In this document: positions 1 to 64,000 of the stretch, one piece after another
How positions within the stretch are numbered: the stretch's first letter is position 1
How the letters are laid out: each line of letters starts with the position of its first letter
The notes under the pieces: model-generated
What the model saw: the letters and a program-made list of their open reading frames with translations, nothing else
Told to the model about the DNA's origin: nothing
The model's database searches: none
DNA from: a phage
Length of the DNA: 64,000 nucleotides
NCBI GenBank assembly: GCA_014435945.1
Contig: GCA_014435945.1_4088.1
Direction: 5' to 3' (one strand)
Position numbers and translations under genes: made by a program

Positions 1-11
1 AGCACTTTGAG

Positions 12-221
12 GTGCAATGCTTAAATGAAGGAATGAATCGTTTAGTACAAATTTACATGAAATCATTTATAGGTGTTGACACCGCACGTCTACCAGTATA
101 TAATTACTTCATTGAAAGCGAAGAAGGTGAATCACTTCGTGATTATGGTGAAAGATTTAATAATAAAGTTTTCACTGCAATCGCAAACGAGATTCATTAC
201 TATAAACCGTATGTAATTTAA
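12..221 (+). CDS. hypothetical protein (GTG start; frame is open to the window edge, so possibly 5'-truncated)
   Basis: ORF track; no in-frame stop between position 3 and 12. Confidence 0.35.
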   Translation: MQCLNEGMNRLVQIYMKSFIGVDTARLPVYNYFIESEEGESLRDYGERFNNKVFTAIANEIHYYKPYVI

Positions 222-235
222 TTAGAGGATATATC

Positions 236-418
236 ATGCAAATCATCATTCTTATCGTAGGTATCATTCTTGGTGTATATGGTCACTCCTGGATGAACGA
301 GAAGTTTCCTAATACCCGTCCTGAGTATTGCAGTACTAATGTATTCCAGAATAGTGATAAACCAAAGGATAGTATTGGTAAGAAACTGGACAAAGTACTT
401 GACGTAATCAACGAATAA
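236..418 (+). CDS. hypothetical small protein with N-terminal hydrophobic segment
   Basis: ORF track; GAGG-like SD upstream; co-oriented compact gene run. Confidence 0.45.
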   Translation: MQIIILIVGIILGVYGHSWMNEKFPNTRPEYCSTNVFQNSDKPKDSIGKKLDKVLDVINE

Positions 419-427
419 GGGTAAAGT

Positions 428-628
428 ATGTTTAAATCAAATTCGAATGTTGGTAAGAAGGTTCAATTACTTGAGGATGTATCCACCTTGAGTGGAATTT
501 TCCCAAGAGGTCACATCATGACTATTATTGCCGAAACATCCCGTGGGTGGGATTTAGAAGATGCTGACGGTAATCGCATCCTTGAGGCTGGATTCTATGG
601 TCATCGTGAATATAAAATCATTGATTAA
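428..628 (+). CDS. hypothetical protein
   Basis: ORF track; SD-like AAGGG upstream. Confidence 0.45.
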   Translation: MFKSNSNVGKKVQLLEDVSTLSGIFPRGHIMTIIAETSRGWDLEDADGNRILEAGFYGHREYKIID

Positions 629-637
629 GGATGTAAC

Positions 638-721
638 ATGACTTTAGAGATTATCTTTGGTATTGTTAGCTTAGTCATCTGTGTGGGTTGGTTTGGGTAT
701 CTGATGATTTTTGGTGATTAA
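638..721 (+). CDS. putative 27-aa hydrophobic peptide (MTLEIIFGIVSLVICVGWFGYLMIFGD)
   Basis: Read manually; AAGGA upstream; below ORF-track cutoff. Confidence 0.25.
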   Translation: MTLEIIFGIVSLVICVGWFGYLMIFGD

Positions 722-724
722 TAC

Positions 725-755
725 TTGACATAAGATATCAGTACTGTATAATGTT
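725..755 (+). promoter_or_regulatory. sigma70-like promoter TTGACA-N17-TATAAT (spacer contains AGTACTG)
   Basis: ttgacataagatatcagtactgtataat seen directly. Confidence 0.55.
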
Positions 756-845
756 TATATCAAAGGGAATGCAGTGAAAGGAAAGACAGCATAATCGTAC
801 TCGTCACTGCGTTCCCGCCCTTTTAAATTAAATGAGGAATTAACT

Positions 846-1154
846 ATGTTTCAAACTAACACTCAAGGTTTTGTAATCATCGATTTGAACCAAAACAGCG
901 GTTATTGGATGAAACCTACTGACGCATGTATGCAGTTTGATTTTTTAGGTTACAGGATTAGTGTAAGTACTGGTGCTTCTGTACTGAGAGGTGGTTGTAT
1001 CGTTGAACATCTGGTAACTGATCCAGAAGGTCGTGAGTATGAAATCGCAGGTTCAGTACAAGATGCCATTATGTTTGTATGTCAGCGTGAAATGAATGGT
1101 TCGAATTCAAATGCACTGACTCATGCTCTTTCTCAAGAAGTGGAGGTTCGTTAA
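846..1154 (+). CDS. hypothetical protein
   Basis: ORF track; promoter and structured leader upstream. Confidence 0.5.
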   Translation: MFQTNTQGFVIIDLNQNSGYWMKPTDACMQFDFLGYRISVSTGASVLRGGCIVEHLVTDPEGREYEIAGSVQDAIMFVCQREMNGSNSNALTHALSQEVEVR

Positions 1155-1399
1155 TGAAATATATCGTAGCAGTACTCGTAGCATTTTTACTCACTGCATG
1201 TGATGCTTCAACCAAAGAACGCACAAGTGATTTTATTCTCCCGACTGAATTAAAAGAAGCCGGATGTAAGATTTATCGTATGCAAAAGGACGGTGCTGAC
1301 GTAACCTTGTATACAGTTTATTGTCCTAATGCAAATACAAGTACTGGATACACTAGCGGTAAAACACGAATCAACACTTCCGTAATTCATGGAGAATAA
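1154..1399 (+). CDS. putative lipoprotein (signal peptide with LTAC lipobox)
   Basis: N-terminus MKYIVAVLVAFLLTAC; start overlaps upstream stop. Confidence 0.5.
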   Translation: MKYIVAVLVAFLLTACDASTKERTSDFILPTELKEAGCKIYRMQKDGADVTLYTVYCPNANTSTGYTSGKTRINTSVIHGE

Positions 1400-1401
1400 C
1401 A

Positions 1402-1770
1402 ATGAGCCTTGATACAACACGTGTAGCAGGTGATTTAACTCGTCTGAATAATGAAGAATTTCTTGCTGAAATAAAGTACAAGCTTGAAAAACTGGCACGA
1501 AGTGCTGAAGTAATTGAAGTTGAAGGTCACTTACCAATGGACCAATTCCATACGTTCAACGAAGATATGGTTTATTATCCAAATGAAATTTGGATTGAGT
1601 GGGAGTCATGGACTAACAATGTTCTCCGAATCGAAGGGTATTGTGTGAATTATGAATCTGAACCTGGTGATGTTACAAAAACTCTCTCAATTTGGTGTAC
1701 AAAAACACATGAACTAGTTGAGGTGAATTTGAATTATATGAAGGGCTTCCGTTGGGGTGATGTTCAATGA
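1402..1770 (+). CDS. hypothetical protein
   Basis: ORF track. Confidence 0.5.
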   Translation: MSLDTTRVAGDLTRLNNEEFLAEIKYKLEKLARSAEVIEVEGHLPMDQFHTFNEDMVYYPNEIWIEWESWTNNVLRIEGYCVNYESEPGDVTKTLSIWCTKTHELVEVNLNYMKGFRWGDVQ

Positions 1771-2042
1771 TTAAAAAACTATTGACTGTGGTCTTTGTAT
1801 TCTGTACAATGTTTCTTACAGCATGTAATGATGACGGCAGGTTTAGTGCAAAAGACTTAGTTCGTCAGGATTGTACATTCACAGGTAAGTCTTTTATTAA
1901 CGAGTATGAAATATGTACACAATCAGGTCGTATCTGTGGTGGTTGGGAAAAACGTCAGGAGCGATTGTATGTATATGAATGCCCTGGACATCTCAACAAA
2001 GTACTAAGCACACACAAACTTGTTTATGATAAGGTTGAATAA
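1767..2042 (+). CDS. putative lipoprotein (LTAC lipobox)
   Basis: N-terminus MIKKLLTVVFVFCTMFLTAC; overlapping start/stop. Confidence 0.5.
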   Translation: MIKKLLTVVFVFCTMFLTACNDDGRFSAKDLVRQDCTFTGKSFINEYEICTQSGRICGGWEKRQERLYVYECPGHLNKVLSTHKLVYDKVE

Positions 2043-2257
2043 TGACTACCAATGAAATGATGCAGGTTATTTGGGATAAAGGTTGTGATATTAAAATCAC
2101 TAGTACTGATGTTCGTGTATTCAAAACTGAATACATGGAGTACTTGGACCTTGATACTTATAATAATATTGTATCAATTGAACACAAAGGTGCAGTACTG
2201 GAAACAATTGACGTAGTACTGAAGAAAGCTACCGACCTATTAGGAGTGGCAGTGTGA
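2042..2257 (+). CDS. hypothetical protein
   Basis: ORF track; overlapping start/stop coupling. Confidence 0.45.
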   Translation: MTTNEMMQVIWDKGCDIKITSTDVRVFKTEYMEYLDLDTYNNIVSIEHKGAVLETIDVVLKKATDLLGVAV

Positions 2258-2400
2258 ATAACAAAGAGTGGGAAGATTACCGCAAGAAGTGCAGGGAGTT
2301 TGATAAAGAACTTACTGGTGCAGTGAATGCGGTAATGTGGGTATCTTCAATTATTGCAGTACTTGGTTTGGGTTCTATTATTATTAATAAATTTTTATAG
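2254..2400 (+). CDS. putative 48-aa protein with C-terminal TM helix (GTG start)
   Basis: Read manually; fills gap between neighbours; GTG overlaps upstream stop. Confidence 0.3.
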   Translation: MNNKEWEDYRKKCREFDKELTGAVNAVMWVSSIIAVLGLGSIIINKFL

Positions 2401-2408
2401 GAATTCCC

Positions 2409-2609
2409 ATGCTTACTTTATATCTCGCAGTAGTTCTCACCAATGGTGAGATCACTCGTACTATTGGTGAAGGTGTATATAAAACACCTGACCAGTGCTA
2501 CTCTGCTACTCATTGGCCTCGCGATAGTGGGGATGAAACTCGCACTGAATTCAAATGCATGAAAGTAAAAGGTGATTTTGTTAACCTTAAGGTTATCGAG
2601 GCGAAATAA
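2409..2609 (+). CDS. hypothetical protein
   Basis: ORF track. Confidence 0.45.
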   Translation: MLTLYLAVVLTNGEITRTIGEGVYKTPDQCYSATHWPRDSGDETRTEFKCMKVKGDFVNLKVIEAK

Positions 2610-3124
2610 TGGATATTAATGAGTTGTTGATCTTATTGTTTAATCGTGGAAATGATGTAAGACGTTCTGAATATCAAGACAAAATTCACATTGAAACTGA
2701 TAAATGTTATGGTAAAACAACTCATGAGATTTTGAAGCCAAATGGCAAACGATATGCCGATGTATGTTTTCATGAACGAAGTGATGGTAGTGAAATAATC
2801 AGTACTGAAATTGTGTTTTATGATAGATCCTCGGCAGGTTCGTATGAAATAGAACTTATATATTGTCCTGGTTCAGAAACACACAATAAACGTCAGATAT
2901 TATATGATGTTTATTCACCACCAGGTGTAGCTGAATATTTTGTTATTGATTACAGTACTGAAGAAAGTGTGTTTCAACAGAGCTTGATTCATAACTTCCA
3001 GTTGAATGACCCAAATGTACCAAAGTTGTTCAAACTACTCGATACTATCGATGTTGATTTTGAATTTGTTATGTGCATTAGAACTTCCTTGATCGATGAA
3101 TTTATGGAACTACTTAATATATGA
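2609..3124 (+). CDS. hypothetical protein
   Basis: ORF track. Confidence 0.5.
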   Translation: MDINELLILLFNRGNDVRRSEYQDKIHIETDKCYGKTTHEILKPNGKRYADVCFHERSDGSEIISTEIVFYDRSSAGSYEIELIYCPGSETHNKRQILYDVYSPPGVAEYFVIDYSTEESVFQQSLIHNFQLNDPNVPKLFKLLDTIDVDFEFVMCIRTSLIDEFMELLNI

Positions 3125-3342
3125 ATCGTTACTACATTGTTTATGAGCATGTGTCTGAGTTTAATAATGTACGTGGCTATAAGAAAGAAGTACAGAAGAT
3201 TGATGTATTTGTTCGTGCATTAAGTCCAACACATGCACTATTTAAATTGTTTGATGAAGTAACTAAGTACAACACACCAAAAACACAACGCTATGTTGAA
3301 ACAGTACATAGTGTAATACTCACAGAATATGATGGAGAATGA
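3121..3342 (+). CDS. hypothetical protein
   Basis: ORF track. Confidence 0.45.
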   Translation: MNRYYIVYEHVSEFNNVRGYKKEVQKIDVFVRALSPTHALFKLFDEVTKYNTPKTQRYVETVHSVILTEYDGE

Positions 3343-3345
3343 CAA

Positions 3346-3564
3346 ATGAATTTATATCTAGTTGAAGGGTCAGTACAAGTATCCAAGCAAGACGGAGACG
3401 GGTATCGTTTTTCACATGTGGAAAATTTTAAGTACGTAGTAAAGGCCGATGGTCAGTACGACGCAGAAATTCAGGTTGAAGAATCATTCCGTAAGAAGAA
3501 TGATATTGGTAAATTCGAATACCAGAACTTACAATTCACTGTATGGCCTAGCATTAATGACTAA
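3346..3564 (+). CDS. hypothetical protein
   Basis: ORF track. Confidence 0.45.
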   Translation: MNLYLVEGSVQVSKQDGDGYRFSHVENFKYVVKADGQYDAEIQVEESFRKKNDIGKFEYQNLQFTVWPSIND

Positions 3565-3565
3565 A

Positions 3566-3769
3566 ATGTGGTGGTGTCATGGTGTCTACAATGTCTATGA
3601 ATATGGTAGATTCAAAATGAGCAGCACCTATGCCAGACGTGTTAATGCGAAAAACCAAGTTGATGCTGCTTGTGAGATTGTAGAGTGGTATGCAGAGTTC
3701 AATGCAATTGATTTTATGTACGAAATAGTTACAATAAATGTTGTACAAATTGACACGTCTTTGATATAA
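3566..3769 (+). CDS. hypothetical protein (internal ATG of track ORF 3449..3769 chosen to avoid overlap)
   Basis: ATG directly after upstream stop. Confidence 0.35.
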   Translation: MWWCHGVYNVYEYGRFKMSSTYARRVNAKNQVDAACEIVEWYAEFNAIDFMYEIVTINVVQIDTSLI

Positions 3770-3803
3770 TAACTGTATCAAAACAACCGCAACTGAGGAT
3801 ACT

Positions 3804-4466
3804 ATGTTAGTTAATCTTAATTTCATCACTTCTCCTGATTGGGCATTGCGTGGTGTTTCTTTGAACTTTAAAGAAACTAATTTCGACTACATTGGTGATT
3901 GTACTTTAGTTAATGCTACATTTGATCCTCATCATCCTTTTTGGGCTGAGATTCATGATCCTAATGTAAACAATAGTACATCTGTTATGACTATTGTACA
4001 GACGAAACATACAGGTATCCTCTCAGGTTACAGACCTGAACATGCCATCGAGCACTTCACTGATTATGATGTAGTAGATGCATATCCAATGATCCATGAA
4101 GATGGAAGTTTATACACGTCAGAAGACTTCCGTGCTATCTTTAATAGTACTGATAACATTCTACCAAGTGGTCGTCCACGCCCTGAGTCTTATCTTATGC
4201 ACCCGTCTTATGGTGTAGCAGATACGCTTGAACAGATTTTGACGAAGTACAAGAACCTTATTGAAGGTCCAGAAGAAATTGTCTTGTGCTATCATCCAGT
4301 ACTGAAGTCTGACCAACCAGAGAGTGGTGGGTGGCGTTGGCATAAGAATGGTGAGTACATCGGTACTAAGCGTAGTAAAGAACGCTTTGAGTACTTGTAT
4401 GATGAGCCAGATGTTGAGGTTGTTTTATGTTATAATTTTCTTAAGGTGAAAAAGAAATGTATCTAG
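3804..4466 (+). CDS. hypothetical protein (220 aa)
   Basis: ORF track; SD GAGGA upstream. Confidence 0.55.
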   Translation: MLVNLNFITSPDWALRGVSLNFKETNFDYIGDCTLVNATFDPHHPFWAEIHDPNVNNSTSVMTIVQTKHTGILSGYRPEHAIEHFTDYDVVDAYPMIHEDGSLYTSEDFRAIFNSTDNILPSGRPRPESYLMHPSYGVADTLEQILTKYKNLIEGPEEIVLCYHPVLKSDQPESGGWRWHKNGEYIGTKRSKERFEYLYDEPDVEVVLCYNFLKVKKKCI

Positions 4467-4699
4467 TATTGAGTTTTGTAGTCGCATTATTGTTTATGTT
4501 CTACCCTACACTAGTAGCAGTAGCCACTAAACGAAAGCTGGTGGATATCACTACGGTATTCTTGCTAAACGTGGCACTCGTTCTAGTGTCTATTATCATT
4601 CCCGTGAACTTTACGGTTATTGACATGGCATCTGTATTACTATTCGTCTTCAGTTATCTTATGCTTATTGAAGAAAAACCTGTTGACAAACGTTTGTAG
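4457..4699 (+). CDS. small membrane protein (2 predicted TM)
   Basis: Hydrophobic composition. Confidence 0.45.
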   Translation: MYLVLSFVVALLFMFYPTLVAVATKRKLVDITTVFLLNVALVLVSIIIPVNFTVIDMASVLLFVFSYLMLIEEKPVDKRL

Positions 4700-4712
4700 T
4701 ACTGTATAATGG
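4682..4712 (+). promoter_or_regulatory. sigma70-like promoter TTGACA-N16-TATAAT (AGTACTG before -10)
   Basis: ttgacaaacgtttgtagtactgtataat. Confidence 0.5.
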
Positions 4713-4757
4713 TTCTTGTAGTCTGAAACTTAACACTTAAACTTGAGGATATAAAAC

Positions 4758-5084
4758 ATGTTATCAGTTCTAATTTCAATTCCTGCTCTAATTCTGTTAT
4801 GGGTTATGGTTTTCGAATTCTTCATTAAAGACGAAACCGAGCGTGATGAGTTTCGTGAGTTGTTTATGTTAGACTCACCCATTGCACGAATCTTCTTCGT
4901 TGTAGTACTTATTTCAGTACTGTCATGGTTAGTAAGTTTTGTATTACCAATTGGACCATTTGTTTCAATTATGAATTTAGTTGAGAACATTGTTGGTATT
5001 GTATGGTTTACTAATGCATTGTTTGCTGGTAAAGTTTCCATTTGGTTTGATATCTTGAAAGATAAACTAACTAGTAAGAAGTAA
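4758..5084 (+). CDS. small membrane protein (about 3 TM)
   Basis: Hydrophobic composition; SD GAGGA. Confidence 0.5.
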   Translation: MLSVLISIPALILLWVMVFEFFIKDETERDEFRELFMLDSPIARIFFVVVLISVLSWLVSFVLPIGPFVSIMNLVENIVGIVWFTNALFAGKVSIWFDILKDKLTSKK

Positions 5085-5162
5085 CGTTCAAAAAGTCTCT
5101 AATAGTATTAAATACTTCTGTACAAATAATATGTGCAGAAGTATTGCTCGTTAGAGGTTATA

Positions 5163-5528
5163 ATGAAAAAATATATAAGAATGATAATGGTGTTTGTAGT
5201 ATTCATGCTTTATTCAAGGTTCAGTACAGCCGTACCTGCTTACCTTGATTGTATGGGAAACGATGGAACATGGCATGTACTTTCTAATGACCCACAAAAT
5301 GGAAACAATATTGTCGTAGATGATGAGGTTTACCGTTTCAGGGCCGAGAGTTTGATTGGGAATAAAAAGGTATCGACATATAAATCAGATGCTGGTATAA
5401 TAGCAAATGTAATATTGATAGTGGACCCCAAGACAAAGGATGGGGATATTTACATAGTCATTTATCAAGATTCGTCGAATAAACGCGATCAGGACATTGA
5501 TAAATTGAATATTCATTGTGAACTGTAA
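5163..5528 (+). CDS. secreted protein (signal peptide); start moved to internal ATG with SD
   Basis: N-terminus MKKYIRMIMVFVVFMLYS; GAGG upstream. Confidence 0.5.
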   Translation: MKKYIRMIMVFVVFMLYSRFSTAVPAYLDCMGNDGTWHVLSNDPQNGNNIVVDDEVYRFRAESLIGNKKVSTYKSDAGIIANVILIVDPKTKDGDIYIVIYQDSSNKRDQDIDKLNIHCEL

Positions 5529-5538
5529 GGTATAACAA

Positions 5539-5922
5539 ATGATAAACGATGTAATGCTTTATGTATTAATTACTCCGATTCTTATTAACTCAGTAATAAC
5601 TATTTCAATGGCATTATTTGGTATAGTAGCAATTGTTTATGCTGTTAGTACTGGAAAGTATACTTTAATTAGTAAGGTTGATTCATGGTTCGCATCTGAT
5701 AGTGTACCATATTCAGCTAGTATGATTACGATTGGTATTCTAATCGTTGCATTTACACTGCACTGTATTGGTTTTATTAATACAAGTATTTTTTCAGTTT
5801 TTATTGGTCTATCATTATATCCATCACTTTGGTACTTGATTTATGTAACCGATGTTTGGTATAATAACTACAAGCAGTACAAAGTGAAGAAATCCATTTT
5901 ATCCAAAGGAAACAAATCATGA
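5539..5922 (+). CDS. multi-pass membrane protein
   Basis: Hydrophobic composition. Confidence 0.5.
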   Translation: MINDVMLYVLITPILINSVITISMALFGIVAIVYAVSTGKYTLISKVDSWFASDSVPYSASMITIGILIVAFTLHCIGFINTSIFSVFIGLSLYPSLWYLIYVTDVWYNNYKQYKVKKSILSKGNKS

Positions 5923-6269
5923 AAGTAATTTTGTTTTTTGTTTGTATGATTATATGTGGTATGTCTTATGCAGAACCATTACCTGGACTAGTCTGTACTG
6001 AAGGTGATATTAAACACATTTACCAAGGTGATAGCGATGACCATACTATCGTTTATATCGACGGTGAAGTGTATAATTTTGTTAAAGAACATACCGTAGG
6101 TGACATTAGTTTTACGCAGTACTCGAACGATACTGATCCCAATATGCTTGCATTTCTTCAAGTTGATGTATATGAAGATAGTAATGGCGAACAGTATGTT
6201 AAACTTGTGATGATGCGTAAGGCAGCAAAACAGGCAACATTCGGTGGCTTGTGTAAATATGAGGACTAA
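5919..6269 (+). CDS. secreted protein (signal peptide)
   Basis: N-terminus MKVILFFVCMIICGMSYA. Confidence 0.5.
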   Translation: MKVILFFVCMIICGMSYAEPLPGLVCTEGDIKHIYQGDSDDHTIVYIDGEVYNFVKEHTVGDISFTQYSNDTDPNMLAFLQVDVYEDSNGEQYVKLVMMRKAAKQATFGGLCKYED

Positions 6270-6273
6270 ACAT

Positions 6274-6465
6274 ATGTTGATTTATCAATGTGATAACATT
6301 CGTGTTATGCAGCATCCCTACTTACAAATCTTTGATGTGCAGCAGTATATGGAAGGTGATGACCCAAGAACCTATGGTCGTAAGTATGATTACTTCACTG
6401 TAAAGCAGTGTCGTAACATCAAAGAAGTACGACAATTAGTTCAAGAACTTCAAAATAAAGGTTGA
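6274..6465 (+). CDS. hypothetical protein (internal ATG with GAGG SD)
   Basis: Avoids 26-nt overlap of track start 6244. Confidence 0.4.
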   Translation: MLIYQCDNIRVMQHPYLQIFDVQQYMEGDDPRTYGRKYDYFTVKQCRNIKEVRQLVQELQNKG

Positions 6466-6500
6466 CTTCGGTCAGCCTTTTTTGTTATAATTATTTCATC
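6458..6500 (+). promoter_or_regulatory. PeSL-like cassette: terminator hairpin (UUCG loop) with embedded TTGACT -35, T-run, TATAAT -10
   Basis: ggttgacttcggtcagccttttttgttataat; resembles RB49-type promoter-early stem-loops. Confidence 0.7.
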
Positions 6501-6520
6501 AAATACTGGGGATTTTAATT

Positions 6521-6961
6521 ATGTACGTATATCGTTTTGAACTTAAATTCAGTTATATTGAACCTAACTTAGATCCAGCAAAAACAGTAGGTCCGTTCGC
6601 ACGGTACTCTTCACGATACAGTACTAAAAATGGATTTGACCGTTTGTGCATGACCACGCCTTCGCAATTCCAACCAGAACCAACTGAAGATGGAATCTAT
6701 TCAATCAAACGTGGCTGGGCATTTGGCTGTCAGAGTTTGAATGATTTGTTTAAGTTCTTTACTATGGACTTGGGTAAATTACATCGTGCAGGGTTTGCTG
6801 TATCAGTATATGAAGTTCCTGATAATCATGTTGACATTGGTCGTAGTCAGGTTCAGTACTATTGTGGTAGTGCCAATCTGGTTCGTATCATGTCAGTGAG
6901 AGAAGCAAAGGATGAGTACCGCCAAAGTAAAAGAGTAATACATGAGGCTGTATATGGATAA
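6521..6961 (+). CDS. hypothetical protein
   Basis: ORF track; downstream of PeSL-like promoter. Confidence 0.5.
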   Translation: MYVYRFELKFSYIEPNLDPAKTVGPFARYSSRYSTKNGFDRLCMTTPSQFQPEPTEDGIYSIKRGWAFGCQSLNDLFKFFTMDLGKLHRAGFAVSVYEVPDNHVDIGRSQVQYYCGSANLVRIMSVREAKDEYRQSKRVIHEAVYG

Positions 6962-7298
6962 GACTCAAATAGAATTAAAAAAATTTGTATCGTTTTATCT
7001 ACCCAATGACCCACGTTGTACACAATATGATGTTGCATATTACAATGCATTGACTACACAGTTAATGAAGAAATTCAAACAGTGTTTGACTGTATTCAAT
7101 GATGATGGTAGACGTAGATATAGAATCATTCCAATGAATGATGAAAACGATAACTACTTTGACTTTGATGTTGTTTTTCGAGCATACAATGATGATAGAA
7201 TAAAATTAAATTATGAGCAAATAATGCTTGACCTGAGTGTTATCTGTGTTATAATTACTCACATAGCCGAACTTGATGGTTTAAAAGAATGGTATTAA
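6954..7298 (+). CDS. hypothetical protein
   Basis: Internal ATG with GAGG SD. Confidence 0.45.
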   Translation: MDKTQIELKKFVSFYLPNDPRCTQYDVAYYNALTTQLMKKFKQCLTVFNDDGRRRYRIIPMNDENDNYFDFDVVFRAYNDDRIKLNYEQIMLDLSVICVIITHIAELDGLKEWY

Positions 7299-7312
7299 CT
7301 TAGAGGATAATC

Positions 7313-7579
7313 ATGAAGCTTAAATTACAATACAATGGTTTTACTTTGCGTAACGACACTGAGTTTGTCAATCGTTCACCAGGTGCTGAGTTGTTTTTGC
7401 GAGAGATGAACATTCCTTTTGTCATCACTACTGTTGGTGACCGTGAAGTGCTACAATACGCAGAGCATCCTGAGATTGATGTTCCGTGGTATTCTGAGCA
7501 TATGTACATGGATATGGCCCGTCGCTACGACTGTAAGTTCGTAGTTGAAGGTGATAAAATTACAGTCCAATTCAAATAA
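7313..7579 (+). CDS. hypothetical protein
   Basis: ORF track; SD GAGGA. Confidence 0.5.
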   Translation: MKLKLQYNGFTLRNDTEFVNRSPGAELFLREMNIPFVITTVGDREVLQYAEHPEIDVPWYSEHMYMDMARRYDCKFVVEGDKITVQFK

Positions 7580-7590
7580 GGTAACTTAAA

Positions 7591-7884
7591 ATGATCAGTA
7601 CTTCAGTAAATGCAAGCATCGTGGCAGACGTAGAAATGGTTAAAGAATGTACAGACGAAACCCTTCGCAACATGTACATCAATGATTTGATTTCAGAGTA
7701 CGGAAGTCGTGGTGTTCATGAGTTTGTTCGCCTAAGCGGTGAATTGATGAAGAATCGCATTCGTATGAAGCTTAATGTGCATCCAAAAGCATGGGCGTTT
7801 ACAATGAAGTACGCTGAAGATATTGTTGAGTTGCGTCGCAATGATGTGTATAATCGTTTACACAATGGTACATTAAAGGACTAA
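7591..7884 (+). CDS. hypothetical protein
   Basis: ORF track. Confidence 0.5.
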   Translation: MISTSVNASIVADVEMVKECTDETLRNMYINDLISEYGSRGVHEFVRLSGELMKNRIRMKLNVHPKAWAFTMKYAEDIVELRRNDVYNRLHNGTLKD

Positions 7885-7890
7885 ATTATA

Positions 7891-7921
7891 GGAATCCGTA
7901 AAAGGATTCCTGTTCTTGTTT
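7891..7921 (+). terminator. intrinsic terminator (GGAATCC-N6-GGATTCC plus T-rich tail)
   Basis: Inverted repeat and T-run seen directly. Confidence 0.55.
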
Positions 7922-7934
7922 ATAAGGTAATAAA

Positions 7935-8159
7935 ATGAAATATCTAGTACTAGTACTGCTATTCTTGAGTACTGTTGTATGTGCTAAACCAAAGTATCAT
8001 GTAGTGTGTATCAACGAGATGGAAGGATATACTGAAACATATAAGAACCATATTGTTGAAGTTGCAGCCCAAGGTTCCTATGGGACCATCATCTTCCTTA
8101 AGAACAATGTGATTGTTCAGTACAAAAAAGATTCAAATTGTAAAGTGACTAAAAATTGA
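7935..8159 (+). CDS. small secreted protein (signal peptide)
   Basis: N-terminus MKYLVLVLLFLSTVVCA. Confidence 0.5.
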   Translation: MKYLVLVLLFLSTVVCAKPKYHVVCINEMEGYTETYKNHIVEVAAQGSYGTIIFLKNNVIVQYKKDSNCKVTKN

Positions 8160-8229
8160 TCTAGATCAATTTTTCAGATATTCTCTGTAAATAATAGCAG
8201 TACAGAACATTATTTTACGGAGGTGTAAT

Positions 8230-8466
8230 ATGGAAACTATAATCATCATATGTGCGTTGTTTGCATTTTTGGTAATGTGGTCACCAACATTCATTGCATA
8301 TAAAATGAAAAATAAAAATGCAGAAGCAATTATGTACGTAAACTTATGTTGCATACTAACTTATGGAATACTTTTATTCTTTACTGAATTTACATTAATC
8401 CCAGTAGTAGTTTGTTCATCAATGTTTATTTGGTTGTTTCTGCTTTATGAATCTATTAAAAAATAA
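8230..8466 (+). CDS. small membrane protein
   Basis: Hydrophobic composition; SD GGAGG. Confidence 0.45.
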   Translation: METIIIICALFAFLVMWSPTFIAYKMKNKNAEAIMYVNLCCILTYGILLFFTEFTLIPVVVCSSMFIWLFLLYESIKK

Positions 8467-8520
8467 AAGATATAGGGTTGGTAATATGCCATCCCTTTTA
8501 CTTTATGTGGGGTTTAATTA

Positions 8521-9093
8521 ATGAATAGAAAAGGTAAGTTCAAAGTATCAAAGAAGAACAAAAGTTCTAGATTTAGACCTATAACTTTAACTTTTAAGGC
8601 TAAAGAAGAATTAACTGCACTTAGTAAAAAGATAATTTCATCTAAGATTAAAGTATCATACGTAAATTCGTTAAAATTTCAGAAGGTTAAACCACAAGAC
8701 AAACTCATTTCACTTATATTTGAACGTAATGATTTTGAGATATTAGTAGATGATTATAGAGCCTATAATGCTGGATTCATCCATGTCACTTGTAATACCG
8801 AACTAACTGAGTTGGAACATTTGACATGTATCATAAGTGTAGATAACGGTGTGGTGAAGTACAAATTTTTACATTTTACCAATATCAATAATGGAATGGG
8901 TGTACAATCCAGAACTATAGTACCTACATGTGATGTGACTAATTTAGCAAAGCTCAATGAAGAAGAATATTTTCAAGAAAGCATTGTAACTGAGCATTTA
9001 GATGCTATAATAGCAACTTACAAAGAATGCATATGGGTTTTGAATGCGATAAAGCCCAAATTGTGTTTAATGAATGTCGTTCGTGATTTATAA
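8521..9093 (+). CDS. hypothetical protein (190 aa)
   Basis: ORF track. Confidence 0.5.
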   Translation: MNRKGKFKVSKKNKSSRFRPITLTFKAKEELTALSKKIISSKIKVSYVNSLKFQKVKPQDKLISLIFERNDFEILVDDYRAYNAGFIHVTCNTELTELEHLTCIISVDNGVVKYKFLHFTNINNGMGVQSRTIVPTCDVTNLAKLNEEEYFQESIVTEHLDAIIATYKECIWVLNAIKPKLCLMNVVRDL

Positions 9094-9106
9094 CTGGAGA
9101 TGTAGT

Positions 9107-9550
9107 ATGGGTTGGATTAACGTTAATAGCATTGAGCTAAATGAGCAAGACATATTTGCCTTTGTTAATTTGGTAGAGAACATTGCTATTAAAGGTCGTC
9201 TGTTTAGTTCATCGGACGGTAAAAAATGGATCTCTCTTATGAACGACAATGGCGAGATTTATGACGTTATGCAACTACCTCATTGGGCTTATAAGAATAC
9301 ATCTGATGATGTGATGGCTGCTGTTATGCGTGAGTTTGAGAAGCTGCCAGGTGGTGATATTAAGAACATCGTATTCAATGCAGAACGCATGAACTACACA
9401 CCAGAGCAGCTTCAACAGTTGGCAATTGCTGCCTATCAAGCTGCCATTAAGAAACCTGAATGTGTGATATTAAAGTACACACCGGACTTGAAGTTAACAC
9501 TAGAAGATATGGATTCCTTTATCTTCAGTTCAGAACTTAAACAGTACTGA
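9107..9550 (+). CDS. hypothetical protein
   Basis: Internal ATG after GGAG SD. Confidence 0.5.
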   Translation: MGWINVNSIELNEQDIFAFVNLVENIAIKGRLFSSSDGKKWISLMNDNGEIYDVMQLPHWAYKNTSDDVMAAVMREFEKLPGGDIKNIVFNAERMNYTPEQLQQLAIAAYQAAIKKPECVILKYTPDLKLTLEDMDSFIFSSELKQY

Positions 9551-9661
9551 TTTGACTTTGGGACAACCATTTCTTACGTGATATAATCTTAAGTGTCTGT
9601 AGAAATAAACAGCACATGAAGTATAAATATTAAAGTAATTTATCTCTTTAAGGAGTATGAA

Positions 9662-10045
9662 ATGGTTGATAAATGGAATAAGAAAGATCCATCGCATGAT
9701 GTGGATATTTCTGGAATTGATAATGCACATAAGCATAAGTATCTTGATTCACTAGGTCTACTAAAGCCTGACCAAAGTCTTGCACATGATCGTCCTTCAC
9801 GTGAAAAAGCTTTCAGTCTAGAATCACTAGGCCATGAATTGAATCGTGTATTTGAAGATCATCCAATTTATGTACGTGATATCATTGAGAAACTTAAAGT
9901 GACTCCTAAAGAGCACTTCAAGGCAACAGTACACGCAGCATTCCGTGCACTACATGAAGCACTAAAGAAAACTCATAACCTTCGCAAGATTCATGATGAC
10001 ATCGTGAACTCTATTGAAGGCGAAAAACATAAGTTTAAAAAATAA
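9662..10045 (+). CDS. hypothetical protein; shares an SLGLL motif with 10893..12404
   Basis: ORF track; SD AAGGAG. Confidence 0.5.
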   Translation: MVDKWNKKDPSHDVDISGIDNAHKHKYLDSLGLLKPDQSLAHDRPSREKAFSLESLGHELNRVFEDHPIYVRDIIEKLKVTPKEHFKATVHAAFRALHEALKKTHNLRKIHDDIVNSIEGEKHKFKK

Positions 10046-10051
10046 TTAAAA

Positions 10052-10085
10052 GGGGTTGACTTCAGTCAGCCCTTTGTCGTATAAT
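10052..10085 (+). promoter_or_regulatory. PeSL-like terminator-promoter cassette
   Basis: ggggttgacttcagtcagccctttgtcgtataat. Confidence 0.65.
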
Positions 10086-10132
10086 ATTTTCATCAAGTGA
10101 TACAAAATACAAACAACGTGAGGTATTAAATT

Positions 10133-10246
10133 ATGCAAGGTACTAAATTCATCATCGCTGCCCTAATCGCTGCTGTTGTAGTGGGTACAGTATGTTATTC
10201 AATTGACACCTATATCAATACACCTAGTGTTGAACAAACCAAATAA
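10133..10246 (+). CDS. putative 37-aa membrane peptide
   Basis: Read manually; SD GAGG; hydrophobic. Confidence 0.3.
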   Translation: MQGTKFIIAALIAAVVVGTVCYSIDTYINTPSVEQTK

Positions 10247-10254
10247 GGGATATC

Positions 10255-10518
10255 ATGGCTGAAACATTATCACTATATGCGTTAGTACTGTTATTTGTCG
10301 GATTTCTTCCTGCACTCATTACAGCCATTCGTGTTGTTAAACATGAAGCTGCATTGATTGTATGTAGTATTGGGTCGAACATTCTATTGTATTTCTTTTT
10401 GACAAATACTATTGTACTGTTTGCTTTCTTTATCATGATTCTGTGGGTACTTGTAATTCTCGGATTCTTCATTTGGTCATTGGTTGATCCTAAGAAAAAA
10501 ACAGGAGAAGTGAAATGA
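10255..10518 (+). CDS. small membrane protein
   Basis: Hydrophobic composition. Confidence 0.45.
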   Translation: MAETLSLYALVLLFVGFLPALITAIRVVKHEAALIVCSIGSNILLYFFLTNTIVLFAFFIMILWVLVILGFFIWSLVDPKKKTGEVK

Positions 10519-10811
10519 AATTAATTATAGCAATGATGATGTGTTTGGCTTTCCCTGTACTGGCTACTCCTAATCTGGACTGCACACTGTTGCGTTCAGA
10601 TGGTGACACACTTGAAATCAACACATATGAACTCTTTGGTCCAAGTGTAGTGGAGAATGAAACCACCTACAATTTCAAAGCTATTGACTTTGAAGGTAAT
10701 GTTCCAGTACTAACTACAATGACTATTGACAAAACTACTTTACTCGGACGAATCACCACACAACGCGGAGAAAGTAAAACATTCACAGCGAAAGCTGACT
10801 GTAACTACTAA
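10515..10811 (+). CDS. small secreted protein (signal peptide)
   Basis: N-terminus MKLIIAMMMCLAFPVLA. Confidence 0.5.
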   Translation: MKLIIAMMMCLAFPVLATPNLDCTLLRSDGDTLEINTYELFGPSVVENETTYNFKAIDFEGNVPVLTTMTIDKTTLLGRITTQRGESKTFTAKADCNY

Positions 10812-10830
10812 TGGTATAGTACAGTGAAAA

Positions 10831-10866
10831 TAGGGTTGACTTCGGTCAACCTTTTCTTTATACTAT
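10831..10866 (+). promoter_or_regulatory. PeSL-like terminator-promoter cassette
   Basis: gggttgacttcggtcaaccttttctttatact. Confidence 0.6.
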
Positions 10867-10892
10867 AAATATAGTCATAGAGAATAAACAAT

Positions 10893-12404
10893 ATGAAATC
10901 TATGGAGAGAAATCAAATGCCAGGTCAATTTACTGATAAAAATGGCGGGAACATGGCAGGTCACTCTGATAAATGGAGTGAACGCAATCGTCGTCAAAAT
11001 AGCTACCAAGCAGGACAGGGGTCACGTGGATCACGTAATCAAGGGACAGGTTTAGCTGGTAAGGCAAACGCAGAAGCAGGTGAAGTTAAGAGTACTGAGA
11101 ACATGACTGAGCTAGAAAAGCTACGTTATGTTAACTCATTAGGTCTTCTTAACGCAACACAGAAACAACGCCTTGCTGATATGGAACGTGCTGAGAAAGA
11201 ACAAGCAGTTCCTAAAGAAGAACCAAAACCAGAAGCTCCTAAAGCAGCTAACCCTGTTAAAGAGTTATCTGATAACTTAGGTAAGATCTTTGCTAACAAA
11301 CCACAGTTGATTCAGGGTATTGTCAAAGCACTACAGGCAGTTCCTAAAGAAGAACTCAAAGGTAAAGCACAAGCTGTACTTGATGCAATGAAAGGTAATA
11401 AGAGCACTGAACCCACTGAAGTATTCAGTACTATCATGCGTGCACTTGAAGGTACACACAAAGAAGATTCGAAAGAACCTGAACAGGGTGAAGCAAGTCT
11501 TGATGGTATTCTTAAAACTTTTGATAGTATTGGTAAAGCAGACCGTGCTAATGCCCAGCAAATCAAGAATGTACTGGCTAAACTTGAAAACCGTTTAGAA
11601 GGTAAAGACGATAAGGTTAAGCTCGTATCAGATGCAGTTAACAGTGCACTTAAATCTTATGTACAAGGTGAGAAAAGTCGCTTCGTAACAGCTATGGATG
11701 CTGCATTCAACACTATGAAAAAGTATGAAGCAGAACATGGTGAGAAGGTAACACCAGATGGTTATCTAAAGCGTGCAGATGAAGAAGGTGCAGTTGAACA
11801 GAAAGATGTAGAACCTGAACAAGAAGATCTACCTGATACCGTTGATATGGATGGATATATTCATCGTCCTGAGATGGAAGAGTTTGGGTCAGATAAAGAA
11901 GGTTTTGAACATGCAATGGCAGTATATAAAGCATTAGTTAAAAATCCAGATTATGCTAACCGTTTTGTTGACGAGTTTGATAGTGCATGGAATAACTACA
12001 AAGACAAAGGTTATGACTTCCCTGCTGAAGCTGCATTCTTTGAACTTGGTAAACTATTAGCTAAACATGGAATTGACGTTGGTTCATCTGATTCCGAAGG
12101 TATGGAAGAAGAACATCTTGAAATGACCGATAAATCAATTCATGAACTTCAAAAGCTAATGATGTGGATATCCGAGATTGGTAAAAAAGCAGGTGCTGAT
12201 AGTAAAAGTATCAACAAAAACATTAGTTGGATTAAAGATAATGTTGGTAACAATGCTCGTAAACTACAAAAGGCGTGGGCTGATTTAGTAAATGGTGCAG
12301 ATGATGTTGACATTGAATCACCAGAAGCATATGAGTATGCACTAACTACACTTGATAACTCATTCAAAGAGTACGACCGTGGTGTTGGAAAAGATAAAAA
12401 ATAA
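10893..12404 (+). CDS. large charged, low-complexity protein (503 aa; start could be ATG 10917)
   Basis: ORF track; K/E-rich. Confidence 0.55.
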   Translation: MKSMERNQMPGQFTDKNGGNMAGHSDKWSERNRRQNSYQAGQGSRGSRNQGTGLAGKANAEAGEVKSTENMTELEKLRYVNSLGLLNATQKQRLADMERAEKEQAVPKEEPKPEAPKAANPVKELSDNLGKIFANKPQLIQGIVKALQAVPKEELKGKAQAVLDAMKGNKSTEPTEVFSTIMRALEGTHKEDSKEPEQGEASLDGILKTFDSIGKADRANAQQIKNVLAKLENRLEGKDDKVKLVSDAVNSALKSYVQGEKSRFVTAMDAAFNTMKKYEAEHGEKVTPDGYLKRADEEGAVEQKDVEPEQEDLPDTVDMDGYIHRPEMEEFGSDKEGFEHAMAVYKALVKNPDYANRFVDEFDSAWNNYKDKGYDFPAEAAFFELGKLLAKHGIDVGSSDSEGMEEEHLEMTDKSIHELQKLMMWISEIGKKAGADSKSINKNISWIKDNVGNNARKLQKAWADLVNGADDVDIESPEAYEYALTTLDNSFKEYDRGVGKDKK

Positions 12405-12410
12405 ACATTT

Positions 12411-12447
12411 AAAAGGTTGACTTCGGTCAACCTTTTTTTGTAAATAT
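12411..12447 (+). promoter_or_regulatory. PeSL-like terminator-promoter cassette (weaker -10)
   Basis: aggttgacttcggtcaacctttttttgtaaat. Confidence 0.5.
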
Positions 12448-12475
12448 TGTAGAGGGTTTTATAAGAGGTAATGCA

Positions 12476-12727
12476 ATGTTTAAATATGTTTTATTTTCAC
12501 TTGTATTGTTTGCTGATATAGTTTATAGTACTGAATACCAGTGCTCCATTGCTAGACAGGAGTTTAGAAACGGTGAGTTCTATACCAAGTCTTACACTAG
12601 AGGATTGGTACATGACAATAATAAAACTATAGGGTTCAATGCATTTGATAACAAAGATCGATATACGTCTGGAATACTATCTGAACGTAAGTCGGATATA
12701 CTAGGTATCGAGCGTGAATTCCGGTGA
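12476..12727 (+). CDS. secreted protein fragment (signal peptide); possibly one gene with 12714..13055
   Basis: N-terminus MFKYVLFSLVLFADIVYS. Confidence 0.4.
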   Translation: MFKYVLFSLVLFADIVYSTEYQCSIARQEFRNGEFYTKSYTRGLVHDNNKTIGFNAFDNKDRYTSGILSERKSDILGIEREFR

Positions 12728-13055
12728 CACGGTTGCAATGTGTAATGATATTGAGAGTACTAAGAAAGTATATACTAATGGTGAAACTACCTTTAGATTC
12801 CACAATCTTACTACTAATGAAAGTTTATACTTCTACAACTGTAAAGAGTTCATTAAACCTGTGGATAACTCATGTGATATGCCGGAGCCAAAAGCTGCTG
12901 TATGTGAGGAACCACAATCCAAAGCTGACAAATCGGATAAAAAAGAAAACAAAAAGAAAGCTAAAGATGATAAAGATAAAAAGTCCCCTAAGCCAAATCC
13001 ATTTGAAAAGCCAAAGAATGAAAAGCCAAAACCAGACATGACATGTAAAATATAA
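12714..13055 (+). CDS. hypothetical protein with Lys-rich tail; overlaps 12476..12727 in another frame
   Basis: ORF track; overlap suggests frameshift or split gene. Confidence 0.35.
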   Translation: MNSGDTVAMCNDIESTKKVYTNGETTFRFHNLTTNESLYFYNCKEFIKPVDNSCDMPEPKAAVCEEPQSKADKSDKKENKKKAKDDKDKKSPKPNPFEKPKNEKPKPDMTCKI

Positions 13056-13060
13056 AAGAA

Positions 13061-13096
13061 AAGGGTTGACTTCGGTCGGCCCTTTTTGCTATAATC
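13061..13096 (+). promoter_or_regulatory. PeSL-like terminator-promoter cassette
   Basis: gggttgacttcggtcggccctttttgctataat. Confidence 0.7.
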
Positions 13097-13121
13097 ATTT
13101 CATCAACTACTGGAGGCAAAC

Positions 13122-13535
13122 ATGTTAAAAGTTATTTTCCGTTCTATCAGTTCATTACTTCTTATGATTAGTTCAGTTTGTTATGCAAATGAAGTATCTG
13201 ATTTATTTGAGAAGAATTACCCAACTGCACAAGAGATGGGTGTTTTAAAATGCAAGCTAACTTCGTACAACATCATCGGCAGTAAACTTGTACTGGAACA
13301 TGAACGTAGTACACCAATCCCTCTAGTAGAAGAAGGCAGTACCTTTAGCTTCAAGTACGGGGTGAACGTAACATCTGGTGTAATGAACAATGTTGATGCA
13401 GAGACTGGTTCAACATGGAGTACTAGCGGTAAAGATGTGTTTCATCGTATGCGTGAAAATGGTAAACTGAAGTACGTATATGAAAGTTCATTCATGAAAC
13501 GTGTATTCATTATAAAAAATTGTGTACCAGCATAA
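13122..13535 (+). CDS. secreted protein (signal peptide)
   Basis: N-terminus MLKVIFRSISSLLLMISSVCYA. Confidence 0.5.
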   Translation: MLKVIFRSISSLLLMISSVCYANEVSDLFEKNYPTAQEMGVLKCKLTSYNIIGSKLVLEHERSTPIPLVEEGSTFSFKYGVNVTSGVMNNVDAETGSTWSTSGKDVFHRMRENGKLKYVYESSFMKRVFIIKNCVPA

Positions 13536-13546
13536 GGAACAACATC

Positions 13547-13822
13547 ATGCGTTCATTTGAAAACTTAATCGGTAAACTTCGCTTACAAGAAATTGAAGCT
13601 GATGTGAAGGAATTATCTGAAACTAAGAGTTACATTCATTTAGATGAACTGTTTATTAAGTACGGTGAGATTGGTTTTAAGTCATTATTTGTTTTTGTCA
13701 TGAAGGTGCATAGTTTAAAGTACTTTGATTTGAGTTCAAAAGACGGACAACCAAATCTGTATTACATGTATTATCTTAAGAACATAGACGAAGCTAATAC
13801 ATTATTCTTAGAATATATGTAG
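13547..13822 (+). CDS. hypothetical protein
   Basis: Internal ATG with AAGGA SD. Confidence 0.45.
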   Translation: MRSFENLIGKLRLQEIEADVKELSETKSYIHLDELFIKYGEIGFKSLFVFVMKVHSLKYFDLSSKDGQPNLYYMYYLKNIDEANTLFLEYM

Positions 13823-13831
13823 GGGGTAAAA

Positions 13832-14170
13832 ATGGAACATCATTTTGAATTAATTAATAAGGTATCATTTTATATAGTATCGTTAGTTTGGGTGTATTAC
13901 ATGTTTGGTTACATTATTGCATTCTTCCGATACACGACCTTGTATCAACGCATATACTACGATGCACCAATTTCATTTTTGATGTTCTGTGCATGTACGT
14001 GGGGGATAATTGAAGCACTGGTATGTGGATATAGTACGGACGAATTAAATCTCGTATCGGTGTTGACATTACTAACAATTGCTACTATGATAGCTACAGT
14101 TCCAATATTTTTGCTCTTTAAACTGCTTCATCGCATCGATGAGTGGCGTAATAAAATCCCTGAAAAGTAA
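13832..14170 (+). CDS. small multi-pass membrane protein, paralog family M
   Basis: 3-4 hydrophobic segments; basic C-terminus RNKIPEK. Confidence 0.5.
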   Translation: MEHHFELINKVSFYIVSLVWVYYMFGYIIAFFRYTTLYQRIYYDAPISFLMFCACTWGIIEALVCGYSTDELNLVSVLTLLTIATMIATVPIFLLFKLLHRIDEWRNKIPEK

Positions 14171-14179
14171 GGATTGATA

Positions 14180-14521
14180 ATGATTTTTTACACTAATGCG
14201 TTTGCTTATGCCGTTGCATCAATCTACATTGTGTACTTCTTATTTGGTGGAGTACTGTACTTCTTTAAGTACAAAACATTGTTTAACCGAATGTATCCAA
14301 ATCATCCAATTGTAGTAGTACTTTTGATTATTTCTGTTGCTCACATCATTGTAGAAACAATAATGGGTATTAGTGCAGTACATTACAGTCTAGGTACTAT
14401 TGTGATTATTACTATGATCATCGCATACATTTTAGTAATGGGTTCTGGTTTATTTGGGAATGTAGCAATGAAATTGTATAATCGAATTAAAACCTTACGT
14501 GATAATCTACCGGAGCGTTGA
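14180..14521 (+). CDS. small multi-pass membrane protein, family M
   Basis: C-terminus LRDNLPER; shared FKYKTLFNRMYP-type motif. Confidence 0.5.
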   Translation: MIFYTNAFAYAVASIYIVYFLFGGVLYFFKYKTLFNRMYPNHPIVVVLLIISVAHIIVETIMGISAVHYSLGTIVIITMIIAYILVMGSGLFGNVAMKLYNRIKTLRDNLPER

Positions 14522-14522
14522 G

Positions 14523-14867
14523 ATGTATAATTTAAATTTAATATCATATATCATAACAACACTGTTTACTTTCTATGCCTTTGTTGGTATACTCCTACTG
14601 TACTTTAAATTTTATAAACTCTTTGACCGTTTTTATCCGTCATTAGAACATGAATTCTTATTGGTGATGTACATCTGTCTAACGTTTATGTCTACATTTT
14701 TCACTGCATCTGATGGTATCATTGGTATTAAAGCTGAAGAACCAAATGGGAGTACGCTTGTTGCCTTTATTCTGGTAGGATTTTTCAGTACTTATATTAC
14801 CTTTATTTCAGGATGTACCGTGATTGATTATCTTGTGAAATTACGAGATAAAATGCCAAATCGATAG
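14523..14867 (+). CDS. small multi-pass membrane protein, family M
   Basis: C-terminus LRDKMPNR; ATG after upstream stop. Confidence 0.5.
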   Translation: MYNLNLISYIITTLFTFYAFVGILLLYFKFYKLFDRFYPSLEHEFLLVMYICLTFMSTFFTASDGIIGIKAEEPNGSTLVAFILVGFFSTYITFISGCTVIDYLVKLRDKMPNR

Positions 14868-14876
14868 GGGATTGCT

Positions 14877-15134
14877 ATGTTTGCATTGCGTAATAAAAAT
14901 ACAAAAGAGATTCTATGTATCTCAACAGTATGGGATTGTGCAGGAAGTGAAATGATTCTCGAAGAAGGTTCAGGTGATTGTGTTTATGTTGTTCAGGATC
15001 GTCGCGAACTGGAATCATTACTTGACGAATTTAATGCTGGTGGAAATCCTAAAAGTACTCAATTCCCTGAGATCAGGAATCCAGCACCACCAGGCTCTTA
15101 TGAAATTCTACAACTGTGGGAGATGGATAAGTAA
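14877..15134 (+). CDS. hypothetical protein
   Basis: ORF track. Confidence 0.45.
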   Translation: MFALRNKNTKEILCISTVWDCAGSEMILEEGSGDCVYVVQDRRELESLLDEFNAGGNPKSTQFPEIRNPAPPGSYEILQLWEMDK

Positions 15135-15514
15135 TGCGTCAAATGCACAAAGTAACCGAGCTAAACAAGCGTCTGATTAAACAATCAATGTTTGAGGATA
15201 AAGAGTCTTACTATAACTTCAAACGTGCTGTAGAGGCTGCTATCCACATTCAGAAGCTTAAAGAACGTGGTTGTATTATTCTCGAAAATGGTTCTGACGT
15301 TGTGACGAATGACTTCAGTGTAGCGTTTGATGTTTCACCTGATGGTTCGCTATCAATGCCACGCTTAGGGACTGGTAACATGACTGTGTGGGTAGGTTTC
15401 ACTATGGGAAATGTACCAGGTACTGTGTATGTAGATGATGCTGAGTTGAAAGAAAGCTTCAAAAACTTATCGTATCTTGAACCACAACACGCACATGAAA
15501 TGAATTTATTTTGA
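15134..15514 (+). CDS. hypothetical protein
   Basis: ORF track; overlapping start/stop. Confidence 0.5.
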   Translation: MRQMHKVTELNKRLIKQSMFEDKESYYNFKRAVEAAIHIQKLKERGCIILENGSDVVTNDFSVAFDVSPDGSLSMPRLGTGNMTVWVGFTMGNVPGTVYVDDAELKESFKNLSYLEPQHAHEMNLF

Positions 15515-15524
15515 GTTGACAAAC

Positions 15525-15575
15525 TCATTCAGTACTGTATAATGTTTATCAAGGGGATGAACTTCTCATCCCCAC
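15525..15575 (+). promoter_or_regulatory. sigma70-like promoter (TTGACA..AGTACTG-TATAAT) followed by leader hairpin GGGGATGA/TCATCCCC
   Basis: Seen directly. Confidence 0.55.
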
Positions 15576-15590
15576 AATCGAGGAATTGTC

Positions 15591-16145
15591 ATGATTACTT
15601 TTAAGAAAACTGCTAACCACATCCATGAGATCTACATTAACGGTCACAAAGCTGGCCTTCTTCGTTTACTCGCCCATCATCCGAATATTACCGTATCTGA
15701 TAATGAACCTAAAGATTGGCGTGTATTTTTCTTTGGAAAGTACAGTGATTTTCAAGTATCAAACCTGAAGAACATTCGTTCAGTATGCACGTTAACTGAA
15801 ATTAAAGAAAAGTTAACCAAAGCATTGAAAACTAATCCAGATAGTGTTCTTCCACCTGATAACTTTGTAGAGAAAGGATATGCCTTAGCTCATTTCAAAG
15901 ATGGTACTATTCAATCTATCAGTACTGAATATGAATATCAATGGACTGAGTACTTCACTTATGGATCGCGTAATACATTGATGGCTTCACGTAGTAAATT
16001 GGAAGAAGTACTGACTCGTATGAATGAACGCGAGCGTCAATTATATGACAAACCAGAAATGTGGAGTTCAACTTACATTGACCGTATTGACTATGTTATT
16101 ATGACTCCAATCTTTGACACTGCTTACTATGATTCTTTGAAATAA
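15591..16145 (+). CDS. hypothetical protein (184 aa)
   Basis: ORF track; promoter and SD GAGG upstream. Confidence 0.55.
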   Translation: MITFKKTANHIHEIYINGHKAGLLRLLAHHPNITVSDNEPKDWRVFFFGKYSDFQVSNLKNIRSVCTLTEIKEKLTKALKTNPDSVLPPDNFVEKGYALAHFKDGTIQSISTEYEYQWTEYFTYGSRNTLMASRSKLEEVLTRMNERERQLYDKPEMWSSTYIDRIDYVIMTPIFDTAYYDSLK

Positions 16146-16156
16146 GGATAACTTAT

Positions 16157-16333
16157 ATGAAACTACGTACTCGTAATCGACTGATGGATGCACTGTACCA
16201 TGAACAGCTTTCACTGAATGAAGTGAAGCGACAGTTAATGTACACATATCTGTTACCCGCTCGCATTGCAAAACAACGTGCTAAAGAATTGCTGAAAGAA
16301 GCAATCGAGTACTGGGAATCTGATTCGTACTAA
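16157..16333 (+). CDS. putative 58-aa basic helical protein (MKLRTRNRLMDALYHEQ...)
   Basis: Read manually; SD AAGGA; below ORF-track cutoff. Confidence 0.35.
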   Translation: MKLRTRNRLMDALYHEQLSLNEVKRQLMYTYLLPARIAKQRAKELLKEAIEYWESDSY

Positions 16334-16361
16334 TTGTCACGTTAATTAAATGAGGCGATAA

Positions 16362-16613
16362 ATGAAAATTTTATTAGTTCTAATACTACTAATTGTTTTA
16401 CCATTTACGTTAGTATCCCCTGAACTTGCATGGAATGTGTTTGTGTACTTACTATGTACTATTGTAGTAAATGGTATCTTGTTCTTAGTTCTATTCATAA
16501 ATGGAATAGGACACGGTGGAGGATGGACCAGTACTGCTGATATTGTACATAAAACCACTATGTCTTTATTTGTAGTGTGGAATTTATTCTGGACTTGGTT
16601 TGTGTTCTTCTAA
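16362..16613 (+). CDS. small membrane protein
   Basis: Hydrophobic composition. Confidence 0.45.
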   Translation: MKILLVLILLIVLPFTLVSPELAWNVFVYLLCTIVVNGILFLVLFINGIGHGGGWTSTADIVHKTTMSLFVVWNLFWTWFVFF

Positions 16614-16622
16614 TTAAAAAAT

Positions 16623-16994
16623 ATGAATATAGATTTGAAAGGTGCAACACGAACTGTCATACTCATTGGGGAATATGCTATCAAGATTCCAACCTTTAAA
16701 AGTTGGAAGCTATTCTTAACAGGGATGATAGCTAACCTCAATGAACGTTCGTGGATGCAGTACTCCAAGCGTAGTGATACTGGTATCTGTCCTACTTTGT
16801 GGTCATCATGTACTGGACTAGTAACTGTACAGAAACGTTGTAAGCCAGTACAACATAGGGGTTTATTTTGGGTGGAGTTGTGTGCTTTAGCATTGAATTC
16901 AGAGTTAAGTACTGACTTCTTCTATTCAGATGCGAAGCCAGAAAACTTTGGGTATCTGTGTGGTAAGTTGGTTAAACTTGATTATGGAGATTAA
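16623..16994 (+). CDS. hypothetical protein
   Basis: ORF track. Confidence 0.45.
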   Translation: MNIDLKGATRTVILIGEYAIKIPTFKSWKLFLTGMIANLNERSWMQYSKRSDTGICPTLWSSCTGLVTVQKRCKPVQHRGLFWVELCALALNSELSTDFFYSDAKPENFGYLCGKLVKLDYGD

Positions 16995-16995
16995 T

Positions 16996-17265
16996 ATGTA
17001 CGCATTGTATAATAAAGAAAAGAAACGATTTGCTAAGGTTGAAATTTCGATTGATACATTTGACATGTTGGAGTACTGTATTGTAACGGATTTATATGCT
17101 AACTTGTATTACGTTCTTGATGACGTATCAGTACTGCAACGATTGCTTGAGAATTCCAAAAGCCAATGCCAGGGCATCTATGATGGTTCATCTTATGAAA
17201 CACCTGAGTGTTCCTACGGCTATCTGGACGGGTATGAGATTGTGAAGTTGGGGATTGTTGAATAA
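16996..17265 (+). CDS. hypothetical protein
   Basis: Internal ATG with GGAGA SD. Confidence 0.45.
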   Translation: MYALYNKEKKRFAKVEISIDTFDMLEYCIVTDLYANLYYVLDDVSVLQRLLENSKSQCQGIYDGSSYETPECSYGYLDGYEIVKLGIVE

Positions 17266-17356
17266 ATGGATTAAACAATGAAGAAGTGTATCATTCTTTG
17301 TTCTAATCACCATCGCATGGTACATTCTGGTAGACTATGTTTGATTGAAAGAAAAA

Positions 17357-17393
17357 AAGGGTTGACTTCAGTCGGCCCTTTTTGCTATAATCA
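17357..17393 (+). promoter_or_regulatory. PeSL-like terminator-promoter cassette
   Basis: gggttgacttcagtcggccctttttgctataat. Confidence 0.7.
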
Positions 17394-17419
17394 TTTCATC
17401 GAAACGAGAGGATGAATAC

Positions 17420-17935
17420 ATGACACGCATTAACTTAGTACACGTTAAAGAACTTGCTGACCAACATCTGATGGCTGAATATCGTGAACTCCCACGTGTG
17501 TTTGGTGCTGTACAAAAACATGTTCAAGCACGTAAGCGAGTCCGTGATTTCAAAATTAACAGTACTTACCTGTTAGGTTCAGGTCATGTAACATTCTTCT
17601 ACAACAAGTTATTGTACTTACAGAAGCGTCATATTGATATTGTTAACGAATGTTTGCGTCGTGGTATGAAGATTCAAAACACTGAAGTAAACGACATTAG
17701 CGGATTCCCTGCTGAGTTTTGTAATGACTACGTACCATCGGAGTCAGAGATTAAAATGTCTCGTGAGCGTTTGATTGAGAAGCTACAGATGAAGCCTACG
17801 TGGTATAAATTTACTGACGTTGAACGCCCACAGTATGTTAAAGATATGCAGGACGTAAGTAGTAATATAGAATCTAGTACTGATATGTTCGACGAAATTG
17901 AAGAACAAATCAAAGATGAAATGAATAATTATTAA
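17420..17935 (+). CDS. denV: endonuclease V / pyrimidine-dimer DNA glycosylase (DenV family), with about 35-aa acidic C-terminal extension
   Basis: Near-identical to T4 DenV over the N-terminal 60 aa ([42 protein letters not shown]), with weaker similarity through ..PTWYK; catalytic Thr2 and Glu23 conserved. Confidence 0.9.
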
Positions 17936-17940
17936 AGGAA

Positions 17941-17976
17941 AGGGTTGACTTCGGTCAGCCCTTTTTGCTATAATTA
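17941..17976 (+). promoter_or_regulatory. PeSL-like terminator-promoter cassette
   Basis: agggttgacttcggtcagccctttttgctataat. Confidence 0.7.
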
Positions 17977-18000
17977 TTTTATCGAAACGAGAGGTAATAC

Positions 18001-18213
18001 ATGAAACTATCTTTTATACGTTTAGCAGAATTCTTCGGTACTGATATTATTACTTTACAACAAATTGCAGACAATACTTCATTAAGTACACAAGAAGTAC
18101 TTGACTTAGATGTAATTCAGTGCGATAATACTTCCATTGATTTCAAAGAAGGTCTTGTCGAAAAAGATAAGATTCAAGCTAAGATTAATGGTGCTGGACG
18201 GGTTCAGTACTGA
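18001..18213 (+). CDS. hypothetical protein
   Basis: ORF track; downstream of PeSL-like promoter. Confidence 0.45.
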   Translation: MKLSFIRLAEFFGTDIITLQQIADNTSLSTQEVLDLDVIQCDNTSIDFKEGLVEKDKIQAKINGAGRVQY

Positions 18214-18229
18214 AAAGGAGTATTGAGTA

Positions 18230-19378
18230 ATGTTTGAAAAGTACTATTTAAATGAAGATGGTGAGAAAGTTTATATTATTGAAGAATTATGTACTAAATT
18301 TGAGTACATGAAAATAGAAAATGTTCCTGTAAAAAATAAAAAAACTATCGTTAGAATTGATGAAATTAAACTAAAAGCCATTGAAAAAGAAGATACTATT
18401 TTTGGCTTACAGATATCAAACAGTAATCAATTTTTTGGACTAGAAAAGAATAAAGTTCTGTTTAGATGTGGAACATGCAGCACTTTATGTACAAGTTCAC
18501 TGAAAAGTTATCTTATCTCTGGTGGATGTCAGATATGTGGTAAGAAGAAAAGAAAAGAGTACCAAAACACTATCAAAATATCTGAATCTGATGCATTAAA
18601 AGAAATACAAAAAGAGTGTAAACGCGAATCTATTACATTTATCAAATTTGAAGGTGAATTTACTACAAAATTCAAATCTAAATTTTGGTACAAATGTAAA
18701 AACAACCATACTCGTTTATGTGAGAACATTTATGATTTTCTTAATGGTCATAATTGTGTTGAATGTCGTGATTACAGCTCGGCAAAAAAGATTCGTTTGA
18801 ATATTCTAGTAGTCAAATATGAAATAGATAAAAGAAACGCAGTTTGTAATAATACCTTTATTGGATTTGTGGGAGGTGTTTATGAAACATCAAAAACAAA
18901 ATTACATTTACAGTGTAATGATTGTAATAACCCATTTTATCCATCATATCATAACTATATATCATCTGAGTCTTCATGTCCTACCTGTTCATCAGGTGAG
19001 AGTAAGAATTTAGTTGATATTGATGGTATGTTAGAAGATGATACCATAAAAGAGAAACGCTTCATTGATTGTAAGTTCAAAAAGCCATTACCTTTTGATC
19101 GATTTATTGAAAGTAAACGAATCCTTCTGGAATATGATGGAGTACAACATTTTCAATCAATCAAATTATGGGGCGGCAAAAGTGCTTTTGAACAAAGAAA
19201 GATAAAAGACGCAATAAAAACTGAGTACGCCATCAACAACGGTTACAACTTCATTAGGATTGCATACTATGAAGACCACGTTGCAGTACTGAAATCTTTT
19301 CTAAAACTTATCGAAGATAATCCAGAAAAGCAAATCGTACAGATTTATGGTGAAGTACAAATCTTAGACAAGAAATAA
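18230..19378 (+). CDS. Cys-rich multi-Zn-ribbon protein with C-terminal Vsr/DUF559-like (PD-(D/E)xK) endonuclease motif; candidate homing-type endonuclease
   Basis: Several CxxC pairs; C-terminal EYDGxQH..D..K..A...GY.FIRI pattern. Confidence 0.5.
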   Translation: MFEKYYLNEDGEKVYIIEELCTKFEYMKIENVPVKNKKTIVRIDEIKLKAIEKEDTIFGLQISNSNQFFGLEKNKVLFRCGTCSTLCTSSLKSYLISGGCQICGKKKRKEYQNTIKISESDALKEIQKECKRESITFIKFEGEFTTKFKSKFWYKCKNNHTRLCENIYDFLNGHNCVECRDYSSAKKIRLNILVVKYEIDKRNAVCNNTFIGFVGGVYETSKTKLHLQCNDCNNPFYPSYHNYISSESSCPTCSSGESKNLVDIDGMLEDDTIKEKRFIDCKFKKPLPFDRFIESKRILLEYDGVQHFQSIKLWGGKSAFEQRKIKDAIKTEYAINNGYNFIRIAYYEDHVAVLKSFLKLIEDNPEKQIVQIYGEVQILDKK

Positions 19379-19387
19379 CAATACAAA

Positions 19388-19423
19388 AGGGTTGACTTCG
19401 GTCAGCCCTTTTTGCTATAATTA
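19388..19423 (+). promoter_or_regulatory. PeSL-like terminator-promoter cassette
   Basis: gggttgacttcggtcagccctttttgctataat. Confidence 0.7.
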
Positions 19424-19449
19424 TTTCATCAACTGATGAGGATAACGAA

Positions 19450-20220
19450 ATGACCAGAGAAGCACGTAGCATTCAAATCCAGAAAAACTTCAACTCCATG
19501 ATGGTTGCTCTTGAGTGTTTGCTCGATGATAGCAGTACTGTAAAAAGTATGGTTGTCAGTGGTGCACCTGGTGTTGGTAAGACTTACACCCTGTCACAAC
19601 GCCTCCAGAAAGCTCATGACGCAGCAGAATGGAACGTAGCTACTATCAGTGGTAAGATGACTACTCTTGCTCTGTATGAAGTTCTGTACAAGAATCGTCA
19701 CAGCACTAACGTATTAGTACTGGATGATATGGACAGCATCTTTGATTCAGAAGACGGTATGAACCTGCTCAAAGCAGTACTGGACAGCGGTAAACGTACT
19801 GTGTCTTACATGACTAGCTCTAAGTACTTAACTACCAACGGTATCCCTAACAGCTTTGATTTTAACGGTCGTATCGTATTCATTACTAACAAAGATTTAG
19901 CACTGAATGCTAAAGCTAAAACCAAAATGTCTGCTCACTATGCTGCTCTTATGTCTCGCTCTGTGTATGTTGACTTACAGATCCAGACTAAAAGCGATAT
20001 CATGATTCACATTGAAAACGTAATGAACAAGACCAACATCCTGTCAACTAAAGGTGTTAATAGTAATGGTAGCAAAGCAATCCTGAATTGGATGCTGAAA
20101 CATGAAGATGCACTTCGTGCCCCTTCACTGCGTATGCCTCTGTTGATTTCAGCAGTATACAACAACAACCCGTATGATTGGGAAGAGCAGTGCGAAAATT
20201 TGTTCCTTGAGAAAATTTAA
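19450..20220 (+). CDS. P-loop NTPase (Walker A GAPGVGKT, Walker B VLVLDD)
   Basis: Motifs read directly; codon usage looks less AT-biased than neighbours. Confidence 0.65.
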   Translation: MTREARSIQIQKNFNSMMVALECLLDDSSTVKSMVVSGAPGVGKTYTLSQRLQKAHDAAEWNVATISGKMTTLALYEVLYKNRHSTNVLVLDDMDSIFDSEDGMNLLKAVLDSGKRTVSYMTSSKYLTTNGIPNSFDFNGRIVFITNKDLALNAKAKTKMSAHYAALMSRSVYVDLQIQTKSDIMIHIENVMNKTNILSTKGVNSNGSKAILNWMLKHEDALRAPSLRMPLLISAVYNNNPYDWEEQCENLFLEKI

Positions 20221-20287
20221 TTACATGTATTGACAGTACTACCATAGTGTAGTACTATAACTTAATATTCACCACCGGAGATACGAT

Positions 20288-20626
20288 ATGCTTGAGTTTT
20301 TTAATTCAGATACAATGCTTAGTATTACTTTGATTTATCTGTTTGGTTTTTTCTTTTATCATGCACTAGTTGTAGTACTATGGTATTTTAAAAAGAAAAT
20401 CGTTTTCAAACTGTATCCTGATGGAAACATTTCACTACTTCTTTTCACTATTATCCAAGGTATGTTTGCAATTGTTGGTCTTATCGCACACTTAATTTAT
20501 TGTGCTAATCCACAGTTGAACTCAATATCACAATATATTGTATTCCTTGGATTACTAATTTGGGTGCTGATATACTTGTTTAATCTCATCATCAATGGTA
20601 GAGCAAAAATTCGTGGGGACTTCTAA
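20288..20626 (+). CDS. small multi-pass membrane protein, family M
   Basis: Hydrophobic composition; tandem paralog run. Confidence 0.5.
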   Translation: MLEFFNSDTMLSITLIYLFGFFFYHALVVVLWYFKKKIVFKLYPDGNISLLLFTIIQGMFAIVGLIAHLIYCANPQLNSISQYIVFLGLLIWVLIYLFNLIINGRAKIRGDF

Positions 20627-20973
20627 TGTTTGAATCTTATCTTGAGTTTTTAAAGAGTAGTTCTGTTGCACATTCAATTGCAGGGATTATTCTAACAGGT
20701 TATGTAACATTTTGGGTAGTTATGTTTCTAGGATGGTATTTTAAACGACAATTCTATAAGCGTAATGGTGAAGATTTTATGAATTCTTTCATTAATCAAT
20801 CGTTGTTTGCATCAACATTGATAGCATCTATTGTAGCAACACTCACTGGAAAGGTACTGCCAGCATTCTCCGCAGTTTACGGTACATTGGGTATGATATG
20901 TGTAGTTTTTTACTTGATCATTAAACTTTGTTGTGTTATGATTGACCTTCGAAACAAGATACCGGAGGAATGA
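20626..20973 (+). CDS. small multi-pass membrane protein, family M
   Basis: C-terminus LRNKIPEE; overlapping start/stop. Confidence 0.5.
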   Translation: MFESYLEFLKSSSVAHSIAGIILTGYVTFWVVMFLGWYFKRQFYKRNGEDFMNSFINQSLFASTLIASIVATLTGKVLPAFSAVYGTLGMICVVFYLIIKLCCVMIDLRNKIPEE

Positions 20974-21308
20974 TGGAATATTTTTTACACTTACTGCCGT
21001 GGTATATGAAAGTTAGTACTATGTACTATATTCTTAGTGCTGGATTCTACTTTCTGATGTGGTTCTTCAAACGACCAATTTCAGTATTCATCTCTGATAA
21101 CATGCTGCAATTAAAATTACACGCATGGTTTGGTATGGCGATGATTATGCCAATTATTCACTACTCAATGATTAGTAGAGGGTTCCGTTCCAATGGTGAA
21201 CCAATTGTATTAGTATTCTATTGGGGTTCAACTATTGCATATGTAAGTTTGTTGTTGTTCCCAGTCGTTCATAAATTACGTGCTAAAGTTCCTGATGCGA
21301 GGTACTAA
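20970..21308 (+). CDS. small multi-pass membrane protein, family M
   Basis: C-terminus LRAKVPDARY. Confidence 0.5.
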   Translation: MMEYFLHLLPWYMKVSTMYYILSAGFYFLMWFFKRPISVFISDNMLQLKLHAWFGMAMIMPIIHYSMISRGFRSNGEPIVLVFYWGSTIAYVSLLLFPVVHKLRAKVPDARY

Positions 21309-21622
21309 TGGATATCGTAACATTGATTTACACGCTTTATTCATTCTATTTTATTATGTGTTGGGTTGGATTTTTATTTGTATTGAAGATGTTTGATTAT
21401 GTTGAAAAACAGATAAAAGAATTTTGTATTCCTTTTATTGGGTCAACCATAATTAGTATTACTTGTTTGTATTATTTGGTATGTGATCCACCTGTTAATA
21501 CAGCAATGATTGACTTCATGTTATTACCAACAACTGTTATTTTTTTATGTAGTCTGATGCCACCGATTAGTCGTGGGCTAACCGAATTTAGACGCAATCA
21601 AAAGCGTAAACGAGGGATGTGA
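21308..21622 (+). CDS. small multi-pass membrane protein, family M
   Basis: Hydrophobic; basic C-terminus. Confidence 0.5.
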   Translation: MDIVTLIYTLYSFYFIMCWVGFLFVLKMFDYVEKQIKEFCIPFIGSTIISITCLYYLVCDPPVNTAMIDFMLLPTTVIFLCSLMPPISRGLTEFRRNQKRKRGM

Positions 21623-21990
21623 TGGAAATTACACTTATTATATTAACTGCTATGTTGTTTATTAGTACAATTGTTATTATTGGCAAGTTCTTCTGTGTAT
21701 CCTTCTTGGAAACCGTATACGATGAAATTGCTGATGATTATGAATTACATGCGGGATTTTTTACTACGTATTGGATTAGTTTATTACTACTTATCACTGT
21801 ATGGATTTTACATATATTCAAATGGGGTATGGTAGATGGTGATCCAGTACTGGCAATTATCTGTGTAGTGTTTGGTCTACTCGGTGGTGCTGTCCATAAT
21901 CTGATGGTAATTTGGCAAACCGTACAATATGTATTAGTTCCACATTTTCAGAGAATGCACCAAAGCATCAAATACCGCAAACGAGGATAA
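21619..21990 (+). CDS. small multi-pass membrane protein, family M
   Basis: Hydrophobic; basic C-terminus. Confidence 0.5.
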   Translation: MMEITLIILTAMLFISTIVIIGKFFCVSFLETVYDEIADDYELHAGFFTTYWISLLLLITVWILHIFKWGMVDGDPVLAIICVVFGLLGGAVHNLMVIWQTVQYVLVPHFQRMHQSIKYRKRG

Positions 21991-21991
21991 C

Positions 21992-22354
21992 ATGAATAAT
22001 ATTGAATTATCTTTTATTGGTCAATTAATGGTAATGGCGTATACATTTATCTTCTCACTGAATGCATTCGTGTGCATTGGGAAGTACTTCCATAAGCGAC
22101 CATTATCAAATATATATGATGTAATACAAAGGAGATATAGCCCAGCATATACTGTGTTGAGTACAGCATTCAATTTTGGTTTTATTCTAATGCTGGTTGC
22201 ATTATTAACATCGAGTTTAAATTTTATAACATTTGGTATTATGGTATGTTCACTAACACTGAGTGTGGTTATTCTCTGTGCATCCGTTGAGTTGATGGCG
22301 TGGATGTATTATAAGATTTCCGAAATCCATGACCGTTTAGGTAAGAGGAACTAA
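21992..22354 (+). CDS. small multi-pass membrane protein, family M
   Basis: Hydrophobic; basic C-terminus. Confidence 0.5.
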   Translation: MNNIELSFIGQLMVMAYTFIFSLNAFVCIGKYFHKRPLSNIYDVIQRRYSPAYTVLSTAFNFGFILMLVALLTSSLNFITFGIMVCSLTLSVVILCASVELMAWMYYKISEIHDRLGKRN

Positions 22355-22355
22355 A

Positions 22356-22727
22356 ATGAGTTATCGTGAAATATTTTCGATCATTACTATTATTGTTTTT
22401 AGTTTAGGTTCTTTGGTGTGGTTATTGTATTACTTCTGTGTAACCCCAGTATATAATATGCTAAATTCAGTACGCTCTGATGTTGGTATTGTTTCTTTTA
22501 TTATCTTCATGGCATATTATATGCTAAGTATCACAGGTTTGGTTTTGGTTGTTATCTTTGACCTTGGACCGAATCAAGATGGTATGGAGGTGTGGGAATT
22601 GATAACGATGTTTGCATGTATGATACCTGCATTTGGTGTATGTGCTGGTGTATTTTATGGGTTATGTAAAGGTGTGAACTACTTAAAAAATATCCACAAT
22701 ACTATTCGTAAAAAACGTATGTTATAA
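22356..22727 (+). CDS. small multi-pass membrane protein, family M
   Basis: Hydrophobic; basic C-terminus. Confidence 0.5.
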   Translation: MSYREIFSIITIIVFSLGSLVWLLYYFCVTPVYNMLNSVRSDVGIVSFIIFMAYYMLSITGLVLVVIFDLGPNQDGMEVWELITMFACMIPAFGVCAGVFYGLCKGVNYLKNIHNTIRKKRML

Positions 22728-22732
22728 TAAAA

Positions 22733-22757
22733 ATCCAGTACTATTATAGTACTGGAT
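22733..22757. terminator. bidirectional terminator hairpin (ATCCAGTACTA-tta-TAGTACTGGAT) between convergent genes
   Basis: Perfect 11-bp inverted repeat with A/T runs on both sides. Confidence 0.6.
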
Positions 22758-22762
22758 TAATT

Positions 22763-23887
22763 TTAATTATCTAAGCCACCAATTACACTGAACTGTGTGG
22801 TAACGTCTGAACTATTATCTATGTAAGTTCTTCTACCAACATAATATAGTTGTCCTTTTGCTTGTATAAAAGTTACTGTCCCTGTATTGAATGTTATAAT
22901 ATCATTGTATGTAATGTCAGGTGGTAGTGCTGCTGATAACGCAGTAACTTTACTTAATGCAGCACTAGTACTACCATTTATACCAGCAGCAATACTACCA
23001 GTACCATAGAACTTATTATCTTTACCAATGAATACGTTGGCTGATGCTTGTGTAGCTGATGTTATTGCCTTACCAATTTGGAATGCGGTTCCTATGGTGT
23101 ATGGTGTGCTCCTGGCTGCGTCTATGCTTTGTGTATATCCATCCCCTAGCTGACCATTAACTTTGTCACCACATGAGTATAGAGTACCATTGAGGCTGTA
23201 TATGATCCCACGGTTAGAGAAGCTAACAGCTTCTGCATTAGTCCATACTGGTGCGGTGTATGAGTTTACACGACTAGCGGTAGTTCCTAGACCTAGTATA
23301 CCATATGTGTTATCACCACATCCAAACCATTGCCCAGAACTGTTTTGATAGAACACTGAACGTTCTGTTGATTCCATGCGTACAGCATCCACAGCACCAC
23401 TTTTAACGAACGAAGTGGATGAGGATGTAGTACCAGTACCCAATGCACCATAAGTGTTTGTACCAATCGCATAGATTGATCCTAGTGGTGTCATAACACG
23501 TATGCAGTTATATCCCAATTGAACTTTACATTCAAATAGGTTGTCCCATATTTCAGGAACAGCAGAAAATAAATTTGTAATTTCGAACCATGATGTTGTC
23601 GAACCAGTTAATCCTATACTGCTTTTGTTTCCTAAAATGAAAACAGTTTTGTCCTTCTTAATTATCCATGATGATAGGAAACCTATCTCACAGCTATGAA
23701 CATTTGATTCTATTTGGGTAATATAATACTTAACTGTGTTATCACCCATGAATGCCGCAGCACCGGATGCAAAAAGGTTTCCAGTTTGTTTATTTAAAAT
23801 GTAGTTATTGTTTCCATATACTCTAACATCATAAGAACTTTCTTGTTTTTCGTTCCCATAATCAAATAACAATACGAAAGGTAACAT
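22763..23887 (-). CDS. RCC1-like repeat protein, array member 17 (divergent leader MLPFVLLFDYGN)
   Basis: Repeated G-x-N-x-x-GQLG-x-G-like motifs; paralog of array. Confidence 0.7.
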   Translation of the reverse strand: MLPFVLLFDYGNEKQESSYDVRVYGNNNYILNKQTGNLFASGAAAFMGDNTVKYYITQIESNVHSCEIGFLSSWIIKKDKTVFILGNKSSIGLTGSTTSWFEITNLFSAVPEIWDNLFECKVQLGYNCIRVMTPLGSIYAIGTNTYGALGTGTTSSSTSFVKSGAVDAVRMESTERSVFYQNSSGQWFGCGDNTYGILGLGTTASRVNSYTAPVWTNAEAVSFSNRGIIYSLNGTLYSCGDKVNGQLGDGYTQSIDAARSTPYTIGTAFQIGKAITSATQASANVFIGKDNKFYGTGSIAAGINGSTSAALSKVTALSAALPPDITYNDIITFNTGTVTFIQAKGQLYYVGRRTYIDNSSDVTTQFSVIGGLDN

Positions 23888-23964
23888 GATAAAATCTCCT
23901 TGTGTTATACTTTATTTAATCATTTTATAATGTACAATTTTACAGCGATTTAATTGAGGTACTC

Positions 23965-24615
23965 ATGAATAAAAGAAGTAAGTTCTATCAAGAATATTTC
24001 ACTAAACAGAAACGATTCACAAAAAAATACTTTACATCATCCCACCGACCAGTTGCAAGTTACAAACGTCCTAATACTAACTATCTTACTGGTGGCAAGT
24101 TTAGTGCAAAGTTCGAATTACTTATGCGTGAAAAGAATATCAAGATGCATTACGCAGAGACGAGAAAAAACTCATCAATTATTTGCTCTGATTTTCTTGA
24201 GTACGGTTGCTTAACTTATAAATTCAACGATGTATATTTGTATATTGATGTTGATTGTAACAGTACTCGTATGTTTGAGATTTCAATTCACCCAAATCAC
24301 AACCGTTATATAAACATTAACTTGGTTGATAAAGTACTGATTGGTATATCTAGTACTGATGGTGGTGGATTTGAATTTATTGCTTCAAAATATGATGAAG
24401 ATTTCGTACTTTACCCAGTACTTGATGATGTGAAAGATATTCTCAATTCATTAAAAGGAAGTCAATACAAATTATCTGAAGAACAGCTATTCCAGTACTC
24501 ACTTATTCATGATGATATCGAGATATACTTAGAGTGTGCGAGAATCTTGGAGTATCTTTATAATGAACTAACAACAACTGGTAAAGTGACTGCATTCACA
24601 TTATATAATATGTAA
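23965..24615 (+). CDS. hypothetical basic protein (216 aa), opposite strand, embedded inside the RCC1-like array
   Basis: ORF track; SD GAGG; TATAAT upstream. Confidence 0.5.
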   Translation: MNKRSKFYQEYFTKQKRFTKKYFTSSHRPVASYKRPNTNYLTGGKFSAKFELLMREKNIKMHYAETRKNSSIICSDFLEYGCLTYKFNDVYLYIDVDCNSTRMFEISIHPNHNRYININLVDKVLIGISSTDGGGFEFIASKYDEDFVLYPVLDDVKDILNSLKGSQYKLSEEQLFQYSLIHDDIEIYLECARILEYLYNELTTTGKVTAFTLYNM

Positions 24616-24622
24616 AAGAAAA

Positions 24623-24641
24623 GCCAGTACATAGTACTGGC
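24623..24641. terminator. bidirectional terminator hairpin GCCAGTAC-ata-GTACTGGC
   Basis: Inverted repeat between convergent genes. Confidence 0.55.
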
Positions 24642-24647
24642 ATTATA

Positions 24648-25784
24648 TTAAACTGGTGGAGAATTATATGGCTCAAATTTATAAGTTGTCGTAGCAGTAC
24701 CAGCAATGGCGTTGTTAGCTAGTATGTACATAGTCCTGTAGTCGATTACCACCACAGTAATACTACCACCAAAAGCATAGTCTGTTATGTTATTAGTGTT
24801 GAATGGTAAATTAGATGAACTGGTCCATGTATTAGCTGTTGTGCTATTTGTACCATTGGAATAGCCGACACTAGATGCACCAGTTGTCCATAAGTTTCCA
24901 TCATTGAACAACGATACATGGTTAGCTGTATATGATTTATTAGGTATAGAACTATCAATTGGTGTATTCCAAACTTTAGTAACCCATGTTGTAACTGCTG
25001 TATTATTAGTAACGCCATTACCTAATGAACCATTTATTGGTATACCTCTTATATAAGAAGTGTTAGTACTAGGGTCAACATATCCAAATGTATATGTATC
25101 AAATGCAAATTGAAAACAATCAGAACTCGGTAATGTGTACAGTAATGTATATGAAGACGTGTTTATTGATGAATTTGTACCGTTCACGCCTTGGTATAAA
25201 ATACCACTAGCCAATATTTGATTATTATTTTTTGTTATAGTGTTCATTGACGGATATGTTTTCACATCACGCACATCATTAGTCACATATGTTTGTGTTG
25301 ATAATGCAACATTACTACCATTACCTATAACTCCTGTATTTGCACCACTCCCATAAAGTGAACCATCATTCAAAAGAACCATTGTGACATTACCATTTCC
25401 CGTAATTGTTTTAATATTACTAACATCCACCGCAGCAAATACAGTTGATGTTAAATCAGTGAAACGTGTATAATGTGATGTTGTGCCATTGATTGGTGTC
25501 GCAAAACCAGAATACAAAATTCTATTTTCTTTGGTAATAAGGAATGTGCCAGTAACACCATTTGAATGGATATCAACAATATTATCGCCCATTAATACCC
25601 AATCACTTACGAATGTTGTTGTGCCAGTACCTAACCCATATGTAGTGTTGTAACCACGTCCATATACTCTACCATCACTGAGTAATGTTACCACACATTG
25701 ACCACCACCACCAAGTATAACTTTTTGTATAGTACTCTTTACTTTTATATTCCCGTACTTAACCATTCTTGCAAAAGGTAACAT
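24648..25784 (-). CDS. RCC1-like repeat protein, array member 16 (leader MLPFARMVKYGN)
   Basis: Conserved N-terminus; GQLG-type repeats; own promoter/SD cassette. Confidence 0.75.
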   Translation of the reverse strand: MLPFARMVKYGNIKVKSTIQKVILGGGGQCVVTLLSDGRVYGRGYNTTYGLGTGTTTFVSDWVLMGDNIVDIHSNGVTGTFLITKENRILYSGFATPINGTTSHYTRFTDLTSTVFAAVDVSNIKTITGNGNVTMVLLNDGSLYGSGANTGVIGNGSNVALSTQTYVTNDVRDVKTYPSMNTITKNNNQILASGILYQGVNGTNSSINTSSYTLLYTLPSSDCFQFAFDTYTFGYVDPSTNTSYIRGIPINGSLGNGVTNNTAVTTWVTKVWNTPIDSSIPNKSYTANHVSLFNDGNLWTTGASSVGYSNGTNSTTANTWTSSSNLPFNTNNITDYAFGGSITVVVIDYRTMYILANNAIAGTATTTYKFEPYNSPPV

Positions 25785-25856
25785 AATTCCCTCCTTTATT
25801 CATTATACTATATTTAATCAAAAAAGAAAAGCCAGTACTCAAGTACTGGCATTATT
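25785..25856 (-). promoter_or_regulatory. array intergenic cassette: hairpin terminator (25831-25850), T-run, TATAAT, AAGGAGG SD
   Basis: Near-identical sequence recurs between array genes. Confidence 0.65.
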
Positions 25857-27017
25857 TTAAATTGGTGAATCTTCAACAAATATAGTACTAGCAGTACCAC
25901 CAGATACTAGGTTAGTACCACTTGAATATATTTTGTTTCCATCTGTCATATATGTTTTACCATAGCAACTTTGGATTTTAACATCATTGAAATTTAAATC
26001 AGGAGTAATAGACTTAGTGTAAGTTAATACGTTAGTAGTTGAACCTGTACTTAATTGTCCATAGTATGAAGTCGCTGAGTTATTACCAGCAACGTATACA
26101 CCTGTGTCAGTAATAACAAAGTTAGAGTAATATCCGTACCCATATCCTATATCTAATATATTTCCTTGTGGTTGATTTGCCACAACAGTTGTCAATATGT
26201 TGGTTGATGCTGCTGTATTAGTAGCAGTCTGTCCATATGATTGGTCACCACCAGTATACACAGTAACAACAGACGTACTTTTGTTTCTAGCAATACCTTG
26301 AACCATACCATTAACAGTACTTATAAATGCTATAGTACTAACAGTTGCTGGTAATCCATCTGATAATGCGAATACATTATAAAAACTCACGGTTGAAGTA
26401 CTGTTAGTATCACCTTTAACTTCACCTGTGTAATATAATCTACCACTTTCGGCAATAAATGAACACATGTTTATACCTGCAATAATCCTTTTCGGAACCG
26501 CACCACTTGGTATAATTGATTTTACTAATGTAGTAAAACTGTTAGAATAAGAAGCATTGCCAAGCTGTCCTCCTGTGTTATAACCACCACTCCAAATAGT
26601 TCCATTACTCATAAGTATTGAAATGAAGTTATTTCCTAATGATATTTCAGTAATTGTTCCTTGAGAATTAACTTGATTAATAAGAGTTTGCATAGAAGTC
26701 CATGCATTAACAGATGATGTACCCATACACACATTGTATTGTCGCCCTGTGTATTGATATGTACCATCTGATTTGTGAATCATTGTAGCATACTGACCAC
26801 ACCATACATCAATGACATCCGATGCAGTTACTGTCCATGATGTTCTGGTTGTATTGTCTCCTAAACCCAACTGACCACTTGAATTGGCACCACGGGTATA
26901 TAATTTACCATTATTACCCAATACCATAACCCAGTTATACCCTGCAACTAATTTTTTAATGGCAGCAGGGGATGGTGCAATGTTTCCGTAATCAAACATT
27001 CTAACAAAAGGTAACAT
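25857..27017 (-). CDS. RCC1-like repeat protein, array member 15 (MLPFVRMFDYGN)
   Basis: As above; 12-nt gap to upstream gene. Confidence 0.75.
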   Translation of the reverse strand: MLPFVRMFDYGNIAPSPAAIKKLVAGYNWVMVLGNNGKLYTRGANSSGQLGLGDNTTRTSWTVTASDVIDVWCGQYATMIHKSDGTYQYTGRQYNVCMGTSSVNAWTSMQTLINQVNSQGTITEISLGNNFISILMSNGTIWSGGYNTGGQLGNASYSNSFTTLVKSIIPSGAVPKRIIAGINMCSFIAESGRLYYTGEVKGDTNSTSTVSFYNVFALSDGLPATVSTIAFISTVNGMVQGIARNKSTSVVTVYTGGDQSYGQTATNTAASTNILTTVVANQPQGNILDIGYGYGYYSNFVITDTGVYVAGNNSATSYYGQLSTGSTTNVLTYTKSITPDLNFNDVKIQSCYGKTYMTDGNKIYSSGTNLVSGGTASTIFVEDSPI

Positions 27018-27029
27018 AATTATTCTCTC

Positions 27030-28148
27030 CTATATTACTATTTTTTCTTCAGTATATATTAATGCTTTATCTGAGGTAGTGTATCCAGGTAAAGGATACA
27101 ATCTACCTGCAACATAACATATGTCATTTTCTATATAATATGATGAATATGTACTGTCAAAGAATATAGGCTCTATTGAAGTTGGTGCATTGATCATCTT
27201 AGTAAATGCTGGAACCGGTCCAGGTGCAAAACTTGCATTTGTACTGGTAAACCCATAATTATCGGAAACTGCTGACGCATAATAATCGGTTCCATTCTGG
27301 ATTATTATTCTTGCTGCAACCGAACTACTATTATGAACGATTTTAGGAAATGCAAATGTAGCTGCATTATATGTGAATGGTAACGAACAAGAAACTAAAG
27401 TTGCAGTTGCACCAGACACTGATGTTCCATATGTATTGTTGACGTTTCCTCTGGCAAATACACCACTAGCTGTATTAAGCACTACAACAGCAACTGTTGC
27501 TGAATAACCCAAAACCCCTGTTGCAATTTGGGTAAACCCAGTGGAACTAGGTATTTGACTAGCGTTTGGGTTTCCAGAACCATAAAGAACCCCAGAATTA
27601 GTTAATGCCCATACGTTTGCATACATTAATTTGAATGACTTGACATCACTGACTATTGTATTTTTAACAAAAGATGTACTACTACTTGGTGTGCTCATTC
27701 CAAATATATATTGCGTATTCGTACCAATGAACCACAATTCTCCTAAATTTGTTAGCACACCTATACAGTTACGTAACACATTAACTTGAACATCAATTAT
27801 TGTACCAGTTATTGCATTAAAAATCGAACTACAATTAACAAATATATTACTTGTTGGATAACCAAATGCAGTAGTTACACCGCTACACATATACTGACCG
27901 TCTTTGAGTTTTAAAAATGTCCACGTAGGTGAATTGTAAAAGTCATCAACATTTTCATATATCAAAGTCCACTTATCAGCAGATGTAGTAACATCACCAA
28001 ACTGACCATTTGTATTTGGTCCAGTAGCATATAATTTCCCACTTGTTGTTAGTAATAAAACTCCATTACTACCATCCGTGACCAATTTGCGTATTTTCGT
28101 AACTTCTCTTACATTCCCGAACTTAACCATTCTTGCAAAAGGTAACAT
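27030..28148 (-). CDS. RCC1-like repeat protein, array member 14 (MLPFARMVKFGN)
   Basis: As above; 9-nt gap, SD only. Confidence 0.75.
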   Translation of the reverse strand: MLPFARMVKFGNVREVTKIRKLVTDGSNGVLLLTTSGKLYATGPNTNGQFGDVTTSADKWTLIYENVDDFYNSPTWTFLKLKDGQYMCSGVTTAFGYPTSNIFVNCSSIFNAITGTIIDVQVNVLRNCIGVLTNLGELWFIGTNTQYIFGMSTPSSSTSFVKNTIVSDVKSFKLMYANVWALTNSGVLYGSGNPNASQIPSSTGFTQIATGVLGYSATVAVVVLNTASGVFARGNVNNTYGTSVSGATATLVSCSLPFTYNAATFAFPKIVHNSSSVAARIIIQNGTDYYASAVSDNYGFTSTNASFAPGPVPAFTKMINAPTSIEPIFFDSTYSSYYIENDICYVAGRLYPLPGYTTSDKALIYTEEKIVI

Positions 28149-28157
28149 ATTTCCCTC

Positions 28158-29315
28158 CTAATTTATATTCAATTTGATTTCTGTGTAGTTCATCAGTTTT
28201 GGATTATTACCTGGAAAATAAGTTAAAGAATCATCATTAAAAGGCCCACTACCAAATACTTTCCCATCAGAGTTTATAAGAGTTGTATAATTACTTGCAC
28301 TAACAACTGTCTCAATATTACCATCCACTGAACTGAAATCCTGTAATGTAAAGTTTGAACCAGCACCTGGCACAGTTGGGTTGGTGAATCCCATTCTGTT
28401 AGTACTACTGCTATTTGCACCAACACCATAATGAACGACTGAATTGGAAATCCACACACTGACGGTCGCTGTCTGTTCATCTGTTAGAATCTTAAATGTA
28501 CTTACATCATAAGAAAACGGCAATGTAATCTTGCTATTAATTGCACGCTGTTCTGCACTGAATGAATAACCATATCTGTTCGACGATAAACCACGGAAAT
28601 ATAAACCATCACTTTTTGTGTATAACAATTCACCATTTAAACCATTACCGTAGATATTAAGTATAGCAGTATCACCAAGGTTCGTAAATGTAGTCACATC
28701 AGTATTACCACTAATAAACTGATAATTACCACAGAACCACGCTGTATTATCATTCTTAAGAGCCACTATAGTCTCATAAGAACAACTTACAAAATTCCTG
28801 CAATTGGTGTTTATCTTCGTAAATGTTCCTAAACTATTACTTTTGCCTAACCCCAATTGACCACGGTTTCCATATCCAATACCATATAAATCACCATCAG
28901 TGTTTAATGCATATACTGTGTACGAAGCATTATTCCTTCTGGTAAAATCAATCTTCTTGATAGTTCCTAATGCAGAGAACGTAGAACTAACATCAATATA
29001 ATTCAATCCTGAACTACCACCCAGTACTGTAGAGTCGCCAGCAGCAAGATAACGTCCATCAGACATTATTAATAATGTACATCTGGGATGACATATCATA
29101 TCCGATACACCCTGCATTACCATCTGCGGAACTCCCCCACTAATCTCACTAGAACTACCACTACCAAATCTCCAGTTGGTGTTTTGACCATATGCATACA
29201 CGTCACCTGTATTCGTCAATATCATCTGACTAGTACCGAAAGAGTTTATCTTCTTAATCCCAGCAGGTACTGGTGCAATATTCCCGTACTTAACCATTCT
29301 TGCAAAAGGTAACAT
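28158..29315 (-). CDS. RCC1-like repeat protein, array member 13 (MLPFARMVKYGN)
   Basis: As above. Confidence 0.75.
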   Translation of the reverse strand: MLPFARMVKYGNIAPVPAGIKKINSFGTSQMILTNTGDVYAYGQNTNWRFGSGSSSEISGGVPQMVMQGVSDMICHPRCTLLIMSDGRYLAAGDSTVLGGSSGLNYIDVSSTFSALGTIKKIDFTRRNNASYTVYALNTDGDLYGIGYGNRGQLGLGKSNSLGTFTKINTNCRNFVSCSYETIVALKNDNTAWFCGNYQFISGNTDVTTFTNLGDTAILNIYGNGLNGELLYTKSDGLYFRGLSSNRYGYSFSAEQRAINSKITLPFSYDVSTFKILTDEQTATVSVWISNSVVHYGVGANSSSTNRMGFTNPTVPGAGSNFTLQDFSSVDGNIETVVSASNYTTLINSDGKVFGSGPFNDDSLTYFPGNNPKLMNYTEIKLNIN

Positions 29316-29324
29316 ATTTCCCTC

Positions 29325-30500
29325 CTATTCTGGTAAAATCATTTTCTTCATTTTAACTTGTTGTGTACCTGGACTCTGTTCCTGAAACATAGAGCCGTTC
29401 CCACACCAGTACACCTCATTAGTCCCCACTAACGCGTATAACACACCAGAACCACCTTGAACTGAAAATGCATTAACATCTGGTGCAACATCCATATCCT
29501 CATATTGTACCTGGTGGTAATAAGATCTTTCTGATGCAGTAGTAACAGGCCAACCAAGAGGAACACCACTACCACATGTATAAAGTTTACCATTCTGTGT
29601 CATTGCCATTATAAAATAATTCAAACTGTGATTGTTCATCGACCCAGCATCTGGTATAATACCACTAATTGCGGGAGTGGCACTAAATGGACTCATGATA
29701 CTAGTAGTGTCGCCATAACCAATACCTAAAGTATAATCAGTGTTTATACCAGCAGTATATACTCTAATATTACCATTATTAGATGTAAGTACTAAAGTCG
29801 TTAATGTAGTACATGAAATACCAATAACTGTTCCCGATATATCAGTACTTACCGTAAATGTCGAAAGTTTAGAAGAACCTGACCCTAAGTTGTAACTTGC
29901 GTTATTCCCACATCTGTAGTATTGATTATTTTTAACATAATGGAAAGCATCCCCAGCCGTTGTTCCCGCAATTATAGTAACTCCAGTAGCAATCTGAATT
30001 GGCGTTGTTTTTCTACCAGTAACACCCAATGCACCTCCTGTATTACGCCCAATCCCATATAAGTCCCCATTACTTAACAAAATCAATAACGCACCATTTG
30101 ATGCAGTAGTTTCAGTAGCAGCTATATCTACTACTGTAGTAAGTGCTGGTATTGTAGACAATAAAGATGTGATATTAGTCCATCCAGGAACTGGTGATGC
30201 AGATACACCGACATAACCCATTTGACCAGCTAAGTAAAATGCTCCGTCAGTCGTAAGTATAATTGTTGCTGCAAAGAAGCACCAAACATTAGAAACTTTA
30301 TATGGACACTGTACCCACCCATTTTGCACATACGCAGTGCTATTATTTCCTAGCATATAGTTTGCACCATTTCCACGTAGATATAAGTTACCACTATCAA
30401 ATAACATACCCATATGTGATGGAGATGTACTTATCTTCATAACACCTGAAGGTGCTGGAACTCTGTTTCCGTACTTAACCATTCTTGCAAAAGGTAACAT
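29325..30500 (-). CDS. RCC1-like repeat protein, array member 12 (MLPFARMVKYGN)
   Basis: As above; first gene of an apparent 4-gene operon. Confidence 0.75.
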   Translation of the reverse strand: MLPFARMVKYGNRVPAPSGVMKISTSPSHMGMLFDSGNLYLRGNGANYMLGNNSTAYVQNGWVQCPYKVSNVWCFFAATIILTTDGAFYLAGQMGYVGVSASPVPGWTNITSLLSTIPALTTVVDIAATETTASNGALLILLSNGDLYGIGRNTGGALGVTGRKTTPIQIATGVTIIAGTTAGDAFHYVKNNQYYRCGNNASYNLGSGSSKLSTFTVSTDISGTVIGISCTTLTTLVLTSNNGNIRVYTAGINTDYTLGIGYGDTTSIMSPFSATPAISGIIPDAGSMNNHSLNYFIMAMTQNGKLYTCGSGVPLGWPVTTASERSYYHQVQYEDMDVAPDVNAFSVQGGSGVLYALVGTNEVYWCGNGSMFQEQSPGTQQVKMKKMILPE

Positions 30501-30571
30501 ATTTCCCTCCTTTATTCATTATACTATATTTAATACAAATAAGAAAGCCAGTATCAAGTACTGGCCTATAT
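30501..30571 (-). promoter_or_regulatory. array intergenic cassette (hairpin 30546-30564, TATAAT, AAGGAGG)
   Basis: Seen directly. Confidence 0.65.
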
Positions 30572-31741
30572 TTAAACTGGTGAATCTAATATAAATTCTA
30601 AACTACTAATGCCACCATATGTGACATCTGTTCCCGTGCTATATACAAAATTACCATCAGTTATATAAGTTCGGTGATAACTACCTGCCATCTGTGACTT
30701 ACTATAATCAAACCCATCAGGTACGATTGCTTTGGTATATACTAATGCATTAGTAGATGTACCAATACCTAACATACCAGCTTGTGTAGATTTATTGTAA
30801 CCGCAACAATATATACCATCTGTTGTAGCAATAACTTGGTTATAATATGAAGTATTGTTAGCAATGCTTACTACATCACCAGGTGGCATTAGTGATGCTG
30901 TTTGTACCTCAAATGCTCTATAATCGTTGAGAGAACCATCGTTCCCATCTGCTTGTGCACCAAATATTCTTGAACCACCATTTGCGATGATAGTTTTACC
31001 AGTGGGATCAGTGCCTATTGCCATTGCCATTGAAGTACCATTATTCACATAGTATTTTATATTAATTGTATTACTTAAGCTGGTAGGAGCACCATAATAT
31101 ATATTATATAACTTACTTCCTGAACTTGTAACTGCATTGACTCTTCCTGTATAAAATAGCCATCCTTGGTTTGTAACATAACCGTGCATTAAATTACTTG
31201 CAAACAATTTAACAGGTAATTGATTTGCTGCGGTCGGGACAGTACTTTTGACGAATCTACCAGAAACATAGTTAGTTGTTGTCCCATCACCCAACTGACC
31301 ATCCGACCCTACTCCAGTACTCCATATTGTTTGGTCTGATAGTAACACACTTGTAGTCTGATAACTAACGGCTATATCTAATATTGGTAATGTTAATGTA
31401 TTGAATATAGGCATAGCAGATGTCCATATTGATACTCCTGCCCCTTTCATACCAACAGTTGTTGAACTTCCACTGTACCATATTTCATTATTGCTTTTCT
31501 TAACAACTATCGACGTGGTTCCCATCCAAAAATCTTCAACACCAGAAGTACTAAAAGTCCATGTAGTAACAGTATTTTCGTGACCTAAACCCAAAAGACC
31601 ATATGCATTATCACCACGCACATATAAATCACCACTGTTTGTTAAAACAGCAACATTATAGTTGTTAGCAAGTATTTTTTTAATATTTGGTTTAGTAGGT
31701 GCAATATTCCCGTAATCAAACATTCTAACAAAAGGTAACAT
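30572..31741 (-). CDS. RCC1-like repeat protein, array member 11 (MLPFVRMFDYGN); track start 31777 is translated promoter
   Basis: Start set at conserved MLPF codon after AAGGAGG. Confidence 0.75.
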   Translation of the reverse strand: MLPFVRMFDYGNIAPTKPNIKKILANNYNVAVLTNSGDLYVRGDNAYGLLGLGHENTVTTWTFSTSGVEDFWMGTTSIVVKKSNNEIWYSGSSTTVGMKGAGVSIWTSAMPIFNTLTLPILDIAVSYQTTSVLLSDQTIWSTGVGSDGQLGDGTTTNYVSGRFVKSTVPTAANQLPVKLFASNLMHGYVTNQGWLFYTGRVNAVTSSGSKLYNIYYGAPTSLSNTINIKYYVNNGTSMAMAIGTDPTGKTIIANGGSRIFGAQADGNDGSLNDYRAFEVQTASLMPPGDVVSIANNTSYYNQVIATTDGIYCCGYNKSTQAGMLGIGTSTNALVYTKAIVPDGFDYSKSQMAGSYHRTYITDGNFVYSTGTDVTYGGISSLEFILDSPV

Positions 31742-31811
31742 ATTTCCTCCTTTATTCATTATACTATATTTAATCAAAAAGAAAAGCCAGTATCAAGTAC
31801 TGGCATTATTG
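31742..31811 (-). promoter_or_regulatory. array intergenic cassette (hairpin 31786-31804)
   Basis: Seen directly. Confidence 0.65.
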
Positions 31812-33002
31812 TTATAGTTGTCTTGGAGTATCAAGTACATATCTATTTGTACTAGGACCACCATCATCATAAGTTCCGGTTGAATATATATTTTTCATAT
31901 CAGCAGTTAGGAAAGTACGTAACGACCCTCGATATATTTTTATTTTATCATACATAGAATATGTTATTTCTGACGGCAATGGACATGCAGTAAATTTACC
32001 AATGGTAACATTAGAACCAACACCCAATGAACCAGCATAACTACTCGCATTTAAACCTGTTGCATATACACCAGAACTCGTAACTAGTATACTAGATTGT
32101 GCTGGGTATCCAGTATGAATTGAATACAAAGTACCGGGTGGTAAGGTTGTACTATTATTTCCTAATACTGCTCGTGCTGTACTAGACGTAGTGTTATTAC
32201 CCCATGCCCCATTATTGGCGTTCCCACCCACTAGGAACTGACGTGCTCCTGTACTTGGATTCTCCACTAAAGCACTGACTGCACCAATTGTACATACAAC
32301 ATATTGTAATGTTTTTGTATATGTTGTACTTGGCTGATATAAAGTATATTGATTGTATGGAGTCCATGTATCAGTAGTACTTATACCTGATGTACTACCA
32401 CCAATATATAAATTATTTTGTGTATCATAAAACATTACACAGCTATTTGTTGACTGTATTCGTGCAATATCAACATTAGGCGTGACAGCTTTTACAAATG
32501 ATCCATCTGTTATTTGTTGAGTACTACCAGTACCATCAGCGAATTGTCTAGCCCCACTCCAACCAGTACTCCATATTGTATTATTATCCATTAAGAAAGT
32601 AAACCAAGTAGTACCTGCATACATCTGTTTAATTGAAGTACCTGAACTTTGTGTGTACAAATTTTCAATATATTGGTTATAACTTAAAAATGATGTAGTA
32701 CTAGTTTCTAAACCAATATGACCACCATATCCACAATAAAAATAATTTAAGTCCTTATCTTGAACTAACAAAGTTCCTTGTGTCATCCAGCAATCTTTGA
32801 CATTTTCTCTAATTAATGTCCACGACCTTACTGCATTATTATTTCCGCGACCGAACTTCCCATAACTATTATTTCCTCGTGCGTATAGTTGACCGTCAGT
32901 ATAAAGTACAACCACATCAGTATCAGTTGGTATTATTTTCTTAATTAGAAGAGGTTCAGGTGTGATATTCCCATAATCAAACAATCTAACAAAAGGTAAC
33001 AT
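31812..33002 (-). CDS. RCC1-like repeat protein, array member 10 (MLPFVRLFDYGN)
   Basis: As above. Confidence 0.75.
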   Translation of the reverse strand: MLPFVRLFDYGNITPEPLLIKKIIPTDTDVVVLYTDGQLYARGNNSYGKFGRGNNNAVRSWTLIRENVKDCWMTQGTLLVQDKDLNYFYCGYGGHIGLETSTTSFLSYNQYIENLYTQSSGTSIKQMYAGTTWFTFLMDNNTIWSTGWSGARQFADGTGSTQQITDGSFVKAVTPNVDIARIQSTNSCVMFYDTQNNLYIGGSTSGISTTDTWTPYNQYTLYQPSTTYTKTLQYVVCTIGAVSALVENPSTGARQFLVGGNANNGAWGNNTTSSTARAVLGNNSTTLPPGTLYSIHTGYPAQSSILVTSSGVYATGLNASSYAGSLGVGSNVTIGKFTACPLPSEITYSMYDKIKIYRGSLRTFLTADMKNIYSTGTYDDGGPSTNRYVLDTPRQL

Positions 33003-33073
33003 ATTTTCCTCCTTTATTCATTATACTATATTTAACCAAAAAGAAAAGCCAGTGCTCAAGTACTGGAGTAATG
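33003..33073 (-). promoter_or_regulatory. array intergenic cassette (hairpin 33049-33066)
   Basis: Seen directly. Confidence 0.65.
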
Positions 33074-34216
33074 TCAATAAGTATCCCAAGGTAATGGTGT
33101 CTTCCTAAATCCATACCTGGTTGTGCTCGCACCATCACCAGCAATGTATCTACCTATACCACATTGGTATAACTCTGTACTACTACATATAGCACCACCT
33201 ATAGTACCACTACTCCACTGAATTATATTAGAATATGTTATTGGTAAATCACTACATTTAGTATATATCCCAACGGTAGCACCACCACTAATACCACCAA
33301 ACATACTTCGGTTAGCACCAGTGTAATATATACCATCTGGACTCATAAATGCAGAGGTGTAAGTTGTACTGCAATCCACTGGACTTCTTATTGTATTAAG
33401 ATCGCCTGGGTATGTCCTGACACCAAAGGTGTATACATTACCATCAGTTGTAATACCATTACCTAACTGTCCACTGTTTTGTCCACCACATGTAAGCAAC
33501 AATGCAGAACCAGAAACAATTGCAGTAGCATTATACGAAGTACCCATTGCAATAGAAGCACCAGACAATAGTTTTGGAGTAACAATAGCTGTTGTATTAC
33601 CCTGGCCTAATTCACCATTGATATTTCGTCCCCATGCGTATATAGAAGTCGTATCCAATCGACATAGTACTGAACCATAACTAAACGTATATCGCATGTC
33701 ATTTACAGCAGAAGGCAAATTAACCTTAGTTGCAACACTAATAACACCACCAGTAACACCACTGTTTGCGTACATGTTACGACCATATGCATATAAAGAA
33801 CCATCTGAAGTTTTAATATGCATCATACCATCTGTACAATATAATGCATCTATACTCTCCACCGCAACCGGACCCATACTGGTAGTTATATCGGTCCACC
33901 CAAGCGTGGTAGTACTAGAAATTAAGTTATTTCCGGCGTATAGTATTCTATTATTATTAGTAACTACAACTGTATATCTGGCAGTAACACCAATTAATCG
34001 AACATCAGTATATATCTTAGACCACGCACCTAATGAATTGGTGTTTGCATCCAAAAAGCCCAACTGCCCATCTGTATTGTATCCAATACCCCATACATCA
34101 CCTGCACTGTCCAATAACACTTCATGTGAAAATCCAATCTTAAAATCTTTTATTGTAGGAACTACCGGAACTGGTGCAATATTCCCGTACTTAACCATTC
34201 TTGCAAAAGGTAACAT
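33074..34216 (-). CDS. RCC1-like repeat protein, array member 9 (MLPFARMVKYGN)
   Basis: As above. Confidence 0.75.
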   Translation of the reverse strand: MLPFARMVKYGNIAPVPVVPTIKDFKIGFSHEVLLDSAGDVWGIGYNTDGQLGFLDANTNSLGAWSKIYTDVRLIGVTARYTVVVTNNNRILYAGNNLISSTTTLGWTDITTSMGPVAVESIDALYCTDGMMHIKTSDGSLYAYGRNMYANSGVTGGVISVATKVNLPSAVNDMRYTFSYGSVLCRLDTTSIYAWGRNINGELGQGNTTAIVTPKLLSGASIAMGTSYNATAIVSGSALLLTCGGQNSGQLGNGITTDGNVYTFGVRTYPGDLNTIRSPVDCSTTYTSAFMSPDGIYYTGANRSMFGGISGGATVGIYTKCSDLPITYSNIIQWSSGTIGGAICSSTELYQCGIGRYIAGDGASTTRYGFRKTPLPWDTY

Positions 34217-34281
34217 AATTCCCTCCTTTATTCATTATACTATATTTAATACAAATAAGAATGCCAGTATCAAGTACTGGC
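34217..34281 (-). promoter_or_regulatory. array intergenic cassette; hairpin 34263-34281 overlaps last codons of upstream gene
   Basis: Seen directly. Confidence 0.6.
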
Positions 34282-35466
34282 ATTAATTGTTGGGAGTGGG
34301 AATTCTTTCATGACAGATGAACTACTTGCTGAAATATTATCAGGAGATTTCCCCGCGTAGTATAATTTATTATTAATGTACATATACAACGTTGCATCGT
34401 TCCCTGCTACAAGGGATTCACTTTTCTTAAAGTTAACACCAGCAGGTAAAATTGCTTCAACAAATGATCCTGAATCGCGTGTGGTATTATTTGCTAACTG
34501 ACCATTGTTATTATAACCAGTACTATAAATTTTACCTGAACTATAATATACAAGACCACGTGTACTAGTGTTTTCTATTCGAATGAATTCACTATCATCT
34601 GGGACTGTAGTTGATAGTACTGCGTTTAACCTATAAGCAGTTGATACATTATTATTGCCCAGTTGTCCATAACCTTGAAAACCTAGTGCATACATAGGAC
34701 ATGATTCTGGTGATGTTGGTGTTCCTTTTGTTATAATACCAATATAATTCGCACTACAAAAAATATCTACTGCTTCTACAACAGGTGTACCCTTATATTG
34801 AACCCAAGGGAATACATACGATTGTTGTCTGCCATCTGCCAAAGTACCAGAAGATGTTGTTCCTGTACGCCACATTGTATCATCAAGTTTAATAATCCAG
34901 TTAGCTGATGTAATTGATGAACAGAATTTTTTAACATTATCTACTACAAATGTAAATCTATTATAATATGATGCCGTGTTTATACCAAACTTAGCACCAG
35001 TATTATCACCTAACACATATAAACTATTATCAGTTCCTAAAATCACAGCATAATTATAACCTACGTATATCTCTTTAATTCTTGAAATTCCAAATTGTGT
35101 AAAATAGCTTGTACATTCAGTGAATGTTGTTACATTATTGGTGGTATTATTACCCAGCCAAGTATCCAAACCACTATAAAAGAATCTATCATCATTAGTG
35201 CGTATTAGACAAAAAGCGTTCATAGTACTGCACCAAAAATCTTTAACATTGCTATATATTTTTGTCCATTCAGTTACTTGATTAGTATGACCTAAACCAA
35301 AAATTCCACCATTCTGAAGACCCATAGCCCATACTGAACCATTTACATCAAGTAGCATTGTACATGTATATGAATAACCACCCGATGGGGTGACTAATTT
35401 AGTAAAATTTGGTACATATGGAATGACTACATTCCCGTACTTAACCATTCTTGCAAAAGGTAACAT
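34270..35466 (-). CDS. RCC1-like repeat protein, array member 8 (MLPFARMVKYGN)
   Basis: As above. Confidence 0.75.
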   Translation of the reverse strand: MLPFARMVKYGNVVIPYVPNFTKLVTPSGGYSYTCTMLLDVNGSVWAMGLQNGGIFGLGHTNQVTEWTKIYSNVKDFWCSTMNAFCLIRTNDDRFFYSGLDTWLGNNTTNNVTTFTECTSYFTQFGISRIKEIYVGYNYAVILGTDNSLYVLGDNTGAKFGINTASYYNRFTFVVDNVKKFCSSITSANWIIKLDDTMWRTGTTSSGTLADGRQQSYVFPWVQYKGTPVVEAVDIFCSANYIGIITKGTPTSPESCPMYALGFQGYGQLGNNNVSTAYRLNAVLSTTVPDDSEFIRIENTSTRGLVYYSSGKIYSTGYNNNGQLANNTTRDSGSFVEAILPAGVNFKKSESLVAGNDATLYMYINNKLYYAGKSPDNISASSSSVMKEFPLPTINAST

Positions 35467-35537
35467 ATTTCCCTCCTTTATTCATTATACTATATTTAAT
35501 TCAAAAAGAAAAGCCAGTATCAAGTACTGGCATTATG
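35467..35537 (-). promoter_or_regulatory. array intergenic cassette (hairpin 35513-35531)
   Basis: Seen directly. Confidence 0.65.
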
Positions 35538-36647
35538 TTATTTTGGTAAATCAATTTTAGTAAAGACTGCAACATCCTCGCTTGCCCCTGGGATGGCGTA
35601 ATAAGAACCAGTACTATATACATCTCCGTCTTTTGTTAATATTGATGTCAAACCATCACTAAAAAGAACATCCCTAATTGCACTAACTTCAACGGGTAAT
35701 TGTAAATTTGTAGCACTATATATAGCACCAGTTTGAGAATTGTTTAATCCCAAACCACGGTTCGCCCCAACACCCTTCTGATATGTACTAGTAATTACCA
35801 TTTGTGTCGCAGTATTTAAGGCAGGTGAATTCGTCATAAACAACGGAGAACTATTCGGCAAAGTACTTACAGGAACTGCACGGAATGTAGTTGTATCTGA
35901 ACTAAGAAAGTTTGGCGTTTGACCACATACGAAATATGATGTACCATTATAGTAATTAAATGCATTACCACCTATAGCTGCATCTATTACTCCAGTACTA
36001 CGTAATCCCCACGTGTTAATTTGTGTTCGGTTCCCCGTGCCATGCTGACCCCTGTCATTCCACCCAGAACTATATAACTTATTATCTAATGTAATATACA
36101 TACTGTCATTTGCATTCGTCATTACTTTACGCACATTAGTAGCACATTGAGTTAATGTGTAAATTGATGATGAACCAATACCTAAAGCACCACGATATCC
36201 ATTAGCCCCTGCACCATAGAGTACTGAACTAGTGCTAAGTACAAATATTAAACCATACGAACATACTATATCAGCAATTTCATTTACCGATAGTACACTC
36301 GTAAACCACGCAGTCCTATCAACTAATACAGTACTGTAAGAAGTCCCAGTAGAAGACGAAAACCAATAAGTCTCACCAGCAGTCCATATAGTATTGTCAC
36401 TCTTAATAACAACAACTGTACGATCACCAGCAAAAAAATTAGTAACTCCTGTACTCACTAATCTCCATGAAGATACAGTGTTGGTATTACCATTACCAGA
36501 TTCACCACCTTGATTTCTTCCTATGTAATATAAATCATGTGAATCAGTCAATAAGAATTGACCCTGTGTGGAAGCACCAACTTTAATTATATTTTTAGGA
36601 CCAGGTGCAACATTCCCATACTCCAACATCCTTACAAAAGGTAACAT
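35538..36647 (-). CDS. RCC1-like repeat protein, array member 7 (MLPFVRMLEYGN)
   Basis: As above. Confidence 0.75.
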   Translation of the reverse strand: MLPFVRMLEYGNVAPGPKNIIKVGASTQGQFLLTDSHDLYYIGRNQGGESGNGNTNTVSSWRLVSTGVTNFFAGDRTVVVIKSDNTIWTAGETYWFSSSTGTSYSTVLVDRTAWFTSVLSVNEIADIVCSYGLIFVLSTSSVLYGAGANGYRGALGIGSSSIYTLTQCATNVRKVMTNANDSMYITLDNKLYSSGWNDRGQHGTGNRTQINTWGLRSTGVIDAAIGGNAFNYYNGTSYFVCGQTPNFLSSDTTTFRAVPVSTLPNSSPLFMTNSPALNTATQMVITSTYQKGVGANRGLGLNNSQTGAIYSATNLQLPVEVSAIRDVLFSDGLTSILTKDGDVYSTGSYYAIPGASEDVAVFTKIDLPK

Positions 36648-36657
36648 ATTTCTCTCC

Positions 36658-37788
36658 TTAATTTAATAATGCCCCTGGCAAATCCACTTTGACGAATTGT
36701 GCATATGCTGAGGAATTTTGATCAAAGTTTGGTCCCAATCCATAAAATGAGCTAATGCCGTCTTCATTTGTGTATATGATATAAACGTTCTTTACATCAT
36801 TTCCGCATATAAATCGAATGTCTTTCGTTTGTGTTCCCGCTGGAACATTACGAAGGTTCACAACGCCATTACTTGCATTGTTATCAGCCGCCGCAATTGG
36901 TAATTGATTTTGACCATATTGACCACGCATATTTTTTGCATCTAAACCAAACACAGTATCTGATACCGCACCAACTTTCAAAAATGAACCAAAACTATTA
37001 TTGAATGACTTTGGAAATGTACCACTATAAACACTTCTCCCATCTGATAATACCGCTGAACTGAATTTCCCGCTATTCGATATGGCAAATTCATTGTAAG
37101 GAAGTGTACCCATTTTGGTATATACAGAATATGAATTAGTGGAAGTATTATCAATAATCTTATTACCATTATATCCAATACCATACTGGTATCCGTCTGC
37201 ATCTTGAACTATACACAAAGGACCACTTGGGGTTTGTGTCAACGAAACAACACGTTCAACTTGTATATCACCAAATGTATTTCTTCGCCATGTTCTATCT
37301 ATTATAGTACTAGTATTACCCAAAGATAATGCCACACTATATAATAGATTGTTTTCAGTAAAAATGGCAACATAATATGCGTGGTTAATAACTTGCTTCA
37401 TCCCAGCATCAATAACTTCCTGTGGAATATGATCAGTAACATCCAACCAATCAAGGTTAGATGATGCAATATCTGGAGTACTGAATTTGTCAAATCTAGT
37501 TGAGCCACAAACTAGCACTCTATCATCATTTGTCAAAGCCACTGTGCTAGTCTGCATATTAGAACTGAATGATTTAACATTACTAATGTTAGACTTGTAC
37601 CAACCCTTATCAGCAGCACCCACCGTGAATCCGGTTCCCATTGATCCACTTGTACTTGTACCATAAGCCCACATCTCACCACTATATGTTAGTGCCATAC
37701 AGTGGCTTCCATTTGCTTGGAAATCCTTTATACCAGTGGGAGCAACCACTGTATTCCCATAATCAAACATTCTAACAAAAGGTAACAT
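36658..37788 (-). CDS. RCC1-like repeat protein, array member 6 (MLPFVRMFDYGN); start at conserved MLPF codon
   Basis: Track start 37803 adds MEILV. Confidence 0.7.
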   Translation of the reverse strand: MLPFVRMFDYGNTVVAPTGIKDFQANGSHCMALTYSGEMWAYGTSTSGSMGTGFTVGAADKGWYKSNISNVKSFSSNMQTSTVALTNDDRVLVCGSTRFDKFSTPDIASSNLDWLDVTDHIPQEVIDAGMKQVINHAYYVAIFTENNLLYSVALSLGNTSTIIDRTWRRNTFGDIQVERVVSLTQTPSGPLCIVQDADGYQYGIGYNGNKIIDNTSTNSYSVYTKMGTLPYNEFAISNSGKFSSAVLSDGRSVYSGTFPKSFNNSFGSFLKVGAVSDTVFGLDAKNMRGQYGQNQLPIAAADNNASNGVVNLRNVPAGTQTKDIRFICGNDVKNVYIIYTNEDGISSFYGLGPNFDQNSSAYAQFVKVDLPGALLN

Positions 37789-37803
37789 AACTAAAATCTC
37801 CAT

Positions 37804-37863
37804 ATAATAATTATAATGTATTTACAAAAAAATACCAGTACGTATTTCAGTACTGGTATAATG
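37804..37863 (-). promoter_or_regulatory. array intergenic cassette variant (hairpin ACCAGTAC..GTACTGGT, TATAAT, GGAG)
   Basis: Seen directly. Confidence 0.55.
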
Positions 37864-39045
37864 TTATGGTAAAATAATAGCTTGTAACGAACTCATACCC
37901 AATGTTGGGACACTCGCCTGTGGTGCTGGTGAATTCAATTTTGGTGATGAAACCGCATATGACATTCCTGAACCCAAATCTGGATCAAAAACTACAGCAC
38001 AATAATTCCCACTATATATAAGTCCATTCTTGTATCCTTGTGCACTTTGAATGCATTTCGTGAACGTACCAATATCTGTAGTGGCATTTATTAAGTTCCT
38101 CCCACGATAACCGCAGGTGTATATGAAATTATCATCGCCTATGTACATACTAGAATCCCCAGAAGAACTACATAGATACGACATATAAGCACGCATGTTT
38201 TTAGGAGCAACTGACAATGTACCTGCATAGAATTTATTATTCGAACCCGTAATATCACCATCACCCAATGCACCAAAACTTCCCCAGCCAGTACCGTAAT
38301 ATCTCTTATCACTCAAAAATATAATACAGTTGTTATTACACATCTTGATTTGATATATCAATGAAGGATCAACCCCAGGGAATGATTCAGTGAATGTTAG
38401 AACAGCCGGATCAGTACTAGCATTACATTGATGATATGTATTAGTACCAGCGGACAAGATTGTTCCATTAGCTAACAGAATTCTCGCAGTACCAGTACCA
38501 GCAGTACAAGCAACTGCACTTCCTGCACTTCCGGTGTATATTTGTCTGAAAGTAAAGAAACCAACAGTTTTACTTCCCTGCCCACTCCAACCAGTATTAT
38601 CAACTCCACACGCCCATACTGAACCATCTTGCATGATCATCATTACACCAAAGCGTTCTATTGAAATATAAACAATCTTCGTTGTATCAACTGCACTAAA
38701 TCTAGAAGTTATATCAGTCCATACCTTAACACTTACCGCCGTCGCACTGGAAGTAGGATCTTCACCAGCTATCATTATCCTCCCATTGTTAGTAAGATAC
38801 ATTGTCTGACTATAACCAGTACTACAAAACTTAACACTATTAGTCTCTGGAACTTTTAACCACTCGTTGTAACGTGTTACGTTAGTGTTATTACCTAACT
38901 GATAATAGTTATTCATCCCAGATACATATAACACACCATCCTTTATTAAACTATAAGTCGCACTATAGTCACTACAGGTATAACGTGTACCCACAGGTCG
39001 CTCAACGACGTTCCCATAATCAAACATTCTAACAAAAGGTAACAT
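37864..39045 (-). CDS. RCC1-like repeat protein, array member 5 (MLPFVRMFDYGN)
   Basis: As above. Confidence 0.75.
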   Translation of the reverse strand: MLPFVRMFDYGNVVERPVGTRYTCSDYSATYSLIKDGVLYVSGMNNYYQLGNNTNVTRYNEWLKVPETNSVKFCSTGYSQTMYLTNNGRIMIAGEDPTSSATAVSVKVWTDITSRFSAVDTTKIVYISIERFGVMMIMQDGSVWACGVDNTGWSGQGSKTVGFFTFRQIYTGSAGSAVACTAGTGTARILLANGTILSAGTNTYHQCNASTDPAVLTFTESFPGVDPSLIYQIKMCNNNCIIFLSDKRYYGTGWGSFGALGDGDITGSNNKFYAGTLSVAPKNMRAYMSYLCSSSGDSSMYIGDDNFIYTCGYRGRNLINATTDIGTFTKCIQSAQGYKNGLIYSGNYCAVVFDPDLGSGMSYAVSSPKLNSPAPQASVPTLGMSSLQAIILP

Positions 39046-39118
39046 AATAAAATCTCCGTAATTAAATTATATAGTATTTACAAAAAATACCAGTACATAT
39101 TTCAGTACTGACCTATTA
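39046..39118 (-). promoter_or_regulatory. array intergenic cassette variant
   Basis: Seen directly. Confidence 0.55.
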
Positions 39119-40240
39119 TTAAAAGGGCAACGGTAACTCAGTAAAAGTACTTACGTCCGGTAAACCATACATTGAATTAGCATCACCACAGTAATACCAC
39201 TTCGTAGAATCATGTACCACCGATAAACGCTGTGCACATAACACTTCCTGTATGTCATTAAACACCATCGGGACTAACTCATATGTATCCGCAAATGAAG
39301 ATACACCACCACTCGCATGAAAAGTATTCGTCCCAGCATAAAATAACTGATTAGTGTTCTTACCCACAGCAAATGTCATCAATATCCCATCATTCGCCCA
39401 TAAAGAAGAAAACTTATCAACACTACCAGAAAGCTCTGTGTAAGTACTCGTAATGGCACTCGCAGCCGCCGCATTACCCATCTGTTTATTCAAGTTCTGT
39501 CCAGCAATAAAATATCTCGTGCGTGCACTAGAATCAGTATATAATAACCCAGTGTTCGTAGTCATCATTCCAATGTCCTTAATCGTCATACCAGTCTGTG
39601 AATAACTTAGATACGAAGTTAAATTAACATTATTACCCAACGAACCGTTATCACTCATACCACAACGATGTAATATACCACTTGTATCAACGTAGATTGT
39701 ACTAACTAAACTCGTATACAACTCTTGTACATTATTCGCAATAAACACAGCAGTCGCCTTATTACTAACCCCACCAAATGATAGGTTATTATCAAATCCC
39801 TTAGCGTATAATTGATTATTAGTAGTCAATAATCCAATCGTGAAATAAGACATTTTCATATCCCTTACTGTACTCAAATCTACTGCCCCAAATTGGTGCG
39901 TAACATCTGTCCATGTGAAAATCTGTGCACTACCAACACCACCCGTTTCAAACCATTTGTCACCACAGTACAATATGCGATTACCCTTAGTAAAGATAAC
40001 TGTTACCAATCCACTACCACACGCAAACTTTACATCACTTCTAACCTTCGTCCAATTAAGTACATAGGTAGTGGTGTTATTACCTATACCTAACTTGCCA
40101 TAACGGTTATAACCACGCACCCACAAATCACCACTCTTAGTAATTAATAGTAATGCGTCTCCTGTACTTATTATTCGAAATCCCGAACTAGGATCAGGTG
40201 TAATATTTCCATAATCAAACAATCTAACAAAAGGTAACAT
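39119..40240 (-). CDS. RCC1-like repeat protein, array member 4 (MLPFVRLFDYGN)
   Basis: As above. Confidence 0.75.
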   Translation of the reverse strand: MLPFVRLFDYGNITPDPSSGFRIISTGDALLLITKSGDLWVRGYNRYGKLGIGNNTTTYVLNWTKVRSDVKFACGSGLVTVIFTKGNRILYCGDKWFETGGVGSAQIFTWTDVTHQFGAVDLSTVRDMKMSYFTIGLLTTNNQLYAKGFDNNLSFGGVSNKATAVFIANNVQELYTSLVSTIYVDTSGILHRCGMSDNGSLGNNVNLTSYLSYSQTGMTIKDIGMMTTNTGLLYTDSSARTRYFIAGQNLNKQMGNAAAASAITSTYTELSGSVDKFSSLWANDGILMTFAVGKNTNQLFYAGTNTFHASGGVSSFADTYELVPMVFNDIQEVLCAQRLSVVHDSTKWYYCGDANSMYGLPDVSTFTELPLPF

Positions 40241-40249
40241 GATTTTCTC

Positions 40250-41443
40250 CTATGATTGCCATAACTGCGTTGGCATTAATGTTAATGTTTTAATTACGGA
40301 AGTACCATCCGGTAAGTTACCACCTGAACCGTTAAAGCCCCCACATGCATATAATTTATAATCTTTAGTTATAATTATTGTTCTGGACCAGTCTTTGGAT
40401 GCCATAAGAACATTGTCATATCCACCCTGTATCGCACTTAAAGAAAACGCCCCCCACGAAGTAATTACTGTTGTATTTCCCGTCCCTTCTTGACCATATG
40501 TATTGATGCCTGCACTCCTGACATATGATGGGTATTGAGCCATAGGTGCACCAATTGTTGAGTTACCCATATTACTAGGACACAGGAAACCATCACTAAT
40601 ATTCACTATAACCTGTGAATTCTGAACTGTAGTTAATTGGTTTGTAGTTGAAGTAGTACCATTCCCAGCTTGTCCAGAATTGTTTCTACCACTCCAGTAC
40701 ACCCTACCGGCAGTGAACCACCAGGTAACATCATAAGTAGCACTTATATAATCGACGTTGGATCGTATTAATTTATTAGTAAAAACGTATGAGCTAGTCC
40801 CACCACCACTTTCACCAAAGTTATCCTTACCACAAAACCATGCTTCTTTATTTGTTTTGAGATAGTGCGTACCCTGTAATGAACACGCCAATTGAGAAAC
40901 TTCACCCATACCAGTAACAACTGTTAGTACTGGAATGGAATTTTGGTTACCTGTTCCACATTCGGCATTTGCATTTTTACCACAAACAACTACTCTTCCA
41001 TCGTGTAGTAATATTCTAGTACTTTCACCTATATGTACACTCTTGATTAAATTAGCGTGTACATTTATTTTGTTAAATGCGGCAGTAACATCAGTCCATG
41101 TTCTAAAATAACCATTAACTGGAGTTGCATCTCCATAATCGGGGAATGCTACAGTATTCCCTGTGAAATATATTCTATTATCCAAGTCAATCATCAATGA
41201 GCCATGAACGCCTAACCAAAAGGCTGCACAGTGCGTTGCCAGTACTGTAAAAGTAGAAACTGTCGATTGATTCCCTAGACCTAATTGGCTCAAGTTATTA
41301 CCACCATAACCGTATAGTGTATTCGTGGGCTTATGTAGATACATAGCATTAGTATAATGTTGCTGTAAAACATCAGTGAACTCAACTGGATCAGGAATAG
41401 GCAGTTTATTCCCGTATTTAACCATTCTTGCAAAAGGTAACAT
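40250..41443 (-). CDS. RCC1-like repeat protein, array member 3 (MLPFARMVKYGN)
   Basis: As above. Confidence 0.75.
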   Translation of the reverse strand: MLPFARMVKYGNKLPIPDPVEFTDVLQQHYTNAMYLHKPTNTLYGYGGNNLSQLGLGNQSTVSTFTVLATHCAAFWLGVHGSLMIDLDNRIYFTGNTVAFPDYGDATPVNGYFRTWTDVTAAFNKINVHANLIKSVHIGESTRILLHDGRVVVCGKNANAECGTGNQNSIPVLTVVTGMGEVSQLACSLQGTHYLKTNKEAWFCGKDNFGESGGGTSSYVFTNKLIRSNVDYISATYDVTWWFTAGRVYWSGRNNSGQAGNGTTSTTNQLTTVQNSQVIVNISDGFLCPSNMGNSTIGAPMAQYPSYVRSAGINTYGQEGTGNTTVITSWGAFSLSAIQGGYDNVLMASKDWSRTIIITKDYKLYACGGFNGSGGNLPDGTSVIKTLTLMPTQLWQS

Positions 41444-41513
41444 ATTTCCCTCCTTTATTCATTATACTATATTTAATCAAAAATAAATGCCAGTACACAG
41501 TACTGGCATAATA
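41444..41513 (-). promoter_or_regulatory. array intergenic cassette (hairpin 41489-41507)
   Basis: Seen directly. Confidence 0.65.
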
Positions 41514-42692
41514 TTATCGGTTAAATTTAAAATCTGTTATGTGTGTCCATGTATGATTTAATGGTGTACTCATTGGTGTAAAGCCAGCAGGGTCTGACAA
41601 AGCTGTACCACGTGCGTACATAAATTGATTGCCAGTACAATCCATTATAGCATAAGAACGTTTTGCTGTGCCACATTTGAACCCAACTGCACTACTTGGG
41701 GTCGGTAATACTTCAAATGTAGGTGCATTTGAACTACCACCCCCATCTTTTGTTCCAGCTATGTACAGAACTCCATTAGTATCAATGATTAAGTTAGTCC
41801 AATATACTTGTTCTCGTCCAGCAAAAAAATATGTTAAATCACCTGGTACAAATGGTAACGTTCCTTTATATATTGTGGTATTAACATCCACTGGTGCACC
41901 AGCTACACCCCATGAACTCATATAGTTTCTCCCACTTGCGTAGAATGTAGTTCCTTTACCGTAAAGTATTAATGTTGCTAGACTTGTTCGCATTGCATTA
42001 TATTCAAACTCAGGATCATCAGTAGCGTCCTTAAAAATCTGTGTCCATGTTGTTATATTGCCAGTAGTTGTAACACCCATTTGATAATAATAATTATCAC
42101 CAGTAGCATAGAATTCTTTAGGGCCAGTTTGTACAATTGCATTCCTATTAGTTAACCAAAAATCTAATGTATTAGTCTTGATCTTGGTTGGTGTGTAATT
42201 CGCCACGGTATTTCCTTTTCCGAAATAACCATTAGCGTTATTTCCATGACCCCATAAATCACCATTAGTTGTGCGTAGGAATAATGTACCAATATTGAAT
42301 CCAACTTTTTCTATAGTACTTATGTCAATACCAACAGTCGTGTACTTCGTTGTAAAATCTTGAAAAGTACTCCAATAATTAGATGAACCATTAAACATGG
42401 TTTGTTTACCAGTGTACTTCACTTTATTATCTTTAGTGATAAGTAATGTCCCCCACACTGACGCGAACATCAACTTAACATTTTCCATAACAAAGTATGG
42501 CTTACCGTATGCTGACGCGGTAGAGTTCAAACCTAATAGTTGTCCATTATTACTACAACCCCATACTTCGCCGTTATCCAAAAGCATCAACATAGTAGGT
42601 TTGCCAGATGATACATCCAAAAAGAAATCTTTTGGTGTTGGTACACCAGGTGTAATATTTCCATAATCAAACATTCTAACAAAAGGTAACAT
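41514..42692 (-). CDS. RCC1-like repeat protein, array member 2 (MLPFVRMFDYGN)
   Basis: As above. Confidence 0.75.
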   Translation of the reverse strand: MLPFVRMFDYGNITPGVPTPKDFFLDVSSGKPTMLMLLDNGEVWGCSNNGQLLGLNSTASAYGKPYFVMENVKLMFASVWGTLLITKDNKVKYTGKQTMFNGSSNYWSTFQDFTTKYTTVGIDISTIEKVGFNIGTLFLRTTNGDLWGHGNNANGYFGKGNTVANYTPTKIKTNTLDFWLTNRNAIVQTGPKEFYATGDNYYYQMGVTTTGNITTWTQIFKDATDDPEFEYNAMRTSLATLILYGKGTTFYASGRNYMSSWGVAGAPVDVNTTIYKGTLPFVPGDLTYFFAGREQVYWTNLIIDTNGVLYIAGTKDGGGSSNAPTFEVLPTPSSAVGFKCGTAKRSYAIMDCTGNQFMYARGTALSDPAGFTPMSTPLNHTWTHITDFKFNR

Positions 42693-42764
42693 ATTTCCCT
42701 CCTTTATTCATTATACTATATTTAATCAAAAATAAAAGCCAGTACTCTGTACTGGCATATTAAT
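42693..42764 (-). promoter_or_regulatory. array intergenic cassette (hairpin 42738-42756)
   Basis: Seen directly. Confidence 0.65.
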
Positions 42765-43913
42765 TCATTGTATAAATGACATATCTACTTCTGTATAATT
42801 AAGAACGTTCTGTCCAGAAATACCACCCATTACTACTATTGCAATGCCACAATAATATAATTTTCCAGTATCCGTAAGTATAAGTGAACCAGATGGACTG
42901 CGTACCAAATTACACGAAGTATTAAACGAAGTATATGAAGGAGTATAGGAGTACTGATTATTATTATTACCAACACCTAATTGCCCAAACCCATTCGATC
43001 CAGAAGCATATAGAACTTCATCTGCTTTGACAATATGTGATGCCATGTTACCAACACAAGTATATAGAGTATAAACTCCTGAACTCAATAATGTCGGAGT
43101 TTTATATTGTATATCTGTAGATGTAGAAGTACCACCTGTACCAAATTCGTTCCCATATTGTGCACCGAACTGTTTACCACAAGCGTACAAATTATTATCC
43201 GATTTGATAAAAAATGTACTCTGATAACTTACATTAAAATCTATAACATCCGAAGAAATCATCGTCACCCCAGTAATAGAAGTTTGATTACCCGTGCCCA
43301 ACTGGTAGTAATAGTTAAAACCACAACCCCATAAAGTATTATCTTCTCGCAAATAAATGTTACCAACTGCCTTTTTAACCGAAGTTATAGTATCTACTCT
43401 TTTGAATGTGTTAAAAGAATTAATGTTTGTGCCATCACCAAATGATGATATGTTCGATATATTGTTAGCTCCACAACAATACAATGTACCATCGTTTGTT
43501 ATCAAATTCACCTTCATATCATAAAAACTACTCATGTATTTTATATCAGAAACATTAATACCACTTGATGTTATCCACGTAGTACAGTCCGTCCACAAAG
43601 TTTTTCTATCAGTTACACCAGTGAATGCCTTCGTGTTACCAGTGATAAAAACTTTTCCAGTACCTTTCTCTTCATACAATTGACAATCACTACTGTTATC
43701 TTCCAATAGAACTCGTTTAACATTCTCCGCACAAAGAATAAATTTACTCGATGCTACACCTGTACCAGTACCCCAATTCGTCGCAGAAGATGCATACAAC
43801 TTATCAGTATAAGTATCATGAAGATACATAGAATCACTGGAATATATTTTAAAACGCCCTTCTTTCTCAGGTATAATATTCCCATAATCAAACATTCTAA
43901 CAAAAGGTAACAT
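42765..43913 (-). CDS. RCC1-like repeat protein, array member 1 (MLPFVRMFDYGN); track start 43931 is translated SD region
   Basis: Start at conserved MLPF codon. Confidence 0.75.
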   Translation of the reverse strand: MLPFVRMFDYGNIIPEKEGRFKIYSSDSMYLHDTYTDKLYASSATNWGTGTGVASSKFILCAENVKRVLLEDNSSDCQLYEEKGTGKVFITGNTKAFTGVTDRKTLWTDCTTWITSSGINVSDIKYMSSFYDMKVNLITNDGTLYCCGANNISNISSFGDGTNINSFNTFKRVDTITSVKKAVGNIYLREDNTLWGCGFNYYYQLGTGNQTSITGVTMISSDVIDFNVSYQSTFFIKSDNNLYACGKQFGAQYGNEFGTGGTSTSTDIQYKTPTLLSSGVYTLYTCVGNMASHIVKADEVLYASGSNGFGQLGVGNNNNQYSYTPSYTSFNTSCNLVRSPSGSLILTDTGKLYYCGIAIVVMGGISGQNVLNYTEVDMSFIQ

Positions 43914-44015
43914 ATTTCCTCCTTTATTCATTATATCATATTTACCCCATAAACAAAACCCTTGACATCCTTTCAGTACTGGTGTACTATAGAAGGAATA
44001 TAAGGAGAACTGTAC
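43914..44015. promoter_or_regulatory. divergent promoter region: -10/SD cassette for the minus array and TTGACA-N17-TACTAT plus AAGGAG for the + strand mini-gene array
   Basis: cccttgacatcctttcagtactggtgtactat on + strand; TATAATGAATAAAGGAGG on - strand. Confidence 0.55.
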
Positions 44016-44243
44016 ATGACAACTACACTTAAGTACTACCTCAATACTCTAAATGAACTAGAGTACGCGAAGTTTCTCGCGGATAGTTCGTGGCTAATTG
44101 AGCTAAAAACACATAACAGTACTGGATGTAACCTTATGCTGAACAATGCACTTGATACCCTTGTAGTGAGTATTTTACACAGCAACATCTGCGGGGATAG
44201 CAATAAACAATTATCAAAAATCTTAGTACTGGTAGCTCTATGA
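44016..44243 (+). CDS. mini-protein family S member
   Basis: ORF track; SD AAGGAG. Confidence 0.5.
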   Translation: MTTTLKYYLNTLNELEYAKFLADSSWLIELKTHNSTGCNLMLNNALDTLVVSILHSNICGDSNKQLSKILVLVAL

Positions 44244-44452
44244 ACACTATGAACATTGAACAGTACTACATTGATGCACTACCAACAAAAGGTCTACGAG
44301 AAAGCCTACTGTATACACAAAATAATTATATAAACCTCAAACATTGTCCTAAACTCTTGAACTCGTACAGGAATAATAAAATAAGAAATGCTGTACAAGG
44401 GGTAGAAAGTATGCAATACTATTACATCCTAACCCTTTTAATCGAACACTAA
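44240..44452 (+). CDS. mini-protein family S member (N-terminal ..QYYIDALP, Tyr/Leu-rich C-terminus)
   Basis: ORF track; tandem paralogs. Confidence 0.5.
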   Translation: MNTMNIEQYYIDALPTKGLRESLLYTQNNYINLKHCPKLLNSYRNNKIRNAVQGVESMQYYYILTLLIEH

Positions 44453-44453
44453 T

Positions 44454-44639
44454 ATGTATAAAGAATTCTACTGTAGTAAGCTGCACAAACAATACAGAGA
44501 TTCATTTCCCAATGAACCTATGGATATGAATAGTCCCTTTTATAAATTTGACTTCAGACTGGAGACACGTTATGCAATAGAACATCAATTTCCTGAAACT
44601 AAGTACTTATCTATCATGAACCTCATCTTTAAGTTCTAA
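44454..44639 (+). CDS. mini-protein family S member
   Basis: ORF track. Confidence 0.45.
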   Translation: MYKEFYCSKLHKQYRDSFPNEPMDMNSPFYKFDFRLETRYAIEHQFPETKYLSIMNLIFKF

Positions 44640-44650
44640 AAGAGTACTAT

Positions 44651-44863
44651 ATGAAAACTATGAACATACACCAGTACTACTTAGATATTCTCCCTAAAGA
44701 TGTACAGTTCATCCTTAAACAAGAATACAGTACTTTAAAAAACCTTAAAAGAACCGCACCGAATGTATTAATCCTGCACCAAGAAAATGTAGTTGATAAT
44801 ATTCTACAAGGTGTACCAGGGACCGAGTACTTTAACATAATAAGGCTAATTACATTACCATGA
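44651..44863 (+). CDS. mini-protein family S member
   Basis: ORF track. Confidence 0.5.
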   Translation: MKTMNIHQYYLDILPKDVQFILKQEYSTLKNLKRTAPNVLILHQENVVDNILQGVPGTEYFNIIRLITLP

Positions 44864-45045
44864 ATCATATATTATACTATTACCAAAATCTATCCGACAG
44901 GGACAAGTACACCCACAACTCCAATGTATGGTACTACAAACGCGGTAGTATAAGAGACAAACAACATTACTTCTGTATTGCTATAAAAGAAGCACTAACA
45001 ACTAAGTACACGTACAGAGCAGTACTGAAACTTATTGATATGTAA
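44860..45045 (+). CDS. mini-protein family S member
   Basis: ORF track. Confidence 0.5.
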   Translation: MNHILYYYQNLSDRDKYTHNSNVWYYKRGSIRDKQHYFCIAIKEALTTKYTYRAVLKLIDM

Positions 45046-45055
45046 AGAGAATACT

Positions 45056-45238
45056 ATGAGCATTGAATTGTACTTAAGTAAATTACAGCCTGGCGATAGA
45101 TTCATCTACAATAAGTTCGAATTCAACTACAAGAACGGGAGCAACAAATATCGTCGAGGATACCTATATACAAGCACAAGAGATGCACAAAACGAAAAGT
45201 ACACATACAGAGAAGTACTTAAACTAATCTCTATTTGA
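45056..45238 (+). CDS. mini-protein family S member (C-terminus YTYREVLKLISI)
   Basis: ATG after upstream stop. Confidence 0.5.
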   Translation: MSIELYLSKLQPGDRFIYNKFEFNYKNGSNKYRRGYLYTSTRDAQNEKYTYREVLKLISI

Positions 45239-45246
45239 GGTAATAT

Positions 45247-45432
45247 ATGAACACATTTGAGTACTATACAAATAAACTATCTATGCCTGAAAGATCTCAT
45301 CTCTATGTGTGGAGAAATGCGTATAAAAGCGGCAATAAACTTATACAAAGAAATTCCCTTACAGTGTGTACAAATTTAATTAAAGCAGAGTACCGCACAT
45401 ATATTGAAGTACTCAAACTGATAGCAATATAA
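45247..45432 (+). CDS. mini-protein family S member
   Basis: ORF track. Confidence 0.5.
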   Translation: MNTFEYYTNKLSMPERSHLYVWRNAYKSGNKLIQRNSLTVCTNLIKAEYRTYIEVLKLIAI

Positions 45433-45440
45433 GGTACTCT

Positions 45441-45620
45441 ATGCAAGAATTCTATATCTATAACCTCCAGCACAAAGATAGATACAACTATAATAAATTC
45501 CAAAGGTACTACACAGTCGGGAACAAAAGAGATAAAAAACGTTATCTACTCTCGTGTACAGTAGAAGCACAAAACGAAAAGTACAGGTACAGAGAAGTAC
45601 TTAAACTAATCTCAATCTAA
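45441..45620 (+). CDS. mini-protein family S member (59 aa, missed by 60-aa cutoff)
   Basis: Read manually; MQEFYIYNL...YRYREVLKLISI. Confidence 0.5.
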   Translation: MQEFYIYNLQHKDRYNYNKFQRYYTVGNKRDKKRYLLSCTVEAQNEKYRYREVLKLISI

Positions 45621-45627
45621 GGTAGAC

Positions 45628-45816
45628 ATGAACACTTTTGAGTACTACTTCAATAAACTAAACCACATAGAACAAAGTATGCACAACTCATTTATTCAGC
45701 ACCATCAATCATCTGCATCTGGAATTAAAAATATATCGATTGAGATTATAACTACCCGTGTACTGTCATCTGAACGTTATATGTATATTGATGTACTGAA
45801 ACTCATCTCTATGTAA
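45628..45816 (+). CDS. mini-protein family S member
   Basis: ORF track. Confidence 0.5.
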   Translation: MNTFEYYFNKLNHIEQSMHNSFIQHHQSSASGIKNISIEIITTRVLSSERYMYIDVLKLISM

Positions 45817-45824
45817 GGAATAAT

Positions 45825-46004
45825 ATGCAAGAATACTATATAGAACACATAAACATTAAAGACCGTTTCATGTACGACACCTTCGTGAAGTACTACAACC
45901 TGGCAACTAACAGTACTAAAAATATTAATCTCAATAGCTGCATTCATCACGCACTAACAAAAGATAATCCCTTCAGGGAAATCCTCGCTCTCGCATCTGT
46001 ATAA
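45825..46004 (+). CDS. mini-protein family S member (59 aa, missed by cutoff)
   Basis: Read manually; MQEYYIEHI... Confidence 0.45.
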   Translation: MQEYYIEHINIKDRFMYDTFVKYYNLATNSTKNINLNSCIHHALTKDNPFREILALASV

Positions 46005-46014
46005 AGGAAACCAA

Positions 46015-46674
46015 ATGAAACTTAATGCACACAGCAAACAATACCTTAAGCACTTTAAGTACCTCAACAGTATTCAAGCAGAATCTTTTACATCTGCATA
46101 TACGTATCACCCAAATGTACTAAAGAAACGAAATAAAAAGAAAAAATCCAGAAATGTTCTCGTATCTAAGAACCTCAAATCGTACTTGAAGAAAAATAAT
46201 ATAGCTCTTGCTTTTATTAATATCTATAATACTGATTTAAAAGTATTGAGTACTAATACCAGCACAAAAGCACTAAAGAATGCATCTATCTATATACACA
46301 TGGATAATATCCCGTGTACTATAATTCTATCTTTCGGGAATGTATACTTCTTCGGGAATTGTAATAGCACCCATGATATCAGTACTGCACAATTCCAAAT
46401 CGGAGATATGTACTGCATGGGTTCAGAAAAAATACACGATAACATGCACTTCTTCCAAAAGCAACGTACTAACGAAACTGATACAGTACTGCAATTCCTC
46501 AAAGAACTACAAAACAAAGAATTAACACCAGAAGAAGAATTCATGTACAGTACTGTAATCGATAATCCAGAACTCTATAAAAACGCGTACAAACTAACAA
46601 AACATGTACAGGAACTTATCAGTACTGATAAGAAATTTCATAACCTCATTACGTATATTACAAACTATGTATAA
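46015..46674 (+). CDS. hypothetical protein (219 aa) interrupting the mini-gene array
   Basis: ORF track. Confidence 0.5.
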   Translation: MKLNAHSKQYLKHFKYLNSIQAESFTSAYTYHPNVLKKRNKKKKSRNVLVSKNLKSYLKKNNIALAFINIYNTDLKVLSTNTSTKALKNASIYIHMDNIPCTIILSFGNVYFFGNCNSTHDISTAQFQIGDMYCMGSEKIHDNMHFFQKQRTNETDTVLQFLKELQNKELTPEEEFMYSTVIDNPELYKNAYKLTKHVQELISTDKKFHNLITYITNYV

Positions 46675-46849
46675 AGAATACTACAAAGATAAAATCCCAA
46701 TGCATCTACAACACCATATACCAAACGTTGCATTGGGTATCAAAGATCACACAAAGATAATGTTCCAACAATGTACTAAGTACACGCTCATATACGATGA
46801 TAATCCATATATGCTGTACTACGTAGTAATGCTAACATTCAGGTACTAA
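46667..46849 (+). CDS. mini-protein family S member (MYKEYYKDKIP...)
   Basis: ATG overlapping upstream stop. Confidence 0.5.
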   Translation: MYKEYYKDKIPMHLQHHIPNVALGIKDHTKIMFQQCTKYTLIYDDNPYMLYYVVMLTFRY

Positions 46850-46850
46850 T

Positions 46851-47030
46851 ATGCACAAATATAAAGAATTCTACCTCTCGTACCTTAATTCCGATATAGT
46901 AACATCCAATACATTCAGTACTAAAATTATCTATAATGAAGTAATGAAAGAATGTATTAAAGGTGCTATTAACCCTAAAGATACGTATGACTTGTACTAT
47001 GCAGTACTAACCCTTGTTTTCACGAAATAA
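46851..47030 (+). CDS. mini-protein family S member (59 aa, missed by cutoff)
   Basis: Read manually; MHKYKEFYLSYL... Confidence 0.5.
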   Translation: MHKYKEFYLSYLNSDIVTSNTFSTKIIYNEVMKECIKGAINPKDTYDLYYAVLTLVFTK

Positions 47031-47038
47031 CACATAAT

Positions 47039-47230
47039 ATGAATAACCACAAAGAATACTACATAGAGAAACTCCCAATGTATCTACAACACCTTGTACC
47101 AACAGAACCATTGCGTATAGAAAAAGACTACGAAAAAGACTATTTCATTAAGTGCACTAAATCCTCGATAGATATTGAGGACTATAATAGAGTACTGTAT
47201 CACATCCTTTTACTAATATATAAGTACTAA
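47039..47230 (+). CDS. mini-protein family S member (MNNHKEYYIEKLP...)
   Basis: ORF track. Confidence 0.55.
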   Translation: MNNHKEYYIEKLPMYLQHLVPTEPLRIEKDYEKDYFIKCTKSSIDIEDYNRVLYHILLLIYKY

Positions 47231-47240
47231 AGAGAACAAT

Positions 47241-47429
47241 ATGAATAACCACAAAGAATACTACACACAATTTCTCCCCAGCATTTTTGAACACTACGCC
47301 AGATATAAAGTCCCCCTGGATAACGATTTGGCAGTACTGGGATTCAATAATTGCATAGAACGCAGTATAGAAAATAGTAGTAGCTATGACCAATTATATA
47401 ACACTATCCTACTTATATTCAGGTACTAA
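47241..47429 (+). CDS. mini-protein family S member
   Basis: ORF track. Confidence 0.55.
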   Translation: MNNHKEYYTQFLPSIFEHYARYKVPLDNDLAVLGFNNCIERSIENSSSYDQLYNTILLIFRY

Positions 47430-47430
47430 T

Positions 47431-47619
47431 ATGCATAAAGAATACTACACAAAATATTTCCCAATGTACCTCAGTACTAATCTATTAGATAAACCTCGCG
47501 GTATCAATGCACAAAACGATAAAGTGTACTTTACTATGTGCACTAAAGCATGTATACTAGATTTTGATAGCTATCATCGAGTACTATACCACACTCTGTA
47601 CCTCGCGTTCGTGTACTAA
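47431..47619 (+). CDS. mini-protein family S member (MHKEYYTKYFP...)
   Basis: ATG immediately after upstream stop. Confidence 0.55.
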   Translation: MHKEYYTKYFPMYLSTNLLDKPRGINAQNDKVYFTMCTKACILDFDSYHRVLYHTLYLAFVY

Positions 47620-47629
47620 AGAGGCCAAT

Positions 47630-47836
47630 ATGAACGAACAGAAAGAATTTTACACCAAATACCTCAGCAACGAAGAACAATTGTTTCTAAGGAGTGTATC
47701 ACCTTTAAGTTTAGATACACCACACGCCAGACATTGCTTTAATAATTGTATACGTAGTACTCTAGAAGCTTTAGAAAACAATAACAAAAAGATTCAGTAC
47801 TCAGGTGTAATAGGACTAATATTCTTCTATGAATAA
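47630..47836 (+). CDS. mini-protein family S member (MNEQKEFYTKYL...)
   Basis: Internal ATG of track ORF. Confidence 0.55.
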   Translation: MNEQKEFYTKYLSNEEQLFLRSVSPLSLDTPHARHCFNNCIRSTLEALENNNKKIQYSGVIGLIFFYE

Positions 47837-48008
47837 CTATAAAGAATTCTACATAAGCCATCTGGATATAAACTCCCAAATGCTTATACCACTAAAACCA
47901 ATAGATTTCAAGGATAAGAAAAATACCCAACAATTTATTGACCATACTGACTGTGCGGTGAACCAAAATTATATGTACTACATTCTCGCCCTAATATACA
48001 GGTACTAA
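47829..48008 (+). CDS. mini-protein family S member (59 aa, missed by cutoff)
   Basis: Read manually; MNNYKEFYISHL... Confidence 0.5.
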   Translation: MNNYKEFYISHLDINSQMLIPLKPIDFKDKKNTQQFIDHTDCAVNQNYMYYILALIYRY

Positions 48009-48009
48009 T

Positions 48010-48195
48010 ATGCATAGAGAATACTACACACAATTTGTTAAAGGGAACTACAAACACGCCGTCCCCGTAAACCCCTTAAATTCTAATGACCCAAGTACTA
48101 TATTCTTGTTCCATGACGCAATACGTACAGTACTCAATACTAAAGATGAACAGGTGCAGTACGTATTCTTACTTTTACTTATATACAGACACTAA
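48010..48195 (+). CDS. mini-protein family S member
   Basis: ORF track. Confidence 0.55.
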   Translation: MHREYYTQFVKGNYKHAVPVNPLNSNDPSTIFLFHDAIRTVLNTKDEQVQYVFLLLLIYRH

Positions 48196-48200
48196 CTAAT

Positions 48201-48410
48201 ATGAATAATGAACATAAAGAATTCTATTCCAAACACCTCAGCCAATCAGAACAAATGTTTCTAAGGACTACACCACCTTTAAGTACTAATACATATTTCG
48301 GCAGAGTATGCTACAATAATTGTATTCAAATGACTTTAAACGCAAACGCCAATGGTAACAGTACTAACCTGTACTCAGGCATCATAGGTATACTATTTCT
48401 ATATGAATAA
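48201..48410 (+). CDS. mini-protein family S member
   Basis: ORF track. Confidence 0.55.
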   Translation: MNNEHKEFYSKHLSQSEQMFLRTTPPLSTNTYFGRVCYNNCIQMTLNANANGNSTNLYSGIIGILFLYE

Positions 48411-48585
48411 AGAACATAAAGACTTCTATATAAGAAAACTAACATTCGTCCCCGTAAGAATATACAAAGAATGCGACCCAAGATTATACCTATGGCACTT
48501 CAATGAGTGCATAAAAGATTCTATATACCCTAAGAACTATAAAGAACAATTGATCTCAGTACTAACACTAGTACTATCATATTAA
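48403..48585 (+). CDS. mini-protein family S member
   Basis: ORF track; ATGA overlap. Confidence 0.55.
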   Translation: MNKEHKDFYIRKLTFVPVRIYKECDPRLYLWHFNECIKDSIYPKNYKEQLISVLTLVLSY

Positions 48586-48598
48586 TAGAGATAATACT

Positions 48599-48781
48599 AT
48601 GTATAAAGACTTCTATATAAGTAAACTAAAAGAAAACGAACAAGCATGGGTTAACAATTTAATCCCCTTGGCAATGACTCAATACGAATTTAATATGTGT
48701 ACAAAGATTGTTTTAACTACTAATGATATCTCTAATACGTACTACTTCCTAGTAAGAGTACTATATGGTACTTTGAAATAA
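48599..48781 (+). CDS. mini-protein family S member
   Basis: ORF track. Confidence 0.5.
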   Translation: MYKDFYISKLKENEQAWVNNLIPLAMTQYEFNMCTKIVLTTNDISNTYYFLVRVLYGTLK

Positions 48782-48792
48782 TAAGGTATACT

Positions 48793-48999
48793 ATGCAGAA
48801 CATAAAAAATTATAAAGAGTACTATATAAGTAAACTACCACCGACTGACCAAGCATGGATTAGATCTATAATAGTACTTGCATTTAATAGATATGCATTT
48901 AACAGATGTACCGAGATTGCTATAGACCCTTATAATATTAAAGAGAATGTACAGCATAATCAGTACTACTATATGTTAATGCTTATATATAGGAAGTAA
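48793..48999 (+). CDS. mini-protein family S member
   Basis: ORF track. Confidence 0.55.
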   Translation: MQNIKNYKEYYISKLPPTDQAWIRSIIVLAFNRYAFNRCTEIAIDPYNIKENVQHNQYYYMLMLIYRK

Positions 49000-49124
49000 T
49001 TCAACATATAGACAGGGGAAGCTCCGCAGGGAAAGCATTGGACAGGCTTTAACATATGTTATATATGTTAAAATTCAGCCTGGACAAATGCGATCACTAG
49101 GATTCTCCCCAGGCTAAACCCCGT

Positions 49125-49410
49125 AATCATATGTAGTCATAAGTAATCATATATAAACATTTAAGTAATCATTTATAATCACAGTAGTGATCAGTAGTGA
49201 GTACTAGAGTGTAATAGAGTGTAATAGAGTACAGGAATGTGCACGTTTAATCAAGAACGTAGCAGTACTGCCCCAAAAGTATTCAGTACTGAAGGTGTCG
49301 ATATGCCACTAAGTAGGCAGAGGAAGTCTGCCGTACTTTGTAGTTTCCAAGCTCCTTTTCCATTTTGCAAATTACATCAAATGTAATCAAAAGTAATCAC
49401 GCAATGATTA
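49125..49410. repeat. cluster of short direct repeats (GTAATCA about 6 times; AGTGTAATAGAGT twice)
   Basis: Read directly in ORF-free region. Confidence 0.5.
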
Positions 49411-49448
49411 GTACTGAATTATTACTTTCACCTTAATTACAATTACCC

Positions 49449-49468
49449 TTTTACCCTTCGGGGTAAAA
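49449..49468 (+). other. perfect hairpin TTTTACCC-TTCG-GGGTAAAA (UUCG tetraloop) with no T-run
   Basis: 8-bp inverted repeat. Confidence 0.5.
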
Positions 49469-49686
49469 TTCCATTACCCCTTGAGGCTCCAGCAAAAAGT
49501 TGGTTAGTACTCCATCCTAAATCTCGATCCTAAAAATTTTGGAGTACCTATGAAATAAAAGTTGGATCTTCGAAAGTTGAAATTTACGTTGGGACGTTTA
49601 TGATTTGTGGGATATAATGATGTTTGTAGTCGGGTAGTTCTCAAGAATATCAGTACTGAATGGTGAAAGAAAGTTATTGACATTAT

Positions 49687-49716
49687 GATTCAGTACTGTA
49701 TAATGTTCTACATAGA
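49687..49716 (+). promoter_or_regulatory. orphan sigma70-like promoter (TTGACA-N17-TATAAT) with no ORF for over 1 kb
   Basis: ttgacattatgattcagtactgtataat. Confidence 0.45.
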
Positions 49717-50029
49717 GAGATGAGTTGCTGCGAACAATTCATTTACTCTACCTCCTGTCGTGAGACAGTACAGAAAAGATAGTTCCTCCTATTGGTGGTG
49801 CATCTTTTTGAACCTCATATGAAAATCGTAATAACAGTACTGATATTAACAGAATGGTATTAGTACTGATTTTAATCTAAAGCATTATGCCACCAGCTTG
49901 TGCTGGTGGATTCCCTCTAACAGTATTCAGTACTACATGATGGTCTTCATCCTCCTAGGGTAACATAGTGAGGGCTATGATGGCAGTACTGAATACTCCT
50001 TTCACAAGATAGATCTATGGTATAGTACT

Positions 50030-50225
50030 GACGGATTTTGGGCGTAGTTACCCTGGGTGGATTTTGGACGTAGATATGTCTAGCCCTCCAGAAGTCTGGA
50101 AGTAAAGATGGCTATCCATCTAGACGGCTAAACGGCTAGATTTCTAGATGGCTGTATGGCTAGACGTTTGGACGGCTAAACGGCTAGATGGTTACACGTC
50201 TGGATGTATAGACGGCTAAATCAAA
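50030..50225. repeat. iteron-like direct repeats: GACGGCTAAACGGCTAGAT twice (50123-50141, 50171-50189), partial copy at 50211, and GGATTTTGG(G/A)CGTAG twice
   Basis: Read directly. Confidence 0.6.
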
Positions 50226-50916
50226 ATTTTTATTTTGTTTTTTCCAATAGTTCCCCTACCGCGTGGGGATAGTTTCCCCGCAGTATCTGGAGTTAGATTT
50301 TTCTGAATCTGGAATCATTATCCCCGTTTTAGCCTGGTATGTCAACCGCCTGGATGAATATTTTTAAAAAATAATCTAGTACTGAATTTTGGGCGTAACT
50401 ATGCACCCGGTGGGCTTGAGTCTTTCTCGACTTGATGGAACTATTATACAGTACTGGAAAAATAAAGCAATACCCTGGAAGCAAAAAAGTTTTAATTAAT
50501 TTGCTTGCTATCCTGGGCCGGACTATGGTACTATATTTCAGTACTGAGAAAGTGCGTTTACCTGCTAGGGTGCGGGAGTGTATCCTTTTTAAATTTACTG
50601 AATTTTGGGCGTAATTCCGCACCCCCAGGGGTATCCGCTTTCTCGCGTCTATGTAGTAATTATACGCTTTTTCGGTGCTGAGTCAATAGCTAAAAACAAA
50701 ATAATTGAAAATAATTTAACGCGTTTAAACGGCCCGTAAAGCCCTGGTTAGCTGGTGGCGGTGCAAATGTATAGCTTAGGTGTATTAATGCGTTAGAATG
50801 CGATTGAGGACGTTTTACGGGGTATAGTACTGATTCAGTACTGAAAGATTGTTCTCCCTGGATTGTTCCAGTACTCCTATATAGAAAGAAAACTATTTTA
50901 AAAGTATTTGTAGAAA

Positions 50917-50950
50917 GTACTTGCAAAGTATTGGGAAAGGTGTAGAATGT
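50917..50950 (+). promoter_or_regulatory. sigma70-like promoter (TTGCAA-N16-TAGAAT) followed by leader hairpin
   Basis: Seen directly. Confidence 0.5.
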
Positions 50951-51005
50951 TTTACATCGAGACGGGGGATACGCTCCCGACTCACTTTTAAAAGAGATTA
51001 AAACG

Positions 51006-51368
51006 ATGGCGACTCAAATCAATACTATCATGCTTAACCTGGTTTCTTTCCGTGAAGAGATGAAAGATCTTCCCGCTGAGACTGTACGGATTCACATTGC
51101 AGCTTATCGGGAATTGATTGCAATGCTGCCGCTTAAGCGTGAACAGTACGCCGCTACTGCAATGCTGGACGCAATGATACATAAGATGATCCAGACTGAT
51201 TTAACGATGGCTTATCAGTACATGGGCGAAATGTTTGCAGTGTATAGCAAGCCAGTACCAGGAATGGAAAGTACAGAAGTATTACACGGCTTAAACTTAA
51301 AACAAGATGCATGGGATAATATGCCTCGTTTCCTGGTATGGGCTGATAGTGGAAAGATTTACGAATAA
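51006..51368 (+). CDS. hypothetical protein
   Basis: ORF track; promoter and hairpin upstream. Confidence 0.5.
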   Translation: MATQINTIMLNLVSFREEMKDLPAETVRIHIAAYRELIAMLPLKREQYAATAMLDAMIHKMIQTDLTMAYQYMGEMFAVYSKPVPGMESTEVLHGLNLKQDAWDNMPRFLVWADSGKIYE

Positions 51369-51375
51369 GTTTTTA

Positions 51376-51440
51376 AAAGTACTTGCAAAGTAAGTTTAAA
51401 GGCGTATAATACTTTACATCAGGTGGGGAATAGTTCCCCA
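51376..51440 (+). promoter_or_regulatory. right-region promoter unit: AGTACTTGCAA(-35)-N16-TATAAT then leader hairpin GTGGGGAA-tag-TTCCCCAC
   Basis: Same unit recurs before most genes from 51 to 64 kb. Confidence 0.6.
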
Positions 51441-51461
51441 CTATATAAGAGGATTAAAAAA

Positions 51462-51701
51462 ATGGCTAAATCAAAAATGTTCTTAGGTCACAAAAACAAA
51501 ACTCAATGGAATGTAAGCCTTTGGATTAATAACGACGAATCATTATACCGGTTGGCCCAGGACTTTATTGCCGCTAACACTAATCGTAATGATGCGGCCC
51601 GTCATATGATGCTATTTTTAGAACAGACTGGACAAGATAAAACGCCGGACGGCTTTAAGTATAGCACTACTGCGATCCGTGCGGCGATGGTTGGAATGTA
51701 A
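51462..51701 (+). CDS. hypothetical protein; paralog of 53854..54093
   Basis: Shared GHKNKTQWNVSLWINN..ESLYRLAQ...TPDGFKYSTTAIRAAMVGM. Confidence 0.55.
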   Translation: MAKSKMFLGHKNKTQWNVSLWINNDESLYRLAQDFIAANTNRNDAARHMMLFLEQTGQDKTPDGFKYSTTAIRAAMVGM

Positions 51702-51784
51702 TAGAATATATTAAAAGTACTATTGCACGGTGATAGTACTTTATAATAGTGTTTTATTCATACACCAACGATAAGGGTAACAGC

Positions 51785-52051
51785 ATGAATATTATATATT
51801 TTGCGACGCGTGAACAAGCTCGGATCGCCGCACGCCAGGACGGGGCGACGTTTAAAGATATGGGCGTACAATCGGAACGTGGTAAACGTTGGGCCATTGT
51901 AAAGCGTAGTACCGCCAGATCATTACAGTACTGGTTAGCGGCCTTAAAAAGACCCGATAGTGTATCGCGACGAGTGGTAGAAATAAAGCTCGACCGAAAG
52001 GGCAACCGCGTGACCGTGTACCGTACTAAAAAGATTGCAGTACTTGAATAA
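51785..52051 (+). CDS. hypothetical basic protein
   Basis: Internal ATG with AAGGG SD. Confidence 0.45.
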   Translation: MNIIYFATREQARIAARQDGATFKDMGVQSERGKRWAIVKRSTARSLQYWLAALKRPDSVSRRVVEIKLDRKGNRVTVYRTKKIAVLE

Positions 52052-52138
52052 AAAGTACTTGCAAACTAAGTTTAAAAGCGTATAATGTTTTACATCGAGA
52101 GCGGGAATAGTTCCCGCCTATAACCTGGAGTAATAAAA

Positions 52139-52369
52139 ATGACTAATATGTATATGACTGAAGTTAAAACCGTAAAAGATACTACCACTAATAAAACTAC
52201 TTACTTACAGCGGATCTGTGGTGTATGGCAACGTATCAGAAAATCAAAGTACTTTAAATTAACATCATATGCAAACCGTTCGGATTCATTCAGTACTGAA
52301 ATAAAAGGTAATAAAGTACACCAATACGGCACTTATTATTATTATAGCCTGGACGCGATTGCAGTATAA
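52139..52369 (+). CDS. hypothetical protein
   Basis: ORF track; promoter unit at about 52061. Confidence 0.45.
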   Translation: MTNMYMTEVKTVKDTTTNKTTYLQRICGVWQRIRKSKYFKLTSYANRSDSFSTEIKGNKVHQYGTYYYYSLDAIAV

Positions 52370-52639
52370 GCAGTTTACAAATCTTTACAATTGCCAGTAT
52401 TGACTTATTTTGTCAGTACTGGCATAATGTATTCATTGGCAGATAAGCCGTAGCCCATAGGGTGCGGAAGTGTATCTATAGAAAAAGTAGTTTAGTACAG
52501 TTACAATTGTGCACCCGGTGGGTTAGCTGTTGTCATGGGGTATATTATACCAGTACTGGATAGTGCTGTCAATACTTTTTTTACTATTCAGTACTGAAAA
52601 ACTATTTGATAAAAAGTACTTGCAAACTATGTTTAAAGG

Positions 52640-52735
52640 CGTATAATGTTTTACATCAGGACGGGGAACGAAATAAGTAACTTCCCGTTAAGTAGCCCAG
52701 GAGTAAGGCACACGAAAAACTCCCCTGATAAAATA
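52640..52735 (+). ncRNA. candidate structured RNA element between tandem promoters (copy 1)
   Basis: About 90-nt segment nearly identical to 63797-63885; compensatory change in ACGGGG/CCCCGT stem. Confidence 0.35.
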
Positions 52736-52797
52736 GTTTGACAATTGTTTTTAAAAGCGTATAATACTTACATAAACTACTGAATGAGGGTTACAAA

Positions 52798-53409
52798 ATG
52801 AAAACTATCACTACTACTACTTATGTTATGGATTTTTCTGAATTGAACGCAGAACAAAAAACGTCAGCTATCGAACTAGTTCGGGAACGTGAAAAAAACT
52901 CAAACGACGATTATTTTTCTGAAAGTGAAATTGAACACTATAAAGAAACAGTATTGCCGGAATATGGCATTAATGACGCTGAAATACAATTCAGTGGTTT
53001 TTGGTCCCAGGGTGACGGTGCATCAATCAGTACTGACCACGTTGACGCAGTGAAGTTTTTACGCAAGGTAAGAGCATTAACTAAGTATCGCTCAATCCGT
53101 CACCTGCTGAATGAAGATGATTTGGCGATGAGTGTAAAGCGTTCGCACTCCCACTACTCGCATGAGAATACTGTAAGCGGGTACATTGAATCGGCTTACA
53201 CTGATTTAACCGCAAAACAAGAAACGTTAGTTAATGAGCTTGAGGAACTACTCACTGACACTATTCGTGAATTATCCCGCAAGTTGTACCGTGATTTAGA
53301 GAATGCATATGAGGATCAATTCACTACTGAAAACATTACGGCACTGATTGAGGGTAACGAATATCAATTCAATGTTATTGATGGCGTAGTAGAATCAATC
53401 GAATATTAA
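52798..53409 (+). CDS. hypothetical acidic protein (203 aa)
   Basis: ORF track; SD GAGGG. Confidence 0.5.
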   Translation: MKTITTTTYVMDFSELNAEQKTSAIELVREREKNSNDDYFSESEIEHYKETVLPEYGINDAEIQFSGFWSQGDGASISTDHVDAVKFLRKVRALTKYRSIRHLLNEDDLAMSVKRSHSHYSHENTVSGYIESAYTDLTAKQETLVNELEELLTDTIRELSRKLYRDLENAYEDQFTTENITALIEGNEYQFNVIDGVVESIEY

Positions 53410-53502
53410 TTTAAAAAGTACTTGCAAACTAAGTTTAAAGGCGTATAATACTTTATATCGAGGCGGGGAGTGGTTCCCCGCTCATACTAAAAGGGTAACA
53501 AA

Positions 53503-53769
53503 ATGAAAACTTTAAATATCACAACTGCACATCAATTGGTTCGGGATGCGATGGATCATGTGCAAGATTTCTTCCCTGATGTAAGTGTAGTGACTTATGA
53601 AAAAGGTACTTGGACTTATTCAACAATTAACGGTTATGAGCCTGATTTTGATGATCTGGAAGAAATGGAATTTAATTTTGATCTGCTGAATGATGCCGCC
53701 CGTGAAGTGGGAAACGATGTTCAATACATTGATGGAGTAGTCGCACCTGATGCCGTAAAAGGATTATAA
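53503..53769 (+). CDS. hypothetical acidic protein
   Basis: ORF track; promoter unit upstream. Confidence 0.5.
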   Translation: MKTLNITTAHQLVRDAMDHVQDFFPDVSVVTYEKGTWTYSTINGYEPDFDDLEEMEFNFDLLNDAAREVGNDVQYIDGVVAPDAVKGL

Positions 53770-53853
53770 AAGTACTTGCAAACTAAGTTTAAAGGCGTAT
53801 AATACTTTATATCGAGGCGGGGAGTGGTTCCCCGCTCAAACGAGGATTAAAAA

Positions 53854-54093
53854 ATGGCTAGTACTAAAACTTACAACGGGCACAAAAACAAAACTCATTG
53901 GAATGTTTCCTTATGGATTAATAACGGTGAGTCATTGTATCGGCTTGCTCAAAGTTGCATCGCACAAAGTAGAACTAAAGATATTGCTGCGGAATGTATG
54001 TACCGCAGATTAAAAGCCAACGGTACTACTACAACGCCGGACGGATTCAAGTATAGCACTACGGCGATCCGTGCTGCAATGGTTGGAATGTAA
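53854..54093 (+). CDS. hypothetical protein; paralog of 51462..51701
   Basis: Shared motifs; identical promoter unit. Confidence 0.55.
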   Translation: MASTKTYNGHKNKTHWNVSLWINNGESLYRLAQSCIAQSRTKDIAAECMYRRLKANGTTTTPDGFKYSTTAIRAAMVGM

Positions 54094-54151
54094 TATTCAG
54101 TACTGTAACAATGGCGGGGAATGGTTCCCGCCTTTATTGAGGGTTTATCTA

Positions 54152-54412
54152 ATGAGTAAAGTAATTAACTATACAGTACTAAGCAAGTCATTATCTATTA
54201 GCCAGTGCACCGATGGTTATTGGTTTTATGATGAAACGCGTGGAATGAATTTAGCTATGCGTGCAAAAACTGCTGAGGCGGCGTATCTTGAGGCACTGGA
54301 ATACTACCAGGAACGTTTAACGGAAGTAGAAGAAGATTATAAAAGCCTCAAAGCGAAAGTAGATCATTTCGTCGGTCAATTCATCGAGGAAGACGCCGAC
54401 AAACAATATTGA
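54152..54412 (+). CDS. hypothetical protein
   Basis: Internal ATG with GAGGG SD. Confidence 0.45.
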   Translation: MSKVINYTVLSKSLSISQCTDGYWFYDETRGMNLAMRAKTAEAAYLEALEYYQERLTEVEEDYKSLKAKVDHFVGQFIEEDADKQY

Positions 54413-54498
54413 AAAAGTACTTGCAATTAGTTTTCAGTACTGTATAATGGTTTACATCAAAGGGAGAAATGGTTCTCCCTGGTAATGAGGAAAATAAA

Positions 54499-54720
54499 AT
54501 GGCTAATATCACTACTCTTTCCCAACTGGAAGCACTGGTTAAATCTATGCGGGAACATGCCGACAAAATCGGCGTACAAGATCCAGCCGTTTGCTTCTGC
54601 GACGAATTGAATGATGATACCCTGGTAATAGCAGAAGTCCAGGACGTTTCTAACTATTCCTCGCGTTACACTGGCGGCGTAGCAAATAAAGGTGACTTCT
54701 GTTTATACCTTACAAAATAA
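54499..54720 (+). CDS. hypothetical protein
   Basis: ATG after SD GAGGA. Confidence 0.5.
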   Translation: MANITTLSQLEALVKSMREHADKIGVQDPAVCFCDELNDDTLVIAEVQDVSNYSSRYTGGVANKGDFCLYLTK

Positions 54721-54963
54721 CAACGCGGGGAGATAATAACTCCCCGTTACTTTTTCAGTACTGAATCATTTAATAGACGGATCTCGGCACCCGGTGGGTT
54801 AGTGACTGTTTCGTCTTGATGTAGTAATTATGCCAGTACTGGATGCACTTGTCAACAATTATTTTCCAAATACTTTTTATTAAAATACTTGCTATTAGTT
54901 TTTAAACGCGTATAATGTTTTGCATAGGGGGAGCGGTTCCCCTGGTAACTAAGGAATAAGAAA

Positions 54964-55200
54964 ATGGTCGAACAAATCAAATCAACGTCTTCGAATGTAA
55001 CGGGAACGGTAGCACACTTTACTAGTGATGAATCGCGGGGCGTTCCCTATTGTGCTGTACATGTAAACACTGAGGGTAACTACTGGTTTACGGTTTACGG
55101 ATCATATTCATTTGGACGGCCAGGGCATCAAAAAATTCTGGATAAAGTACAACCAACGGGTAAAAATATCACTGCCGAAATGTTTTATAAAAAATCATAA
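54964..55200 (+). CDS. hypothetical protein
   Basis: ORF track. Confidence 0.5.
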   Translation: MVEQIKSTSSNVTGTVAHFTSDESRGVPYCAVHVNTEGNYWFTVYGSYSFGRPGHQKILDKVQPTGKNITAEMFYKKS

Positions 55201-55284
55201 AGTACTTGCAATTAGTTTTTAGTACTGTATAATATTTTACATCGCAAGGGGAAACGGTTTCCCCTGGTAACTAAGGATAATCAA

Positions 55285-55584
55285 ATGAAAGTAGCAATCA
55301 TCGCCCTGGCTTTATCTGTTTCCTCTTTCGCTGTTAATGCGTCGTTAGATGTACCTGGTGATAAATTCATTCAGTGCACCGTAGCAATGACAGATGAAAG
55401 TACTGGCGAGATTGTATTAAAGGATTTAGAGATCCAGCCGGAAGCATTTAAAAACGGCCCGTTCCATGAAGAAGACGAAAACGGTAGCACAACAATTTAT
55501 TATGATGCCAGTACTAAACGTGGTTCTGTCACTGTAATGGATACGGAGAAAGTAACTCACACCGGAGTAATTAACTGTTTATAA
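55285..55584 (+). CDS. secreted protein (signal peptide)
   Basis: N-terminus MKVAIIALALSVSSFAVNA. Confidence 0.55.
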   Translation: MKVAIIALALSVSSFAVNASLDVPGDKFIQCTVAMTDESTGEIVLKDLEIQPEAFKNGPFHEEDENGSTTIYYDASTKRGSVTVMDTEKVTHTGVINCL

Positions 55585-55666
55585 TAGTTTGACTATGTAT
55601 TACAGTACTGTATAATAGATACATAAGGGGCGAATAGTTTGCCCCTGGCATAAAGGGGAAAACATT

Positions 55667-55897
55667 ATGACAGCACGAATTGTTTTACTTAACGCTGGAA
55701 GTACTACACAACTCCTTAACGCCGTGCATTATGATATTGAAACGAGCGTTAATCTTATCAGTACTGTAGTACTATTGGACACTGGAAAGGTCGCCAATGA
55801 TAAAGCGATTGCAGGTATACTAACTGATCTCAAGCCTGGTAGCAGTACGCCAATAACGTTAAATGGCAAAGTGTTTAATATTTTACTTACTGATTAA
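55667..55897 (+). CDS. hypothetical protein
   Basis: ORF track. Confidence 0.45.
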   Translation: MTARIVLLNAGSTTQLLNAVHYDIETSVNLISTVVLLDTGKVANDKAIAGILTDLKPGSSTPITLNGKVFNILLTD

Positions 55898-55903
55898 GTA
55901 CAT

Positions 55904-55926
55904 AGCCCACCTGGTGGGCTTTTTTG
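55904..55926 (+). terminator. intrinsic terminator AGCCCAC-ctg-GTGGGCT plus T5
   Basis: Inverted repeat and T-run. Confidence 0.65.
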
Positions 55927-55994
55927 TTTTTGTAGTATCGTAGTACTGAGATACTTTAAAAATAGTTTTAAAAAAGTAGTTGACATTACCACAA

Positions 55995-56085
55995 AAAGGC
56001 GTAGAATGTATTACATCAAGACGGGGAGCACTAAGTAGACCGCCAGTAAGTCGAACGAAAAACTGGACACGTCGAGAAAACTTTG
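55995..56085 (+). ncRNA. candidate structured RNA element, divergent copy
   Basis: Shares acgggga...aagtag.cc..cagtaag..acgaaaaact with 52640 and 63797. Confidence 0.25.
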
Positions 56086-56130
56086 ATACACTAATAAACG
56101 TAAACTAAACTTTAATTGAGGATTTATAAA

Positions 56131-56613
56131 ATGGCTAATGTAAAATCATTCATCAAAGCACTGGTAGCAAATGAAACTAACGTCGCGGCAGAGATCCTGG
56201 CTGAACTGGATAACGATACCATGAAAGCGGTACGCAATAATTTTAACATCGCGTACAGTACTGCGAAAGAACTACAAGCAAATAAAGCGGCAGAAATTGA
56301 AGCGGCAAAGGCGGCCCGTGAAGCAGAACTACAAGCAACAATCGAAAGTATTCAGGCGGCAGTAGTTGGATTGGATCTGGAAGTAGTTACAGAGATGGCA
56401 CAAAAAGCCCTGGCGGTTAAGTATGGGGAAGACAAGCCAGAAGTAAAAGCCAAAAAATGGATTCAGGAACGCGTAGCGGTAGTACTGGACAACGGGGAAG
56501 AATATCTGATTCCGGTGCGTGGTAACTGCATTGCGGTAGTACTGGATGCGATTAACTCCAGTGGTATGACTCGCGAGGAATGGATCGAAGCTCATCGCAA
56601 AGTTGAAGCATAA
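56131..56613 (+). CDS. hypothetical Ala/Glu-rich protein
   Basis: ATG after SD GAGGA; track start 56116 is TTG. Confidence 0.5.
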   Translation: MANVKSFIKALVANETNVAAEILAELDNDTMKAVRNNFNIAYSTAKELQANKAAEIEAAKAAREAELQATIESIQAAVVGLDLEVVTEMAQKALAVKYGEDKPEVKAKKWIQERVAVVLDNGEEYLIPVRGNCIAVVLDAINSSGMTREEWIEAHRKVEA

Positions 56614-56634
56614 CAATTAAAGTACTGAATCACT

Positions 56635-56662
56635 AGCCCACCTTAAACGGTGGGCTTTTTTG
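56635..56662 (+). terminator. intrinsic terminator AGCCCACC..GGTGGGCT plus T6
   Basis: Inverted repeat and T-run. Confidence 0.65.
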
Positions 56663-56898
56663 TGTTTATCGTTTACCAGCTCCACATCACCGCCTAGAAA
56701 CGATTCTAACGCATTAAACTGATTATCTGATGCATTGCCCTAGCTGGTGGCGTTAAGGTCGTTGTAATGCGATTGAGAGCGTTTAAAGTATTTTGCAAAA
56801 AGTAATAAAAAGTACTTGCACGATTAAGAGATTAGCGTATAATGTTTTACATCGAGAGGGGGAAACGGTTCTCCTTCCAAATCAAAGGAATAAAAACA

Positions 56899-57126
56899 AT
56901 GGCTATTATCATTACTCGCGTATCTGGTACTACTGGCAACGAACAAGTAGTTGCAGTCATTACCAACAAGGAAGGTGCGGAATTGCAAAATGCAATGAAT
57001 ACCTGGGCCGTTAATGAGTTCGGTCAGTGGGCAAGTGTAGCATACATTGAAACCTATCAAGTGCCGTCGATTAGTTTAACTGATTTGGGCGTTGAGCGTA
57101 TCCTTTGCCTGGATGAATTAAATTAA
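56899..57126 (+). CDS. hypothetical protein
   Basis: ATG after SD AAGGAA. Confidence 0.5.
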   Translation: MAIIITRVSGTTGNEQVVAVITNKEGAELQNAMNTWAVNEFGQWASVAYIETYQVPSISLTDLGVERILCLDELN

Positions 57127-57212
57127 AAAAAGTACTTGCAAAGTAAATCGAATAAAGTATAATACATTACATCAAGGGGAGAAATGGTTCTCCCCACTAC
57201 AAGGAAACTAAA

Positions 57213-57356
57213 ATGAAAACTTGTCAATGTGGTCAGAAATCTATTACGGGTTTAAAGCGGGGCGTTGCTCTTTGCCAGTACCATTATAATTTACAAGTAT
57301 GGGGTAAAGAATGGGCCGACCAGGTGGAAGCAGCAAAGAAAGCAAAAAGTAAGTAA
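57213..57356 (+). CDS. putative 47-aa Cys-containing basic protein (MKTCQCGQKS...KAKSK)
   Basis: Read manually; promoter, hairpin and SD upstream. Confidence 0.4.
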   Translation: MKTCQCGQKSITGLKRGVALCQYHYNLQVWGKEWADQVEAAKKAKSK

Positions 57357-57435
57357 AAATATTATCACAGTACTATTGACATAGTTTGATAGTACTGGCA
57401 TAATAGATTTTATCAAGACAACTGAGGAAAATAAA

Positions 57436-57648
57436 ATGGCTATCATCACTAAAATCAAAGTTAACAAATCACTGGTTAAGCTGGAAGAAGTGAAAGAAGG
57501 TTATAAAGTATCTTGGTGCGGCATGTATCGGATATTCACTGATATTGATGACGCAATCAATTATTACAGCGACACGGTTAAAAACTTTGTTCGTGCTGAT
57601 GTGGTTATGGCAGTGGCAACGCACAAAGCAGCGAAAGAAAGTAAGTAA
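57436..57648 (+). CDS. hypothetical protein
   Basis: ORF track; same 3' end and downstream promoter as 57213..57356. Confidence 0.5.
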   Translation: MAIITKIKVNKSLVKLEEVKEGYKVSWCGMYRIFTDIDDAINYYSDTVKNFVRADVVMAVATHKAAKESK

Positions 57649-57737
57649 AAATATTATCACAGTACTATTGACATAGTTTGATAGTACTGGCATAATAGAT
57701 TTTATCAAGACAACATATTAATTTAAGGAATACAAAA

Positions 57738-58061
57738 ATGGCTAAAACTATCATTAACACCGTTTCCCTGGCTGCAATCCGTGCAATCAATGTTGACGGT
57801 AAACGTTGGACTGATTCATATGGCAATACTTATCATTCTTGTCATGTAAGCGTTGAACTGGATAACGGTTTGAATGATCTGGCGGTTGAATCATTTACTT
57901 ATGGCTATGAAGATGCATATCAACAAACGGCGTTATCTCTCTTAAAGGAATCAGTAGACGGGCTTAATACTGATGAAACCTCCCTTACTCGTGTGTGCAA
58001 TGATCTTAATATCCCGTTGCATTGTACTGTACAGAATGTTAAACGCAAAAAAGATCTTTAA
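57738..58061 (+). CDS. hypothetical protein
   Basis: ORF track. Confidence 0.5.
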   Translation: MAKTIINTVSLAAIRAINVDGKRWTDSYGNTYHSCHVSVELDNGLNDLAVESFTYGYEDAYQQTALSLLKESVDGLNTDETSLTRVCNDLNIPLHCTVQNVKRKKDL

Positions 58062-58141
58062 TTAGCTTTACTTTATGCAGATACTTTGATATAGTGTCTG
58101 CATAGGGGAAAGAAATTAAATTAACTTAAGAGGATCGTATA

Positions 58142-58411
58142 ATGAAAAATATCAGTACTTTAATCGATGCAGGTACTCATGTTCGTCGGTCTATGGTTGC
58201 AACCAGTACTACAAAACAAGTAGCGAGCGGTTATCTTGTATTTGTGCACGATGGTAAACTCCTGGAACGTTCAATCAATTTTGATGTTAAAAACAATTGC
58301 CGTTTTATTATCTTTAAGCGTGAGCAATATAAAATTGATTTACCAGCAAAGCCCATTAGTGGGGCGTACAACGTGCAATCATTGTTTGAACGTCAACCAT
58401 ACACCTATTAA
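58142..58411 (+). CDS. hypothetical protein
   Basis: ORF track; SD GAGGA. Confidence 0.5.
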   Translation: MKNISTLIDAGTHVRRSMVATSTTKQVASGYLVFVHDGKLLERSINFDVKNNCRFIIFKREQYKIDLPAKPISGAYNVQSLFERQPYTY

Positions 58412-58462
58412 TCAAAACATCGTTAGCGGTCGATTCAGGCCGCTTATATTGGGGATTATACC

Positions 58463-58735
58463 ATGAACGTTAATCAAGTACTGAATGAGATCGAAAGCAT
58501 CATTAAACCGATGAAGCGTACTGATGCTATGTTAACACCGGAAGAATGCCGCCTTTATGAGCGTTACAGCGTCGAACAAGTCCAGGCAATGGCTATGGCT
58601 ACCCCAGCCGTTAAACCGCCTGAGAATGCGTTACAGGACGTTACAGGGGATTATATCATCAATCCAGTACTAGGGAAGATGGCTGCAATCACCGAAGATC
58701 AACAAGACTACTTAAGCCAGTACTTAAAAGGTTAA
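58463..58735 (+). CDS. hypothetical protein
   Basis: ORF track. Confidence 0.5.
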   Translation: MNVNQVLNEIESIIKPMKRTDAMLTPEECRLYERYSVEQVQAMAMATPAVKPPENALQDVTGDYIINPVLGKMAAITEDQQDYLSQYLKG

Positions 58736-58740
58736 TTAAT

Positions 58741-58950
58741 ATGCTTACTGTACAGGATAAGATCGACATCTTAAAGGTTAATATGTATGTGATTGATGCC
58801 GTACCTGGTAAAGTATTTGCATACGATGACACTACTGTAAGCGATTTCTACTATAGCCAGGCCGTGGGGGATCTTTCTGTACAGTCGGTTATTGAAAACG
58901 TAGTTAATGCAGCGTATGAGCATTTACTTTCAAATAGTACTTGCAATTAG
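58741..58950 (+). CDS. hypothetical protein
   Basis: ORF track. Confidence 0.45.
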   Translation: MLTVQDKIDILKVNMYVIDAVPGKVFAYDDTTVSDFYYSQAVGDLSVQSVIENVVNAAYEHLLSNSTCN

Positions 58951-59019
58951 TTTTTAAACGCGTATAATGTTTTACATGAAGGGGAGAAATGATTCTCCCC
59001 ACTAATTAAGGAATATGAA

Positions 59020-59166
59020 ATGAAAGCATCAAAAAAGAGTACTAACAAGAAAGCACGTTCAACCTTAGATGGGGTATTCCCTTTACGTTTTGTTGATGAA
59101 GTAGTTTCCTACCCGCCGGGCCTTACTCCTGAGATGGTAGAAAGTTTGCGTAAATCTAAAAAATAG
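59020..59166 (+). CDS. putative 48-aa basic protein (MKASKKSTNKKARS...)
   Basis: Read manually; promoter, hairpin and SD AAGGAA upstream. Confidence 0.4.
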   Translation: MKASKKSTNKKARSTLDGVFPLRFVDEVVSYPPGLTPEMVESLRKSKK

Positions 59167-59248
59167 TACTTGCAATTAGTTTTTAGTACTGTATAATAGT
59201 TTACATGAAGGGGAAAACGTTCCCCTTACACCTAACGAGGAAAGTATA

Positions 59249-59500
59249 ATGGAAACAATTTTAATCAAAGACACTGCTACTACTGTAACTTATGATAATG
59301 ATTGCATTATCCCAGGGACTGAGTACGGCGAACGTGTACCCGTTCAAGTAGAGATTGATACCACATACATCGACAAGGCTGACCAGTGTATCACTATTGT
59401 AATTGGTGAATATCGTTTTCTACCAGAAGAGATCCAAAAATGGCAGAATATGATTGACCGTGCGAAATTAGTCGCACAAAGTTTAAAATACAAAGTTTAA
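59249..59500 (+). CDS. hypothetical protein
   Basis: ORF track. Confidence 0.5.
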   Translation: METILIKDTATTVTYDNDCIIPGTEYGERVPVQVEIDTTYIDKADQCITIVIGEYRFLPEEIQKWQNMIDRAKLVAQSLKYKV

Positions 59501-59586
59501 AATAATACTTGCAATTAGTTTTTAAACGCGTATAATGTTTTACATGAAGGGGAGAAATGATTCTCCCCAATAACAGGAGAAACAAA

Positions 59587-59739
59587 ATGAAACAATACAA
59601 CGCTCGGTTTGATGTTACTATCGGTAACGGCAAAGGTCAATTCTCTTTCAGTACTCGCAAAAGTTATACAGAAAACTTCCTGCGTAATTGTGCACTGACC
59701 GCCGCACAAATTAAACATTACTTTCAGGCTAAAAAATGA
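59587..59739 (+). CDS. putative 50-aa protein
   Basis: ATG after SD AGGAGA. Confidence 0.4.
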   Translation: MKQYNARFDVTIGNGKGQFSFSTRKSYTENFLRNCALTAAQIKHYFQAKK

Positions 59740-59825
59740 AATCATTAGCTTATTACAGTTCGGCCCTGGTCGGTGCATTGATCGCGGCATTGTTAGTAAC
59801 CTATCTATTCTTTATGGTGATTTAA
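59736..59825 (+). CDS. putative 29-aa single-TM peptide (MKSLAYYSSALVGALIAALLVTYLFFMVI)
   Basis: Read manually; ATGA overlap with upstream stop. Confidence 0.3.
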   Translation: MKSLAYYSSALVGALIAALLVTYLFFMVI

Positions 59826-59969
59826 ATGAATCCAACAGGCTTAAATTATAAAAGTTGTTCGGCGTTTACGAAAGCAAATAAAGCGAATGCACGTAAAGCG
59901 AAAGTACAGGAATACATCAAGCAAGGCATGACGCGAAAGGCGGCGATTCTAAAAGCTAAAAATAAATGA
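59826..59969 (+). CDS. putative 47-aa basic protein
   Basis: Read manually; directly follows previous stop. Confidence 0.35.
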   Translation: MNPTGLNYKSCSAFTKANKANARKAKVQEYIKQGMTRKAAILKAKNK

Positions 59970-59974
59970 AAAAA

Positions 59975-60010
59975 GTGGTTGACTCCGGTCAGCCATTTTG
60001 CTATTATATA
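59975..60010 (+). promoter_or_regulatory. PeSL-like terminator-promoter cassette
   Basis: gtggttgactccggtcagccattttgctattat. Confidence 0.6.
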
Positions 60011-60179
60011 TTCATTGAGAGATAGCTCACTAGCCCACAGGGTGCATAAGTGTATCTATTATATAAGTATTGAGTACTGAAAACTATTTTTAAAAAGTAC
60101 TTGCAAACTATCTCAATAAGCGTATAATGTTTTACATCGCAAGGGGAAATGGTTTCCCCTGGTAATAAGGAAACGAATC

Positions 60180-60521
60180 ATGACTATCTCAATTGCTCAA
60201 TCTAACTTTGAAAATGAAATCATCGCCCAGGCACTGCGTTTAAATGATGGTCGGGCCGAAATTAATTACGGTTTCAATTCAGGCGGTTGTGAAAAATATC
60301 AGTACTTTGTAACGGCTGATGGCGGTGTCCTGGGGATCAATACAGTTATTGTAAACATTCAGAAAATTAATTTCAATGATCCAGAAGATAGCCAGTTTTA
60401 CATCACGGGCGTGAACGTGAACTATGAGGATGATTATCTAACTGATGATCACACTGGCGAGAAGTTAGAAAGTGCATACGGTGAAGATGATTATCAGTCC
60501 GGTCCAGAAGATTTCGAATAA
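60180..60521 (+). CDS. hypothetical acidic protein
   Basis: ORF track. Confidence 0.5.
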   Translation: MTISIAQSNFENEIIAQALRLNDGRAEINYGFNSGGCEKYQYFVTADGGVLGINTVIVNIQKINFNDPEDSQFYITGVNVNYEDDYLTDDHTGEKLESAYGEDDYQSGPEDFE

Positions 60522-60616
60522 TATAAAAAATAGTTTGACAATAGATTATAGTACTGTATAATAGTTTACATCAAGGGGAGAGATGATTCTCCCCACTAAC
60601 AGAGAGAGAAAACAAA

Positions 60617-60799
60617 ATGGCTGAATTAATCGCTCGGAATACAATTGAAGGCATTGAAGATGTAACGTTGTCCTATGATTCAGATAAAAAAGTTTATGTT
60701 GTTCGTTATGGTTTGATTGGTGTTAACGTTGATTATATTGATGAAGCCTTTGAAAAATACTTTGAATTTATTAATATGGCTTATAATGATTATCGTTAA
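60617..60799 (+). CDS. hypothetical protein
   Basis: ORF track. Confidence 0.5.
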   Translation: MAELIARNTIEGIEDVTLSYDSDKKVYVVRYGLIGVNVDYIDEAFEKYFEFINMAYNDYR

Positions 60800-60889
60800 A
60801 AAATAGTTTGACAATAGTTTTAAGTACTGTATAATAGTTTTCATCAAGGGGAGAAAAACTTCTCCCCACTAACAGAGAGAGAAAGCAAA

Positions 60890-61102
60890 ATGGCTAATAT
60901 CTGCACTGTACTGAAAAATGCAAAACAAGTTTTATTTTCTGATCACGATCATTTAAACAAGGATATTACGGGCGTTCGGAATATCAAAGATGTAAAAAGT
61001 GTTATGGGTATCTATTGCAATATGAAACGTGTTGGTACGTTCGGCGACAAAGTACTATACCAGGCAGGGGATTATAACTTTACATTAACCATTATCAATT
61101 AA
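60890..61102 (+). CDS. hypothetical protein
   Basis: ORF track. Confidence 0.5.
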   Translation: MANICTVLKNAKQVLFSDHDHLNKDITGVRNIKDVKSVMGIYCNMKRVGTFGDKVLYQAGDYNFTLTIIN

Positions 61103-61192
61103 AATATATTACCAGTACTATTGACAACGTTTGATAGTACTGTATAATAAGTTTTATAAACAGTAGTTAACTTAACCTAAGAGAGAAACAAA

Positions 61193-61336
61193 ATGATCGC
61201 ACTGGATTCATTCATCGACGCAGTACTGGCAAAAACTGGCGAGGATCTGACCGCAGAACAATACGCGATGATCGAGCAATGTCAGCAAAACGGTAAATCG
61301 GTGAAAGATACTGTTAAGATTATCCGCAAGATGTAA
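61193..61336 (+). CDS. putative 47-aa protein (MIALDSFIDAVLAK...)
   Basis: Read manually; promoter at 61120-61150; SD GAGAGA; terminator follows. Confidence 0.4.
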   Translation: MIALDSFIDAVLAKTGEDLTAEQYAMIEQCQQNGKSVKDTVKIIRKM

Positions 61337-61342
61337 GATTAT

Positions 61343-61370
61343 AGCCCACTGGTTAACGCTGGTGGGCTTT
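61343..61370 (+). terminator. probable terminator hairpin AGCCCAC..GTGGGCT with short T tail
   Basis: Inverted repeat. Confidence 0.45.
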
Positions 61371-61441
61371 AATCATTTACCCTATACAATGCCAGTACTA
61401 AACCGTTTATCTCGTTAGAATGCGTTACAGGACGTTTAACA

Positions 61442-61639
61442 ATGATTAGCATGAAATCAGTACAAAAACAAATAGAAACATTATCAAAAATTAAACGTAA
61501 ACAATACTCCTTAGAATATACAATCAATGGTAACTATCATCTAATGAAAGAAAATAATTTTATAGTCATTGATGAATCATTGCAAATTATTAGTATAGTA
61601 CTGAAAGCATTAATCAATGACAGAAAAAAATTAAAATAA
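61442..61639 (+). CDS. hypothetical protein
   Basis: ORF track. Confidence 0.4.
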   Translation: MISMKSVQKQIETLSKIKRKQYSLEYTINGNYHLMKENNFIVIDESLQIISIVLKALINDRKKLK

Positions 61640-61968
61640 TCTATTGACAATATCCTCCAGTACTGGCATAATACTTACATCAAGACGAGAACGTCACTAA
61701 CCCATAGGGTGCACAAATGTAACTATATAATATCGATCAATAAATGATCAAAAAAGTACTGGATCAATTTAGCATAAGGAGTATAATTCTGATCAATTCT
61801 TGATCAAAGGCAATAAACGCAGTTGAATTTATATAGACAATACAAAGGCGTTACTATCCGTGGTAATGCTGGTGGATATGTAGTATCATATGGTTTGAAT
61901 AAGATAAACACTAGTAGTATTATTGTAGCATTACAGTACTATAGTATTTTTATAATGAGGTTAAAATA

Positions 61969-62226
61969 ATGGCTGTAGGATTTGCGAAGGACGGGGCCGA
62001 ACAAGACGAGATTAACGCAGTGATTCAGGCCGCTGTAAACCACGCTAGAAAGCAAATTAACGCACAAAGAGAATCACTGGTACATTGCCTCGACTGCGGC
62101 GATAAAATTCCTGAGAATCGACGCCAGGCCGTTATAGGGTGCATGTATTGTATTACTTGCCAGGAGGATCATGATAGTACTTTTAAAAGAGATCCGCGTA
62201 ATTGTTGGCATAGATCTATGAGATAA
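61969..62226 (+). CDS. TraR/DksA-family C4 zinc-finger protein
   Basis: CLDCGDKIPENRRQAVIGCMYCITCQ matches the CxxC-N17-CxxC DksA/TraR signature. Confidence 0.7.
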   Translation: MAVGFAKDGAEQDEINAVIQAAVNHARKQINAQRESLVHCLDCGDKIPENRRQAVIGCMYCITCQEDHDSTFKRDPRNCWHRSMR

Positions 62227-62290
62227 AAAGTAATTGACAGTACTGAAAGATAGTGTATAATGTTTTATATCTTAACTGAGGATAGAAATC

Positions 62291-62647
62291 ATGGGAATAC
62301 AACATATCACGCGTACTACTGACAATGGCGAGATCACTGGTTATCAAGTACAGGGCAAAGTAGCACAATTGCAGTACTGGTTTGTTAAACGTGGAATCAT
62401 TGCACCGGATCTTGATTATGACCGTGTAGCGTTTATTGATTCTCTTTATGTTGATCCTGATAGTCGGGGCAATGGTGAAGGTAACGAATTAATGAATGCC
62501 TTTATCGATGCCGCCGATGATTCAGATTGTATCATCTTAGAATGCGATACGGGAGAAGATAACGCCTTTAATCTTAAAGAATGGTACGAAGGTTTCGGAT
62601 TCGAGGTATTGATAGATAGTGAATATCCTATCATGATTTTATCATAG
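62291..62647 (+). CDS. possible small GNAT-like acetyltransferase
   Basis: Weak motif-A-like segment VDPDSRGNGEGNELMNAF. Confidence 0.35.
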   Translation: MGIQHITRTTDNGEITGYQVQGKVAQLQYWFVKRGIIAPDLDYDRVAFIDSLYVDPDSRGNGEGNELMNAFIDAADDSDCIILECDTGEDNAFNLKEWYEGFGFEVLIDSEYPIMILS

Positions 62648-62725
62648 TACTTGCATTTAGTTTTCAGTACTGTTATAGTACTTGCATCAAGGGGAAACAT
62701 CTTCCCCTACTAAGAGGAAATAAAA

Positions 62726-62914
62726 ATGGAAAACTTATCAAGTATTTTAGTACAAGATGATTTCGGTAATCCTGGAAGTGCTATCATTGTTCGGGGTAAT
62801 AAAGCAACGTTTGTTATTGCTGGTGGACCCGTACAGCGTAGCATTAAAAATAATGCTGTTACCATTAATAATGTACGCTATCGCTTAGATAAAGAATTAA
62901 TTCATAAACTGTAA
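62726..62914 (+). CDS. hypothetical protein
   Basis: ORF track. Confidence 0.5.
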   Translation: MENLSSILVQDDFGNPGSAIIVRGNKATFVIAGGPVQRSIKNNAVTINNVRYRLDKELIHKL

Positions 62915-62999
62915 AAAAGTACTGGACAATAGATTATAGTACTGTATAATAAGTTACATGAAGGGGAGAAATGATTCTCCCCACTAAGAGGAAAGAAAA

Positions 63000-63212
63000 A
63001 TGCAAGGTCAACTAATCGTTCGTAAATGGTCTGATACTAACGCTAAACCGTGGGATGTACAATACATCGCCCCCAATGGTGAATCACGTTATCAGCCAGG
63101 TGTAACGCATAGTACTGAGCAATTCGCCGCCGCTCACCGTGAACGCCTGTTACAATCAATGCAGCAAGGTTTCGGTGAAAAATTCATTCAGGATCATTGG
63201 CTGAAAGATTAA
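63000..63212 (+). CDS. hypothetical protein
   Basis: ORF track. Confidence 0.5.
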   Translation: MQGQLIVRKWSDTNAKPWDVQYIAPNGESRYQPGVTHSTEQFAAAHRERLLQSMQQGFGEKFIQDHWLKD

Positions 63213-63298
63213 AAAGTACTTGCACTGTACTGAATAAAGTGTATAATGTTTTATATCGGAAGGGGAATAGTTCCCCTCCGAACAAAGAGGAAAGTATA

Positions 63299-63472
63299 AT
63301 GGTCCAGGTAGAATTAACAGTACTGAAAGATCTGTTTTATCGGATTGGTACTACTGGCGAATATCCGAAGGGTGATAATGCAAAACTTTACGTATCACTC
63401 GACTTATGGCAACGCGAACAATTAGCAACGGCCTGGCGTAAAGGCAAAGCAGATAGCGAGGTGAAAGCATGA
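63299..63472 (+). CDS. hypothetical 57-aa protein
   Basis: ATG after SD AGAGGAAAG. Confidence 0.45.
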   Translation: MVQVELTVLKDLFYRIGTTGEYPKGDNAKLYVSLDLWQREQLATAWRKGKADSEVKA

Positions 63473-63618
63473 AAGAATTCTTATTTGAAGTAGTGTTTCA
63501 AGGTGTCGGTAGTAACCAACTGATTCGCTCAAGTGGTTATAATGTTAACCAGGCATGGAATAACATTAAACAAATGTACCCGAACGCTATCACATATCGC
63601 AACCCGAAAGAAGTTTAA
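63469..63618 (+). CDS. putative 49-aa protein
   Basis: Read manually; ATGA overlap with upstream stop. Confidence 0.35.
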   Translation: MKEFLFEVVFQGVGSNQLIRSSGYNVNQAWNNIKQMYPNAITYRNPKEV

Positions 63619-63634
63619 AAATAATTGAAAAAGG

Positions 63635-63668
63635 GATTGACTCCGGTCAGTCCCTTTGCTATTATATA
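63635..63668 (+). promoter_or_regulatory. PeSL-like terminator-promoter cassette
   Basis: gggattgactccggtcagtccctttgctattat. Confidence 0.6.
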
Positions 63669-63796
63669 CGCATAGAAACAAATCAGCCCACAGGGTGCAT
63701 AAATGTATCTATTGTTTGCTGGTGGCTAGTACTGAAAACTATTTTTAAAAAGTACTTGCATTGTACTTAGAATAAAGTATAATGTTTTACATCAGG

Positions 63797-63885
63797 ACGG
63801 GGAACGAAACAAGTAACCCCGTTAAGTAGTCCAGGAGTAAGACATACGAAAAACTCCCCTGATAAAATAGTTTGACAATAGAAAG
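63797..63885 (+). ncRNA. candidate structured RNA element between tandem promoters (copy 2)
   Basis: Near-identical to 52640-52735. Confidence 0.35.
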
Positions 63886-63931
63886 TAAAAGAGTATAATA
63901 CTTACATCAACCACTGATAAGGAAACATAAA

Positions 63932-64000
63932 ATGCGGATTCTACTGACAGCTAACGAAATCGAACAAGTACTGACTACTAACCTGGAAGACTGGAAACGT
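63932..64000 (+). CDS. hypothetical protein, 3'-truncated by window end
   Basis: ATG after SD AAGGAAA; open to the edge. Confidence 0.35.
   Translation, partial: MRILLTANEIEQVLTTNLEDWKR

Follow-up and report, generated by a model that had tools for sequence, protein, structure and literature searches.

The 382-aa protein encoded at 18230..19378 of an Asteriusvirus sequence is likely to be an active, free-standing homing endonuclease, in which three tandem zinc modules precede a C-terminal nuclease domain with a predicted Vsr-like fold. It is most likely a further member of a published, very large homing endonuclease design common in viruses, its only mildly unusual aspects being the polymorphic slot in which the gene lies and an N-terminal domain shared with other occupants of that slot. 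Directly supported are the predicted fold, the conserved active-site residues, the zinc repeats, purifying selection, the sporadic distribution of the gene, its replacement in related phages exactly from start to stop codon, and the existence of empty sites; nuclease activity and homing are what we infer from them.

Gene and genomic setting

The window (the whole stretch of 64,000 nucleotides that was analysed) comes, according to megablast, from an Asteriusvirus, a jumbo E. coli phage of ~350 kb in the PBECO4/121Q group, its nearest record being TH47 (99.2% nucleotide identity). The preliminary description, made from the letters of the window, had taken it for a T4-type genome, which it is not. 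That description was exact about the gene itself: the list of open reading frames of the 64-kb window contains an ATG-start ORF of 382 aa plus stop at 18230..19378 on the + strand, and the cysteine-rich product, said to have at least four CxxC pairs, has five CxxC motifs (aa 80, 100, 176, 229 and 250) and 17 cysteines altogether. A Shine-Dalgarno sequence (AAAGGAG, 18215-18221) is found 8 nt 5' of the ATG, and the GC content is 0.27-0.32 over the gene versus 0.35-0.42 in its flanks. The gene had also been placed next to denV, which is correct as to nearness and incorrect as to adjacency, a conserved 70-aa ORF (orf70) lying between the two. The genes of the locus are as follows.

17420..17935, + strand: denV (Pyr_excise, E 9e-15; phrog_1183, E 9e-59)
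18001..18213, + strand: orf70 (phrog_34150, PHROG match at 2e-48), left border of the variable slot, outside the exchanged unit
18230..19378, + strand: likely homing-endonuclease gene (ORF; PHROG matches; homology to relatives breaking off at ATG and stop; dN/dS 0.16)
19450..20220, + strand: conserved gene for a 256-aa P-loop (AAA) ATPase (phrog_1250, E 7e-103)

Some features of the surrounding genes can be noted in passing. The denV homolog is 171 aa long and its match to Pyr_excise and phrog_1183 stops near aa 133, the C-terminus being an acidic extension of ~38 aa; some relatives are annotated with a protein of ~145 aa. A 45-aa ORF 5' of denV (17278-17415, + strand, MKKCIILCSNHHRMVHSG...) resembles the 3' remnant of an HNH endonuclease gene, which is intact (137 aa) at the same place in JP4, EC.P1 and vB_Ec-M-J; near denV there would then be a second endonuclease gene, in degraded form. 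The 256-aa ATPase has a weak, sub-threshold likeness to the AAA, STAND, Hda and Orc1/Cdc6 families, and its GenBank labels in relatives vary ('clamp loader', 'FleQ', 'thioredoxin'). On the 3' side of the ATPase gene, six successive and often overlapping ORFs (20288-22354, + strand; 104-123 aa, very hydrophobic) look like tandem paralogous small membrane proteins, the copy number of which varies, some relatives having an extra copy of 113 aa. Within the 64-kb window, neither the nuclease domain nor the N-terminal part nor orf70 was found to have a paralog.

Domain structure of the protein

The protein can be divided into six parts, all on the + strand.

18230..18337, + strand: small beta-rich N-terminal domain, aa 1-36 (MFEKYYLNEDGEKVY...; AF2 strands at aa 5-7, 13-19 and 22-27)
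18338..18574, + strand: zinc module A, aa 37-115, putative ligands C80, C83, C100 and C103 (in-register alignment; AF2 pLDDT 81-93)
18575..18799, + strand: zinc module B, aa 116-190, DUF4379 treble-clef type, putative ligands C156, H160, C176 and C179 (Pfam and in-register alignment)
18800..18994, + strand: zinc module C, aa 191-255, CapR-homology type, putative ligands C229, C232, C250 and C253 (CapR match in homolog P0002)
18995..19309, + strand: Vsr-like nuclease domain (EDxHD-type, PD-(D/E)xK superfamily), aa 256-360 (predicted fold and conserved residues)
19310..19375, + strand: C-terminal tail, aa 361-382 (...KQIVQIYGEVQILDKK; AF2 strands at aa 367-372 and 375-380)

The three modules, of ~73 aa each, align in register, with an invariant first cysteine and a second CxxC knuckle. 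Module A has a weak Pfam match to Zn_ribbon_12 (aa 66-88), module B matches Pfam DUF4379 at aa 143-180 (E 9e-6; 26.3 bits, cut-off 24.5), and for module C a Pfam CapR match is found at aa 208-254 of P0002, a 73%-identical homolog (E 4.6e-8), C250 being invariant and C253 nearly invariant among homologs. Repeated Pfam matches to CapR, DUF4379 and DUF723 occur in the homologs, all over the same cysteine modules of ~60-70 aa. The N-terminal region consists of three zinc modules, and the Pfam scan gave no NUMOD or HTH match in it. The full-length AlphaFold2 model has a mean pLDDT of 86 and a pTM of 0.41, a low value that is expected of modules arranged like beads on a string. In 27 homologs, conservation is strong over the C-terminal ~125 aa, and the middle region is variable in both length and sequence. 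Most family members end ~6 residues past the nuclease domain; the tail, a predicted beta-hairpin that is highly conserved among Asteriusvirus-type homologs, is specific to that lineage, and a role in dimerisation is a guess.

The segment that the preliminary description had compared with the PD-(D/E)xK core of Vsr/DUF559 endonucleases (aa 299-346, LLEYDGVQHF...QRKIKDAIKTEYAINNGYNFIRIAY, the same C-terminal segment also being given as LLEYDGVQHF...KDAIKTEYAINNGYNFIRIAY) belongs to a domain with a predicted Vsr fold and invariant putative catalytic residues. A Foldseek comparison of the full-length model with the PDB gave nothing significant (Vsr at probability 0.80, E 0.33), and the nuclease domain was therefore modelled alone; the structure so predicted has the Vsr endonuclease fold, other PD-(D/E)xK nucleases ranking after it. 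The putative active site is formed by D290, E301, D303, H307, D327 and K330, and these six residues as well as G304 are invariant in all aligned family members (162/162), which bears out the conservation on which the preliminary description had made its reading depend. Their order and spacing match D51, H64, H69 and D97 of Vsr and D196, N208, H213 and D222 of I-Bth0305I, which together with E25 of Vsr make up the composite EDxHD motif (PMC3239194). Judging from the register of this motif, D290, D303, H307 and D327 would be its equivalents, the first Glu being ambiguous (E257 or E275).

The sequence comparisons are far less telling than the predicted structure. Aligned by hhalign with E. coli Vsr, the domain profile pairs PLPFD290RF with PGRPD51F of Vsr at a probability of only 0.06. 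A search of all PDB sequences with the same profile (E<=10) returned neither 3R3P nor Vsr and just AbaSI (E 0.24), the cleavage domain of which is reportedly described as Vsr-like in the AbaSI structure paper; the sole match of the full protein to PDB sequences, a flavodoxin (E 0.13), is spurious. Family membership rests on predicted structure because there is no significant sequence link to Vsr or I-Bth0305I, and the failure to find sequence homology to the I-Bth0305I clade fits the 'outgroup' label used in PMC12350094 (see below). Comparison with nuclease profiles, which had been suggested as a check, succeeded in PHROG, where phrog_559, phrog_681 and phrog_9084 are matched (E 5e-39 to 9e-17; labels HNH endonuclease, endonuclease and homing endonuclease), but not with Vsr in hhalign or with Pfam DUF559 (PF04480), the match to which (aa 272-343, E 0.061) misses the gathering threshold of 20.6 bits; the structural guess of that description is borne out by the predicted fold. 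No HNH family appeared in the Pfam scan at E<=1, nor did that scan match T5orf172 or GIY-YIG to the protein. The label 'HNH endonuclease', carried by phrog_559 and several GenBank relatives, is a misnomer, the protein having no HNH match and a predicted Vsr fold instead.

A polymorphic slot between orf70 and the AAA-ATPase gene

Only one of 78 related phage records, TH47, carries the allele of the window (99.7% aa identity). In the other relatives, the slot between orf70 and the AAA-ATPase gene holds at least four other kinds of occupant, or nothing.

JP4, EcMJ, SHEFM2K and EJP2: Vsr-type proteins of 365-474 aa
PBECO4, 121Q, UB, E9.1, A4, phAPEC6 and Ecwhy_1: phrog_681-type proteins with a different C-terminal domain
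Turkey3 and BF17: an unrelated gene pair
WPEC5: fragmented small ORFs

The preliminary description had proposed to look for absence of the gene at the same locus in relatives, and such sites exist: denV of EC.P1 is directly followed by the AAA-ATPase gene, the junction of this empty site lying within a 45-bp repeat found on either side of the cassette in the window, and SP27 is without orf70 and the endonuclease gene. The slot of WPEC5 (4230-5729) contains five ORFs of 59-114 aa, probably one broken endonuclease gene, and this phage has a further gene pair labelled 'endonuclease' and 'DUF4379 domain' between denV and orf70 (2144-3527). No Pfam name was obtained for the alternative C-terminal domain of the phrog_681-type occupants.

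The boundaries of the slot are sharp. Nucleotide homology of relatives to the window ends at the ATG (18230-18234) and returns at the stop codon (19373-19386); alleles with a conserved 5' end extend the homology to ~18274-18286, and in those with a conserved 3' end it returns from ~19213. In 14/14 inspected relatives with orf70, the annotated gene 3' of it has the same start position, +229 or +283 nt from the ATG of orf70, and apart from those of 121Q and UB all these alleles share one Shine-Dalgarno sequence and one start codon. What these alignments show to be exchanged in the slot is the gene at 18230..19378 itself. Both orf70 and the AAA-ATPase gene are complete ORFs; no host gene is interrupted, and the endonuclease gene is free-standing.

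Exchange also seems to have affected parts of the protein. The first 60 aa resemble those of the slot proteins of JP4 (48%) and PBECO4 (42%) and, over 29 aa, of EcMJ (55%), so that the same N-terminal domain of ~36-60 aa is joined to a Vsr-type nuclease in the window, JP4 and EcMJ and to another C-terminal domain in PBECO4. In the latter (4230-5369, 379 aa, phrog_681), the first ~60 aa correspond to window positions 18230-18409 and the C-terminal domain is a different one of nuclease type ('...GCTETFNNIHR...GEVIL'), which is direct evidence of domain shuffling.

The metagenomic homologs P0002 (73% identity) and P0003 lie in the same slot, 5' of the gene for the 256-aa AAA ATPase. In a distant relative, the endonuclease is 73% identical at the aa level, denV 73% and the AAA ATPase 56%; since the divergent homolog is as diverged as denV, long vertical residence is inseparable from transfer. 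As a separate observation, all occupants of the endonuclease slot are located directly 5' of the ATPase gene, even in distant metagenomic relatives whose ATPase is 56% identical.

In T-even phages, free-standing homing endonuclease genes belonging to different families are known to take each other's place at a single locus (PMC2988022), and nuclease genes mark boundaries of genetic exchange (PMC10448857). The pattern of the slot matches that of the T-even free-standing homing endonucleases and of such exchange-boundary nuclease genes. Given the sporadic allele, the ORF-exact replacement and the empty sites, we judge the homing-endonuclease reading, already raised in the preliminary description, to be correct.

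Sequences bordering the gene

Three elements around the gene may bear on its expression.

17939..17983, + strand: hairpin-terminator and sigma70-like promoter (GGGTTGAC-TTCG-GTCAGCCC, T-run, TTGACT-18-TATAAT), 5' of orf70
18203..18227, + strand: possible RNA hairpin (from folding) with a 9-bp stem and a 7-nt loop, partly covering AAAGGAG
19386..19443, + strand: second terminator/promoter copy, right border of the slot (repeat alignment and promoter scan)

The first is the likely promoter of an orf70-endonuclease transcript, and the last probably terminates that transcript and drives the AAA-ATPase gene. They contain copies of a repeat element (GGGTTGACTTCGGTCAGCCC-TTTTT..TATAAT) made up of an 8-bp stem, a TTCG loop, a T-run and a near-consensus sigma70 promoter (11/12 with TG extension in a promoter scan). 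Five copies are present in the window, all on the + strand (6459-6491, 13063-13095, 17359-17391, 17942-17974 and 19389-19421), versus 0 expected by chance, and they bound gene cassettes. It is within this element, the 45-bp repeat mentioned above, that the junction in EC.P1 lies. The element recalls the promoter-stem-loop cassettes of T4-type phages, which are thought to mediate module shuffling.

The gene orf70, probably co-transcribed with the endonuclease gene, is present as a single copy in 29 related records, with 91-100% aa identity except in EJP2 (78.6%). The sole carrier-specific changes near the endonuclease gene are two, located 5-17 nt 5' of its ATG and found in the window and TH47. 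TGG->TGA at 18211-18213 ends orf70 at 70 aa, not 79, removing an overlap with the endonuclease gene, and A->G at 18225 creates, with A at 18222, the 9-bp hairpin that lies partly over the Shine-Dalgarno sequence. This hairpin has a folding energy of -8.5 kcal/mol (z -2.06; 8/200 shuffles as stable), and the 101-nt context a z of -3.55; the other alleles are without it and fold differently (-3.2 to -6.3 kcal/mol). Folding weakly suggests an allele-specific hairpin that would sequester the ribosome binding site like those of T4 endonuclease genes, to which no weight is given here, and a tie of the two upstream changes to self-protection or translational control is speculation. In 920 nt of the right flank, where carrier-specific substitutions were sought as a clue to the target site, there are none.

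An abundant and published design

The preliminary description had considered a new architecture possible. The architecture is not new, because the same plan has been published in PMC12350094 (NAR 2025, 'Presence of group II introns in phage genomes') and the zinc modules are already accepted as the parts with which T5orf172 homing endonucleases and the satellite repressor CapR bind DNA (PMC10448857). The former paper describes proteins with 3-5 CapR/DUF4379/DUF723-like domains of ~60 aa followed by an EDxHD/Vsr-like domain of ~100 aa, and sees in this CapR-repeat group, which has thousands of hits in UniProt, a large outgroup to the EDxHD/Vsr homing endonucleases that had gone unrecognised. 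The protein of the window is likewise phage-encoded and has several zinc modules of ~60-70 aa (three, of CapR/DUF4379 type), a C-terminal Vsr-like domain of ~100 aa and the genomic behaviour of a selfish element. It differs from the published group in its extra N-terminal domain of ~36 aa and its conserved C-terminal tail of 22 aa, and in being free-standing between genes, whereas the published examples lie inside group I/II introns. We found no biochemically characterised member of the CapR-repeat and Vsr-like group in the literature.

To judge from predicted structures, the combination of zinc modules and a Vsr-like domain appears to be common to phages and nucleocytoplasmic large DNA viruses. 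A search of 1.84 billion representative proteins with the nuclease-domain profile matched 37,151 clusters at E<=1e-3 (17,213 at E<=1e-10), an abundance that likewise speaks against novelty. In the best 162 of the 37,151 clusters the domain stands at the C-terminus, preceded by a median of 210 residues, and 84% of them have at least two CxxC motifs before it. The full-length model matched 235 viral structure models in BFVD at E<=1e-3, including 'homing endonuclease' and 'group I intron protein' entries of Bacillus, Enterococcus, Lactobacillus and Listeria phages and of phage RaK2. BFVD matches were also seen in giant eukaryotic viruses (Klosneuvirus, Barrevirus, Terrestrivirus, Orpheovirus, and the Mimivirus and Marseillevirus lineages).

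Among characterised enzymes, the EDxHD prototype I-Bth0305I (recA intron of Bacillus phage 0305phi8-36, PDB 3R3P; PMC3239194) is intron-encoded and binds DNA through NUMOD/helix-turn-helix elements, not zinc modules. The 'x' of EDxHD is Asn in that enzyme and Asp (D303) in the window protein, the family of which has E301 and K330 as additional invariant residues; sequence-level similarity between the two is not detectable. E. coli Vsr (PDB 1CW0/1VSR) is a host repair enzyme, small and of a single domain, which nicks DNA at T:G mismatches. Its structural zinc site, intercalating aromatic residues and dcm linkage have no counterpart in the window protein, and there is no sequence similarity. The nuclease domain of the latter (aa 256-360), with one Cys (C281) and two His, is without an internal zinc site, in this respect like I-Bth0305I and unlike Vsr, and the neighbours of its gene are orf70 and the AAA-ATPase gene, not a methyltransferase gene. 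The two known enzymes also differ in cleavage, Vsr nicking DNA whereas the I-Bth0305I dimer makes a double-strand break.

As far as the papers citing it describe it (Sandegren et al. 2005, cited in PMC3239194 and PMC2988022), Hef of the T4-related phage U5 is a free-standing homing endonuclease of Vsr type, encoded in the nrd region and cutting nrdB. On that account it resembles the window gene in being free-standing in a large lytic coliphage and in occupying a locus that elsewhere holds an endonuclease gene of a different family, a replacement also seen among the slot alleles. The T5orf172 endonucleases of ICP1 and other phages (PMC10448857) share repeated zinc modules, modular shuffling and a position at genetic-exchange boundaries; the catalytic domain is T5orf172 in the ICP1-type enzymes and Vsr-like in the window protein.

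Proposed mechanism and alternative explanations

Set against the 73%-identical homolog, all 382 codons can be aligned gap-free, with a dN/dS of 0.16 for the whole gene and of 0.12 for the nuclease domain; 12/12 putative zinc ligands and 6/6 putative catalytic residues are kept. A gap-free alignment of this length with such a ratio indicates that the ORF is not a chance reading frame, and the dN/dS of 0.16 that the protein is maintained.

If the protein is a homing endonuclease, its three tandem CapR/DUF4379-type modules, perhaps together with the N-terminal domain, would bind a long DNA target, which the C-terminal Vsr-like domain would cut through a metal-dependent site (D290, D303, H307 and D327, plus E301 and K330). 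When a carrier and a related phage lacking the allele infect the same cell, the rival genome would be cleaved by the enzyme within or close to the orf70/AAA-ATPase region, and its repair with the carrier genome as template would give the rival the gene together with some of its flanks. The DNA of the carrier would escape, its target being disrupted or altered. That the cut is a double-strand break is only an assumption, because Vsr itself is a nicking enzyme.

The nuclease could instead be a weapon against host DNA or against competitors (satellites, plasmids, unrelated phages), comparable to the anti-satellite nuclease Odn of ICP1. Nucleases derived from homing endonucleases have been co-opted in phage-satellite conflicts (PMC10448857), the target could be non-phage DNA, and the gene is probably behind an early-type sigma70-like promoter. 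We nevertheless find this explanation improbable, as defence and anti-defence profiles were unmatched (PADLOC and NCBIfam, with which the endonuclease, orf70 and the AAA ATPase were scanned, returned no meaningful match), the allele is rare, close relatives on the same host species having unrelated slot genes or nothing, and three sequence-reading modules suit a long specific target rather than bulk degradation of host DNA.

It is very improbable that the protein is a domesticated endonuclease that now serves mainly as a sequence-specific DNA-binding regulator like CapR, its nuclease being inactive or irrelevant. The putative catalytic residues are invariant in the 162 relatives and the window protein, dN/dS is as low in the nuclease domain (0.12) as in the rest, and a dispensable gene, absent or replaced in nearly all close relatives, is a misfit for a needed regulator. 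These points outweigh the homology of the zinc modules to the DNA-binding domain of CapR, itself a known example of a repressor that arose from the DNA-binding domain of a homing endonuclease (PMC8096241, PMC10448857), as well as the purifying selection on the gene.

Least credible is a decaying, inactive remnant of a homing endonuclease that persists in the slot. Homing endonuclease genes often degenerate after fixation, WPEC5 has a fragmented occupant in the same slot, and the ORF just 5' of denV in the window looks like such a remnant of an HNH endonuclease gene, but the ORF of 382 codons is unbroken, with 99.7% identity in TH47, and the ungapped homolog, the dN/dS of 0.16 and the retention of all zinc ligands and catalytic residues argue against both decay and loss of catalysis. 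A two-gene defence-like system of ATPase and nuclease was rejected, the ATPase gene being a core gene, found also where the endonuclease gene is missing, and the PADLOC and NCBIfam scans having no meaningful match.

Implications

As a discovery the probable homing endonuclease described here matters little, the domain plan being published and abundant and locus-level replacement of endonuclease genes being well known in T-even phages. It corrects database labels, relatives of the gene being annotated as 'HNH endonuclease', and it has some practical value, since E. coli phages that can be grown offer natural sites without the gene (EC.P1, SP27) as well as several other alleles, which eases target mapping and homing crosses. 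A further reading, which we think unlikely, is that the slot between orf70 and the AAA-ATPase gene is a dedicated 'landing pad' for which endonuclease genes with diverse catalytic domains compete. If the shared N-terminal domain addresses one common target, catalytic domains would be swapped onto a fixed targeting module, and the enzymes would serve chiefly as weapons of mutual exclusion when jumbo phages infect the same cell. For the biology of the Asteriusvirus genomes, the slot documents a sharply bounded recombination hotspot.

What the first reader, a model, noticed from the sequence alone, without database searches (positions are those of the whole stretch)
22763..43913. 21-kb tandem array of 17 paralogous RCC1-like repeat genes on the minus strand
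Seventeen consecutive minus-strand genes (369-398 aa) share the same architecture: an invariant N-terminal peptide followed by multiple G-x-N-x-x-GQLG-x-G-like repeats (for example NGQLGDG, SGQLGLG, YGALGTG, NGQLANN), the signature of RCC1-type seven-bladed beta-propellers. The bodies are highly diverged. They occupy about one third of the window. I do not recognise such an array from T4-type phages, whose hyperplastic regions are usually filled with small unrelated ORFs. Candidate roles: a diversified set of virion-associated binding proteins (receptor-binding or decoration), injected internal proteins, or an anti-defence arsenal.
Basis: partly seen in the sequence, partly recalled or inferred. 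Interest (0 to 1): 0.92.

Follow-up and report, generated by a model that had tools for sequence, protein, structure and literature searches.

The report
Jumbo-phage array of tagged propeller proteins
A giant E. coli phage carries 17 neighbouring genes for propeller-shaped proteins that all begin with the same 12-residue tag. Such arrays, and the presence of their proteins in virus particles, are already published for related phages, but the tag looks like a universal plug for mounting swappable binding heads on the virion, which nobody has tested.

Summary
Seventeen intact minus-strand genes (22763-43913, 369-398 aa) share a near-invariant 12-aa N-terminus but are only 14-35% identical elsewhere. 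Pfam, a PDB profile search and AlphaFold2/Foldseek show seven-bladed RCC1-like propellers.

The window is not a classical T4 phage. It is an Asteriusvirus (121Q/PBECO4-like jumbo coliphage). There these arrays are annotated ("DNA condensation protein", PHROG 4219), were noted as multi-copy in 2017, and were found in virions by mass spectrometry (GAP32, phAPEC6, JP4). So the array itself is already known; its function is not.

New here:
- **Portable leader.** MLPFxRhhxYGN lies outside the propeller. In related arrays it also heads Kelch, LamG-lectin and glycine-rich proteins, five of seven of which were detected in CBB virions.
- **Autonomous cassettes.** Each gene or short operon has its own terminator hairpin and promoter-like block.
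- **Cassette exchange.** Window-versus-BF17 homology breaks fall in the 36-nt leader-coding block.
- **Fibre-like composition.** Members are low in charge and rich in S/T/N/G/Y, and are not basic.

Best reading (about 0.5): the leader is a virion-docking peptide that mounts a swappable repertoire of binding heads. Main rival (0.2): capsid-targeted internal proteins.

The parts
22763..23887 (-). R01, RCC1-like propeller gene (374 aa), deviant leader MLPFVLLFDYGN; separated from the rest of the array by a plus-strand ORF
   Evidence: 98.8% identical DNA block shared with BF17
23965..24615 (+). 216-aa plus-strand ORF that interrupts the array (PHROG 34359, function unknown; no Pfam hit)
   Evidence: also present in BF17
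24648..25784 (-). R02, RCC1-like (378 aa), leader MLPFARMVKYGN
25857..27017 (-). R03, RCC1-like (386 aa), leader MLPFVRMFDYGN; no orthologue at 55% identity or more in BF17, 121Q, JP4 or phAPEC6
27030..28148 (-). R04, RCC1-like (372 aa), leader MLPFARMVKFGN; 9-nt spacer after R05, so probably co-transcribed
28158..29315 (-). R05, RCC1-like (385 aa); closest phage hit is TH47 at 93%, the next only 45%
29325..30500 (-). R06, RCC1-like (391 aa), leader MLPFARMVKYGN
30572..31741 (-). R07, RCC1-like (389 aa), leader MLPFVRMFDYGN; an orthologous body elsewhere (P0016) carries the other leader class
31812..33002 (-). R08, RCC1-like (396 aa)
33074..34216 (-). R09, RCC1-like (380 aa). Modelled: seven-bladed propeller over residues about 21-375, leader residues 1-20 at low confidence
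34270..35466 (-). R10, RCC1-like (398 aa); a cassette absent from BF17 at this position
35538..36647 (-). R11, RCC1-like (369 aa), leader MLPFVRMLEYGN; orthologues in other phages carry different leader variants
36658..37788 (-). R12, the most divergent member (376 aa); AF2 gives a repeated beta pattern at pLDDT 70.9, pTM 0.77
37864..39045 (-). R13, RCC1-like (393 aa)
39119..40240 (-). R14, RCC1-like (373 aa); a cassette absent from BF17
40250..41443 (-). R15, RCC1-like (397 aa)
41514..42692 (-). R16, RCC1-like (392 aa); replaced by a different cassette in BF17
42765..43913 (-). R17, RCC1-like (382 aa), first gene of the array in the direction of transcription
25785..25856 (-). Inter-cassette regulatory spacer: terminator hairpin GCCAGTACTTGAGTACTGGC plus T-run, then AAATATAGTATAATG block and AGGAGG ribosome-binding site
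30501..30571 (-). Inter-cassette regulatory spacer (hairpin plus promoter-like block)
31742..31811 (-). Inter-cassette regulatory spacer (hairpin plus promoter-like block)
33003..33073 (-). Inter-cassette regulatory spacer (hairpin plus promoter-like block)
34217..34269 (-). Inter-cassette regulatory spacer (hairpin plus promoter-like block)
35467..35537 (-). Inter-cassette regulatory spacer (hairpin plus promoter-like block)
37789..37863 (-). Inter-cassette spacer, variant type (hairpin CCAGTACTGAAATACGTACTGG, block TAAATACATTATAAT)
39046..39118 (-). Inter-cassette spacer, variant type
41444..41513 (-). Inter-cassette regulatory spacer (hairpin plus promoter-like block)
42693..42764 (-). Inter-cassette regulatory spacer (hairpin plus promoter-like block)
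43914..43990 (-). Upstream region of R17 with a degenerate copy of the promoter-like block (AAATATGATATAATG)
22732..22758 (.). Bidirectional terminator-like hairpin (AATCCAGTACTATTATAGTACTGGATT) between the plus-strand membrane-ORF run and R01

Best explanation
This is the RCC1-like virion-protein array of an Asteriusvirus, a 121Q/PBECO4-like jumbo coliphage.

**Anatomy.** Each gene or short operon is an autonomous cassette. It has a promoter-like block (TTAAATATAGTATAAT), a Shine-Dalgarno site, a 12-residue leader (M-L/I-P-F-x-R-h-h-x-Y-G-N), a short proline-rich linker, a seven-bladed RCC1-like beta-propeller of about 360 residues, and a terminator hairpin.

**Proposed mechanism.**
- The leader is a portable module. 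It most likely docks its cargo non-covalently onto one conserved acceptor site of the virion.
- The propellers are interchangeable ligand-binding heads. In sister phages the Kelch, LamG-lectin and glycine-rich bodies behind the same leader play the same part.
- Together they give the particle a multi-specific set of accessory adhesin or decoration proteins.
- The repertoire is renewed by whole-cassette exchange, through homologous recombination in the conserved leader and regulatory joint. Rapid point mutation is not the main route.

**Shown:** the fold; that the leader is independent of the body; virion presence (published proteomics); the cassette anatomy; the recombination breakpoints; purifying selection.

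**Inferred:** docking as the leader's role, an external location, and ligand or host-surface binding.
For: **Fold.** The family profile hits UVR8, HERC1, RPGR and RCC1 at E about 1e-35. The AF2 model of R09 has pLDDT 92.3 and pTM 0.88 and matches UVR8 at TM 0.76-0.79.

**Leader lies outside the fold.** Residues 1-20 have pLDDT 52-69 in R09 and 53-75 in R12.

**Leader is portable.** The same leader heads several unrelated body types inside homologous arrays:
- the glycine-rich 121Q gp243 and its BF17, JP4 and phAPEC6 orthologues;
- Munch_544, Pfam Gly_rich_2;
- the LamG_3 protein Munch_534, plus GAP32_002 and Munch_540;
- all seven genes of the syntenic CBB array: three Kelch, two LamG_3, two GAP32_002-like.

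**Virion presence (published mass spectrometry).**
- phAPEC6: eight proteins of about 30-42 kDa at the array's position (gp003, 005, 006, 007, 009, 010, 549, 551), six of them labelled 'DNA condensation protein'.
- GAP32_001.
- JP4: two members, one peptide each.
- CBB_548, 549, 551, 552 and 553, that is five of its seven leader-bearing proteins, with 2-7 peptides each.

**Selection acts on the peptide.** Munch keeps the motif through many synonymous codon changes.

**Composition.** Members average 12.5% charged residues, 45% S/T/N/G/Y and pI 5.1-8.2. This resembles the phAPEC6 tail fibre gp256 (9.7% and 50%) and not enzymes (25-31% charged).

**Cassette exchange.** Homology blocks of 96-99.5% identity between the window and BF17 start 34-36 nt inside R07, R10, R14 and R16, or end at the R02 ATG. 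Whole cassettes differ between those blocks.

**The genes are functional.** dN/dS is 0.02-0.28 for seven of nine orthologue pairs.

**Precedents.**
- RCC1-like domains occur in tail-fibre modules of unrelated phages (rank 50).
- A conserved N-terminal peptide has been shown experimentally to dock a second receptor-binding protein in KP32-type phages.
- The Rak2-like phage phiKp24 carries 14 hyperbranched fibres.
Against: - No structure or experiment places these proteins on the outside of the particle.
- Peptide counts in virion proteomics are low: 1-5 unique peptides per member in phAPEC6 and one in JP4.
- The array lies far from the baseplate and fibre module, inside hyperplastic regions.
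- Its promoter-like block is not the TATAAATA-type motif seen upstream of phAPEC6 structural genes; only the TAAATA hexamer is shared.
- Variation among R09 orthologues is not concentrated on one propeller face.
- Known receptor-binding proteins and docking peptides belong to trimeric fibres, whereas these look like monomeric globular proteins.
- No acceptor was identified: Pfam found no T4gp10-like domain in the large phAPEC6 baseplate and fibre proteins.
- CBB has whiskers but no RCC1 homologue, so the propellers are not the 'hairs' themselves.
Confidence: 0.5

Rival explanations
1. The proteins are internal head proteins: inner-body components or proteins ejected with the DNA, possibly an anti-defence arsenal. 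On this reading the leader is a capsid-targeting sequence that takes diverse cargo into the prohead, as the N-terminal capsid-targeting sequence does for the polymorphic internal proteins of T4-type phages.
For: - The leader is a short N-terminal tag shared by unrelated bodies, which is what a targeting sequence looks like.
- The proteins are present in virions at low peptide counts.
- 121Q and phAPEC6 have a phiKZ-like inner body of unknown composition.
- The phAPEC6 authors proposed an inner-body role.
- High turnover of members between close relatives fits an arms-race arsenal.
- That T4 internal-protein loci are polymorphic and share a capsid-targeting sequence is from my own knowledge; I did not check it here.
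Against: - I saw no conserved protease site ([LI]xE type) after the leader in the printed N-termini; this was judged by eye, not by a formal scan.
- The bodies are lectin-like, propeller and glycine-rich binding folds. Their composition is fibre-like, low in charge and near-neutral in pI, and is not the charged composition expected of DNA-associated core proteins.
- RCC1-like domains sit in tail-fibre modules of unrelated phages.
Confidence: 0.2
2. The database label is right: these are regulators of chromosome condensation, or DNA-condensation proteins, that organise the packaged or replicating phage DNA.
For: The only basis is name transfer from eukaryotic RCC1 in GenBank and PHROG 4219, plus the speculation in the phAPEC6 paper.
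Against: - The similarity is to the generic RCC1-like propeller scaffold. UVR8, HERC and RPGR score better than RCC1 itself.
- The proteins are not basic (pI 5.1-8.2, 12.5% charged residues).
- RCC1's chromatin role depends on Ran and nucleosomes, which bacteria lack (established knowledge).
- The same leader carries Kelch, LamG and glycine-rich bodies, which have no link to DNA.
Confidence: 0.04
3. The leader has no docking or targeting role. Its conservation is a by-product: either nucleotide-level homogenisation of the 5' cassette joint and constraints on translation initiation, or a structural closure strand of the propeller. On this reading the proteins act inside the infected cell as host-interaction factors, and their detection in virions is carry-over.
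For: - In the window, the first 36 nt and the upstream block are nearly identical at the DNA level, and recombination breakpoints fall there.
- Leader variants track genome lineage, not body lineage, which is consistent with gene conversion.
- The YGN end of the leader resembles the RCC1 strand motif.
- The promoter-like block contains a sigma-70-like TATAAT, not the late-type motif.
Against: - The peptide motif survives across genera with different codons and different upstream DNA.
- It sits on non-propeller bodies, so it is not a propeller strand.
- AF2 does not integrate it into the fold.
- Leader-bearing proteins were found in virions in four independent proteomic studies of four phages.
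Confidence: 0.1

Closest known systems
RCC1-like 'DNA condensation protein' arrays of Rak2-like jumbo phages (121Q gp234-248, PBECO4, phAPEC6, BF17, Munch; PHROG 4219)
   Same: This is the same family and the same locus. PHROG 4219 matches at E 2e-93 to 2e-23. The flanking synteny is identical. Twelve of the 17 members have orthologues at 55% identity or more in BF17, 121Q, JP4 or phAPEC6. Virion association is published.
   Different: This window has the largest intact set I saw: 17 members, against 16 in BF17, 13 in phAPEC6, 12 in JP4 and 10 in 121Q (these counts include the glycine-rich sibling where present). Five members have no close orthologue in those four genomes. It lacks the glycine-rich sibling gene that the other four carry.
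Conserved N-terminal docking peptide of secondary receptor-binding proteins in KP32/K11/KP34-type Klebsiella podophages, and T4gp10-like branched fibre systems (phiKp24, CBA120, G7C)
   Same: A short conserved N-terminal peptide precedes otherwise unrelated, exchangeable receptor-binding bodies. In KP32, deleting it abolishes incorporation, and fusing it to a foreign domain is enough for incorporation (PMC13352976). The Rak2-like phage phiKp24 mounts 14 different fibres (PMC9700779).
   Different: Here the peptide is 12 aa, against 29 aa in KP32. The bodies are globular propellers or lectin-like domains, not trimeric beta-helix depolymerases. Seven to 17 genes share one peptide. No branching-domain acceptor was found. 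Nothing has been tested experimentally.
T4-type internal proteins (IPI, IPII, IPIII, Alt) with an N-terminal capsid-targeting sequence
   Same: An invariant short N-terminal tag sits on diverse bodies encoded in a hyperplastic, fast-turnover locus, and the proteins end up in the virion.
   Different: I saw no conserved prohead-protease site after the tag in the printed N-termini (by eye). The bodies are about 40 kDa, low-charge beta-proteins, not small charged proteins. The T4 facts come from my own knowledge, not from a tool.
PeSL (promoter-early stem-loop) cassettes of T4-like phages
   Same: Composite terminator stem-loop plus promoter motifs flank variable genes and serve as recombination joints for modular shuffling (PMC4122927). 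The spacers here have the same anatomy, and indel breakpoints map to them and to the adjoining leader codons.
   Different: The joint here extends 36 nt into the coding sequence. The motif is private to this array within the 64-kb window. The promoter class is unresolved because there is no good -35 element.
Leader-bearing Kelch and LamG array of Pectobacterium phage CBB (CBB_548-554)
   Same: It sits at the syntenic position, next to the small membrane ORFs and the NTPase. All seven genes start with MLPF..x..Y[GA]N. Five were detected in virions.
   Different: The bodies are Kelch propellers and ConA-like lectin domains, not RCC1-like propellers. CBB has no RCC1 homologue.
Eukaryotic RCC1-like domain proteins (RCC1, UVR8, HERC1/2, RPGR)
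   Same: The same seven-bladed propeller fold and the same GxNxxGQLG-type repeat.
   Different: Identity is about 15-20%. There is no Ran or chromatin context. The phage proteins carry the extra N-terminal leader. Any function must differ.

Membership tests
RCC1-like domain (RLD) beta-propeller superfamily | Sequence repeats that match the curated RCC1 repeat models | tested here: met
   Fourteen of 17 members pass the gathering score of PF00415 or PF13540. R02, R04 and R14 do not, but they hit PF25390 at E 1e-8, 9e-9 and 3e-15. The family profile hits UVR8, HERC1, RPGR and RCC1 chains at E 2e-35 to 5e-25.
RCC1-like domain (RLD) beta-propeller superfamily | Seven four-stranded blades forming a closed propeller | tested here: met
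   The AF2 model of R09 has pLDDT 92.3 and pTM 0.88, with 29 strands in seven groups. Foldseek matches UVR8 at E 1.5e-19, TM 0.76-0.79 over about 380 columns. R12 is less confident (pLDDT 70.9) but shows the same repeated pattern. The other 15 members were not modelled.
RCC1 proper (regulator of chromosome condensation, Ran guanine-nucleotide exchange factor) | Guanine-nucleotide exchange on Ran and binding to chromatin or DNA | not testable with these tools
Indirectly it is unlikely: bacteria lack Ran and nucleosomes, the proteins are not basic (pI 5.1-8.2), and UVR8, HERC and RPGR score better than RCC1.
PHROG 4219 / Rak2-like phage RCC1-like virion proteins | Full-length profile match, plus position in the syntenic array | tested here: met
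   R09, R01 and R12 match phrog_4219 at E 2e-93, 2e-40 and 2e-23 from residue 1. The array is collinear with those of BF17, 121Q, JP4 and phAPEC6.
PHROG 4219 / Rak2-like phage RCC1-like virion proteins | Presence in purified virions | not testable with these tools
   Published mass spectrometry exists only for relatives: phAPEC6 (eight proteins at the array's position), GAP32_001 and JP4 (two members). There are no data for this phage.
Docking-peptide (branched) receptor-binding protein systems | A conserved N-terminal peptide shared by otherwise unrelated bodies | tested here: met
   The leader precedes RCC1, Kelch, LamG_3, GAP32_002-like and Gly_rich_2 bodies. It is conserved across at least five phage lineages with synonymous codon change.
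Docking-peptide (branched) receptor-binding protein systems | An acceptor (a T4gp10-like branching domain or equivalent) on a primary fibre or baseplate protein | tested here: inconclusive
   A Pfam scan of phAPEC6 gp240, gp244, gp245, gp247, gp248 and gp256 found only a gp15-like domain in gp248 and nothing gp10-like. Pfam is insensitive for these proteins, and no profile-profile or complex modelling was available.
Docking-peptide (branched) receptor-binding protein systems | The peptide is required and sufficient for virion incorporation, and the body binds a host receptor | not testable with these tools
   This needs phage genetics and biochemistry.
T4-type internal proteins with a capsid-targeting sequence | A prohead-protease cleavage site ([LI]xE) at the end of the N-terminal tag | tested here: not met
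   Reading the printed first 24 residues of the 17 members by eye, I saw no conserved Glu-containing site after the leader. Only scattered members have V/L-x-E. No formal motif scan was run.
T4-type internal proteins with a capsid-targeting sequence | Location inside the head and ejection with the DNA | not testable with these tools
   No localisation data exist. 121Q and phAPEC6 do have an inner body.
PeSL-type mobile regulatory cassettes | A composite terminator stem-loop plus promoter between variable ORFs | tested here: met
   Eleven spacers carry CCAGTACT..AGTACTGG hairpins followed by T-runs. The scan found 25 terminator-like sites against 8.7 expected. Nine spacers also carry AAATATAGTATAATG (9 of the 10 window matches, against 0.88 expected).
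PeSL-type mobile regulatory cassettes | Indel and replacement breakpoints between close relatives map to the motif | tested here: met
   Homology blocks between the window and BF17 begin 34-36 nt inside R07, R10, R14 and R16 and end at the R02 start codon.
PeSL-type mobile regulatory cassettes | An early, sigma-70-type promoter | tested here: inconclusive
   There is a TATAAT -10-like element with no convincing -35. The block also shares the TAAATA hexamer with the putative late promoters of phAPEC6 structural genes and with the GAP32, Munch and XaC1 cassettes. No transcript data exist.

The most novel reading that the evidence does not exclude
The 12-residue leader M-L/I-P-F-x-R-h-h-x-Y-G-N is a general plug-and-play virion-docking tag of the Rak2-like jumbo phages (Asteriusvirus, Mimasvirus, Eneladusvirus, Munch-like and XaC1-like). 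One conserved acceptor on the particle accepts 7-17 different monomeric binding heads: RCC1 and Kelch propellers, ConA-like lectins, and glycine-rich domains. These heads are encoded as recombination-ready cassettes. This would be a multi-adhesin display system distinct from branched tailspike systems. It would also give a ready-made handle for loading foreign cargo onto jumbo-phage virions.
Probability: 0.35. Interest if true: 0.7.

Novelty: already known. Interest (0 to 1): 0.42.

Why it matters
The array takes up a third of the window and about 5% of a jumbo-phage genome, yet its function is still unassigned. The database name ("DNA condensation" or "regulator of chromosome condensation") is almost certainly a misleading name transfer.

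If the leader is a docking tag, that would explain how these phages carry and exchange a large repertoire of surface-binding modules. It would link the RCC1, Kelch, LamG and glycine-rich genes of five phage lineages into one system. It would also offer a 12-residue handle for engineering host range or cargo display on jumbo phages.

If the leader instead targets cargo into the capsid, the array would be the largest known set of injected proteins. Either outcome can be tested with simple leader-deletion and leader-fusion experiments.

Tried and rejected
**Searches that led nowhere**
- Profile search of the family against 1.84 billion representatives: 146,530 hits, and the top 150 are all giant multi-RLD cellular proteins. 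It says nothing about the phage family.
- DNA scan of IMG/VR for the leader codons: it returned only 121Q itself and one chance hit (L007).
One capped search was wasted.
- Pfam scan for a T4gp10-like acceptor in phAPEC6 baseplate and fibre proteins: nothing found.
- Rfam and tRNA scans of the window: nothing found.
- Literal search of the paper library for the leader string: no relevant hit.

**Tests that were inconclusive**
- One-face hypervariability of the propeller among R09 orthologues: loop classes score 0.54-0.70 and strands 0.66-0.82, with no clear binding face.
- Promoter class. The array block is absent from the phAPEC6 structural region. It is not the TATAAATA motif seen upstream of structural genes there and shares only TAAATA with it.

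**Ideas rejected**
- A functional link between the array and the neighbouring P-loop NTPase. The synteny is conserved in Munch, XaC1 and CBB, but the NTPase is a general T4-superfamily gene found in 1,310 phage records, including T4 itself.
- The RCC1-like proteins being the 'hairs' or whiskers themselves. CBB has whiskers and no RCC1 homologue.

Full report
**1.

The ORF listing finds 17 minus-strand ORFs between 22763 and 43931.

An all-against-all alignment gives 14-35% pairwise identity (median 21.6%), while the first 12 residues are almost invariant. In a 28-sequence alignment that adds database homologues, M1, P3, F4 and N12 are invariant and R6, Y10 and G11 are at least 90% conserved.

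Three corrections apply:
- There are two leader classes, MLPFARMVKYGN (7 genes) and MLPFVRMFDYGN-like (10 genes).
- A 216-aa plus-strand ORF (23965-24615) splits member 1 from the rest.
- Five members follow the previous gene after only 9-12 nt.

**2. The fold**

All 17 members hit the Pfam RCC1-like domain, and 14 of 17 pass a curated RCC1 repeat cut-off. A profile of the family finds UVR8, HERC1, RPGR, HERC2 and RCC1 chains at E 2e-35 to 5e-25.

The AlphaFold2 model of R09 has pLDDT 92.3 and pTM 0.88, with seven groups of strands. Foldseek matches UVR8 at E 1.5e-19 and TM 0.76-0.79. The most divergent member, R12, gives a weaker model (pLDDT 70.9, pTM 0.77) with the same repeated beta pattern.

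In both models the leader region has low confidence (pLDDT 52-75 over residues 1-20) and is not built into a blade.

**3. What genome this is, and what is already known**

Megablast places the window in the Asteriusvirus group of 350-386 kb E. coli jumbo phages (121Q, PBECO4, BF17, CMSTMSU, Turkey3, fEgEco12 and others). The flanks are about 98% identical to several records. The array matches only in patches, and no record covers more than 36% of it in one place.

The array is annotated in GenBank:
- 121Q gp234-248 are labelled "putative DNA condensation (RCC1-like)".
- BF17 has the same layout with 16 members.
- JP4 and phAPEC6 have 12-13.
- The family is PHROG 4219.

The literature also covers it:
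- The CBB paper (2017) states that GAP32_001, an RCC1-like protein, is a virion protein by mass spectrometry. It lists the multi-copy homologues in 121Q and PBECO4 (PMC5259590).
- The phAPEC6 paper (2020) reports eleven RCC1-like proteins. Its virion proteome lists eight proteins of about 30-42 kDa at the array's position, six labelled "DNA condensation protein", with 1-5 unique peptides each. The authors speculate on an inner-body, DNA-ordering role (PMC7247149).
- The JP4 virion data contain two members at one peptide each.

So the array, its fold class and its virion association are already known. The function remains unassigned.

**4. The leader is a portable module**

Scanning related loci for the leader turned up a 245-aa gene inside the arrays of 121Q (gp243), BF17, JP4 and phAPEC6 (unannotated there). 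It starts MLPFGRMVKYGN but has a glycine-rich, non-RCC1 body. Its Munch homologue passes Pfam Gly_rich_2.

Other phages show the same thing:
- In Salmonella phage Munch, an array of at least 11 RCC1-like genes also contains leader-bearing LamG_3 / ConA-like proteins (Munch_534 at E 6e-9; Munch_540).
- In GAP32, the gene next to the RCC1-like gene, GAP32_002 ("virion structural protein"), has the same leader.
- Pectobacterium phage CBB has no RCC1 homologue. At the syntenic position it carries seven tandem genes (three Kelch propellers, two LamG_3, two GAP32_002-like), and all seven begin MLPF[SPA][RI]..x.Y[GA]N.
- The CBB virion proteome detected five of these seven: CBB_548, 549, 551, 552 and 553, with 2-7 peptides and 9.5-50.7% coverage.

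The motif is kept in Asteriusvirus, Mimasvirus, Munch-like phages, Eneladusvirus (MLPFP[IV]IS) and Xanthomonas phage XaC1 (MFPIPIISxYGN). In Munch it persists through many synonymous codon differences, so selection acts on the peptide and not only on the DNA. No paper in the searchable library prints the leader.

**5. Cassette anatomy and turnover**

Eleven spacers of 53-75 nt contain a terminator hairpin (CCAGTACT-loop-AGTACTGG plus a T-run), followed by TTAAATATAGTATAATGAATAAAGGAGG and the ATG. Within the 64-kb window, the hairpin and the 15-mer AAATATAGTATAATG occur essentially only in the array: 9 of the 10 window matches, against 0.88 expected. Terminator-like sites are enriched, 25 found against 8.7 expected.

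Clustering 68 leader-bearing proteins from five genomes gives at least 29 body lineages, 12 of them singletons. Leader variants follow genome lineage and not body lineage: the FD type occurs only in the window and BF17.

blastn of the window against BF17 shows blocks of 96-99.5% identity. Their ends fall 34-36 nt inside R07, R10, R14 and R16, or exactly at the R02 start codon. Between the blocks, whole cassettes are replaced or inserted. This is the signature of recombination at the conserved leader-plus-regulatory joint. It is analogous to the PeSL motifs of T4-like phages (PMC4122927).

Orthologue pairs show dN/dS of 0.02-0.28 in seven of nine cases; R17 gives 0.61, and R15 has too few changes to judge. 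The genes are therefore maintained by purifying selection, and the repertoire diversifies mainly by cassette exchange. Fragments and truncated copies in 121Q show that individual members are dispensable.

**6. How it most likely works**

The members are low in charge (12.5% D+E+K+R), rich in S/T/N/G/Y (45%) and near neutral in pI. This resembles the phAPEC6 tail fibre gp256 and differs from enzymes and from what is expected of DNA-binding core proteins. It argues against the "DNA condensation" label.

RCC1-like domains occur in tail-fibre modules of unrelated phages:
- a Seunavirus "tail protein" that combines RCC1 repeats with a Big_2 domain;
- a 1,627-aa RCC1 protein lying between tail-fibre genes and next to a glycine-rich protein in C. 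difficile phages;
- a T7-fibre-N-terminus plus RCC1-like protein in Pseudomonas phage PollyC.

A short conserved N-terminal peptide that docks a second receptor-binding protein onto the first has been validated experimentally in KP32-type phages. There it is both necessary and transferable (PMC13352976). The Rak2-like Klebsiella phage phiKp24 mounts 14 fibres in a hyperbranched system (PMC9700779).

Putting this together, my best explanation (confidence about 0.5) is that the leader docks interchangeable globular binding heads onto one conserved virion acceptor. This would give an accessory multi-adhesin or decoration repertoire.

**7. Rivals and weaknesses**

The main rival (0.2) is that the leader is a capsid-targeting sequence and the proteins are internal or ejected.
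- For: the tag-on-diverse-cargo logic, the low peptide counts, and the inner body seen in 121Q and phAPEC6.
- Against: I saw no conserved protease site after the leader in the printed N-termini (by eye), and the folds and composition are those of binding and fibre-like proteins.

A by-product explanation for the leader (0.1) is weakened by the cross-genus conservation of the peptide on unrelated bodies. The literal "chromosome condensation" reading (0.04) has no support beyond the name.

Weak points of my preferred model:
- There is no localisation evidence.
- The array is far from the baseplate module.
- The promoter-like block is not the TATAAATA-type motif seen upstream of phAPEC6 structural genes; it shares only TAAATA and also contains a TATAAT.
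- No single propeller face is hypervariable.
- No acceptor was found.
- CBB has whiskers without any RCC1 homologue, so the propellers are not the "hairs" themselves.

**8. Verdict**

- The feature is already known as an annotated, published array of unknown function.
To the extent the library search can show, neither has been described, and both are directly testable.
- Interest is moderate (0.42). The most novel reading still open, a general docking tag for a plug-and-play head repertoire, has a probability of about 0.35.

Noticed in passing
window 44016-49000 (+ strand): A tandem run of about 25 paralogous small ORFs of 59-70 aa (PHROG 11711, function unknown). [quoted passage not shown] 2017 reported in 121Q (PMC5646251).
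   Followed up: partly
window 20288-22727 (+ strand): Seven tandem paralogous ORFs of 104-123 aa that look like multi-pass membrane proteins (PHROG 19454; weak Wzy/DUF973 hits). The arrangement 'NTPase, small membrane ORFs, then the leader array converging on them' is conserved in Munch, XaC1 and CBB/GAP32.
   Followed up: partly
window 19450-20220 (+ strand): A 256-aa P-loop NTPase, 42-59% identical to the neighbours of the arrays in XaC1 and Munch. It is also found in 1,310 phage records, including T4, so it is a general T4-superfamily gene and not specific to the array.
   Followed up: yes
window 23965-24615 (+ strand): A 216-aa ORF on the opposite strand, inserted between array members 1 and 2 and flanked by the array-type hairpin (PHROG 34359, no Pfam hit). 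It is also present in BF17. Its C-terminus is weakly similar (E 0.002) to the 219-aa ORF at 46015-46674.
   Followed up: partly
window 49000-51000: An ORF-poor stretch with no tRNA or Rfam hit. It holds at least 12 copies of the palindrome (T)CAGTACTG(A) and an iteron-like run with 8-bp period at 50108-50219. The same CAGTACT core forms the stems of the array's terminator hairpins. It may be a replication origin or a regulator-binding region.
   Followed up: no
window 50000-58000: G+C rises to 0.40-0.41, against about 0.34-0.37 elsewhere in the window. Parts of 44-64 kb also match Phapecoctavirus, Justusliebigvirus and Campylobacter phage records at 80-90% identity, which suggests some widely shared element.
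   Followed up: no
L003 (121Q) 11090-15911; L001 (CMSTMSU): 121Q carries several truncated or fragmentary array members (225-, 129- and 207-nt remnants, and a 269-aa form shared with JP4 and phAPEC6), which points to ongoing gene decay. The CMSTMSU record is riddled with frameshifts (it is marked UNVERIFIED) and should not be used to count members.
   Followed up: partly
L008 (phAPEC6) 7325-8059 and 2434-3543: The phAPEC6 GenBank record leaves at least two leader-bearing genes unannotated or mis-annotated: the glycine-rich 244-aa gene, which partly overlaps 'gp004', and a 369-aa RCC1-like gene. [quoted passage not shown]
   Followed up: partly

Follow-up and report, generated by a model that had tools for sequence, protein, structure and literature searches.

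A conserved N-terminal dodecapeptide in a jumbo-phage array of RCC1-like propeller genes is likely a portable virion-docking tag

The internal proteins of phage T4 are diverse, and their capsid-targeting sequence (CTS) alone is conserved (PMC3012670). In T4 the gene order is denV-ipII-ipIII, and ipII and ipIII share the start MKTYQEFIAE, the first 32 nt and the upstream hairpin/RBS and then diverge. Promoter-early stem-loops (PeSL cassettes) have been described in T4-type phages (Arbiol et al. 2010, PMC2839356; PMC4122927). Phages with multiple receptor-binding proteins (branched tailspikes: CBA120, G7C, KP32-like, RaK2/phiK64-1) dock variable receptor-binding bodies on a common virion adaptor via a short conserved N-terminal anchor peptide or domain, and no other part of their genomes is as plastic as these bodies.

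We analysed a window of 64,000 nt, i.e. the whole stretch of DNA under study, which derives from a 121Q/PBECO4-like (Asteriusvirus) jumbo coliphage. Positions 22763-43913 of the minus strand hold 17 tandem RCC1-like beta-propeller genes. This strand gives 16 matches to a degenerate leader pattern (0 in 100 shuffles), and the 17th gene (22763-23887) begins MLPFVLLFDYGN. An initial annotation, made without database searches, had described a conserved N-terminal dodecapeptide across the array. This held, with all 17 ATG-to-stop coordinates matching exactly (22763..43913); its claim that all members begin with either of two peptides held only in part (12/17), the others differing by one to three residues. 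The leader MLPFARMVKYGN is exact in 6/17 genes and MLPFVRMFDYGN occurs in another 6/17, while the remaining forms are ...VRLFDYGN (2/17) and ...VKFGN, ...VRMLEYGN and ...VLLFDYGN (1/17 each). The genes are:

42765-43913, minus: gene 1, 382 aa, RCC1-like propeller, leader MLPFVRMFDYGN at 43878-43913
41514-42692, minus: gene 2, 392 aa, leader MLPFVRMFDYGN at 42657-42692
40250-41443, minus: gene 3, 397 aa, leader MLPFARMVKYGN at 41408-41443
39119-40240, minus: gene 4, 373 aa, leader MLPFVRLFDYGN, only a 9-nt spacer (RBS) from the gene 3 stop
37864-39045, minus: gene 5, 393 aa, leader MLPFVRMFDYGN
36658-37788, minus: gene 6, 376 aa from the MLPF start, leader MLPFVRMFDYGN, mechanical ORF start 15 nt upstream
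35538-36647, minus: gene 7, 369 aa, leader MLPFVRMLEYGN
34270-35466, minus: gene 8, 398 aa, leader MLPFARMVKYGN
33074-34216, minus: gene 9, 380 aa, leader MLPFARMVKYGN, AlphaFold 7-bladed propeller with residues 1-20 flexible
31812-33002, minus: gene 10, 396 aa, leader MLPFVRLFDYGN
30572-31741, minus: gene 11, 389 aa from the MLPF start, leader MLPFVRMFDYGN, mechanical ORF running through the cassette as MIKYSIMNKGGN-
29325-30500, minus: gene 12, 391 aa, leader MLPFARMVKYGN
28158-29315, minus: gene 13, 385 aa, leader MLPFARMVKYGN, 9-nt spacer without cassette
27030-28148, minus: gene 14, 372 aa, leader MLPFARMVKFGN, 9-nt spacer
25857-27017, minus: gene 15, 386 aa, leader MLPFVRMFDYGN, 12-nt spacer, second AlphaFold model with residues 1-18 flexible
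24648-25784, minus: gene 16, 378 aa, leader MLPFARMVKYGN
22763-23887, minus: gene 17, 374 aa, divergent leader MLPFVLLFDYGN, with a plus-strand ORF between it and the other genes

The leaders are alike down to synonymous sites and the bodies diverge, as the initial annotation had stated. All 36 leader nucleotides are common to four A-type genes and likewise to two V-type genes. Codons 2 and 3 are the same in 17/17 genes, namely TTA (body usage 0.47) and CCT (0.33 in the bodies, where another Pro codon is preferred). At codon 11 all 17 genes have GGG or GGA, and GGT, with a body usage of 0.61, does not occur. Nucleotide identity between paralogues is 0.71-1.00 across nt 1-36 and ~0.35 from nt 37. 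Within the bodies the same codon is used at identical residues with a frequency of 0.451, compared with 0.441 expected, and body synonymous sites are thus saturated. Since body identity among the 17 proteins is only 12-33% (mean 19.5%), the array does not stem from recent duplication, and the uniformly low divergence that was to refute the initial reading is not seen.

Beyond this array, the consensus M-[LI]-P-F-x-R-[MIL]-x-x-Y-G-N forms the N-terminus of ~180 genes in 21 Rak2-like jumbo-phage genomes. Among 180 non-redundant tagged genes, R6 is retained in 133, Y10 in 161, G11 in 158 and N12 in 164. Substitutions cluster at positions 5, 8 and 9. The other nine are near-invariant across genera while the codons behind the same residues differ between lineages (TTA/ATA, CCT/CCA/CCG, AGA/AGG/CGA, GGG/GGA/GGT), indicating that the peptide is maintained by protein-level selection. 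The tag is also found in GAP32, XbC2, fENko-Kae01, Yen9-04 and CBB, and a pattern scan of IMG/VR matched jumbo contigs only (eleven contigs of 348-378 kb, a twelfth of 109 kb). Tagged proteins span 168-676 aa and several families, with at least four folds (RCC1, Kelch, ConA-like/Laminin_G_3, Gly-rich) plus unknown ones; in a divergent 361-kb phage 14/14 array genes, including those for Kelch, Laminin_G_3 and Gly_rich_2 proteins, start with MIPF... The tag is absent from non-phage RCC1 homologues and Clostridioides phage homologues, and we found no description of it in the searchable literature.

Like the T4 CTS (IPI/IPII/IPIII/Alt, T-even IP loci), the tag is a peptide of ~10-12 aa at the N-terminus of otherwise unrelated, hypervariable virion-packaged proteins, encoded in tandem near denV. 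The proximity to denV (17420-17935, plus strand, ~4.8 kb from the array) had been noted before, and the gene is genuine (Pfam Pyr_excise). In contrast to T4, MKTYQEFIAE and MLPFARMVKYGN show no sequence similarity and the tag lacks an I/L-x-E protease site; as originally observed, L/I-x-E is missing near the start, occurring within the first 30 residues in 1/17 array genes only. The tagged bodies are beta-propeller or lectin-like proteins of 170-680 aa with pI 5-8, unlike the small, basic T4 proteins (pI 9.3-9.5). A single genome has as many as 17 members versus 2-3 in T4, the phage clade differs (Rak2-like jumbo phages) and an interior location is unproven. The proposed T4 analogy holds in T4 itself, in the denV-ipII-ipIII order and shared ipII/ipIII start, while membership of the CTS family and an interior, DNA-associated location are unsupported given the missing similarity, the missing cleavage motif and the neutral, poorly charged cargo.

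Tagged proteins are enriched in purified virions. In CsCl-purified particles, 8 of 13 tagged proteins were detected for phAPEC6 (PMC7247149 Table 1) and 9 of 11, none of them RCC1-like, for CBB (PMC5259590 Table 4). We calculated hypergeometric enrichments of p = 1.4e-5 and p = 2.4e-8, respectively, and checked tagged N-termini and masses for the detected phAPEC6 proteins. Some virion-detected tagged genes sit amid metabolic genes; the nine detected CBB proteins include CBB_144 (between nrdD and nrdG) and CBB_247. The tag is present in 6/6 CBB-specific structural proteins, GAP32 gp1 is structural, and the JP4 LC-MS list contains tagged proteins. Two tagged CBB Kelch proteins and 5/13 phAPEC6 members were not detected in virions. 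The virion link is a correlation drawn from four published proteomes with low peptide counts (1-7), and the fENko-Kae01 proteome comes from weakly purified particles.

Two AlphaFold models (pLDDT 91.5 and 87.2) show a confident 7-bladed propeller. Residues 1-18/20 have a pLDDT of ~49-68 in both, form no strand and lie ahead of the propeller, so that the models predict the tag to be a flexible tail outside the fold. Foldseek matches the propeller to UVR8, RPGR, HERC2 and RCC1. The bodies thus resemble RCC1 and RCC1-like domain proteins (Pfam PF00415, PF25390), from whose cellular forms they differ by the N-terminal tag. They are neutral (pI 5.1-8.2), with K+R of 6.2% and D+E of 6.3% compared to ~11-12% in other ORFs, and N+S+T+G amounts to 39%. 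The names 'DNA condensation protein', 'regulator of chromosome condensation' and 'HERC1' given in public records are in our view transferred; the proteins are neutral and poorly charged, and nothing points to DNA or Ran binding. Compared with the anchors of multi-RBP phages, which carry fibrous trimeric tailspikes, the array has monomer-like propellers or lectin folds, a 12-aa tag and no identified adaptor.

Many of the array genes are preceded by a repeated intergenic cassette:

43914-43990, minus: region upstream of gene 1, box AAATATGATATAAT at 43930-43943, RBS AAAGGAGG, no canonical hairpin
42693-42764, minus: cassette, hairpin GCCAGTAC...GTACTGGC and T-run 42738-42756, AAATATAGTATAAT at 42710-42723, RBS AAAGGAGG
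41444-41513, minus: cassette, hairpin 41487-41509, promoter-like box 41461-41474, RBS
39046-39118, minus: variant cassette, hairpin 39089-39112, TATATAAT box, GGAG RBS
37789-37863, minus: variant cassette, hairpin 37832-37859, box 37810-37823
35467-35537, minus: cassette, hairpin 35513-35531, box 35484-35497
34217-34284, minus: cassette, hairpin 34260-34284 overlapping the gene 8 end, box 34234-34247
33003-33073, minus: cassette, hairpin 33049-33066, box 33020-33033
31742-31811, minus: cassette, hairpin 31786-31804, box 31758-31771
30501-30571, minus: cassette, hairpin 30545-30567, box 30518-30531
25785-25856, minus: cassette, hairpin 25831-25850, box 25802-25815
24623-24641, minus: terminator-like hairpin of the same family, just past the gene 16 stop

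As in PeSL cassettes, the unit that recurs between genes combines a terminator stem-loop with a promoter-like box and an RBS; it borders non-essential genes in hyperplastic regions, and close relatives differ at these sites. Unlike in PeSL, homology extends into the first 36 coding nucleotides, with one breakpoint just past the leader (+50 to +57). The array cassettes also lack a canonical sigma-70 -35 box (a sigma-70 scan gave no enrichment), and in five array genes no cassette accompanies the leader.

Leader/body mosaicism and lineage-specific homogenisation of leaders are directly evident. In a 449-aa orthologue pair the bodies are 99.7% identical, yet nt 13-36 are 62% identical and the upstream sequences unrelated; the breakpoint given above is from this pair. 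For 47 orthologue pairs, identity is 89% at nt 13-36 and 95% in the body, and often only ~30% in the 70 nt upstream. Where this array has TTA at codon 2 (17/17 genes), the 361-kb phage has ATA (14/14), and in place of the CCT found here at codon 3, CCA is used elsewhere. Orthologues from different lineages share 40-56% identity compared to 22-33% for paralogues; leaders are nonetheless lineage-specific. Homology blocks stop 34-49 nt into the next gene or inside cassettes. Leader nucleotide identity within one genome thus represents concerted evolution, distinct from conservation of the peptide, although co-evolution with a shared partner rather than conversion could account for part of the lineage-specific pattern.

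We consider it likely that the dodecapeptide is a portable tag for virion incorporation or docking, and that cassette recombination both shuffles it and keeps it uniform. The short flexible peptide would dock or target otherwise unrelated accessory proteins into or onto the Rak2-like jumbo-phage virion. The initial annotation had offered a targeting signal or a recombination/gene-conversion module; both are supported, at different levels. The gene-conversion and cassette-swap part is shown by orthologous bodies with different leaders and by genome-specific codon states. The targeting part rests on association (portability over at least four folds, virion enrichment in phAPEC6 and CBB), with no experiment on necessity or sufficiency of the tag. 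That it causes virion incorporation is inferred, as are a binding partner, none having been identified, and the cargo site.

It remains possible that the tag is a true T4-type capsid-targeting sequence binding the prohead scaffolding core. On this reading the propellers would be packed in the head, perhaps as the 121Q/phAPEC6 inner body, and leave it together with the DNA, serving as a rapidly evolving set of ejected anti-defence proteins comparable to T4 IPI*. The resemblance of the tag-array architecture to T4 IP loci, the presence of tagged proteins in virions and the hypervariability expected of anti-defence cargo are in line with this, as is the inner body in bubblegrams of 121Q and phAPEC6, for which the phAPEC6 authors put forward RCC1-like proteins as candidates. 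Against it stand the lack of similarity to the T4 CTS, the absence of a conserved L/I-x-E or other acidic cleavage site and the neutral rather than basic bodies. Moreover, closed propellers of 40 kDa and lectin-like domains are folds characteristic of extracellular binding modules and, we infer, hard to thread through a tail tube. RCC1-like copy number varies widely (17 here, 1 reported in GAP32, none in CBB), so an accessory role fits better than a core inner body. We regard as very unlikely a pure DNA-level recombination module, in which the 5' end and cassette are merely shared homology and the peptide is functionless. The clustering of breakpoints and block ends at 5' ends and cassettes, the uniform synonymous sites within genomes and the PeSL precedent favour it. 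However, it does not account for a motif constant across genera despite codon differences, for nine fixed positions beside three variable ones, for leaders in the five cassette-less genes, for dispersed single CBB genes that retain the tag without an annotated tagged neighbour, or for virion enrichment.

A role of the first codons in translation initiation, keeping the ribosome-binding region open or enhancing expression of co-regulated genes, appears highly improbable. Native leader codons do give less predicted start-region structure than synonymous variants in 16/17 genes (mean z +1.08), and a strong AAGGAGG RBS is conserved immediately upstream. The effect is modest, however, the 17 values rest on only ~two independent haplotypes, synonymous states vary freely across lineages, and neither the conservation of R6, Y10, G11 and N12 over ~180 genes nor virion enrichment is explained; mRNA-level selection may still add to leader codon choice. 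A structural role, e.g. as a propeller-closing 'velcro' strand or folding-chaperone recognition site, can practically be discounted. RCC1-type propellers often use an N-terminal strand to close the last blade, and the alternating hydrophobic residues of the tag are compatible with a beta-strand. But the modelled propellers close without residues 1-18/20, which are unstructured in both, the tag also heads non-propeller folds (Laminin_G_3, Gly-rich, unknown), and the non-phage RCC1 and Clostridioides phage homologues do without it.

For the docking-tag reading the location of the cargo is unresolved. Judging from composition and fold type, we lean slightly towards surface display or adhesin-like accessory proteins, and give internal, ejected cargo about one chance in three. 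Gene conversion and homologous exchange across the 5' ends and adjoining terminator hairpin/promoter-like/RBS cassettes make leaders uniform within each genome and allow whole bodies to be acquired, dropped or placed behind another 5' end. Such exchanges would explain why the array is hypervariable between phages otherwise 98% identical: relatives cover 14-39% of the array and 80-91% of the flank at 98% identity. Orthologues of gene 7 in related phages carry the leaders ARMVKYGN, VRLFDYGN or GRMIRYGN, and gene 17 is 99-100% conserved in relatives.

By megablast, the window groups with the 121Q/PBECO4-like jumbo coliphages (Asteriusvirus, 350-386 kb). These relatives cover 80-91% of the adjoining 22 kb at ~98% identity, whereas they cover just 14-39% of the array of RCC1-like genes (≥85% identity), and the array is therefore a hypervariable island. 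The loci concerned are:

22763-43913, minus strand: array of 17 tandem ORFs of 369-398 aa, numbered from gene 1 (43913 end) to gene 17 (22763 end)
22763-23887, minus strand: array gene 17, with the most divergent leader, starting MLPFVLLFDYGN and using TTC as codon 4
17420-17935, strand opposite to the array: denV homologue, ~4.8 kb from the array

Pfam assigns RCC1 repeats and the RCC1-like domain (PF25390/PF00415) to the array proteins. Gene 17 is 99-100% conserved in the relatives Turkey3 and WPEC3, unlike the remaining array, and thus lies outside the hypervariable part. Genes 16 and 17 are separated by an ORF of 216 aa on the plus strand (23965-24615), which has a basic N-terminus and no match in Pfam; it matches phrog_34359 (unknown function), and its position is conserved in Turkey3 and WPEC3.

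The initial annotation had described the first 12 residues of the array proteins as invariant and conserved at the nucleotide level. This held: the leader is near-invariant, while the remainder of each protein, the body, is only 12-33% identical between members (mean 19.5%). A degenerate pattern covering codons 1-7 occurs at 16 sites in the window and at none in 100 shuffles. At the nucleotide level the leader falls into two haplotypes, ATGTTACCTTTTGCAAGAATGGTTAAGTACGGGAAT (MLPFARMVKYGN) and ATGTTACCTTTTGTTAGAATGTTTGATTATGGGAAT (MLPFVRMFDYGN), and 12 of the 17 genes match one of the two leader peptides exactly, the other five differing by 1-3 residues. Nucleotide identity between paralogues is 0.71-1.0 over nt 1-36 and ~0.35 at nt 37. 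All 17 genes use CCT as codon 3 although this is not the preferred proline codon, and GGT, 61% of the glycine codons in the bodies, never appears at codon 11. The codon-level comparison of leader and body that had been proposed as a check thus finds homogenised leaders, while identical body residues share a codon at essentially the rate predicted from codon usage (0.451 versus 0.441).

Mechanical and deposited ORF calls often begin upstream of the leader and read through the intergenic region (…IKYSIMNKGGN-MLPF…), as for 30572-31777 and 42765-43931 in the window, gp002 of phAPEC6 (3506-4810) and JP4_581. Several public records therefore carry over-long N-termini, which mask the common MLPF start.

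The intergenic region upstream of most array genes is a cassette of ~70 nt comprising, in this order, a hairpin GCCAGTAC-loop-GTACTGGC, a T-run, the box AAATATAGTATAAT, the ribosome-binding site AAAGGAGG and the ATG. The full cassette precedes nine array genes and a variant form two; the first and last array genes keep the box and ribosome-binding site and lack the canonical hairpin. Five genes start 9-12 nt past the preceding stop with a ribosome-binding site only, and the leader is still present. Terminator-like sites (25 versus 8.2 expected) and the cassette box (15 versus 4.3 expected) both exceed expectation. The cassettes contain a TATAAT or TATAGT -10 box and lack a good -35 box, and a sigma-70 promoter within them is not backed by a sigma-70 promoter scan, which found no enrichment (88 versus 97.8 expected). 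An Rfam search of the whole window returned zero families.

To follow leaders and bodies separately, the array genes of five related phages were grouped by body similarity; within the window itself the signal relating leader type to body phylogeny is too weak, and cross-genome orthologue comparisons were used instead. Orthologues bear different leaders. For instance, a 449-aa gene shared by Turkey3 and WPEC3 is 99.7% identical from about nt +57 onwards, while upstream of this point the two phages differ in the leader (MLPFARMIKYGN versus MLPFVRLFDYGN), in the seven codons following it, in the intergenic region and in the adjacent gene. In 47 pairs of orthologues, identity is 99.6% over nt 1-12, 89% over nt 13-36 and 95% over the bodies, but only 61% over the upstream 70 nt, where it is often at random level. 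Where the window is aligned with its relatives, homology blocks stop within cassettes or 34-49 nt into the following gene; block ends near gene starts are, however, partly trivial because all leaders resemble one another. The leaders also carry lineage-specific choices. Codon 2 is TTA in 17/17 window genes and ATA in 14/14 array genes of a divergent metagenomic phage of 361 kb; at codon 3 the coliphages use CCT throughout and other lineages mostly CCA; and the preferred residues at positions 5-10 vary from genome to genome (ARISKY six times, ARMLEY six times, PRLIEY, PQL.EY). Cross-lineage orthologues of window genes are 40-56% identical as compared to 22-33% for the best paralogue; the paralogues therefore predate the lineages, while the leaders are lineage-specific. 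The nucleotide identity of the leader thus reflects concerted evolution with cassette exchange.

Other explanations of this identity fare less well. Very recent duplication with uniformly low divergence along the genes, which the initial annotation had named as a refutation, is ruled out by the divergent bodies and by saturated synonymous sites. A universal constraint on the leader at the nucleotide level is excluded by the codon differences between lineages. Co-evolution with a common partner could possibly contribute at the protein level, but it cannot account for the synonymous sites. Selection on mRNA structure finds some support, as in all but one of the 17 genes the start region is less structured with the native leader codons than with synonymous ones (mean z +1.08). 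The effect is nevertheless modest and the 17 values rest on about two independent haplotypes; a weak open-start-region effect remains alongside concerted evolution.

Concerning the cargo, AlphaFold models of two array proteins, one per leader type, both show a seven-bladed propeller predicted with confidence (mean pLDDT 91.5 and 87.2). The top structural matches in Foldseek are UVR8, the RCC1-like domains of RPGR and HERC2, and RCC1 itself (E down to 8e-21 for UVR8, RPGR and RCC1). In both models residues 1-18/20 have a pLDDT of ~49-68 and no secondary structure, and the leader is accordingly predicted not to be part of the propeller fold. The alternative that it is a velcro strand or another fold element is contradicted by these two models and by the presence of the tag on non-propeller folds. 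The array proteins have a pI of 5.1-8.2 and contain 6.2% K+R, 6.3% D+E and 39.5% N+S+T+G, compared to 11.3%, 12.3% and 23% in the other ORFs of the window. From this low charge content, the role in DNA condensation implied by database names appears unlikely, and for the array proteins there is no evidence for either a chromatin/DNA or a Ran-GEF function as suggested by the RCC1 names. Product labels transferred to these genes include 'E3 ubiquitin ligase HERC1', 'S-layer protein', 'NS1A-binding protein' and 'DNA condensation protein'; the HERC1 and DNA condensation names appear misleading.

The tag M[LI]PF[AV]R...YGN is retained in homologues down to 40% identity. It is absent from cellular RCC1 homologues and from the RCC1-like proteins of Clostridioides phages, whose alignments begin at residue 19-30. 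Conversely, it is not confined to propellers of the RCC1 type. In the 361-kb phage MIPF... starts 14/14 array genes, and the tagged proteins include a Kelch propeller, Laminin_G_3 (ConA-like), Gly_rich_2 and one protein without a Pfam match. A scan of IMG/VR with a degenerate DNA pattern yielded no more than 12 contigs, of which eleven measure 348-378 kb and the remaining one 109 kb; their tagged ORFs span 168-676 aa and come from several families. The tag is further found in Cronobacter GAP32, Xanthomonas XbC2, Klebsiella fENko-Kae01, Yersinia fHe-Yen9-04 and Pectobacterium CBB. In total, 21 genomes or contigs yielded 193 tagged genes, 180 of them non-redundant, with a pattern that fixes the first four codons only. 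Beyond these, R6 is present in 133, Y10 in 161, G11 in 158 and N12 in 164 of the 180 genes, while positions 5, 8 and 9 vary freely. The leader is thus a clade-wide, portable tag that occurs on at least four folds. Published work already covers the RCC1 arrays and the occurrence of the array products in virions; for the tag itself, we came across no account in the literature that could be searched.

Within nt 1-14910 of the 361-kb phage, ARVLTYGN occurs in three of the first four genes and AKILKYGN in two adjacent genes, and this clustering of like variants suggests short-range conversion between neighbours. The tagged clusters of CBB (344368-355464) and fENko-Kae01 (331-340 kb) adjoin the long direct terminal repeat and are transcribed opposite to their neighbours; the array in the window, too, forms a block inverted relative to the plus-strand genes on either side.

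We then compared the tag with published virion proteomes, which come from close relatives or clade members and not from this exact phage. Eight 'DNA condensation'/RCC1-like array proteins are present in CsCl-purified phAPEC6 virions analysed by ESI-MS/MS (PMC7247149). All eight start with MLPF[AG]RM.KYGN, and their masses agree with the table in that paper. CBB has no RCC1-like gene and carries 11 tagged genes (CBB_144, 247, 536, 537 and 548-554) encoding Laminin_G_3, Kelch, GAP32-gp2-like and Gly-rich proteins; 9 of the 11 products are listed in the table of its CsCl-purified virion (PMC5259590). All six CBB structural proteins that the authors give as absent from GAP32 are tagged. The enrichment is significant by hypergeometric test for both phAPEC6 (8/13 tagged versus 62/551, p = 1.4e-5) and CBB (9/11 tagged versus 55/554, p = 2.4e-8). 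The LC-MS table of JP4 includes tagged proteins, its supplement being a protein list only, and gp1 of GAP32 has been reported as structural. The fENko-Kae01 proteome derives from weakly purified particles and hence carries little weight. CBB_144, between nrdD and nrdG, and CBB_247, beside endonuclease VII, lie far from the tagged cluster; these lone tagged genes amid metabolic and recombination genes, both confirmed by MS in virions, may be individually inserted cassettes.

The initial annotation had offered a targeting signal or a recombination/gene-conversion module as alternatives. Both apply, at different levels, although the targeting part is inferred from association. That the tag causes virion incorporation rests on a strong association across phages and folds and has not been demonstrated. 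Its occurrence on at least four natural folds provides indirect support that it suffices to target a foreign protein, for which there are no reporter-fusion data.

The closest parallel is the capsid-targeting sequence (CTS) of the T4 internal proteins. T-even internal proteins are diverse and defence-related, with only the CTS conserved (PMC3012670). In T4 (NC_000866; ipII/ipIII region 65416-66415) the gene order is denV-ipII-ipIII-e, in agreement with the position of ipII/ipIII next to denV given in the initial annotation. ipII and ipIII share MKTYQEFIAE, identical over the first 32 nt, together with a conserved upstream hairpin/inverted repeat and ribosome-binding site, followed by divergence, i.e. 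the same nucleotide-level pattern as in the window array. Both systems place a short N-terminal peptide on otherwise unrelated or divergent tandem-encoded proteins, and the tagged proteins of phAPEC6 and CBB are, like the CTS family, present in mature virions. A second parallel is found in the promoter-early stem-loop (PeSL) cassettes, in which a repeated intergenic terminator stem-loop lies beside a promoter and which drive modular shuffling in T4-type phages; analogous cassettes have also been noted at the internal-protein loci (PMC2839356). The window cassettes share the stem-loop and a promoter-like box, and the array likewise shows gains, losses and replacements with cassettes at their borders when close relatives are compared. 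In contrast, the leader MLPF.R...YGN does not resemble the N-terminal MKTYQEFIAE of ipII and ipIII. The T4 CTS ends in I-A-E, an L/I-x-E site of the prohead protease, whereas such a motif occurs in only 1/17 window proteins within the first 30 residues, in line with its absence noted initially. Moreover, T4 internal proteins have a pI of 9.3-9.5, while the window proteins are large, neutral and poorly charged, and this composition argues weakly against a DNA-associated role inside the head. The window system probably works like CTS loci and PeSL cassettes without being a member of the CTS family. The nearness of denV to the array may be mere coincidence.

Composition and folds (propellers and lectin folds) tip our inference slightly towards surface-exposed binding modules. 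Such modules could have a bearing on the hairs of CBB, phAPEC6 and 121Q; the inner-body idea of the phAPEC6 authors is possible as well and is not excluded. A bolder reading, which we regard as no better than evenly balanced, is that M-[LI]-P-F-x-R-x-x-x-Y-G-N acts across the clade of Rak2-like jumbo phages as a so far unrecognised signal for virion loading, functionally analogous to the CTS and evolutionarily unrelated to it. Any protein with the 12-residue tag would then be recruited to a common docking site, for which the unexplained hairs or capsid fibres, or the inner body, are candidates, and recombination at tag and cassettes would allow fast re-assortment of up to ~17 binding modules.

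If this holds, the accessory virion proteome could be identified from sequence alone, and the tag could be used for display or packaging of foreign proteins on jumbo phages. In Rak2-like phages (121Q, PBECO4, phAPEC6, CBB, GAP32) the tail and capsid hairs and the inner body are unexplained, and dozens of structural proteins lack an assignment; a fold-independent tag that predicts virion proteins would offer a handle on both this accessory proteome and the docking partner. The tag/cassette system would also explain why variability peaks at the array in genomes that are otherwise 98% identical. It would represent a second, independent case of a conserved targeting peptide combined with a shuffling cassette after the T4 internal-protein loci, and two such cases suggest a general solution for loading fast-evolving cargo.

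Further repeated genes flank the array, all on the plus strand. Dense tandem arrays of ~60-75 aa ORFs from several small paralogue families occupy 44016-49000, including six members ending in ...EVLKLISI (44860-46004) and seven ending in ...LLIYRY (46604-48410). Two runs of predicted multi-pass membrane proteins of 104-123 aa lie at 20288-22727 and 13832-14867; blastp links the three proteins of the latter as paralogues, while the former were grouped by eye and blastp clustering gave no link. Some genes in the flanking 22 kb are labelled 'immunity to superinfection' or 'lytic conversion lipoprotein' in relatives. Between denV and the array, 19450-20220 encodes a 256-aa P-loop NTPase with weak AAA_16 and STAND-NTPase matches, labelled 'ATP-binding protein' or 'FleQ' in relatives.
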